Positions 1 through 64,000 of a stretch of DNA of 64,000 nucleotides are shown here, piece after piece. A program made the translations under genes and the position numbers. Under the pieces are notes generated by a model, which saw only the letters and a program-made list of their open reading frames with translations, was not told the DNA's origin and did no database searches. Origin of the DNA: Amoebophrya sp. A120 (taxonomy: Eukaryota; Protista; Dinoflagellata); NCBI GenBank assembly GCA_905178155.1, contig CAJINV010000013.1, forward strand, positions 1,388,392 through 1,452,391. The letters run 5' to 3'. Numbering within the stretch: the stretch's first letter is position 1; every line of letters begins with the position of its first letter.

Positions 1-3000
1 CGGGAAGCACCGCGATGCATTGGAGTGGTACTACAGCTTTTATGGTTTTATTTGCAGGTCTGTAGTACCTCACATTTTTTTCTCGTGCAGAAAAGAGTCG
101 GATTCATCGCTCCGGCGTCCAATTTGCATCGGAAGCAAGCCGTCCAGTCCGAAAAAAAACCTCCTCCAGGTCCCAACTTTTCTCCCCTACCACCGCGAAG
201 AAGCTTCTTTTCTGAAAGAGGGAGGTACCGCCCGCGAGCGGGAAAGGACGGCCGCACGGATTCGCGATTTCCGCAAGTCCCGCGGGTTGGACTCCCCCAG
301 TACCTCGGAGGACGACGGCGCGGCGTCCGTATCAAATGTAAAAATGTCTGGGTCTGGAAACTTGTAATGCTAAAAATGAATGCTAGACGCACTGCAATAC
401 GCAGCTACGCATGACAATTTTTTTGGCTACCAATGTCTTACGTATTCCGCATGGCAAACTGCGTTTTTGCATGACAGGCGAGGAGCACGCCGGTCAGCAA
501 ACGCGAGCGAGGAGCACGCCGGTAGCAAACAAAAGAACGGCGGAGCAGAAAACAACGCAGGAGAGACAGAGAGGATCGGGAGGCGACGCGAGTCGTCACC
601 AATCTGGAAGCCACCAGCGAAAAAACGAAAACCCGCCCACCTCTCGCAATTCTTCAACGTCGCGGACATGTTCGGACCACTAGGGACGGAACTTGGGGGC
701 AACATCTTCGGCGCAGCTCCACGAGGACAGGGAGAGACAGGAAGCAGCAGCTCCAGCAGCTCCTCACGACCGGCGCAGCCGAACACAGAAAACCCCCCCA
801 AGGCGAAGCAGCCCCCCCCTTAGCGGCAAACCCCCCTTACCCTCCCCCTTGGGCAGACATGCGGCAGTCGGCCAGCAGCACAAAAGGATAGCAGAAAAAG
901 CTACAGGGTCCCAGCGCGGCAGGGGCGCACAAACACACGAACACGGAGCCAGGAAAGCGAGGAGTAGCTCACACTAGAAGAAAAACAAGTCAACTTTTAC
1001 CAGAAAAGCAGCAGACTAGTCGTTTTCTTCTTTTTTTAAAAAAAATAGAAGGCTAAAAAAAAACTACTGCAGGAGTACAGGGAGCCAACAAGGCTCACTC
1101 GCCGGCAGAAGACGCGAAAGCTCACAGGAGAAGAGCAGTCGGGTGGGCTGTTCCGGCGGAGGGACAGAGAGAAAAAAAAGAAAGAGAAAAAATAGGAATG
1201 ACAAGATGGCGCGTAGACTGTACGTCCCCCCCTTTCCACAAACTTGGACCCCAAGTCCTCTTTGCACCGAACGCAACCAAAACGAAGCAGAACGAGAACG
1301 GAGGGAGGATTCGCGCCGGAGTTTTATTTTGCATGAAAACAAAAGAAAAACGGAAGAAGAAACCAAGCCCGCAAAACATATTCAAACCATGTGAGGCCAC
1401 CAGTGCGAAAACTTCTACGGAGTCTGTGCCTAACTTAGCCTGCGACCATGGTTGTGAATAGCCCCGAGGTTTTTCATATCCGGCAGCAGTCCGTCGAACA
1501 GTCCCCGTACCCCCAGAGTAGCCCCCCCAACTACTCGCCCGAGCCAATGATCCCACTCGTGCGTCGCACCAACATAGGATGGGCTCACTTTCTCGCTTCC
1601 AGGGAGTGCGAATTGGTAACTAACCGACATTGTGCCAAGAGGAGGGCCTCCCCGGGACCGCCTGGCGAAAGCCTGCCATGGGTTTCACTGTCCACGGGTG
1701 GTGTTGCGGGTAATCCTGACGAAAGCCAAAAACCGGCAGAAAATGGGGCCACGGAAGCGTTCTTGCTGGACATTGCCAACATTTGCCCATGCAGAGCCGT
1801 CCTCTTGCCGGACACAACCCACATCTGTCCGAAACAGCCTAGGGCCAAGACGACATCGTGAGGACGACCACAGGGGGTTCGTCTCAATGATGATGATGAT
1901 GACAGGCAAGAGGGCTTTTTCGTGCCTATGCAACACAGATTTTCGAGTCATGCCAGACAAGCATGACAAACTTGCATTCTTCCAGACCCAGACACTTTTG
2001 CACAGGATAGTCCGCGGCGGAGTCCGATTTGGCCGAGTTTGAGACCAATCTCGAAACGCGTATCACGCAGATCCGCGGGTGCATCGTGGCCGCGCGGAAT
2101 CTGTACAAGGACATCGTGGTGGGCGATGGAATCTCGATGGCGCCGCGCGTCGGCGACTTGAACCGCGAGGTCCCGGTGCCGCTGGGCATGACGCAGCAGC
2201 GCGCGGAGAAGCTCGCCCGTTCTGCGGAGTCGCGGTCGCGGCGGATGACGGGGTCGCTGTTTTCCAGCGGCCGCGCGGGGAAGACGGGCATGGACCCCTT
2301 CGAGTACATCACGAACCCCAACCCGTACGTGGTGATGCGCGGCATCGACTACGACACGACCGTGTTTGAACTTTGCCGCACGGAGCCGCTGCTGGAGACC
2401 AAAGCGCCGTGCTGGGACTTGGAGTTCAGCGTGACCATCCCGGAGCAACTGTCCAAACTCCGCGGGATCGAGTTCCACGTGTACGACTACAACGACTGGC
2501 TGACGAGTTCCCTCCCTCTCGGGTTGATCCCGTGGGACAAGGGGGACTACTCGCTCGGAAAATGGGTGGTGGATTTGCACTCGTTAAACCACGCACTGTC
2601 CCAGTCGGACGCGGAGCTGCGCGCCATGAAACACATGAACGAGCACAAGGGCCGGCTGATTTACCAGGCGGCGCTGGTCCGGCGGAAGATCCACTGCTTG
2701 AAGCACCGGCTGCACATCCAAACCGAGTACGAGTACCTCCGCCAGCGAATCACCGGTTTGTACGGCCTCCAGAACCTCTACGCCAACGTTTTCCCGAACA
2801 AACCTTTGCCAAAAACCATCACGGAATACGGGTTTGTCGAGCCCGCCACCCGGGAGGCGGTCGAGGACACGATTTTGGAGTGCCACGGGGAGAAGTCGAA
2901 GCGGAGAAGCTTCAAAAAGGGCGACGATGACGAGAACGTGAAGCCGCCGGTGATTGAACTGAACCCGGACATCGAACCGCCACCCGGCGCGCCCGTTCGG

Positions 3001-6000
3001 CATCCGGCGGTGATTCGGTTGCTGGAAAAAAGGGCGATCGAGGCGGAAAAATTGAGGCAGCAGAAGCTGGAGGAGTTAGCGCTTGCCGAAATCCGGATCG
3101 CGCAGATGGAAGCGGAAGAAAAGGAGCGGGCCCGGCAGCGGCAAATGCAGCTGGACGCCATTCAGGAGGAGGAGGAGACGACGCACACGAAAGAGGAGGT
3201 GAGCAGCCTGACGATGACGATGACGCAGCGGGAAGAGGAGGAGGAAGAGGACACCGCGACGTCGCTAACTTTGAAACGGGACCAGTCGAAAATGAACACA
3301 ACGCTGTCCACGTTGGTCAGCTATCAACTGCAAAAATGTCTGGGTCTGGAAGATTGCAACTTGTCATGCTGTTTTTGGACTCGAAAAAAGTTTGTATTGC
3401 ATGACCAGCAAGAGGGGTACAGTTTGTGCTACACGGATAGGGCATTTCTCATGCGAAGGTGCATCAGGAAGCCCTCTAAAAGTCTGCGATGCTAGGTCAT
3501 GCATTACAGGCATCATGGGTCATGAGAAATATGCATGACAAGTCTTGCATTCTTCCAGGCCCAGACATTTTTGCATTTGATATCAGCTCCGGCGGCAGTC
3601 TGGACGGAGTGAAAAATACCGCCGGCGGAGGTCCTGGTGCAAACGTTCCAGCTGCTGCCGCGCCGATCGCGGGGACTAATGGCGTGACCCCACCAGCACC
3701 AGCGGTTTTTATCAAGGAGGGGCAGCACGAAGCCGCCGCGGCTGCCGCGGCGAAGAAGAAGGCGCCGAAGATCCCGCTGGACGAGAAACAGCAGGCGATG
3801 CACGAGCTGAAGAAGTCCTTAACTTTGAACAGCTTGGTGGACCGGGTGAAGAAGGAGCGAAAAGAGACGAAAAAGCGCATCACCGGCGACGTCACCCTGC
3901 CGGCGTTCACGGTCGTTGTGTTCGGGGTGTTCAGCAACGGGGAGGAACGGGAACTGCACCGTTACCCGCTCGTGACGAGTTACAACGCTTTCGGCCTCTG
4001 CCCGGTCGACATGCTGGTGGGGAACAGTACGCTGCTGGGTCCGAACGGCGCCAGCTCGAACAAAATCAAGTACGCCTTGCGGTTGCCGACCACCCGCCCG
4101 CCACCCTCGGAGGTCGAGATGGATCTGGTCGCGACACTGGCGGAAATCCGCGCGAAAAGAAGTCCGGAGTCACCCGCGAACCGGCTGTTTGCAGATCAGC
4201 TGAATCGGTGTCGGCCGGTGGTCGGTGTGAAAGGCATTGCGCCGCTGCAGTCGGGTATGAAAAACGTGACGCAGGGCAGGTCGGTCGGTGCAAACTACGG
4301 GTTCACACCACTCGCCGAGTCCTTCGTGGTTCACGCGCCGGGGTTGAAGGGCACGGACGCGAAGGCGCACAAGGCGAAGATTGAAGCTGCCCGGCAGAAG
4401 ATGCTGGAGGCGAACATAAGCCAGTCGGATCACGTGAAGTCGACGACGAAGTTCAAAAAAGATCCGAGACGGGACGCTATGGCTCTTCTAGAAGATTTAC
4501 GCATTGCAAATATCGATCTCGTCTCTGGCGGTTCTGCCTGGAACAGTAGGTGCTGCTCTTTGTCCTGATGCAGCTTTTGCCTGCTCGCCTGAAAGTTCAA
4601 GTTGTGGAATGCATGGCGTGGTATCTTCACAGGTAGTCTTATGTTGAAAGCCTCTCAAGATCGGCCTATTCCGCATGCTGTCTGCGCGCGGCTACACAAG
4701 CACAGTTTTTGTTGTTCACGCGACCGCACAGATTTTTGTGTTACTGCCGGAGACAGAGCAGCAGCATCAAAAGTTTAATGCCTCTCTATTCATGCAACAG
4801 ACCACCGAGACGCATATTTGCAGTGCATACGATATGAAGAAGCAACGAGGCGGCGTGAAGTCGGAGGAGAAGGAGAAGAGACGGCGAAAAAGGGCAAAGC
4901 ACATCATCACCAGTCCCGGCGGAACTGCGGTTGCCGCCGGTGGAGATCATGGAGAGGGCAATACTAATTCGCCAGATAACAAATCCCCAGGCTCGCCCGG
5001 GACCACCGGCTCCAGCTTCTACACTTCCGACGAAGACAGCCAGAGCCGGGGCGGCCAATCCGGGGCCGGACACTCTACCGATGAGGACAAAGAAGAGCAG
5101 GAGGACGAGGAGGACTACCAAACGCAACTGTTTTCCGACAACATGTTGGAAAGGAAGGTGGAGCAAGCGCTCGGCAAAGTGGACAAGGAACTGCACCCTT
5201 TCGTCCTCCCCCGCTGGACCTACGACTTCAACCGCGACAACCCGTTCGCCCGGCAGAACTCGACGCTGTTGGCGGAGAGAACGTACGCGCGGAAGAACCA
5301 GATGGGCGAGGGCATGGTAGAGGATTTGCTGAACGAATCGCCGATTGACTTACTGTATCTACGGTTCCGCGTGTACGAGCCATCGAGTCAGCTGCGCACG
5401 TACGAGAAAAAAGTGAAGAAAGCCACGGACCGACGGCGCGCGCGGCGGCAGCGGGAGCTGGACGAGTGGCCGCTGTTCGTGGAAAAGATGCCGTACGACT
5501 TGCAGCAGCGCGCTGTAGACAACAAGTCCCAGTTCGTGCACGCCCGTGGTGGTTTCAAGCGGTTGGATGGGTTGTTCGCGAAGGAGGAGGTGAACGCGCT
5601 GGCCGCGGAGCGAAAGCGATTGCAGGAAGAAGCGGACGCCCGGGATTGGAAGGCGCAGTTGCGGATGAACCAGGCGAAGGCGAAGCAGAACGCAAGCAGC
5701 GGGAAATTTGCTGCGAAATGGATCAAAAAAACCGAGCAAGCAGGGGGGTTGGAAGCGCGGCGGAAAAAGAAGAAACTGGAGGAGGTACGAGTGGGGAGAA
5801 AAATTTGGGATTTGTTCCGATCAGTTGCACTTTGATAGCACACTTGCAGTACTTCGGCGTCCTTGTAGAGGAAGCTTATCGAGTGCCGAAGAAGTAGCAG
5901 TAGCTTGTGCTACATCATGTTTTGTTTGCATAGTACCAACAGAACCTGATAAAGTTAAAGAAGATAGCATGTGGGCTTTTCACTTCAGATAGTGAATGAA

Positions 6001-9000
6001 CTGCGTGACCGTGAGAAAAAATCGCAAATCGCAAAGTTTCTTTTCCATACCCCGAAGAAGAGGAGGAGGATGATGAGGACGAGGAGGTCGAGGTTGAAGA
6101 GGCAAAGCCGCCGACGCCCGACGATTCCGATATGGACGCCGCCATTGCCGCCGGCGATTTCCAAGCTGCCGGGAAGCAATCGAGGGAAGTGCGGAAGATG
6201 CTGTTGAAAGCGGAAAACGAGCGACGAAAAGCGGCGGGTCTGAAAGCGAAGAAGTCCCCCGAGCAGGAACGGCTGGAGGCGAAGCTGGCGAGGAGACAGG
6301 CGCGGGAGGAGAAGGAAGACGGGGAACGGAATCGGGAGAAGGAAATTTTAGAGCAATCCGCGAAATTGAACAAGCAGCTGACCACCGAGCGGGACAAGTT
6401 AGGGGACTTGTCCAGTCCAACGTTGACCATGGACGCGCAAATCGCCCTGGACGCCGCGGATTTCTCCTCCAGTGCTTCTTCAGGCGACAATCACGCGCGG
6501 ACGCAGGAGGACGGGCTGTTCACACCGGTGGAAGGCCAGCACTGCACCAGTTTCGTGAAGAAGAGAGGTGCATCTTCTACTGCGTTATCGAGTTCATCAT
6601 CGAGTTGTTCGTCGTCAGCCACTGCAGGAACAACAACCGGGAAGAAAGTTGCGAAAAGCGAGGAAAAAGCGCGGCGTGTTCCAAAACCTTCTTCAGTCGC
6701 GCCCTTCACAGCGTTTCTCAGGAAAGGTCGGTTTGGCGACATGTTTGAAGCATTGTCGAAGAAAACGGGACTCTTTGGTGCTGGTTCTGCTTCCAGTTCA
6801 AGCAGTAGTAGCAACAAGAAGCAGGAAGAAGAACTTCCTGAAGGCAGAAGTACAACCACATCTTCAAAGCCTCCCGCGAAGAAAGGCGCCCGATGTACAT
6901 CGAGTAGCAAAAGTGCCAGCAGTAGTAGCAGCAGCAGCGGAATACAAGTCCACTATTCCGCGGAGGCAAAGAGACGATTCCCTGGTTTGCGGCTCGATAT
7001 CAGACCGAAGAAAAAGAACCCGTCAGAGATGAAATCCCCCGAACAAGAAGAAGAAGAGCCGGAAAAAATAAACCCCCCTGCTAGTGCTAGAGACTACAAG
7101 CAGGAAACGACTAACGTGTCCAACTTTTTGCAAGAAGTCCTGGGCGATTTGATGTCGGAATGTTCCTCCCGCGCACCGTTAGAGCAGAACGAGGAAGAGG
7201 AGATCATTTTGCTGAGCTCGGAAGTGGACAAACCAGAGATTTGGTCCCGGAAAACGGAGAACTTCAAGCCGGCGCATGTTGTCGAGGATCCAAGAGACGG
7301 GTCGAGGATGATGGGCTCTTCTTCATCTAAAAATGGGGGAAGTAGCCGAGAAACTACGAGTTCTTCTTCCTCTTCTAGGCCGACCTTCACTCTGCCAGAC
7401 TCCTTCTCGCAAACGATGGACGCAAAAATTTACGGCGAAAGAGAAGGCGTTCAGGTGTCTGATCGTGACGAAGACTGTGAACAGGCTACAAGCGGCTCTG
7501 ATGAGGAAATGCCAGGGAGCATTGACGAAAAATCCTCGAGTAGTAGTGGTAGTAGTGGCACTTACAGCAATAGAAGAGGGTCCTCGTCTTCATCCCGTCA
7601 AGGACCGCGCCTCGTCCTGGATACCTTTACAAATCCCGCCACGGGCGAGAAAGTTCAACTCCCGCGAATAGACGAAGACGAGGGTGGTGCAGTCGACGCA
7701 GTAGAAATGCGAGACGAGGAGGACAACTACGCCGTCAACGAGCAGTTCTTCGAACAAAAAGATGTCGAAAACGACATTTCTGACGACGACGCGGCACTAT
7801 CGCTTTTCTCCCCTAGTAGAAGTAGAAGAATACAATCCGCTACATCAACTACCCGCCAAGATGAGGGTCTGCACCAGCTTCCCGACGCAGTAGATTCGAG
7901 CACTCCCGGAGGAGGACACAACCAGGACCACACCGAGCAACAGGGGGACGAAGAGGAGGAAGAGGAGTCCGAGCTCGGCGCTTTCAAGGACAGCAAAACG
8001 GCTGCGGAGCGGAAATTGAACGCTAAGTACCCGCAGCAGCCGAAGGACCCCCCGCCCTTTGTGAAGGATCCGGACCTGCCCATGGGGGGGCGGGAGGATA
8101 AGCGGTTGATCAACGCGGGCCGCACGGTGATGATGGACGAGTACGAGCGGGACGAGGATGTGTACCACGACCCGTTCCCTGCCGGTTCGATGGTTCGCGT
8201 CCCTCACGACCCCATGCACCAGCCGGACCGGCACTTGCCGGATGCCATGGTGAAGCAGAGGCAGCTGCTGATGCCGCAAATCGTGGAGGACGTGAAGGAG
8301 CGGGAACGGCGGGACTTGCTGGATTGGCAAAGGAAGCGGTACGCGTACCAAACGAAGACGGGGACAAAAGTAGATTTAATGATCGACCCGAATTTCCGCA
8401 CGACGGGGTTTGCCGCCGAAGATTGGAAGAAGAAGTCCGCGCGGATCTACGGGCCGCCGGAGGGAGATCACGATAAGGACGGGGACAAATGGTTTCGCGA
8501 CCAAATTGTGCAGGAGGACGAGGAGAAATCGCAGCAAATCAACTCCGTCTGGCAGGCGTATCACCCGGATGCGTCGTCCGACGAGGATGCAGAGGTGATG
8601 GACGAATTTCGGTTTGGTTCCGTCGGCCAGTTACTGGCCGAGGGGGTTTACTTTTTGAACTGCGCATCCTTGCACAAACCGGAGACCATCCAGGTCGACC
8701 TGTACCCCTCGCAGGCGATTCTTGACAAGCTGACCGAAGAAGCGACGGAAGCGCTGGGCGGGGTCGCGATCGACCACCCGGGGGGTGTGATGGGCTCGGA
8801 AGGTGGATCTTCGGGTAGCAGAAATCACAGCACGAACTCCCACGGGATCCCCCTCCCGAAGAAAAAGCGCATCCAGATGGCGAAATCGCGGTCGGTCGCT
8901 TTCGGCGGGCAGAAGCCGGTGTCGCGAATCACGCTGAAGGAACGGATCACAAAGGTTTTGAAATTCCCGATCGACTATGGGCGGGAGGGTCGGGAGCGCG

Positions 9001-12000
9001 ACGCGGGTCTGGCGAAAGCGCGGGTGCGGAAGGAGATGGCGGCGGTGGAACAAGTGTTCGGCGCTACACTGCCCGGGGAGTCCGCGCTGCGGGCGTTTAA
9101 GGAGAAGATGGACAAGAAACAGAAATCCTTCGAGGGCCGGGGCGGCACGGAAGCGAAGAAGGAGTTTTTTCCCGTTCGGTGGGCCATGGCCACGATGAAG
9201 AGCACCCGTATGATCCTGTTTTTCCAGTTGGAAGTCACGGGGAAGCGATACGTGCTGGACGACGACATCCGCCGGTACGTCCGGTCCCGGGATTTCAAGA
9301 AGAAGGTGGAGCAGACGAACCGGCTCCGCCGCATGAAGAAATTGAAGGAGTCCGGGCCCACCGCGCCGAAACAGGAGGGCGCGGACGAGAAGCCAGAGGA
9401 GGAGGAGAAGGGGAATCTGGACAAGCAGGCCGGCGAGGAGGAGGAGATGGAGCCGGAAGAGGAGTACAAGCCGGTCACGGAGATCAACCACATTTACGGG
9501 ATGATTGTGAAGGCGGGGAACGTGCAGACCGACGCCCGCGGGTTGATGGACCCCGCGGACGTGCACGAGTGGTACGAATCGCAGAAGAAAAACATTCTGG
9601 AAGTGACGAACAAGGAGAAGGCCAAACCGGTCCCGGTGAGCAAAATCAACGCCGAGATTCACGAAAAGATGCATCGACGGAGAAAGCTGTGGATAGGCCT
9701 TGGGGACAACCTGTTCCGCAAGCACAAGTCGTTTTTCCGCCGGAACCGCAAGTCGACGACCGTGTCGGCCACCGGCGTGGAGCAAGTGAGGGAGTACCCG
9801 GCGCCGCCACCCGTCACGAGAAAATTGCAACAAGCGCATCTGTACGTCGTCGCGACGGTGCTGGATGAGCAGAACCGGCCGTGGAAGAAATCGGTAATAA
9901 CCAGGATAAACCAAAGCTGCCCGGCGAATGCGCTGGGGCAGATGCCGATTTTCAACTCCGATTTTCTCTTCTCCTTCGGGGGCGAGGAAAGGGGCGACTT
10001 CGGGCTTCCGGAAAAGTTGGAATTCACGCTGTACCAGCGCGCGGACCTGCGGCTGAACCCGGAAGAGCTGGAGGCGGAACATCAGCGCAAGATGGAAGCG
10101 GGGGAGTTCGACCGGTCGTCGTTTTTACTTGACGGGGCGGGGGACTCGACGGAGGTAGGAGACGGCTCGTTTTTAGCCGGCGGCCCGTCGCAAGACACGG
10201 CGGATAACACGAACGGCGGCGACAGCCAGGATCTGCTTCTTCAAAAGTCGCAGCAACTCACGGAGGGTGCGCACAGCTCGCCCAGGAGTTTGCAGAGAAA
10301 GCGACCGGCCGCGGACAGTCGCTCGGACGCAGGGAGCAGTGGAACGGGGAGGAGTAGTGAGAGAAGCAGCCCGAGCAAGAGACAGAGAATTGCAGCCGGC
10401 GGTCCTGCGGTTGTTGATCAGAGCGTCACCTTGACAACCACTTCCACCCAGCAGACGAAGCGAGAGACGTCGAAAGCGATTGAATTCACCGGATCGATGT
10501 CCAAATCATCCTCCTCCAACAAGTTTTTGACCAACCGACAGCAGCGGGAGCAGGACGAGCGCCGCCGCACCGAGGGATCCGGCGCGGGCGTCTTGGGCAG
10601 GCGGCAAACGAACCACCGAGCGAAGAATCTGCAGCACTTGGCGGACCACAATGTTTTTGGGAAAACCAGGAGGAGCAGAAGGCCGCGGGAAATGTCGGAA
10701 AAATTCTGGAACAGCAAGTACGGGAGTAAGCTAGTCGCGCACGTAAACACGCTGTCGAAATCGGTCGCGTTTTCCTCGAACACCGGCGCAAACAATAACA
10801 AGCAAGACGCGCAGTTCTTCAGCACCTTGCTTCCCGGGGGACCCGGGCTGAATGACCAATCGAACAGTAATTTTCTGAACGATAACTCCACGGTTTTGAG
10901 CTCGATGTTCCGTTCGAAGGACCGGGTGAAGCCTTACGGGTTGGGGGTTCAGGAGCTGAACCAGGAACAAAAGGAGCCGTCGATTATCACGCTGGATCGG
11001 GTGGACGAGAACCACAGCTTCGAAGATTTTCCTTCAAAAATTTTCTCGGAAGCAGCGGCGTCCGAGCCGGTGCCGGTAATGCAACCGGGCGACATCGGCG
11101 GCGTTGGTATGTTCATTCGGGAGCAGCAAGGCGGGAGTTCCAGCAGCACCGCAAGTGGTCGCGGGGAAAGAAGAAGCGGGAGCGGCGGGAGTAATAGCAT
11201 CAGACCGGTGGAGGACGACGTCAATAAGAAGCAGTCGTGGTATTTTCCGGCCGGAAAATCGCCTTCGCCACCCAAAAGCTCCGCGAAGAAGAAGAAAAGT
11301 AAAAAAGGGACAAAAAAACAAAAAGGAACCAAATCCGGCTCGGACAGCAGCCCTGGGAAATTGAATCAAGACGGAGGAGGTGGGACAAGAAACACCACTA
11401 GTAACAACAAAACTGGTAAAAGTAGTAGCAGTCCCCAAAAGCACGGCTATGACGACGAAGACACGCCCTCGAAGCAGGGCACGCAGACGTCGTTCGAGCG
11501 GTCGCTCCGGAGTTGGCACAAACGCGTGCAGAAGTCGCAGCAGTTGGACAAGTACCGAGTAGATGCGGACGAGATGGCGGACGACGAACTGGAGCAGATG
11601 TCCGCGATGCTGAAGGCCGACCGGGAGGACAGGGAACGAGAACAACACTCCAACTCCCTGGTCGCCCCGGATTCGACCGGTTCCACGTGGCGCATTTCCA
11701 CCGCGGGCGGCGGAGTGCACACCAACACGCGGTCGAGCGTGATCGGCACGCCGGGCGTCCCGCCGGAGTTGAGTGAAGAGTCCAGCAGCAATGCCGACAT
11801 GTACAGCCGGGGGGATGAATTGTCGCGGCCGGCAAGCTCAAGGAACGGAGATAGGGAAGTAGACCAACACGATGGGGGCTACGGAAGTAGAACAAGAAAT
11901 GACCGAAATTATTTCCAAGAAGTCGCCGCGTCAGAAACCGTGTCCTTCATTTCCAGCAGCCACGCGCAGAACGCGAACACGAGGGAATCTACCCCGGCAC

Positions 12001-15000
12001 CGTACTTGGCGCGGATCGGGGGGCAGAATCCTGGTGCTCAAAGTAGCAGCAAAAATCATGTGCAAGAGCATAGTCTTCTTTCTTCCGACATCAAGGCGAC
12101 GTACGATCAGCACACTTTGAACAGCAGGATGGAACAGATGACGTTTGACGAGGACACGCTGCAGCCAGGATCGCAATCCTTTATCGTCAACAACCCCGAG
12201 CAAATCGAAGACAACAAATCCTTGGAACTCGCCTGGCAGATCCGACAGGAGAAGGCGGCTTTAGCAGAAAGGGAAAAAGCGGGGTTCTACAGCTCGTCGG
12301 GCACGGAGGACTTCGAGCGGCCTAAATCCGGTGCAGGTGCGAACAAAATAAAGAAAGACAATAAACCGAAAGAGTATGGCGGGTTCTGGTTGAGCAACGT
12401 GCTGAAAGCGCCGAAACTGTTTTTCCGACGGAAAAAATCGGCGAAAGATCCCCTCGTCGCGATGTCTTCCAAGCAGCAGATGGACACGCGTGCGGTGCAA
12501 CGGGCGAATAACGCGGTTTTCGATGGCAAGATCAACGAACTGCGCGAAACGGGCGGGCTGCACACCTCGGTGTTAGTCAAGGAGCACGAGAGAATGTACG
12601 GCGATGTGGGAACTGACAGCAGGCCGGGGAGTTCGGCACAGGGGCAACAGCAAGAACAGCAACAAGTGAATAGCCGTCCGAGCACTACGAGTCCCACAAG
12701 AGGACAGAATCAAACGAACCTTAACCGAGACCGGTTTCACGCGAACGCGTTCTCCAACGCAGCCCTGCCGCCGCCGTTACCATCCCGACAAAACCGCGGA
12801 AATAAGACCGGCGTCAACGCGATTCTGCAGTCCCCCAGCAAGTTCGAGAGGAACCCCTTCGATTTGAAGCGGAAGTCCTTGCGGAAGAAGCGGCAGGACG
12901 GGGGCATCGGCCTGCAACTCGAGGGGGAGCACAACGCCTTTGACAGCGATAGTAACGGGGTCTACTTTGGTGACAACGAGGTGGAAATAAACGACGACGC
13001 GCGGTCGTCTTCCAGCTCTTCCGCGACAGGAAGGCAGTCGATCATGAAACGCACGTCAAACAACGACAGTTTTCCAAACAGCCGCACCGGCAGCAAGCAG
13101 AGCAGCAAGCGGGTCAGGTTCGAGGGCACCGCTTCTGAGGACGAATACCCCATGTCGGATGACGTTGCTTCAGAGCTTTCATCTTCTAACGCGGGGAAAA
13201 ATCCAAATAACGGCGCATCCTCTGCATCCTGTTTTCGTCCGTCGCGGAATAAGTATGAGAAAAACAGTAAAAGAACCAATCGGTACAACGCAAGGACCAC
13301 CGCGGACCGCAATCGATTATGAGATCGTCTGAGCGATTCAAAGTCAAGCGATTCAAAAATTTTTTTTCACATTCCAGGCATTTCCTGAGTCTTGAAAAAA
13401 ACAGCGCCGCTGCTGTGCTGTGCTGCATTTTGCATGTTTTTTTGCCCTCGTCGAAACGTCGCCCAGAAGAGTATCAAACGAAACAGCTAGGCCGATCTCG
13501 ACTTGAGCTCCTTACTTTGGCATATGTGAACGCAATAAAAATAAGGGCAAGGCGAGCGCCTGCATTCATGAACCCGAAGCATCTGCAGAAGCAAGGGCCA
13601 ACAGAGTAGGCGATCCAACAGATGCCTCCCAGGCCCACGCCTTCCACTACTTGGCCCCAAAACGTGGCCGCAACCGCTGTCGGAAATAGCGGCTTCACGT
13701 GAGCGGCGGTTGAGAGGCGACGGGCTATGCACAAAGCAGGGCCGTCCCCAACCGGAGCTAGTCAGAGTGGCGCCAACGCGCGGCCCATTATTCTGCCACC
13801 GCCTAGGTGGCACTGTCTCCTGCGCGGTTTTTCTCGCATACATACACAGAAAAAGGGTGCCTGTGATCGGTGGGGCAGCGTTTGCCGGTCCCCCCACCAG
13901 TGGAAGACCCTCGTCTCTGGCTGGCGGCCTTTTTGTTCGTGGTCCTTTTCTTCTGGCCGCCAAAGCTTATTGGGCAACAGCGCGGGGCTCCGCCTGTATT
14001 TCTTCAGCTTTGGCGCCGTGCATCAGCCGCGTGCCGCCGCGTATCCGCCAAAAACCTGCACAAAAAGACCTGATCGCGGCACTTTTTGAATAGAATGTAA
14101 TGCGGAAAGTGCAAGTTCCACGGTTTTGCAATTTGCCGATTCAAATGAGGTCCTTTTGAATCGCCGAAACCCTCCAAAAAGGACCTCTATCGAGATCCAG
14201 CATACCGTCGTGGTTCCGGCTCTCGGGGGAGGCCAAAAAGGAGGTCCCGGATTGACCCCCTTCAGGAGCCGAAATCGGCCAAGCGCGACGGTATGCTGAA
14301 GAACAATGGAAAATCCCGAATCGCGATGCTATGGCGCCCTCTTTCATAATAGTGACCTTCGCACCTTCGGCACCATGCCCGCCACGCCCATTCCGAGCGC
14401 CGCTACAGGGCTTGCAAAGCCCCGCCAGCAGCTCTGGACCTGCCTGCGACCCCCGGGAAGCCTCTCTTTGCGAGTGGCTCCGCCGGCGCCCTTTCTCGTG
14501 CCAGACGGGGCCCACAACAACGCCCAGCCGCCCTCGCGACTCCCCCCAAAACCGCCCCTGTCGCGAAGCTCATACCCGCGCCCCGGCGACGTCAGTCCAC
14601 CAAGTTGCCCACGACATTGGCCCGCTGGCGGACTTGCCAAGGGGCCAGGCCCCCCAGTGCCATAGCAGCCGTGGGGCGCCTGCGCCCCAAACCCTCGGCG
14701 CCTTGGCCCGCCCCTCTTTGCAGCTACACGGAGGAAACAGCGCACCTGTGCGCCGCGTTTGTTGCTTTTTTTGCTAGCAAAGTAGCCCGCGCGGTCTCCG
14801 TGGACCTGGTCGAGGCTGCCGCAGGTTTACAACCTTTACGCGCGCAGGCCCAATGTAGATAGCTCAAGTTGACGTCGGCCTACATATTAACTTCCATAAG
14901 CCGGTGCCGACATCTCCGCCACTTACCTGAAACTGCTCCGCGCGACGCTGAATCCGGGGGCGTTTTGGGGGCAGTTGATGGGATGCGTTTTAGTTGAAAA

Positions 15001-17177
15001 AAAAATTTTGAATCCGCTAACTTTGAATCGCTGAGTCCATCTCATATCGTTACAACGCAAGGACCACCGCGGACCGCAATCTAGACTACTTCCACAACCG
15101 TTCCGTAGTCCGGCATCCGAAGCCAAATGCGATGCAGAAGTCGGGTACGGCTGGGAGAAAACCTACTGTCCGGAAGTTTGCAGAAGACCACACCAGTAGA
15201 GATACGCAGCTGGAGCTGGAAGCCGGAAGGGCACTGTCCCCGAGGAAGACCAAGAGCTCCACGGAGGGGAGGCACATGTCGCCGGAAAAGATCGGCATTT
15301 CCGGGCTCTCCGCAAAATCCGCTGGCGGGGCCAGTAGTCGGGGAAGCAGTCCGAAGGGGAAGCAGGCACAAGCAAAGCCAAAAGATGCAGCGGCGGAGGC
15401 CAAGAAGGAAGCAAAGAGGAAGGGCGGTGCGGCGGCCGTGAAGGGGTTGGGGAGTCAAGACGATTTGAAGAAATTACTCGGCGAGGATACCGATTCGGAG
15501 GAGGAGGAAGAGGAAGAGTCCGACGAGGGCGGGATGGACGCCCGGCAGCGGAGGAAATTAATTCGCCAGTTGGAAAAGCAGGAGAAGGAGAAGAAATATC
15601 GCAAGATCGAGGGCGACGAAGAGTCCGAATCCGACCACAGTGTGATTTTCGAGCCGGAGGACATTCTCTTGGCCACCGGGCAGCTGCAGTTGAACGCGAT
15701 CAAGGCAGCTGGGTCGTACTGCGAAGTAATGCTCCAGATCGACAAGCGGCGGAAGAAGGCGTTGCTGGAATTTCTCTCGATGCGGAACCCGGACAAGGCG
15801 GACCAAGATTACTACCCGTCCATCGTGCCAACACTGACGGTGATCGTGTTTGTTCAGCCTGCGTTGTTCTTCCCCAGGTTCGCCGAACTAGAGGAGTTTG
15901 AACTCCAGAACGCCGGGGTCGAATCCGACGACGAGGGGGGCGAGGGGAAGGACAAAGACAAGAAGGACGGGGAGGGCAAGGAGGCGTCGAAGGAGGAAAG
16001 CAAGGAGAAAGACAACGAGGGCTCGCCCGGGAAGAAAGCCGTCACGGAAGCGCCGCCGCGGAACACCATCAGTCGGAAGGAATTATTTCAGATCGAGAAC
16101 CCGGACCGACCGCTGGACATGGACAGCGACGACGAAACGATCCCGAAACTGATCACGCTGCCCGACCCGGGGCAAATCTCTGTGCCGATCCACCCGCACC
16201 CGGAATCCGTGGACCGGACGATCGCCATGATCAAGAACCGAACCCTCCGGGACACGGACGTCGCGAACCGGTTCTCGACCCACAACGACGAGTGGCGACA
16301 ACTGCCCGACAACGAAAGAATCGGCTGGGTGCGCCAGGGCTTCATCGAGCGGACGCCCAACCCGCGCAGCGTGATCCACCAGCCGTCCTCCATGTGCTAC
16401 GCGGACCCGCTGAACGAGCCGAAGACGCTGAAGGAGTTCGTGCAGCTCTGCGAGTACGAAGCGGACTACAAGCGGAACAGCAAGCGGTGCTTGAAGAATT
16501 TAGCGCAGACCGGGGAACTGGAGTTGGCGGATGAGCTGCACGAGATCCGGGACGAGGAGTACCTGGAACGGCTGCACAACGCGCGCGAGGAGTACGTCCA
16601 GGCTCTGTTGGAGAAGGATCGGGAGGCGCGGGAGAAAGCGGCGGAAGAGGAGCGGAAGAAACTGATGGCGAAGATGATGATGGGCACCGCGACCATGACG
16701 GGCTTTGACAAAGATAAGAAAGCCGGCGAGATGAAGAAGCACGACGACTCGCAAATTACATCTTCACAAACCACGAGCCAAGAGCAGTCGAAGGAGAAGA
16801 AAGAGGAGTCTCTGGGCTCGCTGGAAGGCTCTTCCCACGTGTACCAGGACTCGCAAGAGTCGAAGGTCACCGTCGACGCGATCCAGGGCGCGCCGGACAT
16901 CACGATCTACGGGGAAAAACTGTCCGACCGGGAGCGGGTTATGAGAAAGGCGAAGCTCCCGTGGGTGGAGAAGAAAGTGGTCAAGGTGGTAGAGGAAGAA
17001 AACATCTTCCCGACCTTCGGCAAAGTGTTCGGCACCGGGCGGTATCAGCGGTCGGAAGACATCGAAATGCTGGAAACGCGAAATCGGTGGGTGCAGTTGG
17101 TGAACCCGCATTCGACGCAGGTAGCGGCGTTGAGAAACATGAAGAAAGGGGGCGGGTCGCCGGCAAGGGGACGGTGA
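1..17177 (+). CDS. Giant multi-exon protein (~4,300 aa in window, 5'-partial) with C2-domain-like segments and long S/E/K-rich low-complexity tracts
   Basis: ORFs 20-367, 2029-3495, 3489-4568, 4675-5835, 6132-13322 and 15132-17177 chain in frame. Joins require removing elements 330-2009, 3322-3582 and 13315-15050 (each plus one direct-repeat copy) and GT-AG introns 4550-4823 and 5785-5988. One unexplained 1-nt frame slip remains at the A6 run 6016-6021. C2-like motifs: NPNPYVV...RTEPLLETKAPCWDLEF...IEFHVYDY and HLYVVATV...PIFNSDFLF...LEFTLYQ. Confidence 0.7.
330..2009. mobile_element. Introner-like TIR element, family A copy 1 (252 bp core plus nested insertion)
   Basis: TIRs TATCAAATGTAAAAATGTCTGGGTCTGGAA / TTCCAGACCCAGACACTTTTGCACAGGATA. 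5-bp TSD GTCCG at 325-329 and 2010-2014. Removal gives in-frame DDGAASAAESDLAEF. Confidence 0.93.
480..1898 (+). mobile_element. Retroposon-like insertion (probably a 5'-truncated non-LTR element) nested in family A copy 1
   Basis: 9-bp direct repeat ATGACAGGC at 471-479 and 1899-1907. 3' (TGA)n tail preceded by a stem-loop TGAGGACGA...TCGTCTCA. Subtracting it leaves a 252-bp element collinear with copy 62893-63144. Confidence 0.8.
3322..3582. mobile_element. Introner-like TIR element, family A copy 2 (261 bp)
   Basis: TATCAACTGCAAAAATGTCTGGGTCTGGAA ... TTCCAGGCCCAGACATTTTTGCATTTGATA. TSD TCAGC at 3317-3321 and 3583-3587. Removal gives in-frame LSTLVS-SGGSLDGV. Confidence 0.95.
13315..15050. 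mobile_element. 1.74 kb TIR element (family B) flanked by a 31-bp direct repeat of exon sequence; in-frame intron
   Basis: ~55-bp imperfect TIRs (GATTATGAGATCGTCTGAGCGATTCAAAGTCAAGCGATTCAAAAATTTTTTTTCA / TGAAAAAAAAATTTTGAATCCGCTAACTTTGAATCGCTGAGTCCATCTCATATC). Perfect direct repeat TACAACGCAAGGACCACCGCGGACCGCAATC at 13284-13314 and 15051-15081, offset 1767 nt = 589 codons. No recognisable internal protein. Confidence 0.88.
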
Positions 17178-18099
17178 GCTGGTGGAGTTGTAAGGTTCTT
17201 CAGTGTTGTACTCCTCGCGATTAATTTGCTGCCGTGCAGAACATTCTGCTGCATCATCATGATCGGTAACGTCTTATTGAATCCCAATGTTTATCTTCAC
17301 AATGTTAATTCACAGACAGCTTTTGCACTTTGCAAAGCTTTTGCTTAGAACTCCAAACTTATCTGAATTCGTTAAACTGAATGTTGCGCTTAGTAAAATT
17401 AAGCTTTGACTGTAGGTCGTACTTTCGCAAAATTGAACCTTAATCCCAAGAAAACTAAAATGTCAAATAAACCGAAGCAGTGGCTCGAGCTCGCAGCGAG
17501 CTGTGTTTCTCAGAACTAAACAGACCTTTTGTTTCAATGCAGATTTCCAAAGTGCTGTGGCAGGTTCGCCTGCACGGTACACTCTAGCGAATTCAAAGAC
17601 AGTCTTTACGTAGCAGGAAATAAAGCAGCGATGGCGATGAGAGTCGGAAACTTCGGAATAACGACCAACCATGCAAATGCCGTTGTGAATAGCAAAACTC
17701 TGACATGGAAAACTCTGTTATGATTCAATGTCGCTTGTTTCTACTTCTAGATCTCTGTGCAAAATGTTTCTCAATAGCTACTTAGCGAGCTCCTGCTGCC
17801 TTTTGCAGCTATGAATGAACTTCTACAACTTGACGTTGCTTGTACAATGTTGCTACGATGAACGGACAAAGTTCAATCTGAGCTTTTTTCCTGCTCTACT
17901 CGCTCGCTTGTATCATTTTCTTCGACCATGAGCATCACACTCGGACTCGTCTCCTTCCGCTTCCGATCTGGAGGAACTGAGATTGAATGATGCAACAATT
18001 ATGTCTGACGAGACTGTTCATCTTCAAAACTTACCAGTCTAAAACTGCCCTTACGTGTTTGCGCAAGAACGAGAACGATTGAATCCGTTGCCCGGGCAG

Positions 18100-21000
18100 G
18101 AGAGAGAGCACGCAGGAGACGAAGAGACGAAATCACCAAGAAGACGAGTGGTTGCGATGAGATGGAGAATGGGACGAGGGCCCTTGATAACCTGAGGTGA
18201 GGCTGTTTCAACAGCGCATGTTACTATATGTGAAATACAACTGCGCACGTAGGTAGCCTGTCAAGAGTGCTGCAGGCACTGTGTAGCACTCTGTCCATGA
18301 CCTGAAAAAAAAAAGGCCGAGGCTGCTACCGGCGATTTCTCGTGTACACATCTCGGAGCACCGCCGCGGGACTTCCTTGCCTCCGGGTTGTATTTGACGC
18401 GCGAGGCCTGTTTGTATTTGCAGTCTTTCAACACCGGCAAGGCTGGCAGAGCTGCATAGCGGACTAGGCTGATGCCTCCGCTGCGCTTAGCTTGCAAGGT
18501 CTCCGCGCTCCCGTAATTTGCCGCGTTCCGCCTTTCTGAAAAGAGACCAGGAGGATAATCAATCGGGTTGCGAAGTACGGAGTAGACCCGGACTCGCTGC
18601 AGGGGCGGAGGCGATGGCCGCGCGCGGCGCCGGTACTCGGGGGGCTCGGCGATGTCCAGGCCGCGGCCGTGGATTGAGAGAGAGAAGAACACCGGGCGGG
18701 CGCAGGTCCCGCCACTTCAGCGCGTCGCAGAATCGGCGCCGCGCCGCTCTTCGGTTTTAATTGCCGCGGCCGCGGGCGGCCGAGCAGTTTGATTCATCCC
18801 CACGAGCGCCAAAGCGCGAAATTTGGCTGAAGCCGGCGGCCCACTAGGGGCATTGCATTTCTTGCGCCCGCCGCGGTCGCGGGCCCAAAAAGACTGGCGC
18901 GCCGGCGGCGGCAGTGACTGTCCGCGCCACGGCTGCGGGGGCAGAGAGTTTGGCCCGCCCGGGTGAGCTACTTCACAGATTGTTTTGGCGGCGCACCTCT
19001 TCGAGTAGGCATCTCGCTCTTGTTCCTGCTTTGGATTATGTCTGGCCGTGATCGACGACAGTTTGGTGCTATCAACTTCACAGTGTGTTCGCGTCGTGCT
19101 TGCCGAGCCCGAGAGCGTGTGCGTCCTCCATTTTCTGTGTGAGGGCTGAGAGACGAACGGCTTTTGTAGTAGGCAGTGACAAAAATAAATTGAGGAGATA
19201 AATAATGAGGGTCGTGGAATGTCCTGCTCGAAAAGCACCTTGTGAGCCCATCAAAATCTCCTTGGCTTGAGTGTCGAGCCAATGTAAGGACTGTAAGCTT
19301 TTGGTTTATGCCCGCCGTCTTTATTGTTCTGCAGTGCGATGTCTGCCCGGGCGCAGGCATTTAGAAAAGGAGAACGAGAGAAGGACGTTACGTAGAGAGC
19401 TTGGCTTGAAGAGTGCGAGAGAGAGTAAGCAACGAGTGAGAGCTAGAGGACCAATGAATCTGGAAAGCTTCATGGTGCCGCAACAGGCCATCTTCTGTTC
19501 TGAGCTTCCATGTTGCACTGAGATGTTTTTGAAAATTTTTCACCCGCTAGTCGACGCCACAGCTGCTCCAAACAAGATGGCAGAGCGTGCCCGCCGAGAC
19601 GAGGCGGTGCGTGTGGTGTCCGAGAAGACTGCGCCATGGGTCGTCTCATACGCCCCGCGGCGAAATCCGCTCGGCTGCGGCGACGTTATGGTCTGGCGGC
19701 GGCAGGCCCCCGCAACTATTGCGAGCACTGCGTCAAGTAGGTGCGGGAAAAGCAGGGGACCGCTGCACCTGAGACCGTCCGCAAAGGCTGCCCAAGCCCG
19801 TGGAAAGAAAGAAAGGAAAGGGCCCCGCAACAGAGGGAAAGGCGCCAGCAGGAGAGGCTCGCGACACGGAGAGGCCAACGAACTGAAGCGCTTTGCCGGC
19901 CGCCCGCAGGCGCCTTCCTTCGTTCTCGGCACGCCCTGCCGCTGTTTGTGGGCGCTAGAGCTGGTAGCCATTGCCCGCAAACCGATAGGGCGACCGGGGC
20001 GCGGCGCCGGTGGATGGGGTGCGCGCCTAGCTTCCGCACGCAGCGCCGGCGCGCCTGGAGCGTCCGCTGCTTTCTTTCGTCGCGCGCCGAATCGCGGGCG
20101 CCGCCGCAGTCCGCGGGACTTGCCCGGGGCGGGCGGCTTCCATCCTAGCTACCGCATTGATTGGGCACGAAGCCCGCAGCCCGGCGCAGCATTTTTTTTG
20201 CCCGCCCTTGTCATGGGCCCAGAGAATTCGCTGCGCCGCCGGCAGTAGTGATTTTTTGCCGTGGCCGCGCCGACACAATGAATGTAGATGGGGCAGCCGC
20301 CCAACGAGAAACTTTTCGGACGCCATCCAGGATCGGATGAACGGCGGGGGTTCATATATCCGTCATTTTCCCTGTTCCGCCCATTTTTGTAGTGACTGAT
20401 AGTTTTTCGCGAGGAAGTGATAGGTCACTACAGAGTGAAAGATATCACGGAGGACATAGTACTGAGAGAGAGGGACGATTGATTCCTTGGCAGGAGTAGA
20501 GAGAGCATGGAGATGAGATCACAAAGACGAGAGACTGCGATGAGATAGAGAATCAATGGGACGAGGACGTTTGAGATCCTCATGAGTGCGCCTAATATCA
20601 TCTTGCCACTTGAACTCTTGTGTAGCTGTAGCAACACTGCGATGTTTCTGCGTGGTTGTGAAGTTCAAGTTCTGCTAACCAACACCTTCCATCTTGCGAG
20701 TCCGCAATAGAGCTTGTGCCCTGCGCTTTCATGTAACAGTGGGATGCTAAGTGATTTGTTTGCCATTGGTTGACACTACAGGCGCTTGCGTTTTTTTCTG
20801 CCAACACCTCGAACCATGGCGGAGCATGCGCGCCGGTTGCCCGTGCGACTGCGCGGGGCGTGTGATGCGTCCTGCGGAGAAATCTTCGCTGCGGAGACGC
20901 TATGACATGGCGGCGGTGGACGTGGGCTCCATGGGCTCCATCACCGTGCACGACGAATATGTGGCGGCCGAAGGCGCGCGGCGCGCGGGCGAATTTGCAA

Positions 21001-21700
21001 AGCTTTAACGCCCCGGCGTTGGTCCGGAAACAGTTCCTGAAGATGCCCCGCCGCCGGATGGGGAGGCTAGTAAATCGCTGCGCGCCGCCCGACGGGGGGG
21101 CGTAGGACCGAGCGCATCGGCGAAGCCCGTGCGGGGCGCGCCTGGCGCAGCTTCCGGGGCCGGCGCCGGCCCGCCTGGGGCGCCGTCCGCTTTGTTCATC
21201 CTTGGCTGCGCGGCGCTTCACGGCCGCGGGCGAAGTCCACGGGACTTACGTACCGGCGGCAGCTTCGGTCCGCCTGCCACTGCACGACGCCGCCTCGCGG
21301 CCCGGTGGTGCCATGTGTTTGCCCGCTGTAGATGTGGCCGCGGGCTCAGAGGGTTGCGCCGGCGGCAACTGATTTTCGTTCCGTGGCCGCGTGGACAGCC
21401 AGCCGAATAGAAGCAGTCAACTTTTCAGTCGTCCTCATGAACGGAACGGCGGGCATTCATATATGCATCCGTCATTTTCTTTGTTTATCCTCGGCGTTCT
21501 GGGCATTGTGATTGTTGTCATGGTAATTGTAGGCAGGTGGCGAGTGACAGTGATAGCTTGATGCCACCTACTCTGCGATCGTGTAGTCATCTTGGTTGTC
21601 GAGCATTTCCACAATCGTGTTGATGAAGTTTTAGAGACGAGCGGCTTCTGTACCGAGTGAGAGATATCATGTTGCAGGAGATACTGAGAGTCGTATGGCC
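18100..21700. repeat. Three diverged ~1.1-1.3 kb tandem units with GC-rich cores; no credible ORF
   Basis: Recurrent blocks: GCGCCGSCGGCRGYAGTGA-like at ~18897, ~20232 and ~21356; GCTGCGGMGACGYTATG at ~19674 and ~20888; AACGGCGGG...TCATATAT..CCGTCATTTTC at ~20340 and ~21445; GCGATGAGAT.GAGAAT...GGGACGAGG at ~18154 and ~20537; GAGACGARCGGCTT.TGTA at ~19150 and ~21634. Boundaries are approximate. Confidence 0.55.
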
Positions 21701-21966
21701 TTTGAAAGCAGGCTCGTGTGAGTCTTCCAGAACCTCTACCCTGTGAGTTCACGAGAATTCCCCTGAATTGAGGCCCACACAGATTCGAACAAGTTGTCTG
21801 AGCGTCATCGTCTTTTTTACTTCGGAATACGACTGCTCAGGCCCCAGCAACCGACATTTATTTCTTCATCAAACAGCAGGATCAGGACTACGAAAACTAG
21901 AGAACAAAGTACGCATGTTTTGACTATTGAGAATAGAGATACACAGGGAAAACACCAAAAAAACCG

Positions 21967-22889
21967 ATGGCGGAGCACGCGAGCGGCTCGCGGGATGTCT
22001 CCAAGGACATGACCCGCGGCGACAGCAAGGCACGGAGATCTTCGTTGGCAAAAGACACCGGGCAGAGCTTGACCGATTTGGCACAGCAAAAGGAATTCAC
22101 GAAGCCAACCTACCTGCTGGAGGTACATATTAATTTTTATTTAAATGCTTTTCTGTGCGACGTGACGAGAGCGATTGGCAAAAAAAGCTCTGTGGTATAG
22201 TAATATGACAACATCGGACTTCGCTGCTATCGCTATGTGAGCACATGCCGACCGCAAAACCTCTAGCAACTCTCACGAATTCAGGTTCTGAACCCGGTTC
22301 TGGAGGCAATGGCATTGCGGTATTTCGAAAAAGACGAGATGGAGCAGTTGCAGACAAGCTACGAGGACACTGTCAAGCAATACATTGCCTGGATCCAGGA
22401 GACACGTATTTTTATTGTGTTGCGTTTTCTGAATAGCAGCAGCAGTTTAAGTTCTTGTCAGACATGTTGTGTGTCCTGCATAACAAACGAGTTGAAATTG
22501 AACATAAACAGAAAATCTCCCACCGCCACCCGAGTACGATTCCGATGAGCCGTCGAAGGAAGAGTTGCAGCGATTGCGCGACAGTATTCTTGATTTTGTG
22601 CTGCCTATGTGTGTTGATCTTGATCCGCATGAATCTGAATGAAGTTTTTCCTCTTTTGTTGGGAAGGCTAGGCAACATCTGCTTTGCGAAACGGAGACAT
22701 CACCGTTACTCAACATGCAAATTTCAACCCCACTATCCAGGTATTTCGGAGCTGAAGCGTAAGTTGGCCGACATCGAAAAGATCGAGGACGCTGCGAAAC
22801 CATCCGACAAGATGAAGTCCACTGTCAGGAGGGTGTCCGCTGCCCGGAGAGTCAGCAAATTGCTCTCCGCCGGAGCGGCGGCGGGCTAG
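21967..22889 (+). CDS. Small 4-exon protein (165 aa) with a possible Dpy-30/RIIa-like docking motif and a coiled coil
   Basis: Exons 21967-22122, 22285-22405, 22512-22583 and 22741-22889, all joined by GT-AG introns with matching phases (498 nt). Reads TYLLEVLNPVLEAMALRYF...EELQRLRDSISELKRKLADIEK. The domain call is a weak visual resemblance. Confidence 0.7.
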
Positions 22890-23422
22890 GCGGGAAGCGG
22901 AAAACACAGGTGTGATCTACTACAGGCGGCAGAAACTTTTCTGAGGCTCACGGAAGTATGGCTGGCAGGGCTGGCGGCAGCTAAGAGTCTTTGCCGCAAT
23001 TGCAAAATTAAAGTCAAAGGAGAAAATGTATGTTGTTACCGTTAGCCTTATCTTTCTTCCGCCGCTGTAAAAGATTTTCTCTGGTGACTACATTGTTATT
23101 GTCGCTGAGAATCTGATGAATTTGAAAAGTTGAGAACATAGAAACTGTTGCACGAGAATTCAGAAGACTCGCAGTGCGCCGGCGAGCAGAACACCCTGAG
23201 AATAAAAAAAGCAACAAGAAATTATAGCACAAAAATGCACAATCGCCATGAATCTTTCCTGGGCAAAGGTCAATTACACTGTTCCAAATTGATACTCGGT
23301 TGCTCCCTCGCGTGCCTTTTTTCAGGAAGGCAGCTTTTCTCCAAGTCGCCTCATCTGCTTGTTTCTGTAAGAGTGAGTAGACTTCACCGTCCGCCCAGAA
23401 TTGGCTCCTTAGCAAGCAAAAC

Positions 23423-24706
23423 ATGATGATGGTTAGAGCGCCCAGACACTTCGTCTTCTTGCACGTTGCTCTGTGCTTCTCTCTCCCTACTGTGCACGCG
23501 GAGCAAGAGCTGCATGCGAAGTGCACGGTGACGAACCAACACGGCCATTTCTGGACCAGCTTCCGGCACGCTCCCCTGATGTCCGCCCTGCCTTCCGCCT
23601 GGGTGCCGATGCCACCGGATATTCCGGAGAAAAACATCCAACCGCCCAACCACGCGCTGCCGGTGGAGCGCGTCCCGGTCGGGTTTTCGGACTCGATTCA
23701 CAGCAACGAAATCGCGGATTTGTATGACGTTCTGTTTGAGTACAACCGCCTGTGGGCGAAGCAGCGGTGGATGGGAACGATCACCATGCAGAACCCCATG
23801 GACGCGTGGGTGATTCAGGAACTCCTTTTCGACTGCAAACCCGATGTGATCATTGAAACCGGGACCATGAACGGCGGCGGGGCATTGTTCTACGCAAGTC
23901 TGATGCGAATGTACAGCACTTTTCAACAACATCTCGTCGAGGATGAAGAATCTGATTTAACGACACCGCAAATGAACACTAGAACGAATAAGAAACCATT
24001 CGTACCGCAAGTCATCACCATCGGCAACCTTCCACTCGACGACCAAAGTTACGGGTGGCACTGGGATACCAGCTACTGCAGCTTGGAAACAAACGCATGC
24101 CGCAACGCGACCAGCAACCCACTGTGGAAACAGCAGGTGACTTTCATTCGAGGTGACGCGGTGTCGGAGGAGGTATTCGAAAAGGTGAAAGACAAACTCT
24201 CAGAAATCGCCTGTATGAAAAAGGCGTCGAGGGTGGAACGAGTTTCTCATGCAGGAAAGGAAGAGGATGAAAGTGAAAGAGAATCGAAAGGCAAAGCTAC
24301 AACTGCTCCCACACCCTCATCGTCAGAGGACTTGAAGATCATGGTCGTTTTGGATTCCACGCACCATTACGCGCACGTAAGGAAAGAACTCGCTTTGTAC
24401 AGTAGGTTTGTCACTCCAGATCAGTACTTATTGGTCCAAGACACACACTTAGATAAACTACGGAACCTCCGCAACCCAGAATCGAACTGGGAGGGCGCGT
24501 TTGCGGCGATTAGGGAATGGTTTGAATACTCTAGTTACGCGAAAGAGGAATTCAAAGTGGACCAGAGAAGGGAATACTTCATCTACACGCAACACAAAAA
24601 TGGGTATTTGAAAAGAATAAGATTGATTGCTGCTGCAGATGAGATGGAAAGAACCCAGTATCTGTACAAATACCCAGCGCTTCTTCGGGTGAGCATGTTC
24701 TACTAG
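23423..24706 (+). CDS. CmcI (cephalosporin hydroxylase / rhamnosyl O-methyltransferase) family protein with signal peptide
   Basis: Family motifs WMG..TMQNPMDAWVIQELLFDCKPDVIIETGTMNGGGALFYA and MVVLDSTHHYAHVRKELALYSRFVTPDQYLLVQDT. Hydrophobic N-terminus. Intronless. Confidence 0.88.
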   Translation: MMMVRAPRHFVFLHVALCFSLPTVHAEQELHAKCTVTNQHGHFWTSFRHAPLMSALPSAWVPMPPDIPEKNIQPPNHALPVERVPVGFSDSIHSNEIADLYDVLFEYNRLWAKQRWMGTITMQNPMDAWVIQELLFDCKPDVIIETGTMNGGGALFYASLMRMYSTFQQHLVEDEESDLTTPQMNTRTNKKPFVPQVITIGNLPLDDQSYGWHWDTSYCSLETNACRNATSNPLWKQQVTFIRGDAVSEEVFEKVKDKLSEIACMKKASRVERVSHAGKEEDESERESKGKATTAPTPSSSEDLKIMVVLDSTHHYAHVRKELALYSRFVTPDQYLLVQDTHLDKLRNLRNPESNWEGAFAAIREWFEYSSYAKEEFKVDQRREYFIYTQHKNGYLKRIRLIAAADEMERTQYLYKYPALLRVSMFY

Positions 24707-25122
24707 AAAAAAAGTACATCGTATGGAGGTAGAGATGAAAGCAATTCAGTTCGTCGCTTCTGCAATCCGTATAGCTATCGTTGTTTTCTTTCACAGAATC
24801 AGAAGATGCGCAGTAAATACTCGTCCTTCGTTTCTTCCAAGATGTCGACTTCGTTTCAATTTCGTCAAGCTGAAGCACTCTACAGATTTCATTAGGCAGA
24901 AAAATTCGGGTCGATTGGGGTCGTGCGCGACGTAGATAGATCCTGCGAAAGAGCGAGGGTGGGATTGTGTTGTCGTATGGTCGTGGCACGAGAATGACCT
25001 CCACTTTGTACTTTTCATTTTTTTTCTGCCACGAAAACAATTTCTCATGGTCTTTTTTCATCTATTTTCCGGTCGTCGTAAAAACAAGTATAGAGAAGTG
25101 CAGATAACTCTTGTTCATCAAA

Positions 25123-25950
25123 ATGGCGGCCCCTTCGTGGCGCCCGTACACGCATTTTACCTCACCCGACACGCCAAAAACGTTCAAGCGTGACTTTGTG
25201 ACGGGCAGCGACTATGTTGGTACTTCCGTCGGTTGCAATGCAATCCAAACTTATGACGGGCAGATCGGACTCCGGAAACCCTACCCCGCGGGAACGTCGG
25301 TATTGTCTTGGAACATTGCGTATTAGCCTAAGCCTTAGTATGCATCAGAGTTTTTTACCTTGATGATGTTCCGGGCTACGCCGCTTGTCTACATGAAATC
25401 TCTTTATGATGATATGCGTCGCTACATCAAAAGCAAAACGCCGCACAATGAAAGAGCCAAAACGAAAACCAGGTTCGCGTCACATCCTTCTATGGCAAGA
25501 CGGGCGTTCGTTCCTTCCGAACAGAGCAGGGGTTCAAGGATTTGATGGGCGTACCCACGTACACGGAAAAACACCCGAGGAAAGAGAGGTCACCGAATCC
25601 AAGGGGAAAAACGCCAAGAATAGTCACACCGGTATTTTCGAGAAGTAGAACAAGAAGATGACGTTGCCGTTACTGATTTGTGAGGAAGGTGCACGAAGAC
25701 AAGAAAAACGCTGCCTAATTTGTTCGATGTAGATCGAGATGTTGAGACTTAGTCAGAAATACATTCATACATTTCACAGACCGCCACGCCAGAACCAGAG
25801 TTGTATCTGCATCCGTTTACGCAGCCAGATTTGAACGACCCGCGATTTGACACCCCAGGCATGTACAAAACAAGTTACAAGCGCGACTATTTGCAACCGG
25901 GTTCGAACGTAGCCAGGCCGGCAGGGAAGAGTTACTTCCGCTTGGGATGA
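25123..25950 (+). CDS. Small 3-exon protein (168 aa), possible microtubule-inner-protein-like
   Basis: Exons 25123-25299, 25473-25631 and 25780-25950 joined by phase-0 GT-AG introns. Contains YKTSYKRDY and PKTFKRDF, which resemble the Mn (TxYxxDY) motif. Confidence 0.6.
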
Positions 25951-27454
25951 AAAAAATCTTACTCACCAGGAATATTTCGATTTTCACAACAACATCTTTT
26001 GATGACACTGTATCCAATGAACACAACGCCAGGTTTTGCTTTTCAACTGTGATGACGTGTATCTGTAGTTCAGCTGCATCAATTTATTTCAACGTGCACC
26101 GACTATCAAGCCAAAGCATTTTAGAAACATTCGCAATTCGCAAGCTTTTCGTGGTTGATTTTCGATCAATATGACACTGTATGGTGCAGCGTCTACTGGT
26201 GTCGCGATAAGATGAGTTACTAGTAAGACTGACAGCAATCTGCTGCAACGAAAAGGATGTAAAATTGTAACAAACTTCGTGCTCTAGCTTTGATTTATGG
26301 TCCTAGCCACTGTACAATTGGAATCGTGCAACCGTCCACGTCGGTGAGTACAGCTGCTTATGTTGTCTTTTAGAAGCCTAGGTTGCTTAGACATTGTTCA
26401 TGAGAGCAGATACTTGCTTTACATCAATAACAATTCCATGTGGAGTGCTTTCGGTCGTGCCTGTCCGCTAGATGCTCTTCTTCTGTACAAAGCCTCGGTC
26501 AGCTGGTGTATGCGGTATTATTTACATGCAAAAAGTAGAGTGTCAACGTGAACACATGATTTCTCTTGAGCAGTGATCGTACATGGTTAGCACCATTCTG
26601 CCACAAAAAAAAAGGTCTCGTGCACCTATCATCTGGTCGTAGTACCACAAAGAAACGAGAACGAAAGTCGTGAGTACAGTTTACTCGTCGGTAAATCGTG
26701 CAACAACCTCCTGTATTTCGTGCACTGGAAAATTCCAGGTGACGCCGTGCAAGAAAAAGTACAATTTGTATGCTACTTTTATTTATCGAAAGTTTCTTGA
26801 ATTAATTCCGCATCTGGATCAAAAACAAAAACAGCCTGCCTGGTAATCGCTGATTCGTGCCGCAAGCACGTGTCGCGATTGCTTTGCATTCAAGCACTTT
26901 ACAATATTTCCCCTTTACTTCTCATTTTCCCTCTTTTTGAAGTAAAATTTTCAACATTCTTTCCCCCACAACCTGTACACTATCTATGTGAAGAATTTAT
27001 CCTCCATGTTGAAAACTACATCAAATTCGATTTTGACTCCATTGTCTTTCGTACAAAAATGCACATGAAAACGCACAACTCGCAAAAACTTAACCACGAC
27101 AATGAATGCGCTGACGAGGCGGTCAGCACAAATTTTGCGGGTATTTTTGGATTGGCCTGGCCATAAACTGCAGCTGCCCTGCGCAAGAACTTCCAGCAGT
27201 GGGTCATTCTAAAAACGGCTTTTCGTCGTCCGAGGATGACTTTGCGAGGAGACACGACATCCCTCGGGGAAAGCACGGCGGGTGGCGTCGGCGAGAGCAC
27301 GAGCATGAAGATGATGGGCTGCGCAAGAAGATGGCAACAAGAGCAGCACGACAGGAACACTAGCAAGCCCCAAAATTGTATTTCCACATCAAGACCCATG
27401 TTTGCGCATTTCGCGACAGGGTCCTTTTCGGCACCGACGAAGACACTTTTCAAC

Positions 27455-30400
27455 ATGTGGAACAAACTGCTACTCCTGCTGTCCCTGCTCTACTTCTTAG
27501 CATCAACCCCGACATCAACCTATGCCGTCACTTCCACGTACCCGGCTAGCTTCTCGGCCCCGGTCGCGAACGCGACCTCGGTGGACCTGATGGCCCGCCT
27601 CGAGCCGAGTTACATTCCCGGGCAGCCGGGACGGGAAAAGGATTTGTACTACTCCATGCGGAACGTGGCCCCGCCAAACTGCCAGGTCCGGTTCCAGATG
27701 AAGCTCTACAAGGTGTCCAACGTGATGACGGAGAACGCGCAGATTGACATCAGCGCGTGGCTGCGGATGTGGTGGAGCGACCCGCGGTTGGCCTGGAACC
27801 CCGCCGACTACGGCGGCACCAACTACATGAACGTGCCCGCCACGGAGCTGCCCCGCGACTACGGTTTGATCTGGACCCCCGAAGTGGAGCTGCAGAACAA
27901 CCTGGAGTCTATCGGCGAGTCCTTCCCGGCCAACAAGGGGGCGGTGATCCAGCCGAGCGGGGAGACGTTTTGGTCGCGGTCCGGGAACCTGCGCGCGCTC
28001 TGCACGTTCGAGGGCATCGAGCTGTTCCCCTTCGACAAGCCCAAGTGCCACCTGATTTTCTCCGCCTGGAGCATGGACGCCGCGCAGATGGACCTGGTCT
28101 TCCACGAGGACGGGGCCCTGGACTGGGACCAGACGGACGACCGGACCAAAATGGCGTACCAGGGCTACCAGGACCTGAGCATCGAGTCCGTCACGTTCCG
28201 CCGGGTGGTCGTCGAGTACACCGCGGCGGGAACTGTACAGCAGTTCCCGGAACTGCACTACTCCCTCACACTGAAACGCGCCTCGCAGTTCTACCTGCTG
28301 CGGTACGTGATGCCGCAGTTCTTCTTCGCGTTCGCCGTCTTTCTGGTGTTTCTGTTCGAGCCCGACTTCAACCGGCTCAACATCTGCATCCTCTTCCTCT
28401 TGGTCCTCATGAGCTTCGACCAGATCACCAGCAACTTCGTGCCGAAATCCGAAGCGCCCATCCTGATCAGTTACCTCACCATGTACACGGTCATGGTCAC
28501 GGTATAAACAGCTACGATGACTTTTTTTTTAAGGAGTAGAAGACGGAGGAGGTCAATCATAAAGCACTGGCTGCAAGAGCAAGGTGACTCGCCACGTATA
28601 TTATCGCCGGCGACGCGTTTTTTCGCTACTTGCACGCAACGATGAAAATGCAGCAAAATTGATTTCCTAAATCCTATAACCCCCTCCCATGAGCAGGATA
28701 GTGATAGCTCCTCCGATGATATTGATACAAAATTTCCAAATACCACCTAACTCCGCAGATCTTCGCTTTTGCGGAATCCGCGGTCGTCCAGTGGCTGTGG
28801 ACGCGGGACTCCTTCGAGGGCTTTATGTCCCTCGAGGCGTTGGTGAACCTCCTCCGCGCGCCGATTGACGAAACACGGGACTTTTTCGCCGGGCGGCGTC
28901 AGCCGACCAGCTACAACGAACTGCGAAACCACGTGCACATCCAGCAGAATCTGGACGTTCTGCCGGAGCAATTGATCGAGAAGCGGGCGTCCGCCATAGC
29001 CAGTTACGCCGCCGCCATGCGGGAAATCGACCCCGAGATGGCGGATCGGATCGTGGAGCAAAAGATAGAAGCCTTGGCCGAACAGGAGGTGAAAAACGCA
29101 CAGGAAGCAGAGGCGGAGAAAGCCGCGGCCGCGGGCAAAACGCTTCTTACAAAAGAAGGCGACGTGGCAAAGGCAAGTGCCCCTCCACCCGCACCGGCAA
29201 ACCCGAATATGTCACTGGAGGCCATGAAGGCGAACCTGTTCGATTCCCTGAAAAACCCGCCACCAGCCGGGGGCAATAAAGAGACGACCACAATAGAGAT
29301 GAACACTGCGGATAGTACAGCTGTACCAGTCGACACAGAAGCTGTCGCGGGCGTCGAGGGTGCTGCAGGCGGAGCAGAAAATACAACAGCAGGAATAGTA
29401 GATCCGGCCGGGTTAATTTTGACGCAAGAGGGCAGTCACAACACCCAGCAGCAGGCTGTCACCCCCTCCACCACCTCCGCCGCCGCGTCGATTTCGGCCG
29501 GGGGGAAGCGGCTCGGCATGAGCATGGGGGGCGACAACGACAACGATATCGGCGGGTCGCCCGGCGCGCTTCGCAAATCCAAGCTGGTCGTTGCCCAGGA
29601 GGGGAGCCACCAAACGGGCTGCAATTTGACCGACGAAGACGAGGAGGCAGCGTCGTCGTATCTCGAAACAGAACCCCTGCCGGCGCTCTACGAGGGGGAA
29701 CACGCCATGAAAACCGCCACGAGTCACAGCGGGACCAGCGGCGGCGCCGGGGGATCCAATCTGGCCATGCTGCAGGCCACGGTGAGCAAGGTGCAGGCAG
29801 AGAACCGGAACCAGGCCCTTTCCGCGAGGCTGAAGCGAACGCTCACCATGGGAGGAGGAAGCAATACTGGGGAGAACAACTTGGCCACTCCGGATTTGGT
29901 CAGCGGCAACTTGAGGCAGGATGAAGACATCGGTCAATACTACAGGAGATGCGCAAGGTATTAGAATCCAACGGATCCTCCTGTGAAGGCCGTCGCCTGA
30001 GGAGATCTCCCGGTCGTAACGTGGGGAGAAGCAGGCCGCATGCTTATCAGGGCAAGCGGTTAGTAGATCTGGTAGGTTGAAAGAGTGGCCCCAGTGAATG
30101 AGGGCCGCCGCCTCTCATGATGTCACCTAGTAGACCATATATACGCGCTGGCCTTGTTGTTCTGCGGAGAGCTAGCAGCAAGCAGCTCCCTGGCCCATGC
30201 GCTTGCGCTGCTGCGCAGGTCCGCAACAAAAAGGCACGCCGCCGCTGTGCTGTTTGTTGCCTGCCGCTCGGGTGCCGCAGCTGCACCTCGCGCGTCCGCG
30301 GGACGCGACCGGGCAGCAAGCCGAGTGGCACCGCCGACGAGCGCAGCTGCGCTACCGTAAGGGGAGCGCAGCCACCCAGATGGCTGGCCACCCCACCCTC

Positions 30401-31694
30401 CCGGATGCCGCCCCTTATCCGAGCTCGGCCAAGCCCATACCGAGAATTATAGCGCCGACCGTTGATAGTGCGCGGCCACCCGGTTGGTCGGTACTATGAT
30501 GAGCGCGCCACGACAGGCGAGCCCTGTGGCACCACTGAAACGGCCACACAGCAACACACTGGCGGCGCACAACCGCCCACGAGTTGAGCGCCCCCAGACA
30601 TGCAAATGCTTGCTGTGGCTACGCAGTGCAATTCCAAATCGGACGAAAATCAACGGCAGTCGTGGGGAGGTGTTGGTGTTCGCGAGGCACTACGTCCGAC
30701 GCGCCTCCGAGCCGTGAGGGCACTCCTAGGGATAGGAGAGAGGGACCGAAAGAGCACCTACTCCGGGTGCGAGAGATCCTGCCGTGACAGATCCTACGAT
30801 GCACTGAGATCCAATGGGCCCCTTGTACGTGCGATGTTTGTGCACAGTGGTCGGCATCACCTGTGGCTTCGATAATAATAATAGAATCCAACGGACTTTC
30901 TTTTTACTCATCTATTTCACCTATGAAGGACATTAATTTATTTGCAAATCAGATCTAAATTTTTTTGGCGGCAAGTCCGCAGTTGAGACGCATTCAGTCG
31001 CTTGCTCAACTTCCATCTTGGCAGCACCAAGAGAAAAGCGATTTTTAGATGTTTTGCGGATCATAGAGGACAGCTGCCACAAATTTGTTTTTCCGCAGAA
31101 CACCGAAGCGGGAAACTGTAGGCGGAGACTTGATGAAGTAAATGGATGACATACAATTTTATTCTTTCACAAACCAGGTATCGCCCCCTGTTTGACGAGT
31201 TGGATCACGATTTGACGGCGTCGCTGGGGAAGTTTGAGGTCGGTATTTTCGCGCACGTGGTGGAGGCGCATTTTCCCCTCTGGACCTCGGAGCAGGTTCT
31301 GGAGCATTTCTACCCGAAAAGGAAAGCTGCGGGTTTGACCAACGTGGTGGCGCACACCGGCACGATGACGAAGCACATCAACCCGCTGAGCGGGCCCCGA
31401 AGAGACCTCTCCATCAGTTTCCACAGTTTCTGCGTCTTCTGCGACCGGAAGCTGGGCATGCGGAATTTGAGTGGGGACAGCGTGCACGGCTACGTGATGG
31501 ACATGGTCCCACAGATCCAGAAGGAGCTGCAGTTCACCCACAAGACGCTGCGCAACGTCGCGAAACGGATCGACAACTTCTGCCTTGTCGTCACGCCGAT
31601 CCTGTACGCGGTGCGGGTCTACCAACTCTTTGAAGAATTCTTCGACCTCTACGGCGAGAAAAATTCCGGGGTCGAAATGCTCAATTCGCGATAA
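27455..31694 (+). CDS. Pentameric Cys-loop ligand-gated ion channel subunit
   Basis: Signal peptide MWNKLLLLLSLLYFL; WLRMWWSDPRLAW; IWTPEVEL; Cys-loop CTFEGIELFPFDKPKC; TM1-3; long M3-M4 loop; TM4 RIDNFCLVVTPILY. Exons 27455-28501, 28759-29957 and 31178-31694 with GT-AG introns in phase. Confidence 0.92.
29976..30881 (+). mobile_element. Non-autonomous SINE-like retroposon, family C copy 1 (inside intron 2 of the channel gene)
   Basis: 14-bp TSD TAGAATCCAACGGA at 29962-29975 and 30882-30895; 3' (TAA)n tail; near-identical to 42412-43319. Confidence 0.9.
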
Positions 31695-34046
31695 AGGCGT
31701 CATGGTGGTGAAGAAAAACGGGTCAGAGCAACAGTCTTTTCTTCTTGTAGAAATTAGAATGCGCGACGATTTGTACGAAATTAAAATTTAGTTTCTTTGC
31801 AGAGGAGTCGTTTTCTTTTTAGCAATTTCACCAACATCTTCAGAAGCACAATGAAAAGCGCTAAGTACCTAGTATTTACTTTGTGGGAGCATGATGTATT
31901 CAGAGAAAAATGCGTTCTCTACATAAATTCACTATACTGCCCTTGCAGTAGCTGTAGTTACGCTTGAACTTTATGCATGCAGTTACATGAGGAGAGGCGG
32001 CCGTAGCAGCATGCTGGTACGACGATTCCAAGTTGTACTCTTAAAGAAATATACTTTAGTCATAAACAGATCATTCTAGTTTTTTTGGCGACGTAGCACT
32101 CTAAAAGTAGGAGCATCAGGAGGCGCATGTCGGTGATACCAGATTTCTTTGCAATAAGGAGGGAGAACAATTTGCACAAGAATCTTGATAGTATGAGTAC
32201 AGTCTAGTTTGAATTGACCTGTCGCATATATGAGTTCAACTTTTCTGTAAGACTCTTTTCGCACAACAGCTTTATTCACAGAAGCGATTCGTCTCTCAGA
32301 AAATAAATATCACGGCAGCTACTACTTTGAATAGTGCATCACACAGGAACAACACACATGCTGCGCAATCACAAATCTGGAATTTTCTGTATCGTTAAGC
32401 GAAAGGCTTTGAATGGAGCAGAGCGAAGGCCTCAAATACAGGCGGGATGTTGTATGACGGTAAAAGTTCCAATAAGCCTCCGCTTTGCTGACTACTAGGA
32501 AAGAGAAAACCACAGGAGAAGTTACGCATTTTTCTGTCCCCATGGGTGAATGTTGTGAGTTGAAAAAGCAAACCAAGTAGTCTTTATCTCCCCTTTTAGC
32601 CCCTTTAGGTATAATCTCTCCCAACTTCCTTTTTTTTCCCCATTTTTTTCTTTGTGAGCTGCATTTTCCCAAAAAGAAAGCGTTGCTGTGCCCCGTGCAC
32701 AGGAACGGTTGTAAATAGCGGCGACAGAAGTCAAGGCATTTGCACCAACATCTCCTCGCCTGAGCGTTTTTCAGAATGAGGAAGAGAAAACATTCAAATT
32801 GAAATTTTTCAAAGCAGTAAAGGATCTTTTCAAACACGTACTCTCATCTCATTGTTGTTGTATTCTTATTGTCGTGTTGCTCAGCGGTGCAGACCTAGCC
32901 TTTACCGACTAGCCGGCAGGCTTTTGAAACAGCGGTGTTCTCTCTTCTGGCTCTTGGCAACAACATGGTGCCGTCGCGATGCTGAGTCAGAAGCTGTTCT
33001 TTTTTTTTCCATCGCTGGACAGACGCAGAAAATGAAGATCCATTCGATTTACTTCTGCCCAACAAGGCGTAAAGAAACATCAGCGGAGGTGGATCCTGGT
33101 CTAGCAGTAAAGCTGCCATCCTGCGCAATCAAGGCATTCATGAAGTAGCTGCGCCCGTCCCCGTTCTTGTGAGTCAGTGTCAGAACCGAACGTCGACGAG
33201 CAGTCCTAGTCTATTTGGGGACTCTCCAGAAGATGTGATGAAAGATGAAGATCATGATCCTATCTGCGGTGCGTTCATAATTTGCGTAGATGGCACAAGC
33301 TAAAGATTTATGTTGTTGCCTTCATCGCGAACAACGAAAGAAGGAGCCTCGGTTTTCTTGGATGCGCCGTTTTTCCTCCACCTGGACGAGTAACGTATTC
33401 GCGCTGTTGATGTAAGTAGCTCAACATTTGCCAGTTTTTCTTTGTTGACCTACAAGTCCAGCAGTCTATACCTTTCGTTCTCATCGTTGTAAGGAGCATG
33501 GCATACTACAGAATATTTATTTTGATTCTCTTAGGCTGCCCGTGGAAGAAAGAATAGTGGACTTGTAGAGCTAAAGGTACAACTCTTTGACGAGCGACAA
33601 GAATAAGAGGCGCTCCTGCAGTTACTGCAGTGCTTATCCGTCCTAGTATATGGTCCGAAAAAATTACGGCGAGATATTATTGTTCCAATTTTGTCTAATC
33701 AACTTTTCCTTCACGGCCACCCAAAAATATCTGAGAAAATCATGACTACCGCATCGTGATTATTTTTGTGTATCTTTTCTCGTCGACAACGACACGACTG
33801 CACCACGTACTTCCTGTTTGGTACGTTCGAACGTGTCAACAGTTTTACCCCAGGAGCGTCAAACTGGGATGGACAAAATTTTATTTGGAAGAAAAAACGT
33901 ATTCACGGCATTTGTGTAGTAAACAAAGGCGAACCGCATTCATCTTCACCGGACGACAAGAAAACCGTTTCAACAGTTGCGACCCCGGCTTCACAGACGA
34001 GAACCGCCCACGACGACGACAACGACGAGCGACGATAGGCAGAACC

Positions 34047-37000
34047 ATGGCTGACCAGAAAGAGAAGCTGAGAAAAGCGGGACAGGATTTGCAGAGGCTC
34101 CTGGCTACCGCGTCACTTTCTGCCACCCGGGAGGTAGTTCCAACTTCGTCGTGCGAGCGCGCGGGTGGTTCAGGGGACGGAGTTGCGGGTTCTCGGCAAG
34201 ATGTGGTGCAGCTTGAGGCGTCCATACTATCGGAAAATAAGGTATATGGAGCACAGCTAGATGCTGCGGGCACGAGGACTAAGCACCGACTCGGCGCGGG
34301 TTCCGCGCAGAAAAGGCACAAGGATTTGAAATCATCCGACAAGTTGCAGAAGATGCTAAAGAAAAAGCAGAAGAAAAGTAAGAAGACGAAGATCAGTGCC
34401 AAGGAGTACCGGGAACTGAAAGCCATGGGGCTCCTGCCCGAGAACGCCGATAATTATTCTGCATCTGAAATAACCGAATCTTCGGACTCCAGTAGCGACA
34501 CAAGCTCCGATGAAAATGAAGCATCAAAGGGCAGCGCTTCTCGTCGCCACAAGAAGCGGAAACAGCGTAAGAACACCAGCGACAGCGGTAGTAGCAGCAA
34601 CAGCTCTGGTGCTTCATCTTCTAGCGAATCGTCTGCAAGTGACGACTCTTCTGAAGATGACCAAGAGCAACACGATGAGAAACATTCCCGCAAAGACGAC
34701 GCGAAAGAATCTTCCCTGCAGGTGGAAGACGCACAGCAAAACTCGAGTACAACAGCTAGGACCCCCAGCAAAGCTCCCCGAAATATGAAAGACCGGGATG
34801 AGCTACGTGCGTCGTACAAGCTGCCCCTGGAGAAGATGGTCGGAAACACGAGGTTCTTCCGGCAACACGATCCCCGAGACGAGCTGACGGAGGCGCGGAA
34901 CCAGCGGGCCCTGATCGAAATGAAGGAATTCCTCGTGGATCTCGACCGGAATCGGCAAGCCGCGTTGGAGGAGCAAAACCGGGTGGCAGCGGAGGAATGG
35001 ACCAAGGAATGGCGGCGACATGAACCGGAATCACCCCTTTTCTACGACAACGCAAGGCACCGGAGGCCGGAGGGATGGAAAAATGATAGTAAGGCCGGCG
35101 GTGTAGAAGAAGGCGTAGGAGAAAGTTCGTTATTTTTCTCGGCTTCCTCGAATGAAAAGAGTTGTAGTATTAAATCAGCAGACGTCATCGGATTAGACTA
35201 CCTTCTTGGTCTCCAGAGTATAGATGGAGTAGATGCGAAGAAACTTCAGCCTGGTAATTGTACCTCTGGAAATAAGGGGTCCACTGAAAAGGAAAACCCA
35301 ACTTCGAGCGACATTTTCGCAGTACCGGACGGTTCCATCTTTTCGAAAGTTTTTCCTCCTGCGTCTACCTCTACTTCCACCGCAAGTGGTTGCGAAAGCA
35401 CCGATGCGGCAGCAAATAAGGACATTAAAAATGCGACTGGTGGACAAGAAAATTTTCCCGGAGCAACGCCGTCTACTTCGCTGCAGACACAAGAACCAGA
35501 TCCTTCTAAAAAGTCGGTGAGGCTTGAGGAAAATGGTGCTAACTTTATTTTTCCGTCAGAGGTGGTAGTAGAACACCGGCCGGTCACCATGAACGATCGC
35601 TCTGGAGTTTCTGCAGGTTCTTGCGCCGGCAGCTCTAATGATCTTCGTGCGATGAAACTGCCCCGAACCCTGCGTGAGTATCGCGAGCAGCAGACCAACC
35701 GGGAGAACTTGCCTCTTCGGGATTTCTTGCCACCGGTGATTCACAAGCAACACAAGTGGTGCAAGGTACTTGCTCATGATTTTTTTGGTTGCGATAAATT
35801 ATGAAATTGTTGTTCGTATGGATAGGATGGAAAACGCGATCGCGTCATTCCATCAGACAGAACCTCATACATGATTGATTCTTCCCAGGCGCACAACCGT
35901 GGTCGGCGGTCCGGACAGAAAGAGCGCGGCGCACGCGATCGGAGAGCGGTCAATTACCTCGTGAAAAAGTACTTCACGACGCCATTGTGGATCCACTGCA
36001 TCGCAGACGAGATGGGCTACGACTTTGAGACGCTAATGCGGCTGGAGCAGAAGTAGAATAGTTTTTCTTAACACGTTGGCGTCATCAGCGTTTTTTACCG
36101 GTTTTGGATTCATTTTGGAATTTCCGTTTCGGGCATAGTGGTGGTGTATCTCCACTTCTTGAAAACAACTACAAATAGTTGCATCTTTGTTCTTGCATGG
36201 TTTTTTCCAAAACACGACCAGAGTCGACCAGAACAAGGGCATTTTGCAGCGGACCGAGCGCAATGTGGTGGGCATTGGGAGCGGGTTCTCGTGCAGTGAC
36301 AATGAGTTCCAGATGGACCGTCACCACAACCGCGGGAGGCGAAATTCCCGAGTCGCAAACAACCAGCGCAGCCGCAATTACAGTGGCGGGCGTTCCCAGG
36401 TGCTGACCTCGCTAAAAGACGATGTGATGGCGCAGTACAGCGTGCTGAAGTGTCTACAGCACGCGCCACCGCCCCTTGGGACGGTCGCTGATTTGGATTA
36501 CAGCTTGGCGTGCTTGAAGGTCCTGTTTTGCGAGGACGAGATTGCCCTGGTGCACGCGGAAAAGGTGGAGCAGATTAGTTCCTTTTCCTCAATGAATTGT
36601 GGCACGACAACTACAAGCGAGGTCTTTCTCGACGCAGGGAAAACGCGGGACGAGACTGCAGCCGATAGTGCAGCTATAGTGCAGAGAAATAATAGAGTAG
36701 AGGTAGATTCCACTGCCGCCACCACTACTACCCCCGAGCAGTTGGACCGACAGAGAGAGGTATTACTCTCCGCCTTGAACGCGCAGTATGCGGTCGAGAA
36801 GGAGAAACTCGAGCAAAATTGCGATCGGCTCATTGTGGACGAAAAGACCGAAAAACGGTGGCTGTTCTCCAAAACTCCCCGGCACGAAGACAACTGGGAA
36901 CGAGGCACTTTCCTGAAGTTCGAGGGACGGAACAAAGGTAGAAAGGGCAGGGGGAAAAGCTACTCCTACCCGGGTAGGCATCTCGATCCGGATGCGGATT

Positions 37001-40000
37001 TGCAACCATGGCAGCGGGACCAATTGGCAGCGGGATTCGATGCGGCGGAGGCGGGCGGTATCGATACGTACGGAGAAAACGGAGGTAACATTTGCGGGCC
37101 ATTAAATAGAATTTTCGTTGGAAAAAGATTCACCAATTTTTGATGTTCCAGATCGCCTCCTCTTCTAGTTTTTGCACTCCGAAGTACTGTGAGGTTGTCG
37201 ATGTTGAAAATGAAAAGATTTCATCACCGGATGAAAACAAATTATCACAGGGAGTCAACTACACCATGGAGAACCGCTTCAAAGCCAGGTCGCAGTATGC
37301 CAGCAGCTTCCAGAGAGTGAGCATGAGAAGAGTGCTTCCAATTGCGAAGAGCAGGAACTGAACCCGCTTTTCCAGCCGGTGCTGCGGTTTCCGAACCGCT
37401 ACAAGGACCCAATGCCGTCCACTTCGTTCGTCACGCGAGTGATGAATTTGAGGGCAAAAGTCCTCGCGGACCGCACGCAGCAGCAGGAGCTGCACATCAA
37501 ATTCGAAGAGCTCATCCATCAATATCGCCGGTGCCGGGGGTTCACGCCGGATTGCTTGAAATTTTTGCTGAAAAGAGCGGACTTTGTGAACGCGTTTGGC
37601 GAAGCGAGAACGTCAGCGGGCACTGCTGTAACAGCTGTTTCGATGTTGCCTGCCGGGAATCTTCGTGGCCGACGACCCAGCGTCGTGGAAATTTTTGAGA
37701 AGATAAAGGCTCTCGAAAATCGTGTAGACGAGTCTACTCCCGAAGAAGTAGAAGTTCTTGAAGTGCAGAGCTCCGTACTTACAAGCACCACCTCTACTTC
37801 GGGCGAAGAGGCCAATGCTCCGAAAGAAGAATTCTTGTCCATCGCTCCAGCCAATGTGGAAGCAGATGGCACAAAGATGATCAGGACGGGTAGTACTTCA
37901 CCTGAGGATTCTGAAGCTGAGATCTTAAAAACAGACACAACAACCAGCACGGAAAATAAGCACACTACCGCTGTTTCACCTCCGGAAGTGATTCACATCC
38001 ACACGACGCTCACGCTGGAAGAAAGCGAGAAGCTCCGCGAAAAGCGTAAAGCCCTAACCGCCAACGCGGAGAAGAAGCTGGCACAGCTTGCGGAGTTGCT
38101 CCCCGGCGCCCACGAGATTGATTTGCGGCGCGAAGTGTTTCTGAAACCGCTGCAGCAGGAGAACCTACCCGATGGGCTCGCGGACCACTGCTCGCACACT
38201 TTGCTGGGCGTCGCAAGCCTATACCAGAAACTGGCCCTGGATCCGCGGAACCGGGCGAAGCTCTACCAGCAAGAGGACCGCGTCGTCGAGAGTGGGGACT
38301 TAACAACAGCAACCATCTCTCCGGGCTCTGAAAGAATGCTGACGTTTCTGATGCAGGTTTTCTATGCCTCGCAAGATCTGAAATGCGTGGGGCAGCTGCA
38401 TCACAGATTCTGGCGAGGCTTTGTAAGATGCCAATCTTGATGCATGAGATACCCACACACTGCGTCACAAATGCTGAGAGAGTGTTTCTACTCATGCGTC
38501 CCAAATCTTTTGTGAACTAAAGCAGAGAGTCCTCTGAGTCGCAAGTTTGCATTCTTTTGGAAAATAAACCCAGGCAGTGTTGCAATTCATAGGACTACCA
38601 ATACATGAAAAGTGATAACAGTTCCGACTCATCGAGCGAAGAATCCAGCGCTGCTGAGGAGGAGCAAGGTCTGCGGAAAATTTTCAAGATGCGAAGGGAG
38701 GATATGAACTGCAAAAATGTCTGGGTCTGGAAAGTTGGAACTTGTGATGCTACCTGTGGACTCTACATGAAATCTGTATTGCATGAACAGCATAAGAGGT
38801 GCAATTTGTGCTACGCGGAGAGGGCATTTCTCATGCGGTATGAGCATCAGAGAGCCCTCGCAGATTCTCTGATGCTAGGGCATGCATCACAAACCTCATG
38901 GGTCATGGAAAATCTGCATGACAATCTTCTGTATTCTTCCAGACCCAGACATTTTTGCAGTGAATAGAGGAGCAGGAAAGACAAGAGAGCGAGCGAACAA
39001 TTACATCTTCGAATAGCATGATTCCCGCTCCTTTGGAATTTAGTCCTAGCACGGCCGCCATCACGACGCCCTTCTATCTGCTGGGAAAAGATAAAAGTAC
39101 AAGAACTTCAGGAGCAGGCGATCTGAAGAATAAGCATATTCCCGACTTGCTGAACACTACGAAGAACATTTTCGAACAGGCGGAAGAGCAGCTTCTGGAG
39201 GAACAAGAAGGGCAGGACACGAACAACAAAAGAAATAAACCCGTGAATAACCCTTTCGCGAGATTCTTCCGCTCCGGGCGGGATTTGAAGCGGAATGTGT
39301 TTCTCTTGGAGAAGCACCGGCAGTGGGTGGAGCAAATCGGCAGCATTGCCCAGGAGCGGCTCCATGAGAGTTTTTTTCGGGGAAATACAAGTACTAGCAA
39401 GAAGAAAGAAAATTCCGCCAATACTGCTCTCCTGAATCGAAAGAAAAAAACCGACCCCGGCTGTGGCGTTTCCCGTTTGGTTTTACTCCACGACAGGCTT
39501 CCAGCGCACCTTCGGGGCCTCTTTGACGACGACAATTCACCCTCCGCAGGAGACCGCAAGAGAGATCGGACAACGCCAGCTCTGGTCGTTGAGAACGTGA
39601 GGGAGATGAGAAAGCTGCAAGAGTACGAAGCGAGGCTGAACCGGAGCTCGTTTCTGCCCCTCGGCGCGTTTGCAGATCATGGCTTCAATATTGAGGGTGA
39701 CAAGAATCATGCCGCGATGGCGGGGGGGAATGCGAATGCGAATGCCAACGGCAACAAAAACCGGAAGAGCAAGGACGGGAAAATGATCTTAAATGGATTT
39801 AGTACGAACACCCTGTGCGACGTGCTCGCACCACCACCCTCGGCTCAGTTTTTCCGCCACGAAAACCTCCCGGACGAGGTTTTGCAAGGGTTGCTGGGGC
39901 GGGGAGGCTCTCTACGTTCGTCATCGAAGAAGAAGAAGAGCAGGACTAAAAATGCTGACTCAAGACACAAAGCGCGAGGACCCAACGGATCTTCTGCCCA

Positions 40001-42062
40001 GTACCACCAGAAATTGGTCGAGCTGATGCACAAGTTCGCGTACAACAAAAACGTGGCCATGGTTCGCACCTGTCCGGATTTTGAGGGCCTGCTGTTCTTG
40101 GTAGAGGCCGGCTTCGCTCCGACGGTTTACCGCAGCATCTGGATGCAGTCCGACGACCGACTGAAAAAGAAAGACCTGCGAGAAAAGCGGTGGCGGCGCG
40201 AGGAGAAGGAACTACGGGAAAAAAACGGCGGAGAAGCTGCTGGGCCCAAGAACTCATCCCTTTTCAAGCGAAGTTGTCGGCCTCCGATCGACGACGGCAT
40301 TCTCGCGACCACACGGACAGGCGAGATCATCTACGCCCCCGGGTACGTGGCGCAGCAGGCGAGTAAGCACAAGCGACTCTTCGATGTGTGGAAAGACAAG
40401 GAAAACTACTACCGCCCGGCCAAGGAACTTGTGGACGACGTCGAAGTTGAGGTGCAAAAGAAATCCAAACTTGTGCAGCTGTCAACTACCTTGTCGGTGT
40501 TGAAGAAGATGAATCAACAAGGGCAGCAAGAATCTACGAAGTTGAGTGATGTTGAAAGCAAAAACTACCCGGACAGCAGCTGCACTTCCCTTGTTACCCT
40601 GGCTCAGGTTGCACATGCACCACCGTTCATTCCCCTGGCCGCACGAGAAGGTCCGTCGGCTGCTGCGGAGAAGGATGCAGTTCTTGCGCAAGAAGAAGCT
40701 GAGGTAGAGACGATAGTGCAAGAACATACCGGGACCACGACTGATGTCGATGTTCCTGCGGCGCAAGACGGTGTTGTGCCCCGAGTCTCTACTTCATCAT
40801 CCAGCCAGGCTGAGAAGAAGCTCGCAATAGACGAGCAAAACGCGACCGAAGGTGTAGGACTCCGACCGAGCAGCAACGAAATACTGACGCAAAAAGTACT
40901 TTCATCCGATCAAGAACTCGACAAAGACAAAGATGAAGGTGCGGCAGGAGCAGGCTGCTCGCCACTTCCTAATCTTTCCGCACAAAGTAGCGCCCGTAGC
41001 AGAAGCAGTTCCGACGATGATTCACGGGCGGGAGTAACTGCTGAAAAAGATCATGAGTCCGAATCTTCAGAAAGAACAATGCCGACAATAATTTCGAATT
41101 ATACAGATTTAGCTGCTCCCAGCGAAATTACAACCATCTCCACGACGAAAACCGCCATGACTTCACAGGCGAGCTTGCCCGGCTATGCCACACCACCACA
41201 AGAACGGGGGCAGGTGCCGCTGCTATCTGCAGAGACCACGTCCGAATTGCTCGAGAAGAACGAAAGAACGCATGCTGAAGTGGTCGCGCAACAGACCACA
41301 ACAGAGCAATTGACAGTGCAGATGAGCCCTCGACTTACCACTCCCCTTCTCGAAAAAAATGCAACGTCGGCCTCCAGCACTGCCCACGTAGTAGAAGCTT
41401 ATCGGGACGTCGAAGATCATGATCATCCGTGCTCCGGCGAACAAGCGACGCGTCGGTTTATTTCCAAGCAACAGGAGGAGCCTCAGACTGCGCGGAAAAC
41501 GAAAAGTACCGCAGCTCCACCCCTGGCCACAAGTTGTTACACAACTAGCGCGGCAAGCAGGACAGATGATTTTGCTGATGGCGGAAGAGAAGTTGTCTCG
41601 GGTCGCAACGGTGGAGGTGGTCTAAACGAAAATTATAACGCTTGTAATTCCCGGCTTCAGATGTTTTTGGCGCAGACCTTTCAGATCGAAGACAAAGATG
41701 GGGAGCTGCATGAGATCGACCGGTCGCTGACGACACAGATGAGCGCCCGGCTTGACAGACATGCACAGGAAATGTTGAACAAGGTTTTGAAGAACCGTGA
41801 GGAGCGCGGCCGGGTGATTTGGGACAACAAGTCATCTCCCGGGTACAACCACCGGGAGTCGATGCTCGCCCGCTTGAAGTTGGGTATGATCCAAAAGCTT
41901 GAGGCGGCCTTCGCCCGCGTGAAGGAGAACGAATTTGACTCCGTTTCGCCCACCAACGTGCTCCTGCCGCCGCTCGAGCCTCCGGCGCGCGTGCCATGCG
42001 AGCTGCACGAGCTTTACCACATTCCGGAAGAATTACTCCCGATCAGATGCTTTTGGTTGTAA
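34047..42062 (+). CDS. Large multi-exon hypothetical protein
   Basis: ORFs 33756-35804, 35871-36056, 36187-37143, 37140-37361, 37379-38440, 38605-38967 and 39018-42062 chain via phase-consistent GT-AG introns and removal of element 38703-38966. One 1-nt slip at the T5 run 37137-37141, so this could be two genes. No domain recognised. Confidence 0.6.
38703..38966. mobile_element. Introner-like TIR element, family A copy 3 (264 bp)
   Basis: TATGAACTGCAAAAATGTCTGGGTCTGGAA ... TTCCAGACCCAGACATTTTTGCAGTGAATA. TSD GAGGA at 38698-38702 and 38967-38971. Removal gives in-frame KMRREEQERQESERTITSSNSMIPAP. Confidence 0.95.
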
Positions 42063-42411
42063 AGGTTTTTGCGGTGAATTATCATGACAATTTCTATTTT
42101 CTTCACATCCACGACGACACAATTCGACCGACATATTTAGTGTTTTGTTCCATTCATGAATCACAAAAATAGAAACGAGTCAATACTTTTGATGACAAAT
42201 TGAGATCTTCTACATACGAACCTCTCACGACACACACATCATAATGAAGAAGGAACTCGTTCCAAGAGGGCGGCACCATTGAAGAAAACATAGAATGAGA
42301 GAAAAAAAGACGACATCGGAATTCAATTTTCTTTATTGGAATTAGAGAGATGAATTTTCTTTATTGGAATTAAGCACAATCAGACTTCGACAAGTAGACC
42401 TGACTACGAAA

Positions 42412-43319
42412 CCTCCTGTGAAGGCCGTCGCCTGAGGAGATCTCCCGGTCGTAACGTGGGGAGAAGCAGGCCGCATGCTTATCAGGGCAAGCGGTTAGTG
42501 GATCTGGTTGAAAGAGTGGCCCCAGTGAATGAGGGCCGCCGCCTCTCATGATGCCACCTCGTAGACCATATATACGCGCTGGCCTTGTTGTTCTACGGAG
42601 AGCTAGCAGCAAGCAGCTCCTTGGCCCATGCGCTTGCGCTGCTGCGCAGGTTCGCAACAAAAAGGCACGCCGCCGCTGTGCTGTTTGTTGCCTGCCACCC
42701 GGGTGCCGCGGCTGCGCCTCGCGCGTCCACGGGACGCGACGGGGCAGCAAGCCGCGCGGCACCACCGACGAGCGCAGCTGCGCTACCGTTAGGGGAGCGC
42801 AGCCACCCAGATGGCTGGCCACCCCACCCTCCCGGATGCCGCCCCTTATCCGAGCTCGGCCAAGCCCATACCGAGAATTATAGCGCCGACCGTTGATAGT
42901 GCGCGGCCACCCGGTTGGTCGGTACTATGAAGAGCGCGCCACGACAGGCGAGCCCTGTGGCACCACTGAAACGGCCACACAGCAACACATTGGCGGCGCA
43001 CAACCGCCCACGAGTTGAGCGCCCCCAGACATGCAAATGCTTGCTGTAGCTACGCAGTGCAATACCAAATCGGACGAAAATCAACGGCAGTCGTGGGGAG
43101 GTGTTGGTGTTCGTGAGGCACTACGTCCGACGCGCCTCCGAGCCGTGAGGGCACTCGGAAGGGTAGGAGAGAGGGACCGAAAGTGCACCTACTCCGGGTG
43201 CGGGAGATCCTGGCGAGACAGATCCCACATACAATGCACTGAGACCCATCCGTCCCCTTGTACGTGCGATGTTTGTGCACAGTGGTCGGCATCACCTGTG
43301 GCTTCGATAATAATAATAA
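42412..43319 (+). mobile_element. Non-autonomous SINE-like retroposon, family C copy 2
   Basis: 17-bp TSD TAGACCTGACTACGAAA at 42395-42411 and 43320-43336; (TAA)n tail; same 5' end CCTCCTGTGAAGGCCGTCG as copy 1. Confidence 0.9.
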
Positions 43320-43336
43320 TAGACCTGACTACGAAA

Positions 43337-45600
43337 CTCTTATTTGAATTGACTGCCTTAATATCAACTTCGAATTTTTACCTTGAGCTTTATCAATCTT
43401 TTGAGAGAAAATCTCTTGATAATGGAGTTGAAACAAGGACAATCTCGGACCGGGCCTACGACAAATTTGAGTCATACCCAGACATGACCAGAAAGAAAGA
43501 AAGACGACATCGGGGTGATTCCACACATGAATGATATCGATCCTTTCCTCTTGGATATTGAAAGAGAAGAACAATGATTATTCGGATATCTTACGATATG
43601 AATTCGCTTCTTCAATAAGAAATAGATGGAAAAAATATTTGAAGATTTTCATAAATCTTCATCGGATCGATGTTCGATAATATTGTTTGTTTGTTTGGTA
43701 TGTAGTGATGGAGTCGTGGTTTTCGTGTGAAGGGTTTGCCTTCCTCTCATGATGTCGATGTTAATGTTGCTTCAATATCCTATTCATCATCATATTTTTT
43801 TTTTATTTCGGGAAGATGTATCGATATGAAAAATAAGGATTGGATTTTTTTGTTTGTTTGTTGGTAAAGGTCATGGATGTGGAATCGTTTGGAGGTGGTC
43901 TTTTCTCTCATATGGATTTAGAACATAATTTGTCATGGAAGTTTTCGTTTCCATTTTCCATGAAAATTTGTATTTCATATGAGTTGTAATTTTCAAAAAT
44001 TTCATGTCAGAATTTTTGGATTTCTGTTTTCTTCTTGCTTATCTGATTCAAATTGATTTTGTGGGTTATTCATCAGAAAAGAATTTATGAAAAATGATCT
44101 TGCGTAAATGAAATCGATTTGTTTCTTCAAAGAGATTCGAAGAAAATTCCGGTTCTTCAAAGATATTCGAAGAGGGGTTTTATGATAATTTTTCAAAAAA
44201 TTCCTTTGGTATTTACCAACATCATTAAATTCAGAGAAAAAAATCAACAAAAATGACAATCGAACCCTCATCGAATATATTAGCAAGATTGATATTCTGC
44301 GAAAATCAATCAGAGATATGAGATTGATAAAACAAAATTTTGCAAAAATCGGAAGAATTTCATATTTCAAAAATTTTCGGAGAAAATAGGACACCTATAA
44401 TATTTCGAAATTTTCGGAGATTTCTCCACAATTTTCTATGTTTTCAGATTTTCAATGATCAAGGAATTTATCTTCGAAGGAATAGATATTCTTCTGAAAA
44501 TCGAGAAATAAATTTCATATGCCAAACCCATAAGAGACACACATGAAATTTATATCCAGATTCATTGGAAGATGTTGAAATTATTCTGAGATCAGAAATC
44601 TTGAAATCGAATCTAGATTCAATTCTAGAAATATCTAATTTTTGATCGTTTTTCAAGATTCAGATTCATGTATGTTGATGGGAATGATTGAGCTGAAGAG
44701 AGAGAGGCAGATGAAATTTGGAAGTTTTAGGATCATGAACAAATGATACCATACCCAGACAGAAGCGAATAGCTGAATCAATAGGGATGACGAATGGGAC
44801 CGACGAAAACAATGAGACGACTTCTTTTTTTTGATTTTTTTGAACGTGTACACACCCTAACGATGAAATTCCACTGGAACAGATACCAAGCCAGGGCCAT
44901 TAAATGACCCTTCGAGAATTGATTCCGGTGATGTCAATCAAATCGGAACAATCTTTGTGTGGTTGAATGTTTTACCGAAATCAATCTATCATGGTATCGA
45001 GCGCTAAGCAGAAAAAGGTTGATGTTGCAATTTTACTGATGGACTTTTATGCTTGAAATTCAAGAGAAAATTTTTGCTGCTATGGGCACGAATTCGTGGG
45101 GATGTACGTTGTACGCCTCTTTTTGTAATGCTCGTGCATTAGCATTTTTATTCTATTTTCTCTAGCACAATAAACATAAAAAGTGCATGGATGATGTATG
45201 AGAGCTCCTGCGATATTTTGCTTTCAAAAGTAGCTTGGCAAATCGTAAATAACCGGGAAAATAAATATAGGAAACGGGACTTGAATGAAAGGTGGGTAAA
45301 TAAACTTAAGTAAAAACTTCGGCTTAGTTCTTCTCCTCGAAAACACTACACCGACACTGGAAGCGAAAATTTCCAATGATGGCTATCATCAGTATTGGAA
45401 GACCTCTGGAACAAAAAATCTAGCTCTTTAATAAACCTACTTTGATGGAGTCGTGCACACGATGTCAGAATGATAAATCAAAATAAATGCGAATGGCGTT
45501 GCAAAAGTCATTCCTTAAAATATCAGTGAGCATCAAGAAATTCGAGTTAGATTACAAGATACAGAAAATCATACACGTCGTGATAATATTTATTGGTAGT
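43337..45600. other. AT-rich gene-free island at a convergent strand-switch region
   Basis: Visibly AT-rich compared with its flanks, with only low-complexity F/I/K/N-rich ORFs. Separates the + strand gene block from the - strand gene block. Confidence 0.6.
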
Positions 45601-45812
45601 CTCGTCCTGTGAGAGCCTCCCTTCCCTTCGGACTGCCAATGCGGGACGATCTAGTATCGCTTTTCCATCGTGTCTTCGTGGACGTTGGAAATCGGAGCGA
45701 GACATTCGATCGTCCCGATATTAAAAGTGTTGCGCTGAATGATTGATTCCCAGTTCACAACTGTCAAAGCTCTTTCATGAATTTCAAGCGCTCCTTGTCG
45801 TTTCTTGCATGA

Positions 45813-46830
45813 TCAAAAAGGAGCCAGCATCAAAAAAGCGGCGGGTTGCGCAGTCTGCTGCTGTGGTCCATTGCCCTCGCCGCCCTGTTCCTGGCCTGCT
45901 GGCCCGGATGTGTTTGCCCCACGGCCGCATGTAACAATGCAGATCACAATGCTCAGGATGATGCCGGCAGCACTATGGAAACGGAAAATAACGCCAGGGC
46001 CACAGGAGGACATTGTGATGACAAAAACTGGTGACCTCGTGGTCATATCGTCTTCGAGATTAGTTGTATCGACCTTCGACACGGGTCTCGTCGGCGACGT
46101 CACCCAGACGAGCAGTTCTACATACAAGACAAAGATATACGACTATACACGGGTACTTACTCTTATGATGAACTCCAACAAGTCTCCCGGCAAGAACAGC
46201 GCGTTATTTTCTCAGTTGATAAGCCAAGATGCAGATGATTACGATCCAAAGGACCATGTACCGCTCCCAATAGTCCTTCAAGCTGCTCCCCATCTGTGAG
46301 GTGCCGTCCCCTCCGGCAGCTGCGTTGGTAGCATCAAATGGCTGCCCGTTCTGCTGGGTAGTCGCGTAGCCGTAACCGTAAGCGCCCCCCCCTCCTGCAT
46401 TGACCACCAGCGGACTCTGCTCATTGGTACTACCCGACCCCATTTTTGTCGACGCTGCGGCATTGCTACCCGTGGACCCGGCAACTTTTGCCGACGCTGC
46501 AGCATTGCTGCCCGCGGACCCCGTAATTTTTGCTGACGTTGCTGCATTGCTGCCCGCGGACCCCGTGATTTTTGCAGACGAGGCGGGCTGCTGCTGGTCG
46601 TCGGCCGCATTCGGATTCAGGTCGACGGCGTTCTGTTCTGTCGTATCTCCCTCAGCTGCGGTTTTTTGCGACGCCGTTGTAAGGCCTCCGCCCATTTGCG
46701 AAGCCCGCCCCCGCGGTGCGGACGTTGAGCTCGCATTAGCGGGATTCAGTGACGCGCTCTGTTCCCCCGCGGCAAGATCGGCGTCCATCTTTTGCGACGC
46801 GCCCCCTGCTATTTTCGAAGCGCGCGGCAT
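45813..46830 (-). CDS. Hypothetical membrane protein with A/S/G-rich repetitive N-terminus; 3' structure uncertain
   Basis: ORF 46204-46830 has 14-aa repeats and a TM helix (MVLWIVIICILAY). A 1-nt shift at 46207-46210 would continue as NALFLPGDLLEFIIR to a GTAAGT donor and possibly into ORF 45813-46127, which has a second hydrophobic stretch. Confidence 0.5.
46444..46580. repeat. 42-bp coding tandem repeat, ~3.3 copies (SAKITGSAGSNAAT)
   Basis: Units start at 46444, 46486, 46528 and 46570. Confidence 0.9.
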
Positions 46831-47969
46831 GGTAGAAAGAGTTGATACAAGATTGAGATTGCTACTGCGCCCACTGTGGTCTGTGAAGCGGGAGATGTTG
46901 TTGCGAACGGTCTTCTTCTGCTCGAACAGCAGTCAACGTCGGTTCTCTGCTTCTTTGGTTTGTTGTGCCCGATGTGGAACGGACGCGCGCGTGTCACAGG
47001 TTCCGGTCACAGTGTGTGCAATGAAAGCAACTGACAAAATCTGCTCTGGCTACTCCCGGCCCGTGGCTACAGAGAGACACTTAGCTTTATGAAAAAGCGG
47101 AGAAAATGAAAAAGGACTCGAAAATGAAATTCGAATTTAAATTGATGACAGGAAAGTGTTATTCATACAGATACACAGAAAAAATTGGTGTTGTCGTACA
47201 ACCGGGCAGGGGAAGATTAAAACAAATAAATCGAATAATCGTCCTGGACGGCTGTGGTGTTTCGTGGCAGAGATGAGATAGGCAGAGCACGCTGCGCCAC
47301 CGTTTGTCAACAACGAACAAGGTTCGGTTGAACGAAAGACCGATTTGTTTTTGTACCGTATTATTCGTGGTAGAAAATAAATTTTGTCATACCGATTGAT
47401 GCTGCTCGATTGGCACCTTTATTCAGTCCGAGAAGAAACGAAACCTTGAAACGAACCGAACAGCATGACCTGCTGTGATTTTCGCTCGACTTGAGCTTGA
47501 CCGATGAGATTTGCATTTCAGCATTATACATTTTTGTTCGACGTACGATTACAGTTGTACACGAGGACGAGCAGAGAGCGGGCTTTCCACCTATCCTTGT
47601 CACCGACAGCCCTCACGGCTTGAAGTTGCTGAACCGACAGAGTAAATGACAACGGCGAGGACACCAGACACGAAGAAATAGAGCATCGTTTTTTTTTGTA
47701 GAGGACATCACGCGGATGCTGACGGCGGAGGCACTAGCTACTGCGGCTGTAGAATTCGGTGGGGCCACGAACTGCTACGCGTCGTTCGTATTCATTTTCG
47801 ATCGGATGTAGTTGTCGAGCCTTGCTTTTTACGTGAATCGAATGTCGCTGCGATGATAGTCATGTCATGATATATCTTTTTGTCGCGAAAATGAAAATTA
47901 GTCGACGATATTGTGTCGGTCCATTGACACATACTCTCAATCTTCCACCATCTGCCAGCACACGAGCAG

Positions 47970-49772
47970 CTACGTCTTTTTCTTGTTCTCCTCCCCCTTC
48001 TGTGCACCTCCAGCCGGAACCGGGGCAAAGATCGACCGGGGCGCGTCCTTCCCCTTTTGCTTCAGCAGCATCAGGCGTTCCGCTTTTTGCTTCGCCGTGC
48101 CGCCGACCTTCAGCCCGAGCTTCGCACTGGTGTGCTTCAGCTGGTCGTCGGTGCATTTGTTTTGCAACTCCGCTTCGGAAGAAAATTTCGCCAAATCCAC
48201 AACCAGCTCCTCGTTGAAAGCAAAGGGTGCTTTATTGCTGTTGTCCCGGTTTTTTATCTTGGCTGCGTTCATTCGAGCCGCCCAGCCATCGTCCGCCGCC
48301 GGGGGCCCGCTTGTGCTTCCGTCGTCAAATTGAATCAGTGGCGCCCCGGGCAGCTGCGCTCCTCCGGAGGGGGGGATTACCAGAGTCGCTGTGGAATCAC
48401 CGGAAACCAGAAGATCTTTCGTTTTGTCGCCCTTGTTCTTATTCCCTGTGGTGTTTGCGATATCGACCTGAGCGCTAGTGTTTGGTTTCTGCCGTTTTGC
48501 TCCCCCTTTTTTTTTGTCGCGAATGTTCAGAGCCTCGTCGCTGTCAGAACTCACGGAGGCATCGGACGACGCGCTGTTCGTTTTTTACAGTGTAATTATA
48601 TTTTGATTCCATTCTGGTTTCCAGCGACGTAGAAGGCATGATTTTGCTGAAGGACCAGCTTTCAGCACAACTTTGCTGGTGGTCTCTGGTATGTATCGTT
48701 TAAACAAAAAACATTCGTGAAATTACAGAACAGGGGCAAAAGAAAATCAGGCAAAGCACAAACAGGGTCATTCTTTATACTCTCCCATGAACTCCGCAAA
48801 CAATTCCTCGACGTCTTCTCCGCGTTTTCGAGCCAGCAACGCGAGCCCCTTCGCCCGCCTCGCGTCATCCACTTCGCCGCCGCCTCCCGCCTCTTCCTCC
48901 CTCGGCCTCTTGTTCGAAGAGGACGAGCTCGACAGAAACGGCTGCGGGCCCTGCTTTTTCGCCTCTTGCAGCATGTCGAGCTTGGACTTCCCGGACTGCT
49001 GCAGCTTCTCCAGGAACTCGTCCCCCAGCGCGATCTCCTTTTTTTTCGCGATCGTGGGTTCCGGCAGCTCCCCGTCCATCAGCATCGCCACCAGTTCGTC
49101 CTCGTCCTTCTTCTTTTGCATCCACTGTTGAAACCGCTCCACGGTTTTCGCGTGCCGCAGCCTGCGCCCGCTCAAATCCCGCATGGCGTCCGTGTTCGTG
49201 GTTTTCTTCCCGCCACCCGTCAGCTTCTTCAGCAAGGCCCCGAAACCGCCCTTACCACCCCGGAGGCGCCACAACACCTCCACGTCCAGATTGCGCAGGG
49301 CGGACAGCTTGGCCGACATTGTGGGGTCATTTGATGCCGACGCGGAGGATGAATGACAAGGATCTGCAGATGCTGACGTGCTTCTTGTGGTCCTCCCACT
49401 TCTGGTTCTTCGTACTGAGGATTTGGTCCTCGTTCTTTGCTGGTCGAAATTTTCCTCTTCGTCACACAACGGGAGCGAATATGCGGGGCGGGTAGACCCA
49501 GACGAAGACGAGGCAGCAACATTATCGCCGTGTTCGAAGGAAGAAATAAGGTCTTGAACGGGCTCTTGCTCGTCTCTACTGTCAAGAAACAATCCTTCAT
49601 CCCGGTACTGGTGCGGCCGCTTGCGGTCACACACCAGAATTGCGTCATCGCGCAGCTTGGCCAGGGAAATTCCGAATGCGCTTGCGATGGAGGCGCCTGT
49701 GATAATGAAATTAATATATTGATGAATTCTTGAAGGATACAACTCACATGGTATTTTGAAGTTAGTGCGCAT
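47970..49772 (-). CDS. SDE2: SDE2 homolog (ubiquitin-fold-activated splicing / replication-stress regulator)
   Basis: Signature WRLRGGKGGFGALLK...TTNTDAMRDLSGRRLRH and C-terminal LKHTSAKLGLKVGGTAKQKAERL. GT-AG intron 48574-48780 joins ORFs 48768-49772 and 47970-48554 in frame. True start uncertain. Confidence 0.88.
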
Positions 49773-50676
49773 TTTTGCTCCATCAATGCTAGAAGACGGA
49801 TCATATCGGCTTCATCTCCTGCTGCGTATTAAGCTGTCATTGATGTTGTGTCACCGTTAAGAGCCTGCAAGTGAATCAGAAGCATGGCAACAGTCAGTGA
49901 TAGTTATCGCAAAACTGTACTTAGGCTTTCCTCCGTCCCGTCGAACGCGAGTCGGCGCGTCGGGAAGCCCTGCAGCCGGACGTAGGCGTGGCACGACATT
50001 TTTAGCCTTCCTGAGTGCTAATCTTAACGCTACTAATGGGCGGGAACATTGAAAGAAATGGTAATGGATACCATGTTGGTCTATATCTATTTCGTCATAT
50101 GCATCTTGATCTTGTCGCTTTATTTTGGTATCGCTGCATTCATCATATTTATCAATGCGCGTGAAGCCTTAAGGTTCAACGGTAGTTGGGCGGTTGTCCT
50201 TTGTCATGATACATCTGCTCAGCCGTAGCTTTGACACAAAGGAAAAACCATTGGATCGCTTTGAAGCACGCCACGTCATCTTTATTCGATAGATCTCCGA
50301 GTTCTTGCTCCTACCAAGAAATAGATCCAAAATATCGCTGTGCAGATCCCATATCCTTGGAATTGGTGCTGCTCTCGGAGCCAAAAATACTATGAGATCG
50401 TCGACTACACAAATATCGCAATCCAATCTGTTTTTACAGAGCGTAAGGAAAGTGAGTATTTGGATCCGCTAAGCTAAAAATCACAGCGGTGAACACCAAC
50501 AGTGACGCTCACGCACGTCGGTGGTTTTTGAGCTGAAAGTGTCTCATCTTCGCGGCGGGAGCATAGGTAGTAATAAGTAGTAACGCACTAACCAGTTGGT
50601 ACACAAAATATTTCATTTTCAAGTTCGAAGAGGGTCTTTCTCGGTAGCATTTCTTTCCAGCTTCAAATTGTTCATC

Positions 50677-50718
50677 TATGGCGCGCGCAAAGTAACATTT
50701 TACTTTGCGCGCGCCATA
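50677..50718. mobile_element. 42-bp perfect hairpin mini-element with TAT...ATA ends and 5-bp TSD
   Basis: Arms TATGGCGCGCGCAAAGTAA / TTACTTTGCGCGCGCCATA (19 bp perfect, 4-nt loop). TCATC on both sides, at 50672-50676 and 50719-50723. Confidence 0.8.
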
Positions 50719-51257
50719 TCATCTGGGACTGGGAATTCTTTCTATATACACGTCGACTTGCTAAAATTTTGATTTTCATTTTGGGAAGATAAAGGAAACT
50801 TCGCCGTATCTGTTCGAGTTCAAGTATTAGCTGAATTTGAAGTTCAGGATTCGTTCTCCAAAAGTAAGAAAATGAAAATCAATTCCATTCGAATAGCTTT
50901 CTGAGTCGAATATCTATTCGCATTTGTTCCTTCAATGTCAATCAATTAGAGTAAACGGGTAGCGGTATGCTGCAAAATAAGTTCTTTCGAAACTGCGCAA
51001 GCAGATCGTACATTAATGCGAGTAGAATGAAAAGAGGAGTTCTTCTAAATTAGAGTTCGGATTTCTTGACTTCATGCCAACATGATAGATACCACTCTGG
51101 CAATGGAAAAAAGCGTTATGAAGTCCTGCTGCACACTTTTTTTCTGCACATAATCCATGAAAATTGTGGAAAGGAAAAGCCGGACTCATCGAAACAATTG
51201 GTCGCGGCCTTTTTTCATATGTGCACAGAAACATACAGTTCTATTTTAGACCTCTGG

Positions 51258-51307
51258 TACCAAAATCACGTCCGCGGACCGGGTTTTACCAAAATCACGT
51301 CCGCGGA
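51258..51307. repeat. 21-bp direct repeat with 29-bp period
   Basis: TACCAAAATCACGTCCGCGGA at 51258-51278 and 51287-51307, just downstream of the ABCB stop codon. Confidence 0.8.
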
Positions 51308-51442
51308 TCGAAAAGCGATAGACGTTCATTCAAATTAGTAGTTCCGTGACTGCTTTGGAAACGTAAAAAGTGGGGGCTCATTTTCAACTATCATTTCTCC
51401 GTGCGATCCTGATCTTGTAAAAATTTCGTATAGAAGAATTAC

Positions 51443-54400
51443 TTATTCCGCAATCGGTTGCAGCGGCACGGAATCATCCACGTCGACACTTTCCCGTTCC
51501 TCCCGGGAGGTTTCAATCTGCCGTTTCACCAGGTCCTTGTACTTTTCACAGCGCTCCATCAGCTCGTCGTGCGTTCCCTGCGCCACCAAGCGGTTCCGGT
51601 CCAGGAAGAAAATCTGGTCCGCCCGGCGGACCGTGGAGAGCCGGTGCGCCACGATCAGTGTGGTGGTTTTGTTCTTCGTCGGACTTATTCCACCATTTTT
51701 GCCGTCGTCCGGCGTGTGCTGCACCAGTTGGTCGATGGCCTTCTGCACCAGGGCTTCTGACTCCGCGTCCAACGCGGAAGTTGCTTCGTCCAGCAGCAAG
51801 ATGTTTGGATTTGACATCAGCGCCCGGGCAATCGCGATCCGCTGCTTCTGCCCGCCGGACAGCCGGACGCCGCGTTCGCCGACCAGGGTGTCGTAGCCTT
51901 CCGGAAACTGCATGATGAAGTCGTGCGCGAACGCCAGTTTCGCGCACCGCATCACTTCCTGTTTCAATTTCTCTTCCGAGAGTTGCTTTTCTTCTTCCGA
52001 AACTTCTTCCCGCTTCAGCGTTTTCCCGTTTTCCTTGTTGTACAGGACGAATTTGTTGTGGAGCTCCTGCGCCCGGGACCCGTACGCGATGTTTTCCAGA
52101 ATCGACACCCCAAACAACACCGGCTCCTGCTGGACCCAGGCGAAGTTTTTGCGCAGGCTGGCGTGGTCGTAGTCCTGCACGTTCTTGCCCTCGAGGAGAA
52201 TCTGCCCGCCGGAACAGTCGTAGAACCGCTGGATCAGGTTGATGATCGTGGACTTCCCGCCCCCGGAGTGGCCGACGAAGGCGACCGTCTGGTAGCGCGG
52301 AATTTGGAAGGTCACCCGCTTCAACACGCGGATATCCGGTCGCGCCGGGTAGCAGAAGGACACATTTTGGAACTCCACGATCATGTTTGATGGCGGCTTG
52401 CTGCTCTGTGTCGTTGAAGGTTCAAGATCAGCAGTACTATTTTGCATCATGCGCGCGCCATTATCCACCACGACCTCAATCTCCCCAGACACAGTGGTGC
52501 TGCTGTTGCCGTTTTCCAACTCTAAATCGTGGTTCGGCGGGGCAACAACCGGGACGATCATTTTGTGATCCACATTTGCGGATGCAGGTGTTGTAGTTGT
52601 GTTGGTCATCAAAGCTGGATCTGTGGATGAATATTGTTGCGATTTGTCGTTGTTCGCGAAGACTATATGATTGTGATCTTCCATAACCGGTGCGTAGTAA
52701 AAGGCCTTGTCCTCCACGGTGACCAGAATTTTCGGCTTCCGGTCGATCAACTGGAAGGTCCTCTTTGCCGCACCCAGAGCCTGGTACAGAATCGCGATCA
52801 AGTGGACCAACAGAGAGATCGACCCGCCGACTTGGACCGCGTACACCAAAAACGCGATCAATTCGCCCGGTGTCATCCGCCCGTCCAGAACCAAATGTGC
52901 GCCGTACCAGATGACCAAATTGGTCACTCCGTAGCCGAGGACGGAGACAACCGCGATGAACCCGGCGTTCAGCATCTGCTTCAGAATCGCGAACCGGTAG
53001 ACCGTTTTTGACTTTCGGGGCGGGAACCAGCAGCAGCCCGTCTCGTTGTTGGGCAGGCAACAACCGCAGTAGTTGTCGGGGTCGAGGGTGGTCGGTAAGA
53101 CCCCCTGGGTCGCGTTCGGGTCGTCCTCCTCCAAAGGTGCCTCGCCCGCCCGGACAAGCGGCCCAACCAGTTGATTTTGGTCGCGGTTTGACGAGCTCCG
53201 CAGACTCTCTTTGGACGCAGAATTGGTACGCGCGCCAGGAGATGATCCCCCTGCCACTGCAGTAGCGGTCAAAATGCTGGACTCCTTGCTGACCACGTTC
53301 TGCATTTCGATCGTCGTGTGTCCGTTCCTCTGCGGATCCTTGTCCAAAAGCCGCTGTTTCTCGCTTTGCGAATCGTTTTTATCCGAGTCGTCGAATTTTT
53401 GGCACTCGCCCATCGCGTCGGGGTCGCCCAGGGTCCGGCGAAACCGCAGCACCTCCAGCTTCTCGGCCGCGAAACTGCGCATGGTGCGCACGTTCGAAAT
53501 CGCTTCCTGCGCGGTGTTGCTGGACTCGCCCAGCGCGTCGGTCGCCAGGGTCGACACTTTTTGCACGCGCCAGCCGTACCAAGTTAACGCCAAACCGACG
53601 AAGGGAACCACGCAGAAGGCGAGCACGGACAGGCGCCACGAAACCAGCACCATCATCACCGCGGATAAAGCGAGCTCGATGATCCCCCGGAGAAACATGG
53701 ACAAGTTACTCGTCGAAACGTCCTGCAGCGAGGTGCAGTCGCTGGTCAACCGCGACATCAATTCGCCCGTTTTTCTCTCGTCAAACATGGCCACCTCTTG
53801 GCACACGATCGCGGAGAACAGTTTGAAGCGCAGCCTGGCCACTACCCGCTCCCCCGCCGCATTGAAAATGAAGGACCGGACCATGGTTGCGACCGCACCG
53901 ATGGTCAGGAGAATCATTAACTGCGCCGCCAGCGTGTTCACGTCTTCCCGTTTCGTTTGGTCCGGCTTCGTGGTAGACTGACCGGTGGCGGAGTCGTCTC
54001 TTGTGATCATGATTTCGTTATCAAATGTAAAAGTGTCTGGGTCTGGAAGATTCTGAGATTTGCCATGCATGTTTTGCATGACCCAGTATGTCTGGAATGC
54101 ACGACCGCGCATCACAGATTTTGAGCGGGCTTCCTGATGCCTACTCCGCATGACAAACGCTCTCCCCGCGTAGCACAAACTAGACTCCTCTTCCTTGCTG
54201 GTCATGCAATACAGATTTTTCTAGAGTCCAAAGAAAGTTAGCATCACAAGTTCCAATCTGCCAGACCCAGAAATTTTTACATTTGATACTCGTCCATCAA
54301 CTTTCCAAACATCAGGGGAAGGAGCAGCGGTGGGAGCAGGGAGATGATCAGAAACACCATCCCGATGGACAACCACACCCACTCGGGCTTCGCCAAGTCG

Positions 54401-54591
54401 ACGATGCGCCACAGACTGGGGGCCTTGTCCTGCTCATTTTGCTGGGCAGGTGAAACGGAAGGCTTGGAGGGTGTCATCTCTGCGACGGCCAAAGTACCAG
54501 CAGGCTCCTTCACGGACAGGCTTTTTTCTTGCGCAGTAACGATCTTATCGGGAGCGCCAGGAGATGGCTCGTCTGACATTGTGGCTGTCAT
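51443..54591 (-). CDS. ABCB-family half transporter (ABCB10/TAP-like)
   Basis: TM domain (AGERVVARLR, TGELMSRLTSD), Walker A GHSGGGKST, signature LSGGQKQRIAIARA, Walker B LLLDEATSALD and H-loop IVAHRLSTV. Exon 1 (54591-54289, LWRIVDLAKPEW...FGKLMDE) joins IMITRDD after removal of element 54019-54288. Confidence 0.93.
54019..54288. mobile_element. Introner-like TIR element, family A copy 4 (270 bp) in the ABCB gene
   Basis: TATCAAATGTAAAAGTGTCTGGGTCTGGAA ... CTGCCAGACCCAGAAATTTTTACATTTGATA. TSD TTCGT (54014-54018) / CTCGT (54289-54293); the mismatch is synonymous (GAA/GAG). Confidence 0.93.
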
Positions 54592-56074
54592 CTTGATGCA
54601 AGAGGTTACCTTAAGTATGTTTCTAGGAAAAATCGTACAAAGAAAATAGAAAAGCAAAATGTGTCTGAAAATCAATCGAAATCTGACTTCCTCTCCTAGG
54701 AGGCTACTGTTCTGTTGTGGTGCGGGTGCTCGATCGGAAAGAAAATTTCCACGGAAGATGCAGCTTGAAAATAAAGGCGTTTGATCTGAAAATCAAAATG
54801 TGGGGCGAACTTGAAGTGAAATAACTGGAGACACTGTGGGTTTGTTTTTGAAATTTCGAATCACGACTGGACCAAGGTTGCCAATTTGCGTTTGCCGACT
54901 TTTTTACGAATCACTTTTACTTTTCTGAATCACTTTTACGACTTCGATTCGACAAGGGACGGCTTTTGTGGACGATTGCGACTTGCAAATGCACGAGCGA
55001 AAGCAAACTTTGTACTAACTTGTGTGTGCAACAGCTTTGAATTTGCGAAAAAATCCTCGAAGGCGCTCGAAAATCTCCTGGCAATTCTGTCTCTCTTGCT
55101 TTTCGACTGAATAATATATGGCTGTAGTAGTACAGTATCCTGTGTTGGATTTCGATTTGGAAAAAACGGAACAGAAAAACATCAGAACTGTGATGTGCCG
55201 AACTACAAAAGTTTTTTCCGCAAAAACAAAAGGTTGTACATCTGGATGCGATGGAGAAAAGAAAAAGATCGCAAGCTGTGTGTAAAAAAACAGGTGACCG
55301 AAATCCTTCAAATCTCGTGCGTTTCTGCGCAATTATGTCTATCTCTCAACACAGATAGGGAAAAGTCAACGTAGTAATGAACACAACAGGCCTTCCTCTT
55401 CTCGCAGTCGCTGGTATCTCGTCGCAAAGCCTTGATCCATGATACTCGGGGATCTACGACTTCTTCCGTGTCAATACAAGATAGAATATGTTGGATGAAG
55501 ATTCAGATTCTGCAAACTCAAAGCCGCTGACAATTTGAACTACTGCAAGCAAGAGCAGGCGACCAACATTCTGTCGTGAACGTGATCGATGCGGTGCGGG
55601 CAACCAAAATGTCGATGACATGAGAGCGATATGCACCTACATGCCTTTGTTCAAATCGTCTGCAATGCGTATGCTGCAAATGCAAAAATTCAACATCATC
55701 TCCGTGCACTATTCGTCTCTTTTGTTCCCTCCTCTGCCTTCACGGCGCGTGGTCGGCACGTGGTGCTTTTTAGGAGATTGATGCTGCGAGCGTGGTGCGC
55801 TTCCAGTTTCAATTCTAATACAGTGCGGAAATTACAAAGAATGTTGCCTAGGGTATGCAAAAGAGACTGCAAGCAGAGTCGATAGAATCGTCCAGCACCA
55901 GCTATCGGGCTATCCCGCTGCTATCTTCTTTATTTTGCTTCGTACTTTTTACAAAATTGCATGGGCGATTATGCACATGACTTGGTGGTCGTACATACCT
56001 GAGAAACTTATCGTCAAATTCTGCACCATTTGGATAAAATGGGTAAAAATTTGCAAGGCCAAAATGCAAGCAGG

Positions 56075-56283
56075 TATCCAAGAAAAAAACTGTGTTAGTG
56101 TAAGTCTTTTGGGAAAACAGCATCACAAGTTCGTCTGCCTTGACAGGAAAAACTTGTCATGCACAGATAGTAAGGGAAAACACATAGGAATGGAGCCGAT
56201 CATGCATGTCGAGCATGACAAGTATAACTGTTTTGCATTTTCTGCATCACAGATTTACACTTACACAGTTTTTTTCTTGGATA
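56075..56283. mobile_element. 209-bp TIR element (family D) with TAT...ATA ends and 5-bp TSD
   Basis: TATCCAAGAAAAAAACTGTGTTAGTGTAAGTCT / AGATTTACACTTACACAGTTTTTTTCTTGGATA. TSD GCAGG at 56070-56074 and 56284-56288. Carries the same GCATSACA / TGTCATGC internal motifs as family A. Confidence 0.9.
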
Positions 56284-56587
56284 GCAGGTGTGCAGGGTTT
56301 ACTGCGACAACTGCTTCTGTGTTAAATCGATTCATCTGTCAAAGCTTAATTGATTTTACTTCTGCGTATTCATTCTTCGAAGCGAACGAAACAAGAAATA
56401 GCGAGCACTAGCTTGCTGTTTTTTTTTTCCACTTTAGTTGAGATGTTAAACATCATTCACATTCGGTATAAGGTAAGTTTTCTCAAAACAGGAGGGTCGT
56501 CGTGCTCCTGCTTCTTCAAAGGCTCTTCCCAACAACTAGACATCGTCCTCAATCTAGTGCCGTCGCTCGACTGTGCAAGACGTGGTT

Positions 56588-57467
56588 CTACAGCTTCGGA
56601 TTGTACGAACCTCGGTACCATCCGGAATCAAACCCACGGCTCTTCTCCTCGTACTTCATAGCCGGATCTTGAAACGCGGAAGGACCCCGGTCCATCCAGT
56701 CTGAGGTAGGATTTTTTTTGGCGACAATTGGCTTCGATTCCCCTTGGTAGTAATAGGGCGCTGGACCTCATTCTAAATTTTTTTGCGATCGTAATCAGGG
56801 AATTATCGAAACAGAAAACGACAAATCGTAGATTTTGTATACGTACTTACCTTCCGCGAAGCCACGCTCCACGTTTGTCGTCTCCATCTTTTTCAGTGCG
56901 GTCCCCGCTTTCGTTCCCTGCTGCATGGTATGCACTGCAAACATGTCTGGGTCTCGAGAGAGAATAAAGTTGAAGTTATGCTTATGACGCAAACGCAATT
57001 CAGCTAATAATGAGCGGACTGTAACTACTGCACCGCCAAGCATGCCAGGTTTTGGCATGATCTTCGCTCTGCGTATCGTATTGACGAGACGAAGCTTCGT
57101 TTGCGGATGACAGACAAGAGGAATGCTACGTGGCAATGCAATACAGAACTCAGAGTCATCGTCATCGTCATTCCAGACGAGCATGACAAATCCCGCGATC
57201 TTCCAGAATCACACATATTTGCGATGCATACATCATCGGATCAGCGGCGGAAGAACGGTACCACCCGGACTGGAAGCCACGCTCCTCTGGCGTGGTCATG
57301 TTACGGTTCAATTTTGCGGACGTCAACCCGTCCGCGCCTTGCCCTAATTTTTTCTTCGATGTCGCCGTTCCCAGTGCCTGCGGATACCCATCGCCGGCAC
57401 CTGCCTTTTTCGACTTGGTCATCGAAGCGTCCGGCTTTCGCTCCTCTGCACAACAAACGGCGCCCAT
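56588..57467 (-). CDS. Small (140 aa) predicted N-acylated protein with three RGFxxxW repeats
   Basis: Exons 57467-57231, 56923-56851 and 56700-56588. The first intron is element 56929-57230 plus one TSD; the second is GTAAGT...CTCAG (56701-56850). N-terminus MGAVCC. Repeats ERGFQSGWYRSS, ERGFAEDWMDRG and SRGFDSGWYRGS fall in three different exons in one frame. Confidence 0.8.
56929..57230. mobile_element. Degenerate introner-like TIR element, family A copy 6 (302 bp)
   Basis: TATGCACTGCAAACATGTCTGGGTCTCGA ... TTCCAGAATCACACATATTTGCGATGCATA. Decayed TSD CATGG / CATCA. Removal gives in-frame ADPMM-QQGTKAG on the - strand. Confidence 0.8.
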
Positions 57468-58830
57468 CTTTCGTTTTTTCGTGAACAGGTAAAAGGGTTT
57501 TTCCGCGGATTCGCTGGTGAAGGGGAAAAAAATGGTAGGCTTAAAGCGGCTTATTTTTCTCTTATGTAGTTGGCGCAGATATAAATACAGGGATAAACGA
57601 TCAACTTAATTACGGCACTAGGAAGACTTCTGTGTGGGACAAGTCAGTGTCTTTTAGTGGGAAAATTTGAATACTTACTGTTGTAGAAACCGACGCTCTG
57701 ATAGAATTCTGCCACCTCCTACTCCTCCTATTCAGAAGGTCAACATCCTTGGAGGTCCTTCATAACACCTGTGGTTTTTTCAGTTTTGTGAGAAACTAGA
57801 ATGAAATCAATTGCTCTGGTGACTCGCACGTAGGATGAAGAAATTGCTCTGCACATATCAGTGATCATCCGTGGTCATGCGATCACTCAGCGATCACTGG
57901 ATGTTTCGGCGGCAGTCCGCTACTACTGTCTGCTCGTCACCGAACCTGTACTTGTTGGCTTCTCACGCCAGGTGTGATGTTTTATAAGTTTTACATATAC
58001 ATACTCGATGGAGGTTATTTTCCTGTTTTTCACGAACCGAGGGTTTGATGAAGATGAAAGCCTCAACATAGACCGAGTGAAGCCACTTCCATTTCGTTAA
58101 CAGGACACTTTGATCTGCGTGGTTCCAGTGGGTCTTGTATATATAGTTGAAACACTTGTTAAATTTCTTCTTCTTGGAGGCTTCGCTCGATAGACCACAA
58201 TGCCCACGACTGCATGGTCGCTTTTCCTGGCGCTACCCTTTGGCAGCGCCAGCAACGGCGAGGGCCCGCTGTTTATTTTCAAAGTCGTACTACGCTGACC
58301 GTAGTTGCTTTAATATTTCCCTATCGAGAATCAATGGGGGCGAAGACGTACTGGGGGATTAGTGTGCTGTTCCGAAAAAAGCGTGTCATGGTGGGTCGGT
58401 TACTGCTCATGCTGAAATGATGCTGCAATGAATGTGATAATAATATTTTCATGCGGGTGGTACTATAAATATGGAAGCTTCTACTCTAGGGTCCTGAGTA
58501 CGAGGAAAAATCGTGTGACGACTTTTTTCGAGATCCATCAGTTGGAAAAACCTGACGAAATAACGCAATTGAAATGACATACCACTGGAAACCAACGCGA
58601 CGGCGCTATTCATTTGGATGCTCTGCCAATAAAACAAGAACGTCCCTATAATTGCAAACGAAATTATGTCCAGCTGTCATGTAAAAAAGCAGGCTAGTGT
58701 AATGCTCTGTGGAAAAAACGTTCAATGACACAATGATCACATGACAATGTACAGTTTGGTAAAACTACCCCCGTCGATATTATCCCAAAAGCTTCGTTCT
58801 TACATTCAAGTACTGTTACATGCCATCCAT

Positions 58831-61055
58831 CTAGATTCCCAGAGGTTTTGCCTCAGCCACCTCGGCCTCGATGTCCTCACCGGCCTCCAAGGCCTGCTCC
58901 CACTTGATGACCTGTGCGACGCCCTCAATGAACAGGTTGCAGAGCTGCACCTCGGACATCCCCAGCCTATCGGCGTTGCTGATATCCCAGGTACCCCCGG
59001 TGGATGCGGAGTCTACGCCGGCGGTGCCGCGGGCCTGGAGCTTCATCTTCTTCAGGATGTCCTTGAAGTCCGGGCGGGCGGAGAAGAGCGGGAGCTTCAC
59101 CATGGTGCCCGCGCGGAGTCCGGTGCCGAGGTTGGACGGGCAGGTGAGGATGTATCCCAGATGGTCACTGTGCATGAAGTCGTACCCTTCGGACTTCAGG
59201 CACTCCTGCACCGCCTTGGTCGCGTTGGCAAACCGCGTGAAGATGGCGTGGATGTTGTCACCTGGTAGTAGTAGTTGTTATACACAGTCATCGAAAAGTA
59301 GATATCATACGATAATACTTTCGTCTCGTTTTCTTTCTCGAGCTGGAATCGATTCAATATCAAAAAGAAAAGAGCTGCATACCTTTCTCCATGGACACAA
59401 TGCGCAGCTGATCCTCCTCGTTGACCCAGACGAAGAAGTTCTCCGCGTCGTTGTGGAAGATGCCCCGGGCGTCCGGCCAGTGGCGGCCGCAGCCGGAGGA
59501 GAGCAGCAGGGTGGAATCCGGCTCCTGGAACAGGTTGCCCGCGTTACGCAGGTGCTCTTCCTTCTCCGCGGACATACCAAAGATCCCCTGGTCGTCCATC
59601 GACTTGGACCCGTTCAGCGGGAAGTACTGACCCTTCAGCTCTCCCTCCATCTTCATCAGGCCCTTGACGCAGACGCGCTCGGTCTCGCGACGCTCCTCAA
59701 AGGTGCACGCGGGTGGGAGGGGGAGACCGCGGACGGAACGACCGGTGCGGCACCGGGTGGTCAGGCCTGAGGGTTCGTTTGCGCGCTTTGATTTATGGGT
59801 AGAAAGTTTCAGTTAGTTAAGTTTGTCGAGCAGTGTATGCAAACGAACCAAAGATGAATAACTGCTGGCAAAGGTGTAACGAAATGATGATGAGTGTGAT
59901 CATACATAGTCATACACATCAACAATCTAAAAGTAGTTCTCTCATACAGTAGTTTCCCGTCGGGTCGATCTTCGTCGTGGAGAGTTCGTCGATGTTCATG
60001 TTTGTCGTGTGCACTGCGTCGGCCGGGTAGTCGCCGTTCCTCTTGCCAATGACGATGTCGAACAGGTCCTTGAACGTGGTGAAGCAGTCCTCATCTCCTG
60101 CCACCAGCCCGCAGGTGAGAATGTGCGGGTGTCCCGGGTTGTCGATGCCGGTCTTGATGCACTTGGCGAGCGACACCCCGCCCGGGGTGGTCACGTTCTT
60201 GTACTTTTCGTAGATTTCCGGGTGGTCGCGCAGCGCCAGCGCGCACAGGTTGCCGTGGTTGGACAGGTCGGGCAGCTGGTCCGGGCACTTGTCCCCCGGG
60301 AAGGTCGCGCCCTTCTCCTCGCAGTAGTACTCCTTGTCGCCGCACCCCAGCTTGATCCAGTCCGGGAGAGTCTGCACGTTCAGGGCCAGGCCGTACGGCG
60401 GATAATTCGGGTCCTTGACCAATCCCTCGTCACTCAAGTGCTTCGAGAAGTGCTGGAGCAGCTTCTTGTCCAGGCCCGCCTTGAACTGCTCCTTCGTAAT
60501 CTTTCCCGACTCGTCCACGTTCATCTTACTGAAGATCTGCTCCGTCTCGTCCGCCGTCATGCCCATGTCCCCGAAGATCTTCTTCATCTCCTCCATGTCC
60601 AAGTCTCCCGAATGGTCCTGGTCGATCTGCGCAAACACCTTCTCGGCGTTCACCAAAGGGCGGAACCCCTCGATGCGGTTCTTGTTGTTCAGCTTCGCCT
60701 CGATCGCGTGTTGCAGCTCCGGAAACATGTTGCCCTTCCACTTCGCTTCCGACACCGAGGCGCCGCCCTCCGGGTCGAGTTTGTCCATGAACTCCTGCGC
60801 CTTCTCCTTGTTCAGCCCGAGCGCGGCCAGCGCGCGACGGAGCTCCTTCTTGTCAATCTCGTTGCTGTTGTTCGTGTCCAGCTGCTTGAAGACCGACGCG
60901 AGGAACACCGCGGGGTCCCGACCGGACGCGGTCATCTTCGCAGCTGCCGCGGGGGCTGCAGCTGCTTTTGGGGCGGGGGCGGACGCGGCGGCGGCCGGGA
61001 CGGCGCCGGGACCGCTGGCGGTCGCGCCTTGGGCTGTACTGGCTCCGCAACCCAT
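58831..61055 (-). CDS. Phosphagen kinase (creatine-kinase-like) fused to N-terminal EF-hands, with myristoylation/palmitoylation motif
   Basis: MGCGAS start; EF-hand loops DTNNSNEIDKKE, DQDHSGDLDMEE and NVDESGKITKEQ; kinase motifs TGIDNPGHP, WVNEEDQLRI, CPSNLGTGLRA and DISNADRLG. Exons 61055-59948, 59766-59383 and 59261-58831 with GT-AG introns in phase. Confidence 0.92.
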
Positions 61056-62130
61056 TTGTTTATTTTCTTATGCTTTCAACTTTTGGACGACTGTCGAGTT
61101 GTTTATAGAATTGGGGAAAAATAAATCCCGGGTGTGAAGAACGAAGATTTTTTTGATTATTTTACGGGTGCTCCGGCTGGGGTTACCTGGACTGAAATGG
61201 TTTCTCTACTTTCTTGCATAATGTAATGCGGTGGAGTGGACGTCGTGAGAAAGTAAAGTCACAAGCGGTACGATGACGATACGAAAAACTGGTGCAACGT
61301 ACGGCGGAGAAAGACAGAACGGACCGATGATTCTATTCTTTTCAGATTAGACGTAGAGTCACTTTTCCGTGCAGCTATGCCTCCTGCGTGAAAGCAAGTA
61401 AAAAGCAACTGGCTGTGTAGGATTTCCACAAAAAACCGAGTCGGTCTTTAGCATGAAAAAAAGGTCAAAATTGTGTTTCAAACCGAATTCTGCGAGGTAG
61501 CACCAAAAAAAGTGAAACCGACTTGCGACTTCTCGGTACAAAGGTAGGAGTTGGGAAAAAAGACCGTGACCGGACGCCGAGTGCCTCACGCTTTCTGTCC
61601 GACAAATGGCAAAAATAAAAGACCGAGGAATATTACGGACGAGTTTCTGACGGACAACAAGTGCGGTTCTGTTGTTTGTTTAGAGTCTCACGGTTACTGG
61701 ACCGACAAGTCAGGGGAAAACTACAGGAGAAAGATATGCAGTAGCAGTGTTTCCTCGTCTGCTTCCTTTCCCTTAACGGGAGGTAAGTTGTAGTAACTAA
61801 TGGCGCACTTTATTAAGAAGCTGTGGTGTCAATTCCTTTTGCAGGAGGTGGCAAGCAGAGTGAATGAATGTAAGTACTTATCAAGTTTTGGCTTCGCGTT
61901 TTGCGTGTCATATCATCAAGATCAACAATCAGACCAACCATTTCATAGATATCATACATGCGTGCAGCTCCTGGCTTACTTTCGGTGTGTATTCAAGCTT
62001 CGTGTCAATGCATAATACACGTGAAAGAAAAACGGCGTCGCTCACTAGGTACAGTGGGTTAGCTCTTTCGAGCGAAAGCGAAACAAAAGTCGTAGTGTAC
62101 GGAAACAAAGAATACTAAGCGCCACTAAAA

Positions 62131-64000
62131 TCAGAAGAAAGAGCGGAGAAGTCCTCCTGGTGATCTCCTTTTGATTTGATAAGATGCATTACTTGCGGGT
62201 TCCACCTCAATATCACTGTCGACAGCAGAAGGAGTAATCTTGTTTTCAAGGTCCTCGCTCTGCACCATTCCGTCTTTCCCACGCGCCATCTCTATTGCCC
62301 CTGCCTCCGCATCGTGAACTCTTTCGTCCTTGTGGTTCCACAAGCAAAAGAAGACAAGAAGCAAAACGCCAATCCCGATAATGCTACCCATTATCGCCCC
62401 GACGACCAGCGAAGCAGGGGACTCCGTGGTCTCCTTTGCCTCCTGCACTCCACCTGCTGCGCTCGCCACGACCGTGGTGGTTGATGTACTTGTTGGCACG
62501 GTCAAACTGAAGACTGTCGTCGTGAAGTTGTGTGAGGCCAATGACGTCCCCGCAACGGCCGTGGTGATACTGGACGTCACGGCTGCGGCGATAGAGGCGG
62601 TGGATAAGGTCGCTGAAGATATTATCCCGCTAGTTGTACCAGAGGTCGACGGCGCAGCTGCTGCTGCAAGAACCGGGCGTGATTTTGCCAGCGTCGGTAG
62701 AGGAAATTTCAAACTGCGCGCTCACCGGGACGACGGCTGCCAGATTTCTACGATTGTTCCGCTGCCGAAGGGGTCTCGTAGCCAAGAGCCCCGACCAGGA
62801 CATTGTCATCGACGTACTTACCCCGTTTTCGCCGGCGGTTGATTTGCAATTAGCCAGACTCGAAAACGGCTTCAATGTGCCCATGACGGGTCTATGGATT
62901 GTAAAAATGTCTGGGTATGGAAGAGTTCATGTTTGTCATGCTTGTCTGGCATGACTCTTAAATCTGTCACGCACGTTACCCAAGAGCTCCGTTTTTCTGT
63001 GATGCAGAAGCGCAGTTTGTCATGCAGAATAGGCAACACCTAGGAACTCAGATAGTTGTCATGCTGGGCCAGCATCTGTAGCCTCATCATGCGACGCCAC
63101 CCAGCATCACAAGTTTCCAGACCCAGACATTTTTACAGTTGATAGGGTCCGCAGAAGGATTCGTGGAGGGCAGTGGAAATGGCGGTCTTCACCATCGTCT
63201 TCTCCCCGGGCGTCATACTCGGGGGAAGCTCAATCGACAGGGCAACTTCCGTCGTGTGCTTCGTCACTGTTTGTGGTTCTCGGTCTGATTCTTGTTGATC
63301 TGCGGTAGTGTCTTTACCGGTTGTAGTAGTGGTGGAGGTGGCAGTGGCTGTCGCTGTGCTGGTGTCATCACCCGTGGAATAATCCGATGAAGTCCTTTCC
63401 GATATTACCGGCTCCGCCGGAGTTGTGGTGGTCGGGGTCGTAGTGACGGAGAAAGAAGAACTACCTGGCGAAGGCGACGGTGTCAGCGTCAGATTTGCAC
63501 TTCTCGGACTCAGGCTTGTTGCATTGGGGGCCCGTGTTGGCTCTGTTGGCGAAGGCATGGGAGTTCTTGCTGCACCAGCAAGCACTACACTTTTCTTCAC
63601 CACCGTCGCACGCAAACCTTTCTCAGTAGTCGCGTAGAACTGCAGGAAAAAGCCCTCGGGGAGAAAGTTCGTCGCGAAGCCGAGCAGAAAGGTCGCCCAG
63701 TCTACGCTCGTGGGCCGCGTGTCTTTCCAGGTGTTCAGTTCCGGATGGGGCGAACACCAGCCGGGCGAGTACGCCGGCAGCCCGCCGAGCGTTTCCCCGC
63801 CGTAGTAACAGGTCTTGGTCTGCCATAAATCCAGCAGTTGGGTGTTGATGCCGTCGCGGTAGGTCGTCGTGTTGTGGTTGGGGGTGCCGGGGTCGTTATT
63901 GGTTTTGTCGAACTCGTGCACTATGCGGTCGGCCGCCTCCGCGGCCGTCAGGTACCCGCCCATGATGGGCAGGCTGAACCACAAGTGTGGGTTTTTGTTG
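62131..64000 (-). CDS. Single-pass membrane protein with T/S/P-rich mucin-like stalks (5'-partial)
   Basis: ORF 63133-63984 joins ORF 62630-62884 in frame after removal of element 62893-63144 (ESFCGP-VMGTLK). A 1-nt slip near 62675-62677 leads into ORF 62131-62712, which has TM LVVGAIMGSIIGIGVLLLVFFCLW. Confidence 0.65.
62893..63144. mobile_element. Introner-like TIR element, family A copy 5 (252 bp)
   Basis: TATGGATTGTAAAAATGTCTGGGTATGGAA ... TTCCAGACCCAGACATTTTTACAGTTGATA. TSD GGGTC at 62888-62892 and 63145-63149. Confidence 0.95.

Follow-up and report, generated by a model that had tools for sequence, protein, structure and literature searches.

How does a gene remain readable when its exons carry inserted elements that contain stop codons and change the frame? 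The question arises in a 64,000-nt stretch of the Amoebophrya sp. A120 genome (here called the window), for which an initial annotation had described six related elements with terminal inverted repeats (TIRs) and 5-bp target site duplications (TSDs) that interrupt coding sequence and behave as precisely removed noncanonical introns.

RESULTS

Anatomy of the elements in the window

All six elements were located where the initial annotation had placed them. The 20-nt core of their TIRs occurs 12 times in the 64-kb window at ≤4 mismatches, solely at the ends of these elements, and all six begin with TAT and end with ATA. The flanking duplication is perfect (5/5) at 330..2009 (plus strand, GTCCG), 3322..3582 (261 bp, plus strand, TCAGC), 38703..38966 (264 bp, plus strand, GAGGA), and 62893..63144 (252 bp, minus strand). 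It matches at 4/5 bases at 54019..54288 (270 bp, minus strand), where the difference is synonymous, and at 3/5 around the decayed element at 56929..57230 (302 bp, minus strand). Compared over their full lengths, the elements at 3322, 38703, and 54019 are 77 to 81% alike and thus belong to a repeated family; nearest relatives in related loci are 69 to 95% alike. A generic scan for TAT…ATA elements with a perfect 5-bp duplication found 241 in 585 kb of related loci; one shuffle of these loci gave 0.

The element at 330 had been read as a single unit of 1,680 bp. There is an element at that site, but it is really a 252-bp element into which a 1,428-bp insert (471..1898) is nested. The insert lies between two ATGACAGGC copies and has a (TGA)n tail and no Pfam match; it appears to be retroposon-like.

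The window also holds four further elements of like anatomy but with ends of other families. Two of them are in the same giant gene as 330 and 3322: an older TAC…ATA element at 4498..4829 (plus strand, TSD 3/5) and a TAT…ATA element at 13318..15046 (plus strand, TSD 4/5) with an inner inverted repeat at 13488-14882. A 42-bp palindromic TAT…ATA element at 50677..50718 (TSD TCATC, 5/5) is at an apparently noncoding site. The last, a 209-bp TAT…ATA element at 56075..56283 (TSD GCAGG, 5/5), is the sole listed element with a precise GT-AG register (plus strand); no coding context was found for it. A search of the window against Rfam gave 0 families.

Reading frames and deposited proteins of the host genes

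As had been claimed, none of the six elements can be read through: the length of the element plus 5 is never divisible by 3, and retention brings in a stop in every case, the first one 9 to 262 nt inside the element. Deleting the element and one TSD copy joins long open frames at all six sites, with 109 + 493 codons at 330, 437 + 326 at 3322, 166 + 858 at 54019, 123 + 44 at 56929, and 283 + 87 at 62893. At 38703, in a long gene with no Pfam match, the same deletion gives 1,460 open codons once a canonical intron (38423-38592) is also taken out; other offsets leave 17 to 64 stops. Registers 0 to 5 offer neither GT-AG nor GC-AG for a precise excision in any of the six, in agreement with the initial annotation. 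A frame-preserving GT-AG intron is possible at 330, but it adds one codon and so is not a precise removal. Frame restoration does not in itself show splicing, because after any TSD-forming insertion such a deletion merely rebuilds the preinsertion allele.

Deposited proteins bear on two of the six sites; the other four have no model. The gene at 51443..54581 (minus strand; upper coordinate approximate) encodes an ABCB half-transporter of 957 amino acids, for which the junction KLMDE-IMITR had been predicted across the element at 54019. This junction is present letter for letter in P0001. The host of the element at 56929 is a 140-amino-acid gene that also has a GT-type intron, and its protein P0122 likewise corresponds to precise removal, in which the upstream copy supplies the first 2 TSD bases or more; P0122 rules out registers 0 and 1 and, by translation, a nearby GC-AG option. 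Both records are labeled Amoebophrya sp. A120, and both lack exactly the element and one duplication. In another record, P0123, the element is retained at the orthologous 56929 site. RNA support for removal is second-hand, coming from the deposited gene models and from Farhat et al. 2021 (PMC7789003), and appears to rest on cDNA.

Relatives were expected to have empty sites, and at the protein level they do: P0002, P0003, P0121, and P0127 are continuous across 54019, 330, and 4498. P0002 reads FGALMDEIMV at the ABCB site, P0121 and P0127 align across 330 (P0127 free of gaps), and P0121 reads LLDDLKK across 4498. The ortholog alignment at 3322 is gappy and therefore gives no test of precision there.

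The giant gene (92..17177, plus strand) has no assigned function and is partly within the window; its orthologs are P0121, P0126, and P0127 (4,661 amino acids). Once its four elements and a further intron (5785-6050, with assumed ends) are taken out, it has 4,265 open codons, and removal at 13318 joins 2,434 + 708 of them. Across its four insertions there are 0 stops in 12,795 nt, when 10 or 26 would be expected under assumed neutral drift of 2% or 5%. A search of the deposited proteins for an A120 model of this gene returned only the orthologs, so removal of its two 1.7-kb copies is not documented. The Thr/Ser-rich gene that hosts the element at 62893 extends beyond the window.

Copies in a second assembly

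Among the matches listed for a second assembly, the 5-bp duplication is perfect in 140 of the 170 paired copies; in these copies other lengths (2 to 4 and 6 to 10) match only at chance level. The longest open frame discriminated weakly in the loci (element plus 5 was the sole winner in 50/116), and phase was instead tested with a codon model against a random control. In this test the flanks were in phase for element plus 5 at 50/55 coding sites of the window family and at 38/44 further TAT…ATA sites; the random control gave 22/19/18. The elements lie in either orientation relative to the gene (13 forward, 7 reverse, and 9 unassigned; n = 29).

Unlike spliceosomal introners, these elements show no excess of coding insertions into targets that could provide GT or AG. 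A precise GT-AG intron is possible at 6/88 coding sites (3.8% expected; P = 0.12), the TSD ends in G at 27/88 (30.6% expected), and an in-frame GT-AG intron with one added codon is possible at about 8% of sites. The insertion phase is biased (66/34/29; P = 8.5e-5) toward positions that center a codon in the duplication; the control was uniform, and target composition predicts part of the bias (42%). At 5 nt, and at no shorter length, a duplication is certain to include one complete codon of the reading frame. An apparently strong sparing of that codon, first seen in 13/14 mismatched duplications, became weaker when further sites and an adequate null were used and was set aside.

Element ends and mobility

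The TIRs are about 30 nt long, and the duplication abuts TAT…ATA. In 153 copies, TAT at arm positions 1 to 3 and AAA at positions 11 to 13 are present in ≥98% of arms; there are many families of ends, which have little in common beyond TAT and an A-run. The ends are paired in the predicted folds of 7/7 short window elements folded. Recognition of the terminal stem had been proposed. An inner stem is there, but pairing at the very end is not conserved: arm positions 4 to 7 vary independently (identical in 41/153 copies versus 43.6 expected), and because they do not covary, selection on the terminal stem is not shown. Positions 10 and 14 have a modest excess of identity, which may merely reflect subfamilies. 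It thus looks as if the ends are recognized by their sequence motifs, next to an inner stem. We rejected by inspection an internal GT or GC at TIR position 9 paired with an AG near the 3′ end, since position 7 varies and such a cut would shift the frame.

The comparison of these elements with MITEs was well founded. TIRs, a TSD of fixed length, and no coding capacity also characterize the 170 further copies among the matches listed. No transposase was found in the open reading frames (ORFs) of the long copies or among the subset of 26 other window ORFs scanned. The long copy with like ends and a transposase that had been suggested was not among the matches listed for the window and the 585 kb of related loci, in which the longest copies are 1,104 to 1,729 bp, several with nested inserts. 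A role for long copies as autonomous transposons was rejected: the one at 330 is a nested insertion, and 0/41 ORFs in 7 long copies matched Pfam. The TIR pattern had 0 matches in viral contigs. The text of Farhat et al. 2021 (PMC7789003) likewise reports no transposase for A120. One candidate type of mobilizer is family 38 of Gozashti et al. (PMC12130899), which appears there as a TIR element with Copia/Gypsy-like ORFs.

DISCUSSION

Probable removal of the elements

The exonic TAT…ATA elements with 5-bp TSDs are, in our judgment, probably removed from pre-mRNA, each taking one copy of its duplication with it; the predicted pathway would recognize the element ends and not GT-AG. The elements would have spread as nonautonomous DNA transposons whose mobilizing enzyme, acting in trans, makes a 5-bp staggered cut. 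In the pre-mRNA, the inner TIR stem (positions 8 to 30) may bring the ends together, and a dedicated factor could bind the TAT…(A)AAA ends and cut at fixed distances with offsets summing to 5 nt, the 5′ cut falling perhaps 0 to 3 nt before TAT.

As to the chemistry, we favor cutting and joining by a protein endonuclease-ligase system independent of the standard spliceosome, to which we give roughly an even chance; that a genome-wide nonspliceosomal cut-and-join system makes one class of transposon harmless is somewhat less probable than that. The same outcome could be reached by different chemistry if the major spliceosome removed the elements, re-targeted by an end-binding protein that replaces both U1 and the dinucleotide rule. 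We regard this as possible but the less likely route. It is consistent with the inventory of 83/89 spliceosomal proteins and U2, U4, U5, and U6, with U1 not detected, given for A120 in Farhat et al. (PMC7789003), with the GT-AG introns in the same genes, and with the roughly 8% of sites, such as 330, that allow an in-frame GT-AG intron with one added codon. However, targets donating GT or AG are not selected, both orientations work, and on informal inspection the families share so little beyond TAT and the A-run that no common branch point is evident.

It is very improbable that the cDNA junctions are template-switch artifacts of reverse transcriptase (RT), the elements staying in the mRNA while the ribosome hops the hairpin between duplication copies, and that tens of thousands of Amoebophrya noncanonical introns are thus unspliced inserts, skipped by RT and tolerated through hopping. 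The possibility deserves a check, since cDNA seems to underlie the published evidence; a word search of the main text of Farhat et al. (PMC7789003) found no mention of RT template switching. A hairpin with a direct repeat, which is the anatomy of these elements, is a known substrate that favors such switching (PMC4176328). The in-frame codon also keeps its amino acid in 4/4 mismatched window duplications, and the phase bias runs toward duplications that center a codon. Across the loci, however, the amino acid is kept in 17/22 mismatched duplications, where ordinary splicing predicts 14.2 (P = 0.15), target composition predicts part of the phase bias, and the models (hop, sliding, and fixed) are <4 log-likelihood units apart, in an order that varies with the parameters. 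First stops 9 to 262 nt into the element allow no common stall, and known translational bypasses span about 50 nt, compared with 250 to 1,700 for the elements here.

Excision from DNA in the expressed stage, as with the internal eliminated sequences of ciliates, is just as improbable. Homology-guided repair after excision would lose exactly the element and one duplication, and the element ends do begin with TA. Nevertheless, the DNA-level alternative raised at the outset has no support here: the elements are present at high density in both assemblies, P0123 retains one at the orthologous 56929 site, and no split between germline and somatic nuclei is known in the Amoebophrya lineage. That these are ordinary gene-killing MITE insertions, with hosts that are pseudogenes and annotated junctions that are artifacts, is highly unlikely, for although any TSD insertion restores the frame automatically on deletion, RT artifacts are possible, and 4/6 sites have no deposited model, the hosts are free of other lesions even around decayed elements, and the 29,850 elements counted in A120 (PMC7789003) are too many for every host to be dead.

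The elements are published and their removal route is not; the geometry defined here reduces the problem to a small set of testable substrates. The rules are TAT…ATA ends, exactly 5 extra bases, any target, and either orientation, and mismatched duplications report the position of the cut. If a system of this kind does cleanly rid mRNA of any insert bounded by TAT…ATA, alveolates would have a second way of removing introns, in parallel with Euglena; such a system would explain how the genome tolerates about 30,000 exonic insertions and might provide a tool for scarless conditional inserts.

Comparison with known systems

In translational bypassing (T4 gene 60 and the mitochondrial byps elements), matching codons flank a hairpin and a stall signal follows the take-off codon; the bypassed elements are much shorter than those of A120. 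The nonconventional introns of euglenids are excised as circles without a lariat. They have paired ends, frequent direct repeats, no GT-AG, and a proposed MITE origin, and their removal factors, probably nonspliceosomal, are unidentified (Nomura et al. 2025, PMC12501133). The A120 elements lack the Euglena code N3CDG…CH'GN5-6|R (consensus inspected, registers 2 to 5), and in so different a lineage the resemblance is convergent at most. The introners of Aureococcus and Micromonas are, as described in PMC7789003, TIR elements with TSDs that turn into introns when they insert; they have canonical splice motifs, whereas the A120 elements have neither the motifs nor selection for them.

For A120 itself, Gozashti et al. 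2025 (PMC12130899) list 58 families; in the 32 rows examined, many are TIR DNA elements of 150 to 320 bp with mostly noncanonical ends. Their automatic labels have families co-opting or carrying splice sites, with TSDs of 2 to 6 bp, whereas the present elements have a TSD of 5 bp and co-opt splice sites at chance frequency. The 26% GT and 26% AG of their fam3 would be near what random target letters beside TAT…ATA give.

The likeness to Amoebophrya introners proved stronger than the initial annotation had claimed: the elements are A120-type introner elements, a published class in this very organism, and the phenomenon is already known. Introns of this kind are present in strains A120 and A25 and absent from AT5 and Kv. 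Farhat et al. 2021 (PMC7789003) report 66,565 RNA-seq-supported introns in A120, >60% of them noncanonical, and the text leaves the mechanism of removal open. The introners are described there as having inverted repeats of TAT, seven variable bases, and AAA, a mean length of 240 nt, noncanonical ends, no internal transposase, and direct repeats of 3 to 5 nt (a 5-bp example is in the legend to Fig. S19). The window elements have the TAT+7+AAA ends, the direct repeat, the membership of a repeated family, and the noncanonical ends. Compared with that description their geometry is tighter: the duplication is always 5 bp and abuts TAT…ATA, the TIR is about 30 nt, the target is random, and both orientations are used.

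Anatomy of the elements

All six elements lie at the positions first annotated (330-2009, 3322-3582, 38703-38966, 54019-54288, 56929-57230, and 62893-63144), and the core of their terminal inverted repeat (TIR) gave 12 matches in the window at ≤4 mismatches, at element ends only. As described initially, all six end in TAT…ATA and are flanked by a 5-bp target duplication (TSD); four of the duplications match at all five bases, one at 4/5, and one at 3/5. If kept, each element shifts the frame, with the first stop 9 to 262 nt inside it; once the element and five bases are deleted, long open frames connect at 6/6 sites. For 38703 and 62893 the reading frame is the sole support. The claim that precise excision never gives GT-AG held for every register (cut position) within the duplications of all six, and GC-AG was likewise absent, but 330 permits a GT-AG intron whose removal leaves one extra codon, because the duplication there begins and ends with G.

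A core-independent scan of the window found four further elements, with other end families. Elements 4498-4829 and 13318-15046 share the giant gene (92..17177, plus strand) with 330 and 3322. Element 13318 is bounded by a 38-nt direct repeat (13280-13317 and 15047-15084; 35/38 identical), and the frame is kept under both possible removals; the AT5 ortholog has a single copy of this 11-aa unit. Two histories would fit the repeat: a tandem duplication that took a 5-bp insertion afterward, or a long duplication linked to the insertion. Within element 13318, an inner inverted repeat (13488-14882; TAGGCCGA…TCGGCCTA) has no Pfam match and probably represents a nested element from a different class; a TA duplication may accompany it.

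Two SINE-like inserts (29964-30898 and about 42394-43338; 0.9 kb, 95% identical) have (TAA)n tails and 15- to 18-bp duplications. The first appears to lie in a gene for a ligand-gated ion channel, inside a GT-AG intron, and the second between genes, a placement unlike that of the TIR elements. The window also contains genes for a CmcI-type methyltransferase (23381-24706), a Cys-loop channel ligand-binding domain (27167-31694), SDE2 (47970-49811), and an ATP:guanido phosphotransferase that has EF-hands fused at its N terminus and introns of the GT-AG type in its gene (58835-61067, minus strand); an AT-rich stretch (43400-45000; 32 to 41% GC) without long ORFs; and several GC-rich blocks (18260-21500) that by eye resemble related repeats.

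Mobilization

The 1,680-bp copy at 330 was rejected as an autonomous element; it is a 252-bp element, 93 to 95% alike to copies in the metagenome loci, holding a nested insert of 1,428 bp that bears a (TGA)n tail and a duplication of its own. The initial annotation suggested looking for a long copy encoding a transposase; none of the 41 ORFs in seven long copies matched Pfam. LTR-type integrases often produce 5-bp duplications. Consequently, an element like the TIR family of A120 for which Copia/Gypsy-like ORFs are described in the available text of Gozashti et al. 2025 (PMC12130899) is a candidate lead for the mobilizer. The available text of Farhat et al. 2021 (PMC7789003) reports that no transposase was found in A120.

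Copies in metagenome loci

Scanning metagenome contigs gave at least 157 stretches representing 151 loci (585 kb); 74 listed loci have one contig prefix in common. Excluding 37 unpaired ends, there were at least 170 distinct paired copies, mostly 240 to 312 bp. Among the matches listed, 151/170 had TAT…ATA ends and 140/170 a perfect 5-bp duplication; other duplication lengths occurred at chance. A generic scan of the 585 kb turned up a further 111 elements, from other families, that have TAT…ATA ends and a 5-bp duplication, against 0 in shuffled DNA.

Duplications of ≥4/5 were present in 153 family copies, of which 124 had enough flank. Both flanks scored as coding in 55, and 50 of the 55 were in phase for removal of the element plus one TSD. 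Another 124 elements yielded 111 with enough flank, 44 with both flanks coding, and 38 in phase. Random pseudo-elements (59 of 600 passed) were spread 22/19/18 across phases. Orientation at 29 strict sites was 13 one way and 7 the opposite, with 9 not assigned.

A precise GT-AG was possible at 6/88 coding sites versus 3.8% expected (P = 0.12), and 27 of the 88 targets finish and 21 begin with G (30.6% expected for each). Targets are chosen without selection for supplying splice signals. Insertion phase was biased (66/34/29 of 129 coding insertions, P = 8.5 × 10^-5; control, 96/103/99), the favored phase placing a codon at TSD positions 2 to 4. Target composition may explain part of this bias (42% predicted).

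End structure

Among the 153 copies, TIR positions 1 to 3 and most of 8 to 30 are almost invariant, and positions 4, 5, and 7 are variable. The initial annotation proposed recognition of a terminal stem. Ends paired in 7/7 short window elements folded in silico, most firmly along the inner stem; the arms vary independently at positions 4 to 7 (identical in 41/153 copies versus 43.6 expected). Arm agreement is somewhat above expectation at positions 10 and 14. Because of the independent variation, the terminal bases look like a conserved binding sequence. We infer that removal machinery uses them; a transposase alone could be sufficient to explain their conservation. In the loci, a few position 4 to 7 variants (CAAA, CAAC, CAAG, GGAT, and GCAT) reappear on either arm independently and some reappear in other element families, a pattern that points to ends being exchanged or to a hypermutable spacer.

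Host genes and the case for removal

For any insertion, loss of the element together with one TSD recreates the ancestral allele, so frame restoration demonstrates that an element entered an exon and does not demonstrate its removal. Removal is argued from two deposited models, the RNA-seq in the available text of Farhat et al. (PMC7789003), and host integrity.

The exon of the ABCB half-transporter gene hosting 54019 retrieved, at 100% identity, P0001, a 957-aa protein labeled Amoebophrya sp. A120. Its sequence is that of the window gene minus the element and one duplication, the predicted junction, in agreement with registers 0 to 5 only. The anticipated empty site is seen at the protein level in orthologs P0002 (transcriptome) and P0003 (A25), which are continuous through it. 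For the small gene at 56929, the search returned P0122, likewise labeled A120, which reports the cut position because the duplication copies there differ at bases 1 and 2; it reads DPMMQQ, taking at least two duplication bases from the upstream copy. Another protein, P0123, keeps an element at this site, with a slightly different TIR.

Searching deposited proteins with the giant gene gave orthologs P0121, P0126, and a 4,661-aa A25 protein, and no A120 model. These align across 330 and 4498, but 3322 falls in a gappy region and 13318 is aligned downstream only. Over 12,795 coding bases that span four insertions (two with decayed duplications and one nested), the gene has 0 stops, in a model that assumes the ends of one further intron, for which several choices preserve frame; assumed neutral drift of 2% or 5% predicts 10 or 26 stops. 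The intron at 5785-6050 has a GT donor and a pyrimidine tract ending in AC, in frame, with GT-AG alternatives at least 12 bases downstream; this may be a GT-AC intron that has nothing to do with the TIR elements. At 62700-62822 (minus strand), a GTAAGT donor has no obvious in-phase AG beside the pyrimidine tract.

Mechanism of removal

Three features point to a pathway that would read element ends, cutting at fixed offsets that total five: targets are random, elements lie in either orientation, and many families have only TAT and an A-run in common. If this is splicing, an endonuclease-ligase route has roughly an even chance of being responsible, and a re-targeted spliceosome is less likely; the present results fit either. 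The main caution is that precise cDNA junctions could reflect template switching by reverse transcriptase, for which a hairpin between direct repeats is a substrate, giving an identical cDNA (PMC4176328, available text); "template switch," "RT-PCR," and "artifact," so spelled, are absent from the available main text of Farhat et al. (PMC7789003). Were the junctions artifacts, the host genes would need another bypass. A 5-nt duplication always contains one in-frame codon, and its amino acid is kept in 4/4 mismatched duplications in the window; however, in the loci it is kept in 17/22 versus 14.2 expected (P = 0.15). The likelihoods of the models for mismatched duplications do not separate.

Comparison with known systems

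The window sites make the removal mechanism testable. For chance-level co-option, both orientations, absence of terminal covariation, and phase bias, we make no claim of priority, as our literature search was aimed elsewhere. The elements differ from Aureococcus-type introners in failing the GT-AG test and from Euglena nonconventional introns in lacking the Euglena code, as given in the available text of PMC12501133. Strains AT5 and Kv have canonical introns according to the available text of Farhat et al. (PMC7789003). The initial annotation called the phenomenon not wholly new, and introners are indeed published for Amoebophrya; beyond that, these elements have every sequence feature of A120 introners in that text, and the finding is thus already known. 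They are real, ordinary for Amoebophrya A120, and published in kind.

What the first reader, a model, noticed from the sequence alone, without database searches (positions are those of the whole stretch)
330..63144. Family A elements occur in both orientations relative to host transcription
Seen: the asymmetric internal arm TGCAAYACAGA...GAGTC...AGCATGACAA..TCTTCCAG lies at the transcript 3' end in copies 330-2009 and 62893-63144. It lies, reverse-complemented, at the transcript 5' end in copies 3322-3582, 38703-38966, 54019-54288 and 56929-57230. Inference: removal cannot rely on a strand-specific donor, branch point and polypyrimidine tract supplied by the element. The symmetric ~30-bp TIR stem, which brings the two TSD copies together, is the likely signal. 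That points to structure-defined splicing.
Basis: partly seen in the sequence, partly recalled or inferred. Interest (0 to 1): 0.75.

Follow-up and report, generated by a model that had tools for sequence, protein, structure and literature searches.

The report
Amoebophrya introners spliced in both orientations
These are already-described transposon-like introns of the marine parasite Amoebophrya A120 that sit in genes facing either way and are cleanly missing from RNA-like assemblies without the usual GT-AG signals, likely because their inverted ends fold into a hairpin that marks where to cut.

Summary
All six copies are real TAT…ATA inverted-repeat elements with 5-bp target duplications. 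Relative to the transcript, four face one way and two the other. The window encodes a protein 100% identical to an Amoebophrya sp. A120 record, and these are the introners of Farhat et al. 2021. Each time the element plus 5 nt is gone, three copies per orientation; a likely DNA run carries the first-gene copies. In 57 related copies the orientation split is 25:32 (p=0.43). The inference is only partly right. The ~30-nt ends and a subterminal motif read alike either way, so orientation cannot separate structure from sequence signals, and either-way introners with ordinary splice sites are published for Polarella. Better evidence is that none of 7 joints can be read as GT/GC-AG and that copies with decayed duplications are still removed precisely. 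A fixed cut 1 nt before and 4 nt after the stem fits all joints (inferred). Known system, useful refinement.

The parts
330..2009 (+). Introner copy, arm at transcript 3' end. 252-bp element (330-479 plus 1908-2009) with a nested insertion. TSD 325-329 / 2010-2014, 5/5.
   Evidence: RNA-like contig joins 324 to 2010, 1685 nt missing, in X1; 67% identical to 62893 when collapsed
480..1898 (+). 1419-bp insertion inside copy 330, with a 9-bp duplication (471-479 / 1899-1907) and an (ATG)n tail; likely a truncated non-LTR retroelement
   Evidence: other copies join 470 to 1899 with 8-9 shared letters in X1, X2, X5; no credible Pfam match in 4 ORFs tested
3322..3582 (+). Introner copy, arm at transcript 5' end. 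TSD 3317-3321 / 3583-3587, 5/5.
   Evidence: joint 3316 to 3583 in X1 and X2; element ends present in X5
4498..4829 (+).
   Evidence: joint 4493 to 4831 in X1 and X2; kept in one X5 contig 3556-13313; opposite to the 3322 subfamily in 94 of 94 comparisons, same as the 330 subfamily in only 26 of 37
5785..6053 (+). 269-nt non-canonical intron (GT..CC or TA..CG); possibly a decayed introner TAC…ATA at 5786-6049 with the duplication lost (1/5)
   Evidence: joint 5784 to 6054 in X1 and X2, kept in X5; element identity inferred
38703..38966 (+). Introner copy, arm at transcript 5' end. TSD 38698-38702 / 38967-38971, 5/5. Removal not tested on RNA.
   Evidence: 74-78% identical to 3322 and 54019; in-silico removal of element plus 5 nt extends the frame to 1066 codons
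54019..54288 (-). Introner copy in an ABC transporter gene, arm at transcript 5' end; TSD 4/5
   Evidence: joint 54014 to 54290 in X1; the A120 protein aligns without a gap to the A25 relative across the site
56075..56283 (-). Introner of a second TIR family in the 3' untranslated region of the 56929 gene; TSD 5/5
   Evidence: joint 56068 to 56283 in X1 and X4, 214 nt missing
56701..56850 (-). Canonical GT-AG intron in the same transcript; fixes the direction of the 56929 gene
   Evidence: joint 56700 to 56851, ends CT..AC on +
56929..57230 (-). Introner copy, arm at transcript 5' end; clearest opposite partner of 330 and 62893; TSD 3/5
   Evidence: joint 56923 to 57231 in X1 and X4; opposite to the 330 subfamily in 37 of 37 comparisons
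62893..63144 (-). Introner copy, arm at transcript 3' end. TSD 62888-62892 / 63145-63149, 5/5.
   Evidence: joint 62887 to 63145 in X1 and X4

Best explanation
These are MITE-like introner elements of Amoebophrya A120 that lie in genes in either orientation and are missing, with exactly five flanking bases, from RNA-like contigs, likely because the inverted ends pair into a stem that sets the cut sites at a fixed distance, likely for the parasite's U1-less spliceosome. Shown: the anatomy (TIR, 5-bp duplication), both orientations without bias, precise removal, restored reading frames, and no GT/GC-AG at any joint. Inferred: insertion by a cut-and-paste transposase encoded elsewhere. Inferred: recognition of the symmetric ends, through the stem plus the invariant TAT, in place of U1 and of an AG acceptor. 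Inferred: one transcript-polar register, 1 nt before the stem and 4 nt after it, so that the intron starts N-TAT like the GTA(A/T/C) donors and loses one duplication's worth of bases. Least certain: which enzyme does it.
For: Removal: 7 of 7 TIR elements with a listed joint lose element plus 5 nt, including one in a UTR and one carrying a 1.4-kb internal insertion, so the interior is dispensable. X5 keeps 4494-4830 and 5785-6053 in one contig and holds the 330 and 3322 element-flank junctions at single-copy depth, 44-47. Orientation: 25 vs 32 of 57 host-called copies, p=0.43; opposite-facing pairs are up to 96% identical; 57 of 60 would shift the frame or carry stops in all frames if retained; flanking frames are in phase after removing element plus 5 nt in 37 of 41 clear cases, with 20 more unclear. 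No junction code: 0 of 7 joints can be read as GT/GC-AG; 4 of 60 related copies could be on the sense strand vs 3 of 60 on the antisense; no clear AG or G enrichment in the duplication (7 and 17 of 60); CTRAY is near the 3' end in only 1 and 5 of 127. Register: decayed duplications allow 1-5 (54019), 0-3 (56929), 1-4 (4498) and 0-1 (5785 intron) upstream bases, and only 1/4 fits all. Stem predicted in 6 of 6 short copies on both strands. Farhat 2021: spliceosome nearly complete, U1 not found, 15% of canonical A120 introns have the same repeats.
Against: No direct sign of selection for RNA pairing: G.U 37 vs A.C 45 (p=0.44) and 5 vs 12 in the window. The arms do not covary at positions 4-7 (0.68 vs 0.67 null) or 11-30. 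Only positions 8-10 do (p=0.015, one of four tests, possibly shared ancestry). The outer stem is often mismatched (position 7 pairs in 38%). The unique 1/4 register rests on reading 5786-6049 as a decayed element, whose arms pair best 4 nt out of register, and on assuming one register for all copies; family A alone allows 1/4, 2/3 or 3/2. No branch point or AG acceptor is seen, which sits badly with a spliceosome. The RNA evidence is contigs of one study (two samples), labelled RNA by guess; it gives no strand or efficiency.
Confidence: 0.55

Rival explanations
1. Hairpin-guided but spliceosome-independent removal: an endonuclease cuts at a fixed stagger around the stem base and a ligase joins the exons, as proposed for euglenid nonconventional introns.
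For: Any dinucleotide is tolerated at both ends; no branch consensus. Euglena needs paired motifs with fixed 3-nt and 5-nt spacers, and its excised introns are reported as circles.
Against: The 1/4 register gives real GT..AG when the duplication is NNAGG (2 of 60 copies), the same geometry as spliceosomal Polarella class 12. N-TAT resembles the donor of the one RNA-verified canonical intron (GTAAGT). No such enzyme was looked for or found.
Confidence: 0.25
2. Sequence-defined removal: proteins or a divergent snRNA read the conserved TIR and subterminal motifs at each end, and pairing is incidental to the transposon's DNA symmetry.
For: TIR positions 1-3, 8-9 and 16-28 are 94-99% conserved on both arms (the core was partly fixed by the search pattern). 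The same ~50 nt appear in both orientations. No wobble bias.
Against: A second TIR family (56075), unrelated beyond TAT-N7-AAA, and diverged copies (4498, 56929) are removed the same way. Farhat 2021 reports 1954 A120 families with differing repeats. A shared stem explains this more simply.
Confidence: 0.13
3. The elements are cut out of the DNA in the transcribing stage (programmed excision) and not from RNA.
For: TIR plus direct repeats, orientation-blind, sequence restored. The X5 joint table was cut (141 rows not shown), and the stage of each sample is unknown.
Against: X5 carries the first-gene elements at single-copy depth. The contigs that lack them also lack a GT-AG intron. Flush cuts at the TIR ends are excluded for 4498.
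Confidence: 0.04
4. Reverse-transcriptase template switching across a hairpin between direct repeats creates false introns.
For: Hairpin plus direct repeat is the known substrate (template switching at direct repeats, passages).
Against: Joints are exact where the repeat has decayed to 3/5 or 1/5. Four joints rebuild a 3529-codon frame. The ABC protein is gap-free against A25. 57 of 60 retained copies would be disruptive.
Confidence: 0.02

Closest known systems
Amoebophrya A120 introner elements (Farhat et al. 2021, PMC7789003; read: abstract, sections 10, 11, 12, 16, passages, supplement legends; figures not seen)
   Same: Same organism; inverted repeat starting TAT + 7 nt + AAA, short direct repeats across the boundary, non-GT-AG ends, about 250 nt, hairpin and an alternative splicing route already proposed.
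   Different: Nothing in kind. Here the TIR is about 30 bp rather than 8-20. Orientation relative to the host and a fixed cut register were not found in the text.
Polarella glacialis and Aureococcus introners (bioRxiv 10.1101/2020.10.14.339549, passages; PMC9860276, passages; Aureococcus only as cited there)
   Same: TIR/TSD elements, several classes making introns in either orientation. Polarella class 12 has a 5-nt TSD and takes its donor from the last TSD base plus the first element base, the same 1/4 geometry.
   Different: They need GT/GC/GA and AG supplied by the TSD or element, so target sequence is constrained and orientation is often biased. Here any 5-mer serves and no bias is seen (25:32).
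Euglenid nonconventional introns (Nomura et al. 2025, PMC12501133, abstract and sections 8, 12; review PMC11282704, passages)
   Same: Non-GT-AG ends, terminal pairing, TSD-like repeats, fixed spacers between paired motif and cut, MITE origin proposed.
   Different: Motif CAG/CTG with 3-nt and 5-6-nt spacers and a purine after the 3' cut; tested genetically; circular product. Here TAT/ATA, with a 1-nt/4-nt spacer only inferred.
Fritillaria borealis MITE-derived non-canonical introns (review PMC11282704, passages only)
   Same: Transposon-derived introns with non-canonical ends.
   Different: Mostly AG-AC/AG-AT ends and reported to be excised by the spliceosome; here there is no preferred dinucleotide.

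Membership tests
Amoebophrya A120 introner element | Lies in the A120 genome | tested here: met
   Window exon is 100% identical over 856 aa to a record named Amoebophrya sp. A120; A25 relative 51%
Amoebophrya A120 introner element | Terminal inverted repeat starting TAT, 7 variable nt, then AAA | tested here: met
   (positions 1-3 TAT and 11-13 AAA in 98-100% of 256 arms)
Amoebophrya A120 introner element | 3-5 nt direct repeat overlapping the boundaries | tested here: met
   5/5 in 4 of 6 named copies and in 120 of 141 related copies
Amoebophrya A120 introner element | Removed from transcripts with non-canonical ends | tested here: met
   5 of 5 named copies laid; 0 of 7 joints GT/GC-AG; runs labelled RNA by guess
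Amoebophrya A120 introner element | Repeated, dispersed family | tested here: met
MITE / non-autonomous TIR DNA transposon | Short, with TIR and fixed-length TSD | tested here: met
   mostly 240-325 bp; 5-bp TSD of any sequence
MITE / non-autonomous TIR DNA transposon | Cognate autonomous transposase with the same TIR | not testable with these tools
Canonical U2 spliceosomal intron | GT/GC donor and AG acceptor | tested here: not met
   0 of 7 joints in any allowed register
Canonical U2 spliceosomal intron | Branch point consensus near the 3' end | tested here: not met
   CTRAY at -70..-31 in 1 and 5 of 127 copies; only that stretch was scanned
Canonical U2 spliceosomal intron | Lariat intermediate, spliceosome dependence | not testable with these tools
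   needs raw reads of this strain or experiments
Euglenid nonconventional intron | N3-CDG … CHG-N5-6 | purine code | tested here: not met
   ends are N-TAT … ATA-N; the base after the joint is not restricted to a purine
Euglenid nonconventional intron | Terminal pairing with fixed spacers | tested here: inconclusive
   stem predicted; one register fits four informative joints; no wobble bias

The most novel reading that the evidence does not exclude
Amoebophrya has a general hairpin-ruler splicing system, convergent with Euglena's. It removes any stem-closed insert, whatever its orientation, junction sequence or interior (up to 1.7 kb here), by cutting 1 nt before and 4 nt after the stem. This exactly cancels a 5-bp target duplication and makes TIR transposons near-harmless in exons.
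Probability: 0.35. Interest if true: 0.78.

Novelty: already known. Interest (0 to 1): 0.4.

Why it matters
How Amoebophrya removes its non-canonical introns (over 60% of all introns, U1 not found) is an open question stated in Farhat et al. 2021. The elements and the hairpin idea are published. This work adds three testable constraints not found in five literature searches or in that paper's text: no orientation bias, no junction-sequence requirement even after the duplication decays, and a candidate transcript-polar 1/4 cut register. If the register holds genome-wide, it fixes the annotation of tens of thousands of ambiguous junctions and gives a precise geometry for finding the machinery.

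Tried and rejected
No whole genome is held, so the genome-wide tally was replaced by 150 loci from one public assembly whose organism is not given; splicing of those copies is not shown by RNA. No holder was on record as RNA. The raw RNA run X9 covered only repeat pieces (50 reads) and was uninformative on strand, efficiency or lariats. The viral collection had 0 matches. Earlier scan notes had nothing for this genome. A generic TAT…ATA scan gave 15 hits against 6-9 in 3 shuffles, so only hits with long TIRs or RNA joints were used. Orientation from window-only pairwise alignment was ambiguous between subfamilies and was replaced by graph linkage. The G.U/A.C asymmetry and arm covariation tests gave no clear support for RNA pairing. 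Pfam found no transposase or reverse transcriptase in 11 small ORFs of the nested insertion, the 13318 element and the 29971/42406 repeat. Rows dropped: 10 of 141 copies with TSD 3/5 or less; 71 of 131 without a confident host strand; 3 long copies of the 60 called were left out of the orientation tally. The joint tables were cut, so low-level empty joints in DNA are not excluded. Figures S19-S25 of Farhat 2021 could not be seen and may show boundary positions that bear on the register.
Full report
Identity. An exon of the ABC transporter at 51443-54013 (minus strand) is 100% identical over 856 aa to a 957-aa record named Amoebophrya sp. A120; the A25 relative is 51% identical. Farhat et al. 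2021 (PMC7789003; I read the abstract, sections 10, 11, 12 and 16, passages and supplement legends, not the figures) describe A120 introners whose inverted repeats start with TAT, seven variable bases and at least three A, with 3-5 nt direct repeats and non-canonical ends. They propose hairpins and an alternative splicing route, U1 not having been found.

Anatomy. The six copies sit at the stated coordinates with about 30-bp TIRs (22-28 of 30 complementary) and 5-bp duplications, exact in four, 4/5 in 54019 and 3/5 in 56929. Copy 330-2009 is a 252-bp element interrupted by a 1419-bp insertion with a 9-bp duplication and an (ATG)n tail; other copies in three runs join 470 to 1899. A seventh, diverged copy lies at 4498-4829.

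Orientation. From the window alone only 56929 against 330 and 62893 is clearly opposite (z 13.1 and 8.2 vs 1.6 and 2.2). The subfamily 3322/38703/54019 carries arm-like sequence at both ends and is ambiguous against 330/62893. Only 2 strong edges bridge the two subfamilies, but 2959 of 3478 cross pairs agree, 926 to 5 among clear ones. A codon model called the host strand for 60 of 131 copies; in leave-one-gene-out tests it was right in 112 of 112 fragments at the margin used and 137 of 150 overall. Of the 57 in the graph, 25 face one way and 32 the other (p=0.43). Within tight subfamilies, window copies excluded, the splits are 8:9, 7:5 and 4:6, with smaller ones at 3:0, 2:1, 1:2 and 1:0. Opposite-facing pairs reach 96% identity, and 62893 has 93% identical partners facing the other way.

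Removal. In run X1 one 12,306-nt contig with no mismatches joins 324-2010, 3316-3583, 4493-4831 and 5784-6054; X2 lists the last three. X5, which covers all 30 bins, keeps 4494-4830 and 5785-6053 in one contig and holds the element-flank junctions of 330 and 3322 at depth 44-47. The second lay shows joints 54014-54290 (X1), and 56068-56283, 56700-56851, 56923-57231 and 62887-63145 (X1 and X4). These runs are labelled RNA by guess; they also lack a GT-AG intron and have uncovered bins, which fits cDNA. They are two samples of one study and are contigs, so they give no strand or efficiency. Every TIR element with a listed joint loses itself plus 5 nt (7 of 7): 3322, 54019 and 56929 in one orientation, 330, 62893 and 4498 in the other, and 56075 of a second family. 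The joints rebuild frames of 3529, 1016, 186 and 370 codons, and the annotated ABC protein aligns without a gap to two relatives across the 54019 site. In the related loci, frames are in phase after removing element plus 5 nt in 37 of 41 clear cases (20 unclear; the strand call used the same join, so this is slightly favoured), and 57 of 60 would be disruptive if retained.

The interior and its orientation are irrelevant, as the 1.4-kb nested insertion also shows. But the symmetric ends present the same sequence either way: identical TIR consensus, 60% vs 59% pyrimidine in the last 35 nt, and GCAT[GC]ACAA near the 3' end in 95 and 96 of 127 copies. A sequence reader would be as orientation-blind as a structure reader. 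Polarella and Aureococcus introners create introns in either orientation with ordinary splice sites (bioRxiv 10.1101/2020.10.14.339549, passages). The telling facts are others: none of 7 joints can be read as GT/GC-AG in any allowed register; only 4 of 60 related copies could be on the sense strand vs 3 of 60 on the antisense; AG and G are not clearly enriched in the duplication (7 and 17 of 60), and CTRAY is nearly absent; two TIR families and decayed copies behave alike.

Register. Where the duplication has decayed, the joint limits the cut. In transcript direction the bases removed before TAT can be 1-5 (54019), 0-3 (56929) or 1-4 (4498), leaving 1/4, 2/3 or 3/2 if one register serves all. 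The 5785-6053 intron, if read as a decayed TAC…ATA element, allows only 0/5 or 1/4, leaving 1/4. That reading is uncertain, since its arms pair best 4 nt out of register. In 1/4 the intron starts N-TAT, like the verified donor GTAAGT, and becomes GT..AG when the target is NNAGG (2 of 60), the geometry of Polarella class 12. Matching duplications are not needed for removal.

Tests against my reading. The stem is predicted on both strands in 6 of 6 short copies, which any TIR would give. G.U pairs do not exceed A.C on the transcribed strand (5 vs 12; 37 vs 45, p=0.44). The arms do not covary at positions 4-7 or 11-30, only at 8-10 (p=0.015 within tight subfamilies). So pairing as the signal is inferred, not shown.

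Mechanism and rivals. Most likely (0.55) the paired ends with their TAT set fixed cut sites for a U1-less spliceosome. Rivals are a spliceosome-independent nuclease and ligase as proposed for Euglena, where paired motifs and fixed 3-nt and 5-nt spacers were shown genetically (PMC12501133, abstract and sections 8, 12) (0.25); a pure sequence reader (0.13); stage-specific DNA excision (0.04); and template switching (0.02).

Novelty. The system is known. Five searches, the Farhat text ('strand' 0 hits; the 'orientation' passages shown concern genes) and passages of PMC12130899, PMC9860276, PMC11282704 and PMC11453091 gave no report of orientation or a fixed register for A120 introners; most subscription papers are outside the library. 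Verdict: real, already known in kind, with a modest but testable refinement. Interest 0.4.

Noticed in passing
window 480-1898: 1419-bp insertion with a 9-bp duplication and an (ATG)n tail nested inside introner 330; the whole 1685 nt is still removed from the transcript.
   Followed up: partly
window 29976-30885 and 42412-43321 (approximate): Two ~95% identical copies of a ~0.9-kb element with (ATA)n tails and long target duplications (about 13 and 17 bp), likely truncated non-LTR retroelements; the first sits just inside a GT-starting intron.
   Followed up: partly
window 13318-15046: 1729-bp TAT…ATA element with 52-nt arms and a 4/5 duplication, inserted in a ~36-bp tandem repeat of the coding sequence. 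Contigs of all three assembled runs break at 13313 and 15052, so removal was not shown. No Pfam match in 5 ORFs.
   Followed up: partly
window 56075-56283: Second TIR family removed from a 3' UTR, where no reading frame is at stake. On the opposite strand its joint happens to read GT..AG. Relatives at 78-81% identity are in several loci.
   Followed up: partly
window 38441-38592 (approximate): Likely further intron with a family-A-like TIR at its right end only; possibly a decayed copy.
   Followed up: no
window 58832-61055 (-): EF-hand domains fused to a phosphagen (ATP:guanido) kinase, with GT-AG introns visible in the sequence.
   Followed up: partly
window 56589-57467 (-): 140-aa protein starting MGAVCC (myristoylation/palmitoylation-like, motif recalled) with two GFxSGWYR repeats; one short gene holds a canonical intron and two introners.
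   Followed up: partly
window 1-42100 (+) and 46000-64000 (-): Genes run in two long co-oriented blocks converging near 43-46 kb, where GC falls to 32-43%, as described for Amoebophrya.
   Followed up: no
window 2011-13322 (+) and upstream: A gene of at least 3529 codons; the one exon scanned (2011-3315) had no Pfam match.
   Followed up: partly
L068 668-2183; L044 33-1745: Neighbouring copies on the same called coding strand in opposite orientations within 1.5-1.7 kb.
   Followed up: partly

Follow-up and report, generated by a model that had tools for sequence, protein, structure and literature searches.

A 1729-bp element with terminal inverted repeats (TIRs), TAT...ATA termini and 5-bp flanks interrupts one gene in the window (the whole stretch of 64,000 nt that was analysed). 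Probably it leaves the transcript as a non-canonical intron of 1734 nt, and both copies of a 33-bp exon duplication, likely a separate event, stay in the mRNA. This account builds on direct observations: the ends and flanks of the element, its absence from an RNA-like run, the unity of the host gene and the single copy carried by orthologs. On the best reading, the element is a non-autonomous introner of the Amoebophrya A120 type, a kind already described in this marine parasite. An earlier, sequence-only reading had proposed an intron-forming TIR element inside one gene, which our results support. It had also proposed a second intron-creating mechanism distinct from that of family A; this is not supported: the focal element belongs to a different sequence family with the same geometry.

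Ends, flanks and relatives of the element

The element and its borders are composed of the following features.

13318..15046, no strand assigned: non-autonomous TIR element, TAT...ATA termini, 1729 bp (placed by its ends, flanks and other copies starting exactly at 13318)
13318..13369, + strand: left TIR, 52 nt, pairing with 14995-15046 in the predicted RNA fold
14995..15046, − strand: right TIR, 52 nt, 85% complementary to the left
13488..13520, + strand: subterminal inverted repeat, 33 nt, 79%, partner 14850-14882
13313..13317, + strand: left copy of the 5-bp target-site duplication (TSD), TCGAT
15047..15051, + strand: right copy of the 5-bp TSD, TCGTT (4/5 identical to TCGAT)

The imperfect TIRs, earlier put at about 55 bp, are confirmed at 52 nt and 85%. 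Together with the TAT..ATA termini they agree with the TNT..AYA signature of IS481EU elements. Two traits of A120 introners are also present: inverted repeats that start with TAT at both intron ends, and a direct repeat over the exon/intron borders (TCGAT/TCGTT; 3-5 nt in those introners). Pfam gave no match in 23 of the 24 internal stop-to-stop frames of at least 45 aa, and the element appears to be non-coding and free of an internal transposase, as expected of an A120 introner. Its two ends form a loose palindrome over ~200 nt; a nested element at 13488-14882 has no TSD, belongs to this end-to-end palindrome and was rejected. An outward extension of the TIR to CGAT/ATCG (predicted pairing with a bulge) was considered, but since the match of two other copies ends at TAT, this was not accepted as the element end.

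These two copies, one in X1 record 5 and one at locus L006, begin matching at TAT and carry neither the adjacent GAT nor the long repeat described below. The X1 copy is diverged and matches 13318-13571 from TAT exactly, with 77 unmatched letters to its left; the L006 copy is known from its left end, its right end lying outside 2.5 kb of sequence. The sequence-only reading had held that copies with short or no TSDs would mark the long duplication as a one-off. The two copies point that way, and the 5-bp flanks were measured in other families. The focal family is repeated in the genome, with diverged copies in X1 contigs, a depth 3-4 times that of the flanks and the relative in L006. Summed X1 depth, which gives no exact copy number, is ~80-110 for this family versus >100,000 for family A. 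A 26-letter TIR pattern had no match in metagenome contigs, and the TIR pattern scans returned none in viral contigs or prokaryote genomes. A looser 25-letter pattern hit six loci, of which L006 was kept and five were dropped as chance: in L001-L003 and L005 the similarity was limited to the pattern itself, and L004 is a bacterial Ser-Ser-Asp-Ser-Lys repeat.

Five-bp flanks also occur at ten other intact TAT...ATA elements, six in the window (family A among them) and four in L006. Seven TAT..ATA pairs in the window reach at least 17/20 complementary end bases. One of them joins the ends of two different copies; the remaining six, the focal pair included, have 5-bp flanks identical at 4-5 of 5 positions. 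Flanks are fully identical (5/5) at the element at 330-2009, with 15/20 complementary end bases, and at 4 of the 10 TAT..ATA pairs listed for L006, where the others are weak or crossed. Family A (3322-3582, 38703-38966, 54019-54288, 62893-63144 and 330-2009) shares with the focal element the TAT...ATA termini, the 5-bp TSD, a presence in the same host gene and probably the mode of excision (below). It differs in its TIR and internal sequence, which are unrelated beyond the termini, and in its far higher copy number.

Probable removal of the element from the host transcript

The element lies between two exons of a gene for an Amoebophrya protein of unknown function.

6054..13316, + strand: upstream exon of the host gene (X3 record 10, ortholog comparison)
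13317..15050, + strand: putative non-canonical intron, 1734 nt, TT..GT, made up of 1 nt + element + 4 nt (three RNA-shown introns, open frame, contig breaks)
15051..17177, + strand: last coding exon of the host gene (X3 record 13; the RNA-like contig runs on to 18179)

The 2396-aa and 681-aa ORFs form one gene, as had been suggested: the Amoebophrya AT5.2 ortholog P0001 aligns across both, and P0005, the A25 gene model, likewise continues past the homologous site, ending ~130 aa beyond it. The host protein has 4,294 aa inside the window and ~4,700 aa in all by comparison with P0005; Pfam found no match in either host ORF or in the two orthologs.

Of 11 listed runs, we compared four: DNA contigs (X1), two runs presumed to be RNA (X3 and X6, of which X3 skips introns) and raw RNA (X9). 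X9 has the same species label, shows depth in 3 of 30 bins, all in family A, and gives no evidence either way on the locus. Both exons are covered in X3 and X6 and the ortholog spans both, indicating that the element is removed from the host transcript if these runs are RNA as presumed. X3 depth is zero at 20/20 listed places inside the element. Mean X3 depth is ~6.5 in two bins inside it and X6 depth is 2.6 at 13407-13415, which may reflect short unspliced stubs.

The position of the cut is suggested by introns upstream in the same gene. X3 record 10 joins the blocks 2010-3316, 3583-4493, 4831-5784 and 6054-13313, and each of the three introns skipped is an element plus 5 nt; none fits a GT..AG placement. 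All three share a single possible placement, 1 nt before and 4 nt after the element (1+4), with the ends of two of these rule-setting introns (4498-4829 and 5786-6049) placed by eye on decayed TIRs. Applied to all five elements of the host gene, the 1+4 cut yields a single open frame of 4,295 codons, free of stops before the last codon. At the focal element, the TIRs would pair in the pre-mRNA, with cuts one nucleotide ahead of TAT and four beyond ATA, and the host protein would gain NRYNARTTADR.

Three in-frame removals exist here: 1734 nt, which keeps both copies of the long repeat, 1767 nt (GA..AG, 13295-15061) and 1779 nt (GT..AG, 13283-15061). The latter two had been put forward as splice sites supplied by the duplication itself; they are present and in frame, but as used sites the contigs contradict 1779 and favor 1734 over 1767. 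In X3 and X6, RNA-like contigs stop at 13313 and resume at 15052 with no other letters; the break coincides exactly with the repeated 31-mer, the pattern that retention of both copies would produce. In a k=31 simulation, the 1734-nt cut reproduced the 13313/15052 break, whereas 1767 or 1779 alone gave no break; 1779 mixed with unspliced RNA gave breaks at 13283/15061, and 1767 mixed with unspliced RNA gave the same pattern as 1734. High-depth contigs of both samples contain 13283-13313 and 15052-15061, in contradiction to the GT-AG cut. No contig bridging the 13317-15050 junction (a predicted 62-nt loop contig) is among those listed, and the sampled-word share of 0.77-0.78 fits all three cuts (0.79 expected).

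It is improbable that one copy of the repeat leaves with the element and restores a single-copy protein. Single-copy orthologs would agree with such a removal, as would the simulated mixture of 1767 and unspliced RNA. However, that mixture needs unspliced RNA on both sides, whereas X3 has zero depth at all 20 listed places in the element and its contig that ends at 13313 crosses three other introns unbroken; those introns follow the element + 5 nt rule.

Origin of the long direct repeat

A direct repeat of 36 nt with one mismatch is confirmed at 13279-13314 and 15046-15081 (offset 1767), with a perfect 31-nt core at 13284-13314 and 15051-15081. By chance, an exact 31-bp repeat inside 2 kb is expected ~3e-11 times per 64 kb. 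The repeat was thought to bound the TIRs directly. It does not: three bases, GAT (13315-13317), separate the left 31-bp copy from the left TIR, four bases, TCGT (15047-15050), separate the right TIR from the perfect 31-mer, and the direct flanks are TCGAT and TCGTT. Subtracting the putative 1734-nt intron from the 1767-nt offset leaves 33 nt, the length of an 11-codon duplication bounded by CAATC microhomology.

13277..13309, + strand: unit 1 of a 33-bp (11-codon) exonic tandem duplication, beginning at the CAATC microhomology
13310..13316, + strand: first 7 nt of unit 2, ahead of the intron
15051..15081, + strand: remainder of unit 2 (15051-15076) and closing CAATC (15077-15081)

Unit 2 differs from unit 1 once, at a synonymous position. 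Two Amoebophrya orthologs carry a single copy, with V or L, both hydrophobic, at the position of Leu in the right copy. The duplicated codons sit in a low-complexity, poorly conserved region of the protein.

Short tandem duplications and templated insertions mediated by microhomology are known at DNA breaks, and the focal repeat shares with them a short unit, a 5-bp microhomology border and a place next to a likely break site. The long repeat is likely a one-off repair or slippage duplication rather than the mark of a new transposon enzyme. A repair-linked origin, one of two that the sequence-only reading had offered, is a fair candidate; the other, the TSD of an unusual integrase, is at odds with TAT...ATA ends and 5-bp flanks that are the same as in family A. 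A DDE transposase supplied in trans would have made a 5-bp staggered cut in the target, as with family A, and the 33-bp unit would derive from slippage, or a switch of template, between two CAATC words that lie 33 bp from each other. Repair at the left end of the element, either at insertion or at a later nick, is the most likely occasion for this and takes a little over half of our confidence in the best reading; it would explain why the element is almost central in the repeat array. Alternatively, the duplication came first and the element landed inside it. That path needs a coincidence because near-perfect tandem duplications are rare in the window (one array in 64 kb), and one allele cannot order the events.

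Part of the evidence counts against a separate duplication. The 38 bases adjoining each TIR are 35/38 identical and have the look of a long TSD, and the same column of the three TCGNT words holds G, A and T, so that two hits at one column are needed. These bases could instead reflect a wide stagger, in which a single event left 38 bp between the cuts in the two strands, equal to 5 bp and roughly three helical turns, and three later substitutions beside the element came to mimic a 5-bp TSD. TAT...ATA introners would then be moved by an IS481EU/IS3EU-like transposase whose usual stagger is 5 bp and which can skip helical turns, the focal insertion being a 38-bp rung. There are precedents: TSDs of IS481EU fall at ~4, 15 and 25 bp, in steps of about one helical turn, and vary in this way even inside a single family; those of IS1202 measure 5-6, 15-17 and 24-29 bp (PMC10045372). 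IS481EU also shares with the focal element the TNT..AYA termini and TIRs of ~50 bp or less; in the available text of that paper it is known only from parabasalids and no 38-bp rung is reported. Such a stagger accounts for where the element sits with no need for coincidence. Of the three differences, two (13317 and 15050) are the terminal bases of the putative intron and free to drift, and after a 1+4 cut the mRNA would still gain 33 nt in frame; of the rungs 16, 27 and 38, only 38 would survive in coding sequence.

We nonetheless consider the wide stagger unlikely. It requires three substitutions, one of them non-synonymous, compared with two (one synonymous, one intronic) for the 33-bp duplication, and both left-end changes must match the letters of the 5-mer at the other end. 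The CAATC microhomology must be chance, with odds of ~2%: 189/9169 exon sites have an exact 5-bp match at the 33-bp offset. Of nine elements compared in the window, the focal one alone carries a long flank duplication; the 8 others lack it, as do the 4 intact L006 elements, all of other families, and the other Amoebophrya elements sampled show 5 bp only. No IS481-like transposase, or other transposase, was found in the focal element's own frames. In the 50 of 58 published A120 introner families covered here, TSD calls are 2-6 bp, plus one manual call of 8-9 bp, although the automatic method may miss long TSDs (PMC12130899 Dataset S2). Listings of openly accessible literature on long TSDs in introners or TIR elements contained no such report for Amoebophrya. 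A TSD of 38 bp would, to our knowledge, be the longest of any eukaryotic DNA transposon.

RNA-like depth is ~3x higher to the right of the element than to the left (X3, 156.7 vs 49.6; X6, 36.7 vs 13.7); in X6, the upstream pieces have a depth of 4-6, followed by 13.7 and, nearest the 3' end, 36.7. This step, the end of P0005 shortly past the homologous site and the lack of a spanning read or contig among those listed would suit an independent gene at 15132-17177, with the upstream ORF ending in the element, or an assembly artefact, but both are very unlikely given that P0001 spans both halves, P0005 reads through, the X6 gradient resembles 3' bias and the X1 DNA contigs (X1 possibly being the window's own source) break at the 31-mer, as two real copies predict.

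Relation to known introners and significance

The kind of element favored here, a TAT...ATA introner beside a separate duplication, is close to the A120 introner elements of Farhat et al. (2021), which start with TAT, carry direct repeats of 3-5 nt and have their inverted repeats 1-5 nt away from the splice sites (PMC7789003). Shared traits are a repeated, probably non-canonical intron, TAT inverted repeats, a 5-bp border repeat and no transposase. The focal intron is longer (1.73 kb vs 240 nt on average for non-canonical introns of A120), as is its TIR (52 nt vs motifs of 8-20 nt). It lacks the A-run 7 nt after TAT given for the A120 motif families and, unlike the introners described in the available text of that paper, sits in a 33-bp exon duplication. 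A120 introner family 38 of Gozashti et al. (2025) has a TIR of ~50 nt and is likewise listed with '5-bp TSD, TA/TA termini'; compared by description only, it is ~810 bp with integrase-like ORF remnants, whereas the focal element is 1729 bp with no Pfam match (PMC12130899).

As it stands, the element adds one more family to the ~2,000 introner families reported for Amoebophrya A120, together with a single 11-codon duplication, and it cautions that a long repeat around a TIR element is not necessarily its TSD. A 1+4 cut that is fixed with respect to the hairpin and tolerates five different end dinucleotide pairs (four seen) is relevant to how such introns are spliced where U1 was not found; geometry of this type was already hinted at in the available part of the 2021 supplement (PMC7789003). 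Were a 38-bp stagger true, the helical-turn TSD ladder of IS481EU would reach a new lineage and a new rung, and would point to the transposase behind Amoebophrya introners. Such a rung would write 11 new codons into the host protein, because splicing removes only the element + 5 nt. If instead repair at the end of the element produced the duplication, introners of this lineage also extend proteins, whole peptides at a time, and could contribute to the rapid protein evolution described in the genus.

Boundaries of the element and its host gene

The direct repeat described in the sequence-only reading is present at an offset of 1767 nt (36 nt with one mismatch; perfect core 31 nt), as are the inverted repeats (13318-13369 and 14995-15046; 52 nt, 85%), and both lie far above chance expectation. 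The 31-bp repeat does not directly bound the inverted repeats as proposed there: GAT intervenes between the left direct-repeat copy and the left inverted repeat, and TCGT between the right inverted repeat and the perfect 31-mer. The element thus delimited runs from TAT (13318) to ATA (15046), 1729 bp, with immediate flanks TCGAT (left) and TCGTT (right). Additional, diverged copies of its family exist. One, 90% alike (X1 record 5, from a run with DNA contigs), matches from TAT and not before, leaving 77 unmatched letters on its left; a 57-nt match in L006, a metagenome-collection locus, likewise begins at TAT. Internally, 23 of 24 frames lack Pfam matches. An 18-nt inverted repeat, its arms 65 nt apart, lies at 14198-14298.

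Strong homologs of the host gene were found only in Amoebophrya AT5.2 (P0001, 2391 aa) and A25 (P0005, 4661 aa). The P0001 alignment covers both ORFs, confirming the earlier suggestion that they form one gene. The repeated motif is single-copy in both orthologs, whose RTVSYFH and RTLSYFH correspond to RNLDYFH in the right copy. This protein comparison indicates that the duplication is the derived state and that the right copy holds the ancestral continuation.

Pfam hits elsewhere in the window
23381-24706, + strand, CmcI-type methyltransferase
27167-28507, + strand, pentameric ligand-gated ion-channel binding domain
48768-49811, - strand, SDE2
51443-54220, - strand, ABC transporter
59919-61067, - strand, EF-hand and ATP:guanido phosphotransferase

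Splicing of the focal intron and its neighbors

Contigs of four sequencing runs (11 listed) were compared with window 1-20000; two runs, X3 and X6, were taken as RNA by guess. X3 record 10 connects 2010-3316, 3583-4493, 4831-5784 and 6054-13313. Each skipped piece exceeds a TAY...ATA element by 5 nt, including where the target-site duplication (TSD) has decayed. With the ends of two decayed elements placed by eye, 1 nt on the left and 4 nt on the right is the sole placement common to all three introns. Applied to the host gene's five elements, this rule yields a single frame of 4,295 codons whose only stop is at the end. The splice sites of these introns seem to be measured from the hairpin rather than read from sequence.

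Host-gene introns under the 1+4 cut
329-2013, ends GT..CC
3321-3586, ends CT..AG
4497-4833, ends TT..AT
5785-6053, ends GT..CC
13317-15050, focal intron, inferred, 1734 nt, ends TT..GT

For 5786-6049 and 54019-54288, every mismatch between the TSD copies is assignable to the one within the intron.

At the focal element, X3 and X6 contigs stop at 13313 and resume at 15052, and no contig among those displayed bridges the junction. In a k=31 graph simulation this break arises from genomic DNA, from the 1734-nt form, which keeps both repeat copies, or from the 1767-nt form mixed with unspliced RNA. Alone, 1767 and 1779 both leave the contig unbroken, and mixing 1779 with unspliced RNA puts the break at other positions, contradicting the proposed GT-AG cut of 1779 nt. 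X3 depth is zero at 20 of 20 listed places within the element and three other introns are crossed in X3 without a break; the 1734-nt form, its cut inferred, is therefore the best fit, and the proposed 1767-nt GA-AG cut is disfavored. Two X3 bins within the element at mean depth near 6.5, low X6 depth at its left end, the missing bridge among the displayed contigs and the guessed RNA status of the runs count against 1734.

Origin of the 33-bp duplication

The lengths 1767 and 1734 differ by 33, and mRNA spliced in the 1734-nt form would carry two 33-nt units with one synonymous difference. The units are bounded by CAATC at 13277, 13310 and 15077; among 9169 exon sites, 189 have an exact 5-bp match at a 33-bp offset by chance. 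Short duplications bounded by microhomology are a signature of slippage or template switching. With a one-off duplication, the locus is explained by an ordinary insertion and two further substitutions. Had the array been older, the element would have landed 3 nt from its center, a coincidence because the window has few near-perfect tandem arrays, just one in all. If the template switched while the element's left end was under repair, the duplication would arise without this coincidence; this is our preferred path, while the one allele seen does not fix the order of events. In L006 (reverse complement, 490-623), a ~66-bp near-perfect tandem duplication falls within what looks like a coding frame, which shows that exons of this lineage do acquire short duplications.

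A single 38-bp stagger, making the long repeat a TSD, is very improbable. IS481EU offers a precedent, with TNT..AYA ends that fit TAT...ATA and, in a single family, TSDs of about 4, 15 and 25 bp (PMC10045372); 38 is about the next rung and, among 16, 27 and 38, alone keeps frame under the 1+4 cut. However, three substitutions would be required, one non-synonymous and two copying the opposite end's 5-mer, CAATC would be there by chance, and no transposase was found. The long rung is also absent from every other element sampled. Of the alternatives suggested earlier, repair is a reasonable candidate for the source of the long repeat, and a wide-stagger integrase fits poorly with the 5-bp flanks.

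Such flanks recur in the window, where a scan for TAT...ATA pairs (at least 14 of 20 complementary bases) listed 26. Seven reach 17/20: one cross-pairing and six, the focal element included, whose 5-bp flanks agree at four or all five positions. The pair at 330-2009 (15/20) has flanks identical at 5/5; the others are crossed, weak or possibly decayed. Longer flank duplication (35/38) occurs only at the focal element among nine window elements tested. In L006, a perfect 5-bp TSD flanks each of four intact TAT...ATA elements belonging to other families. For the 50 of 58 A120 families covered, PMC12130899 Dataset S2 gives called TSDs of 2-6 bp, with one of 8-9 bp assigned by hand, and annotates family 38 as '5-bp TSD, TA/TA termini'. 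No account of a long TSD in Amoebophrya was among the papers listed in literature searches.

Several other insertions were observed. A second long TAT...ATA element (330-2009, 1680 bp) in the same gene has family-A inverted repeats and a perfect 5-bp TSD, and the A25 ortholog aligns either side of it. A third family (56075-56283, 209 bp, TSD GCAGG) has a 77%-identical relative in L006, a 22-kb contig of an Amoebophrya-like genome that also carries family A (89% to 3322-3582) and the focal family's left end. Either that L006 element is longer than 2.5 kb or its right end is gone, and it could be an autonomous partner. Two 0.9-kb elements (29971-30883 and 42406-43318; 95% identical) with (AAT)n tails resemble a SINE or non-LTR retrotransposons truncated at the 5' end; their target duplications, 14 bp and 18 bp long, are the window's real long TSDs.

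Relation to known introners

A120 introners have direct repeats of 3-5 nt, and inverted repeats starting with TAT are a published mark of this strain (PMC7789003), which points to A120 or a close relative as the likely source of the window. The focal element works alike and shares the defining features tested, the exact junction excepted. It differs from family A in sequence and shares its geometry, and is therefore not the second intron-creating mechanism once proposed. Codon-adding introners are already published (PMC9860276). The focal element is best read as another family of A120-type introners.
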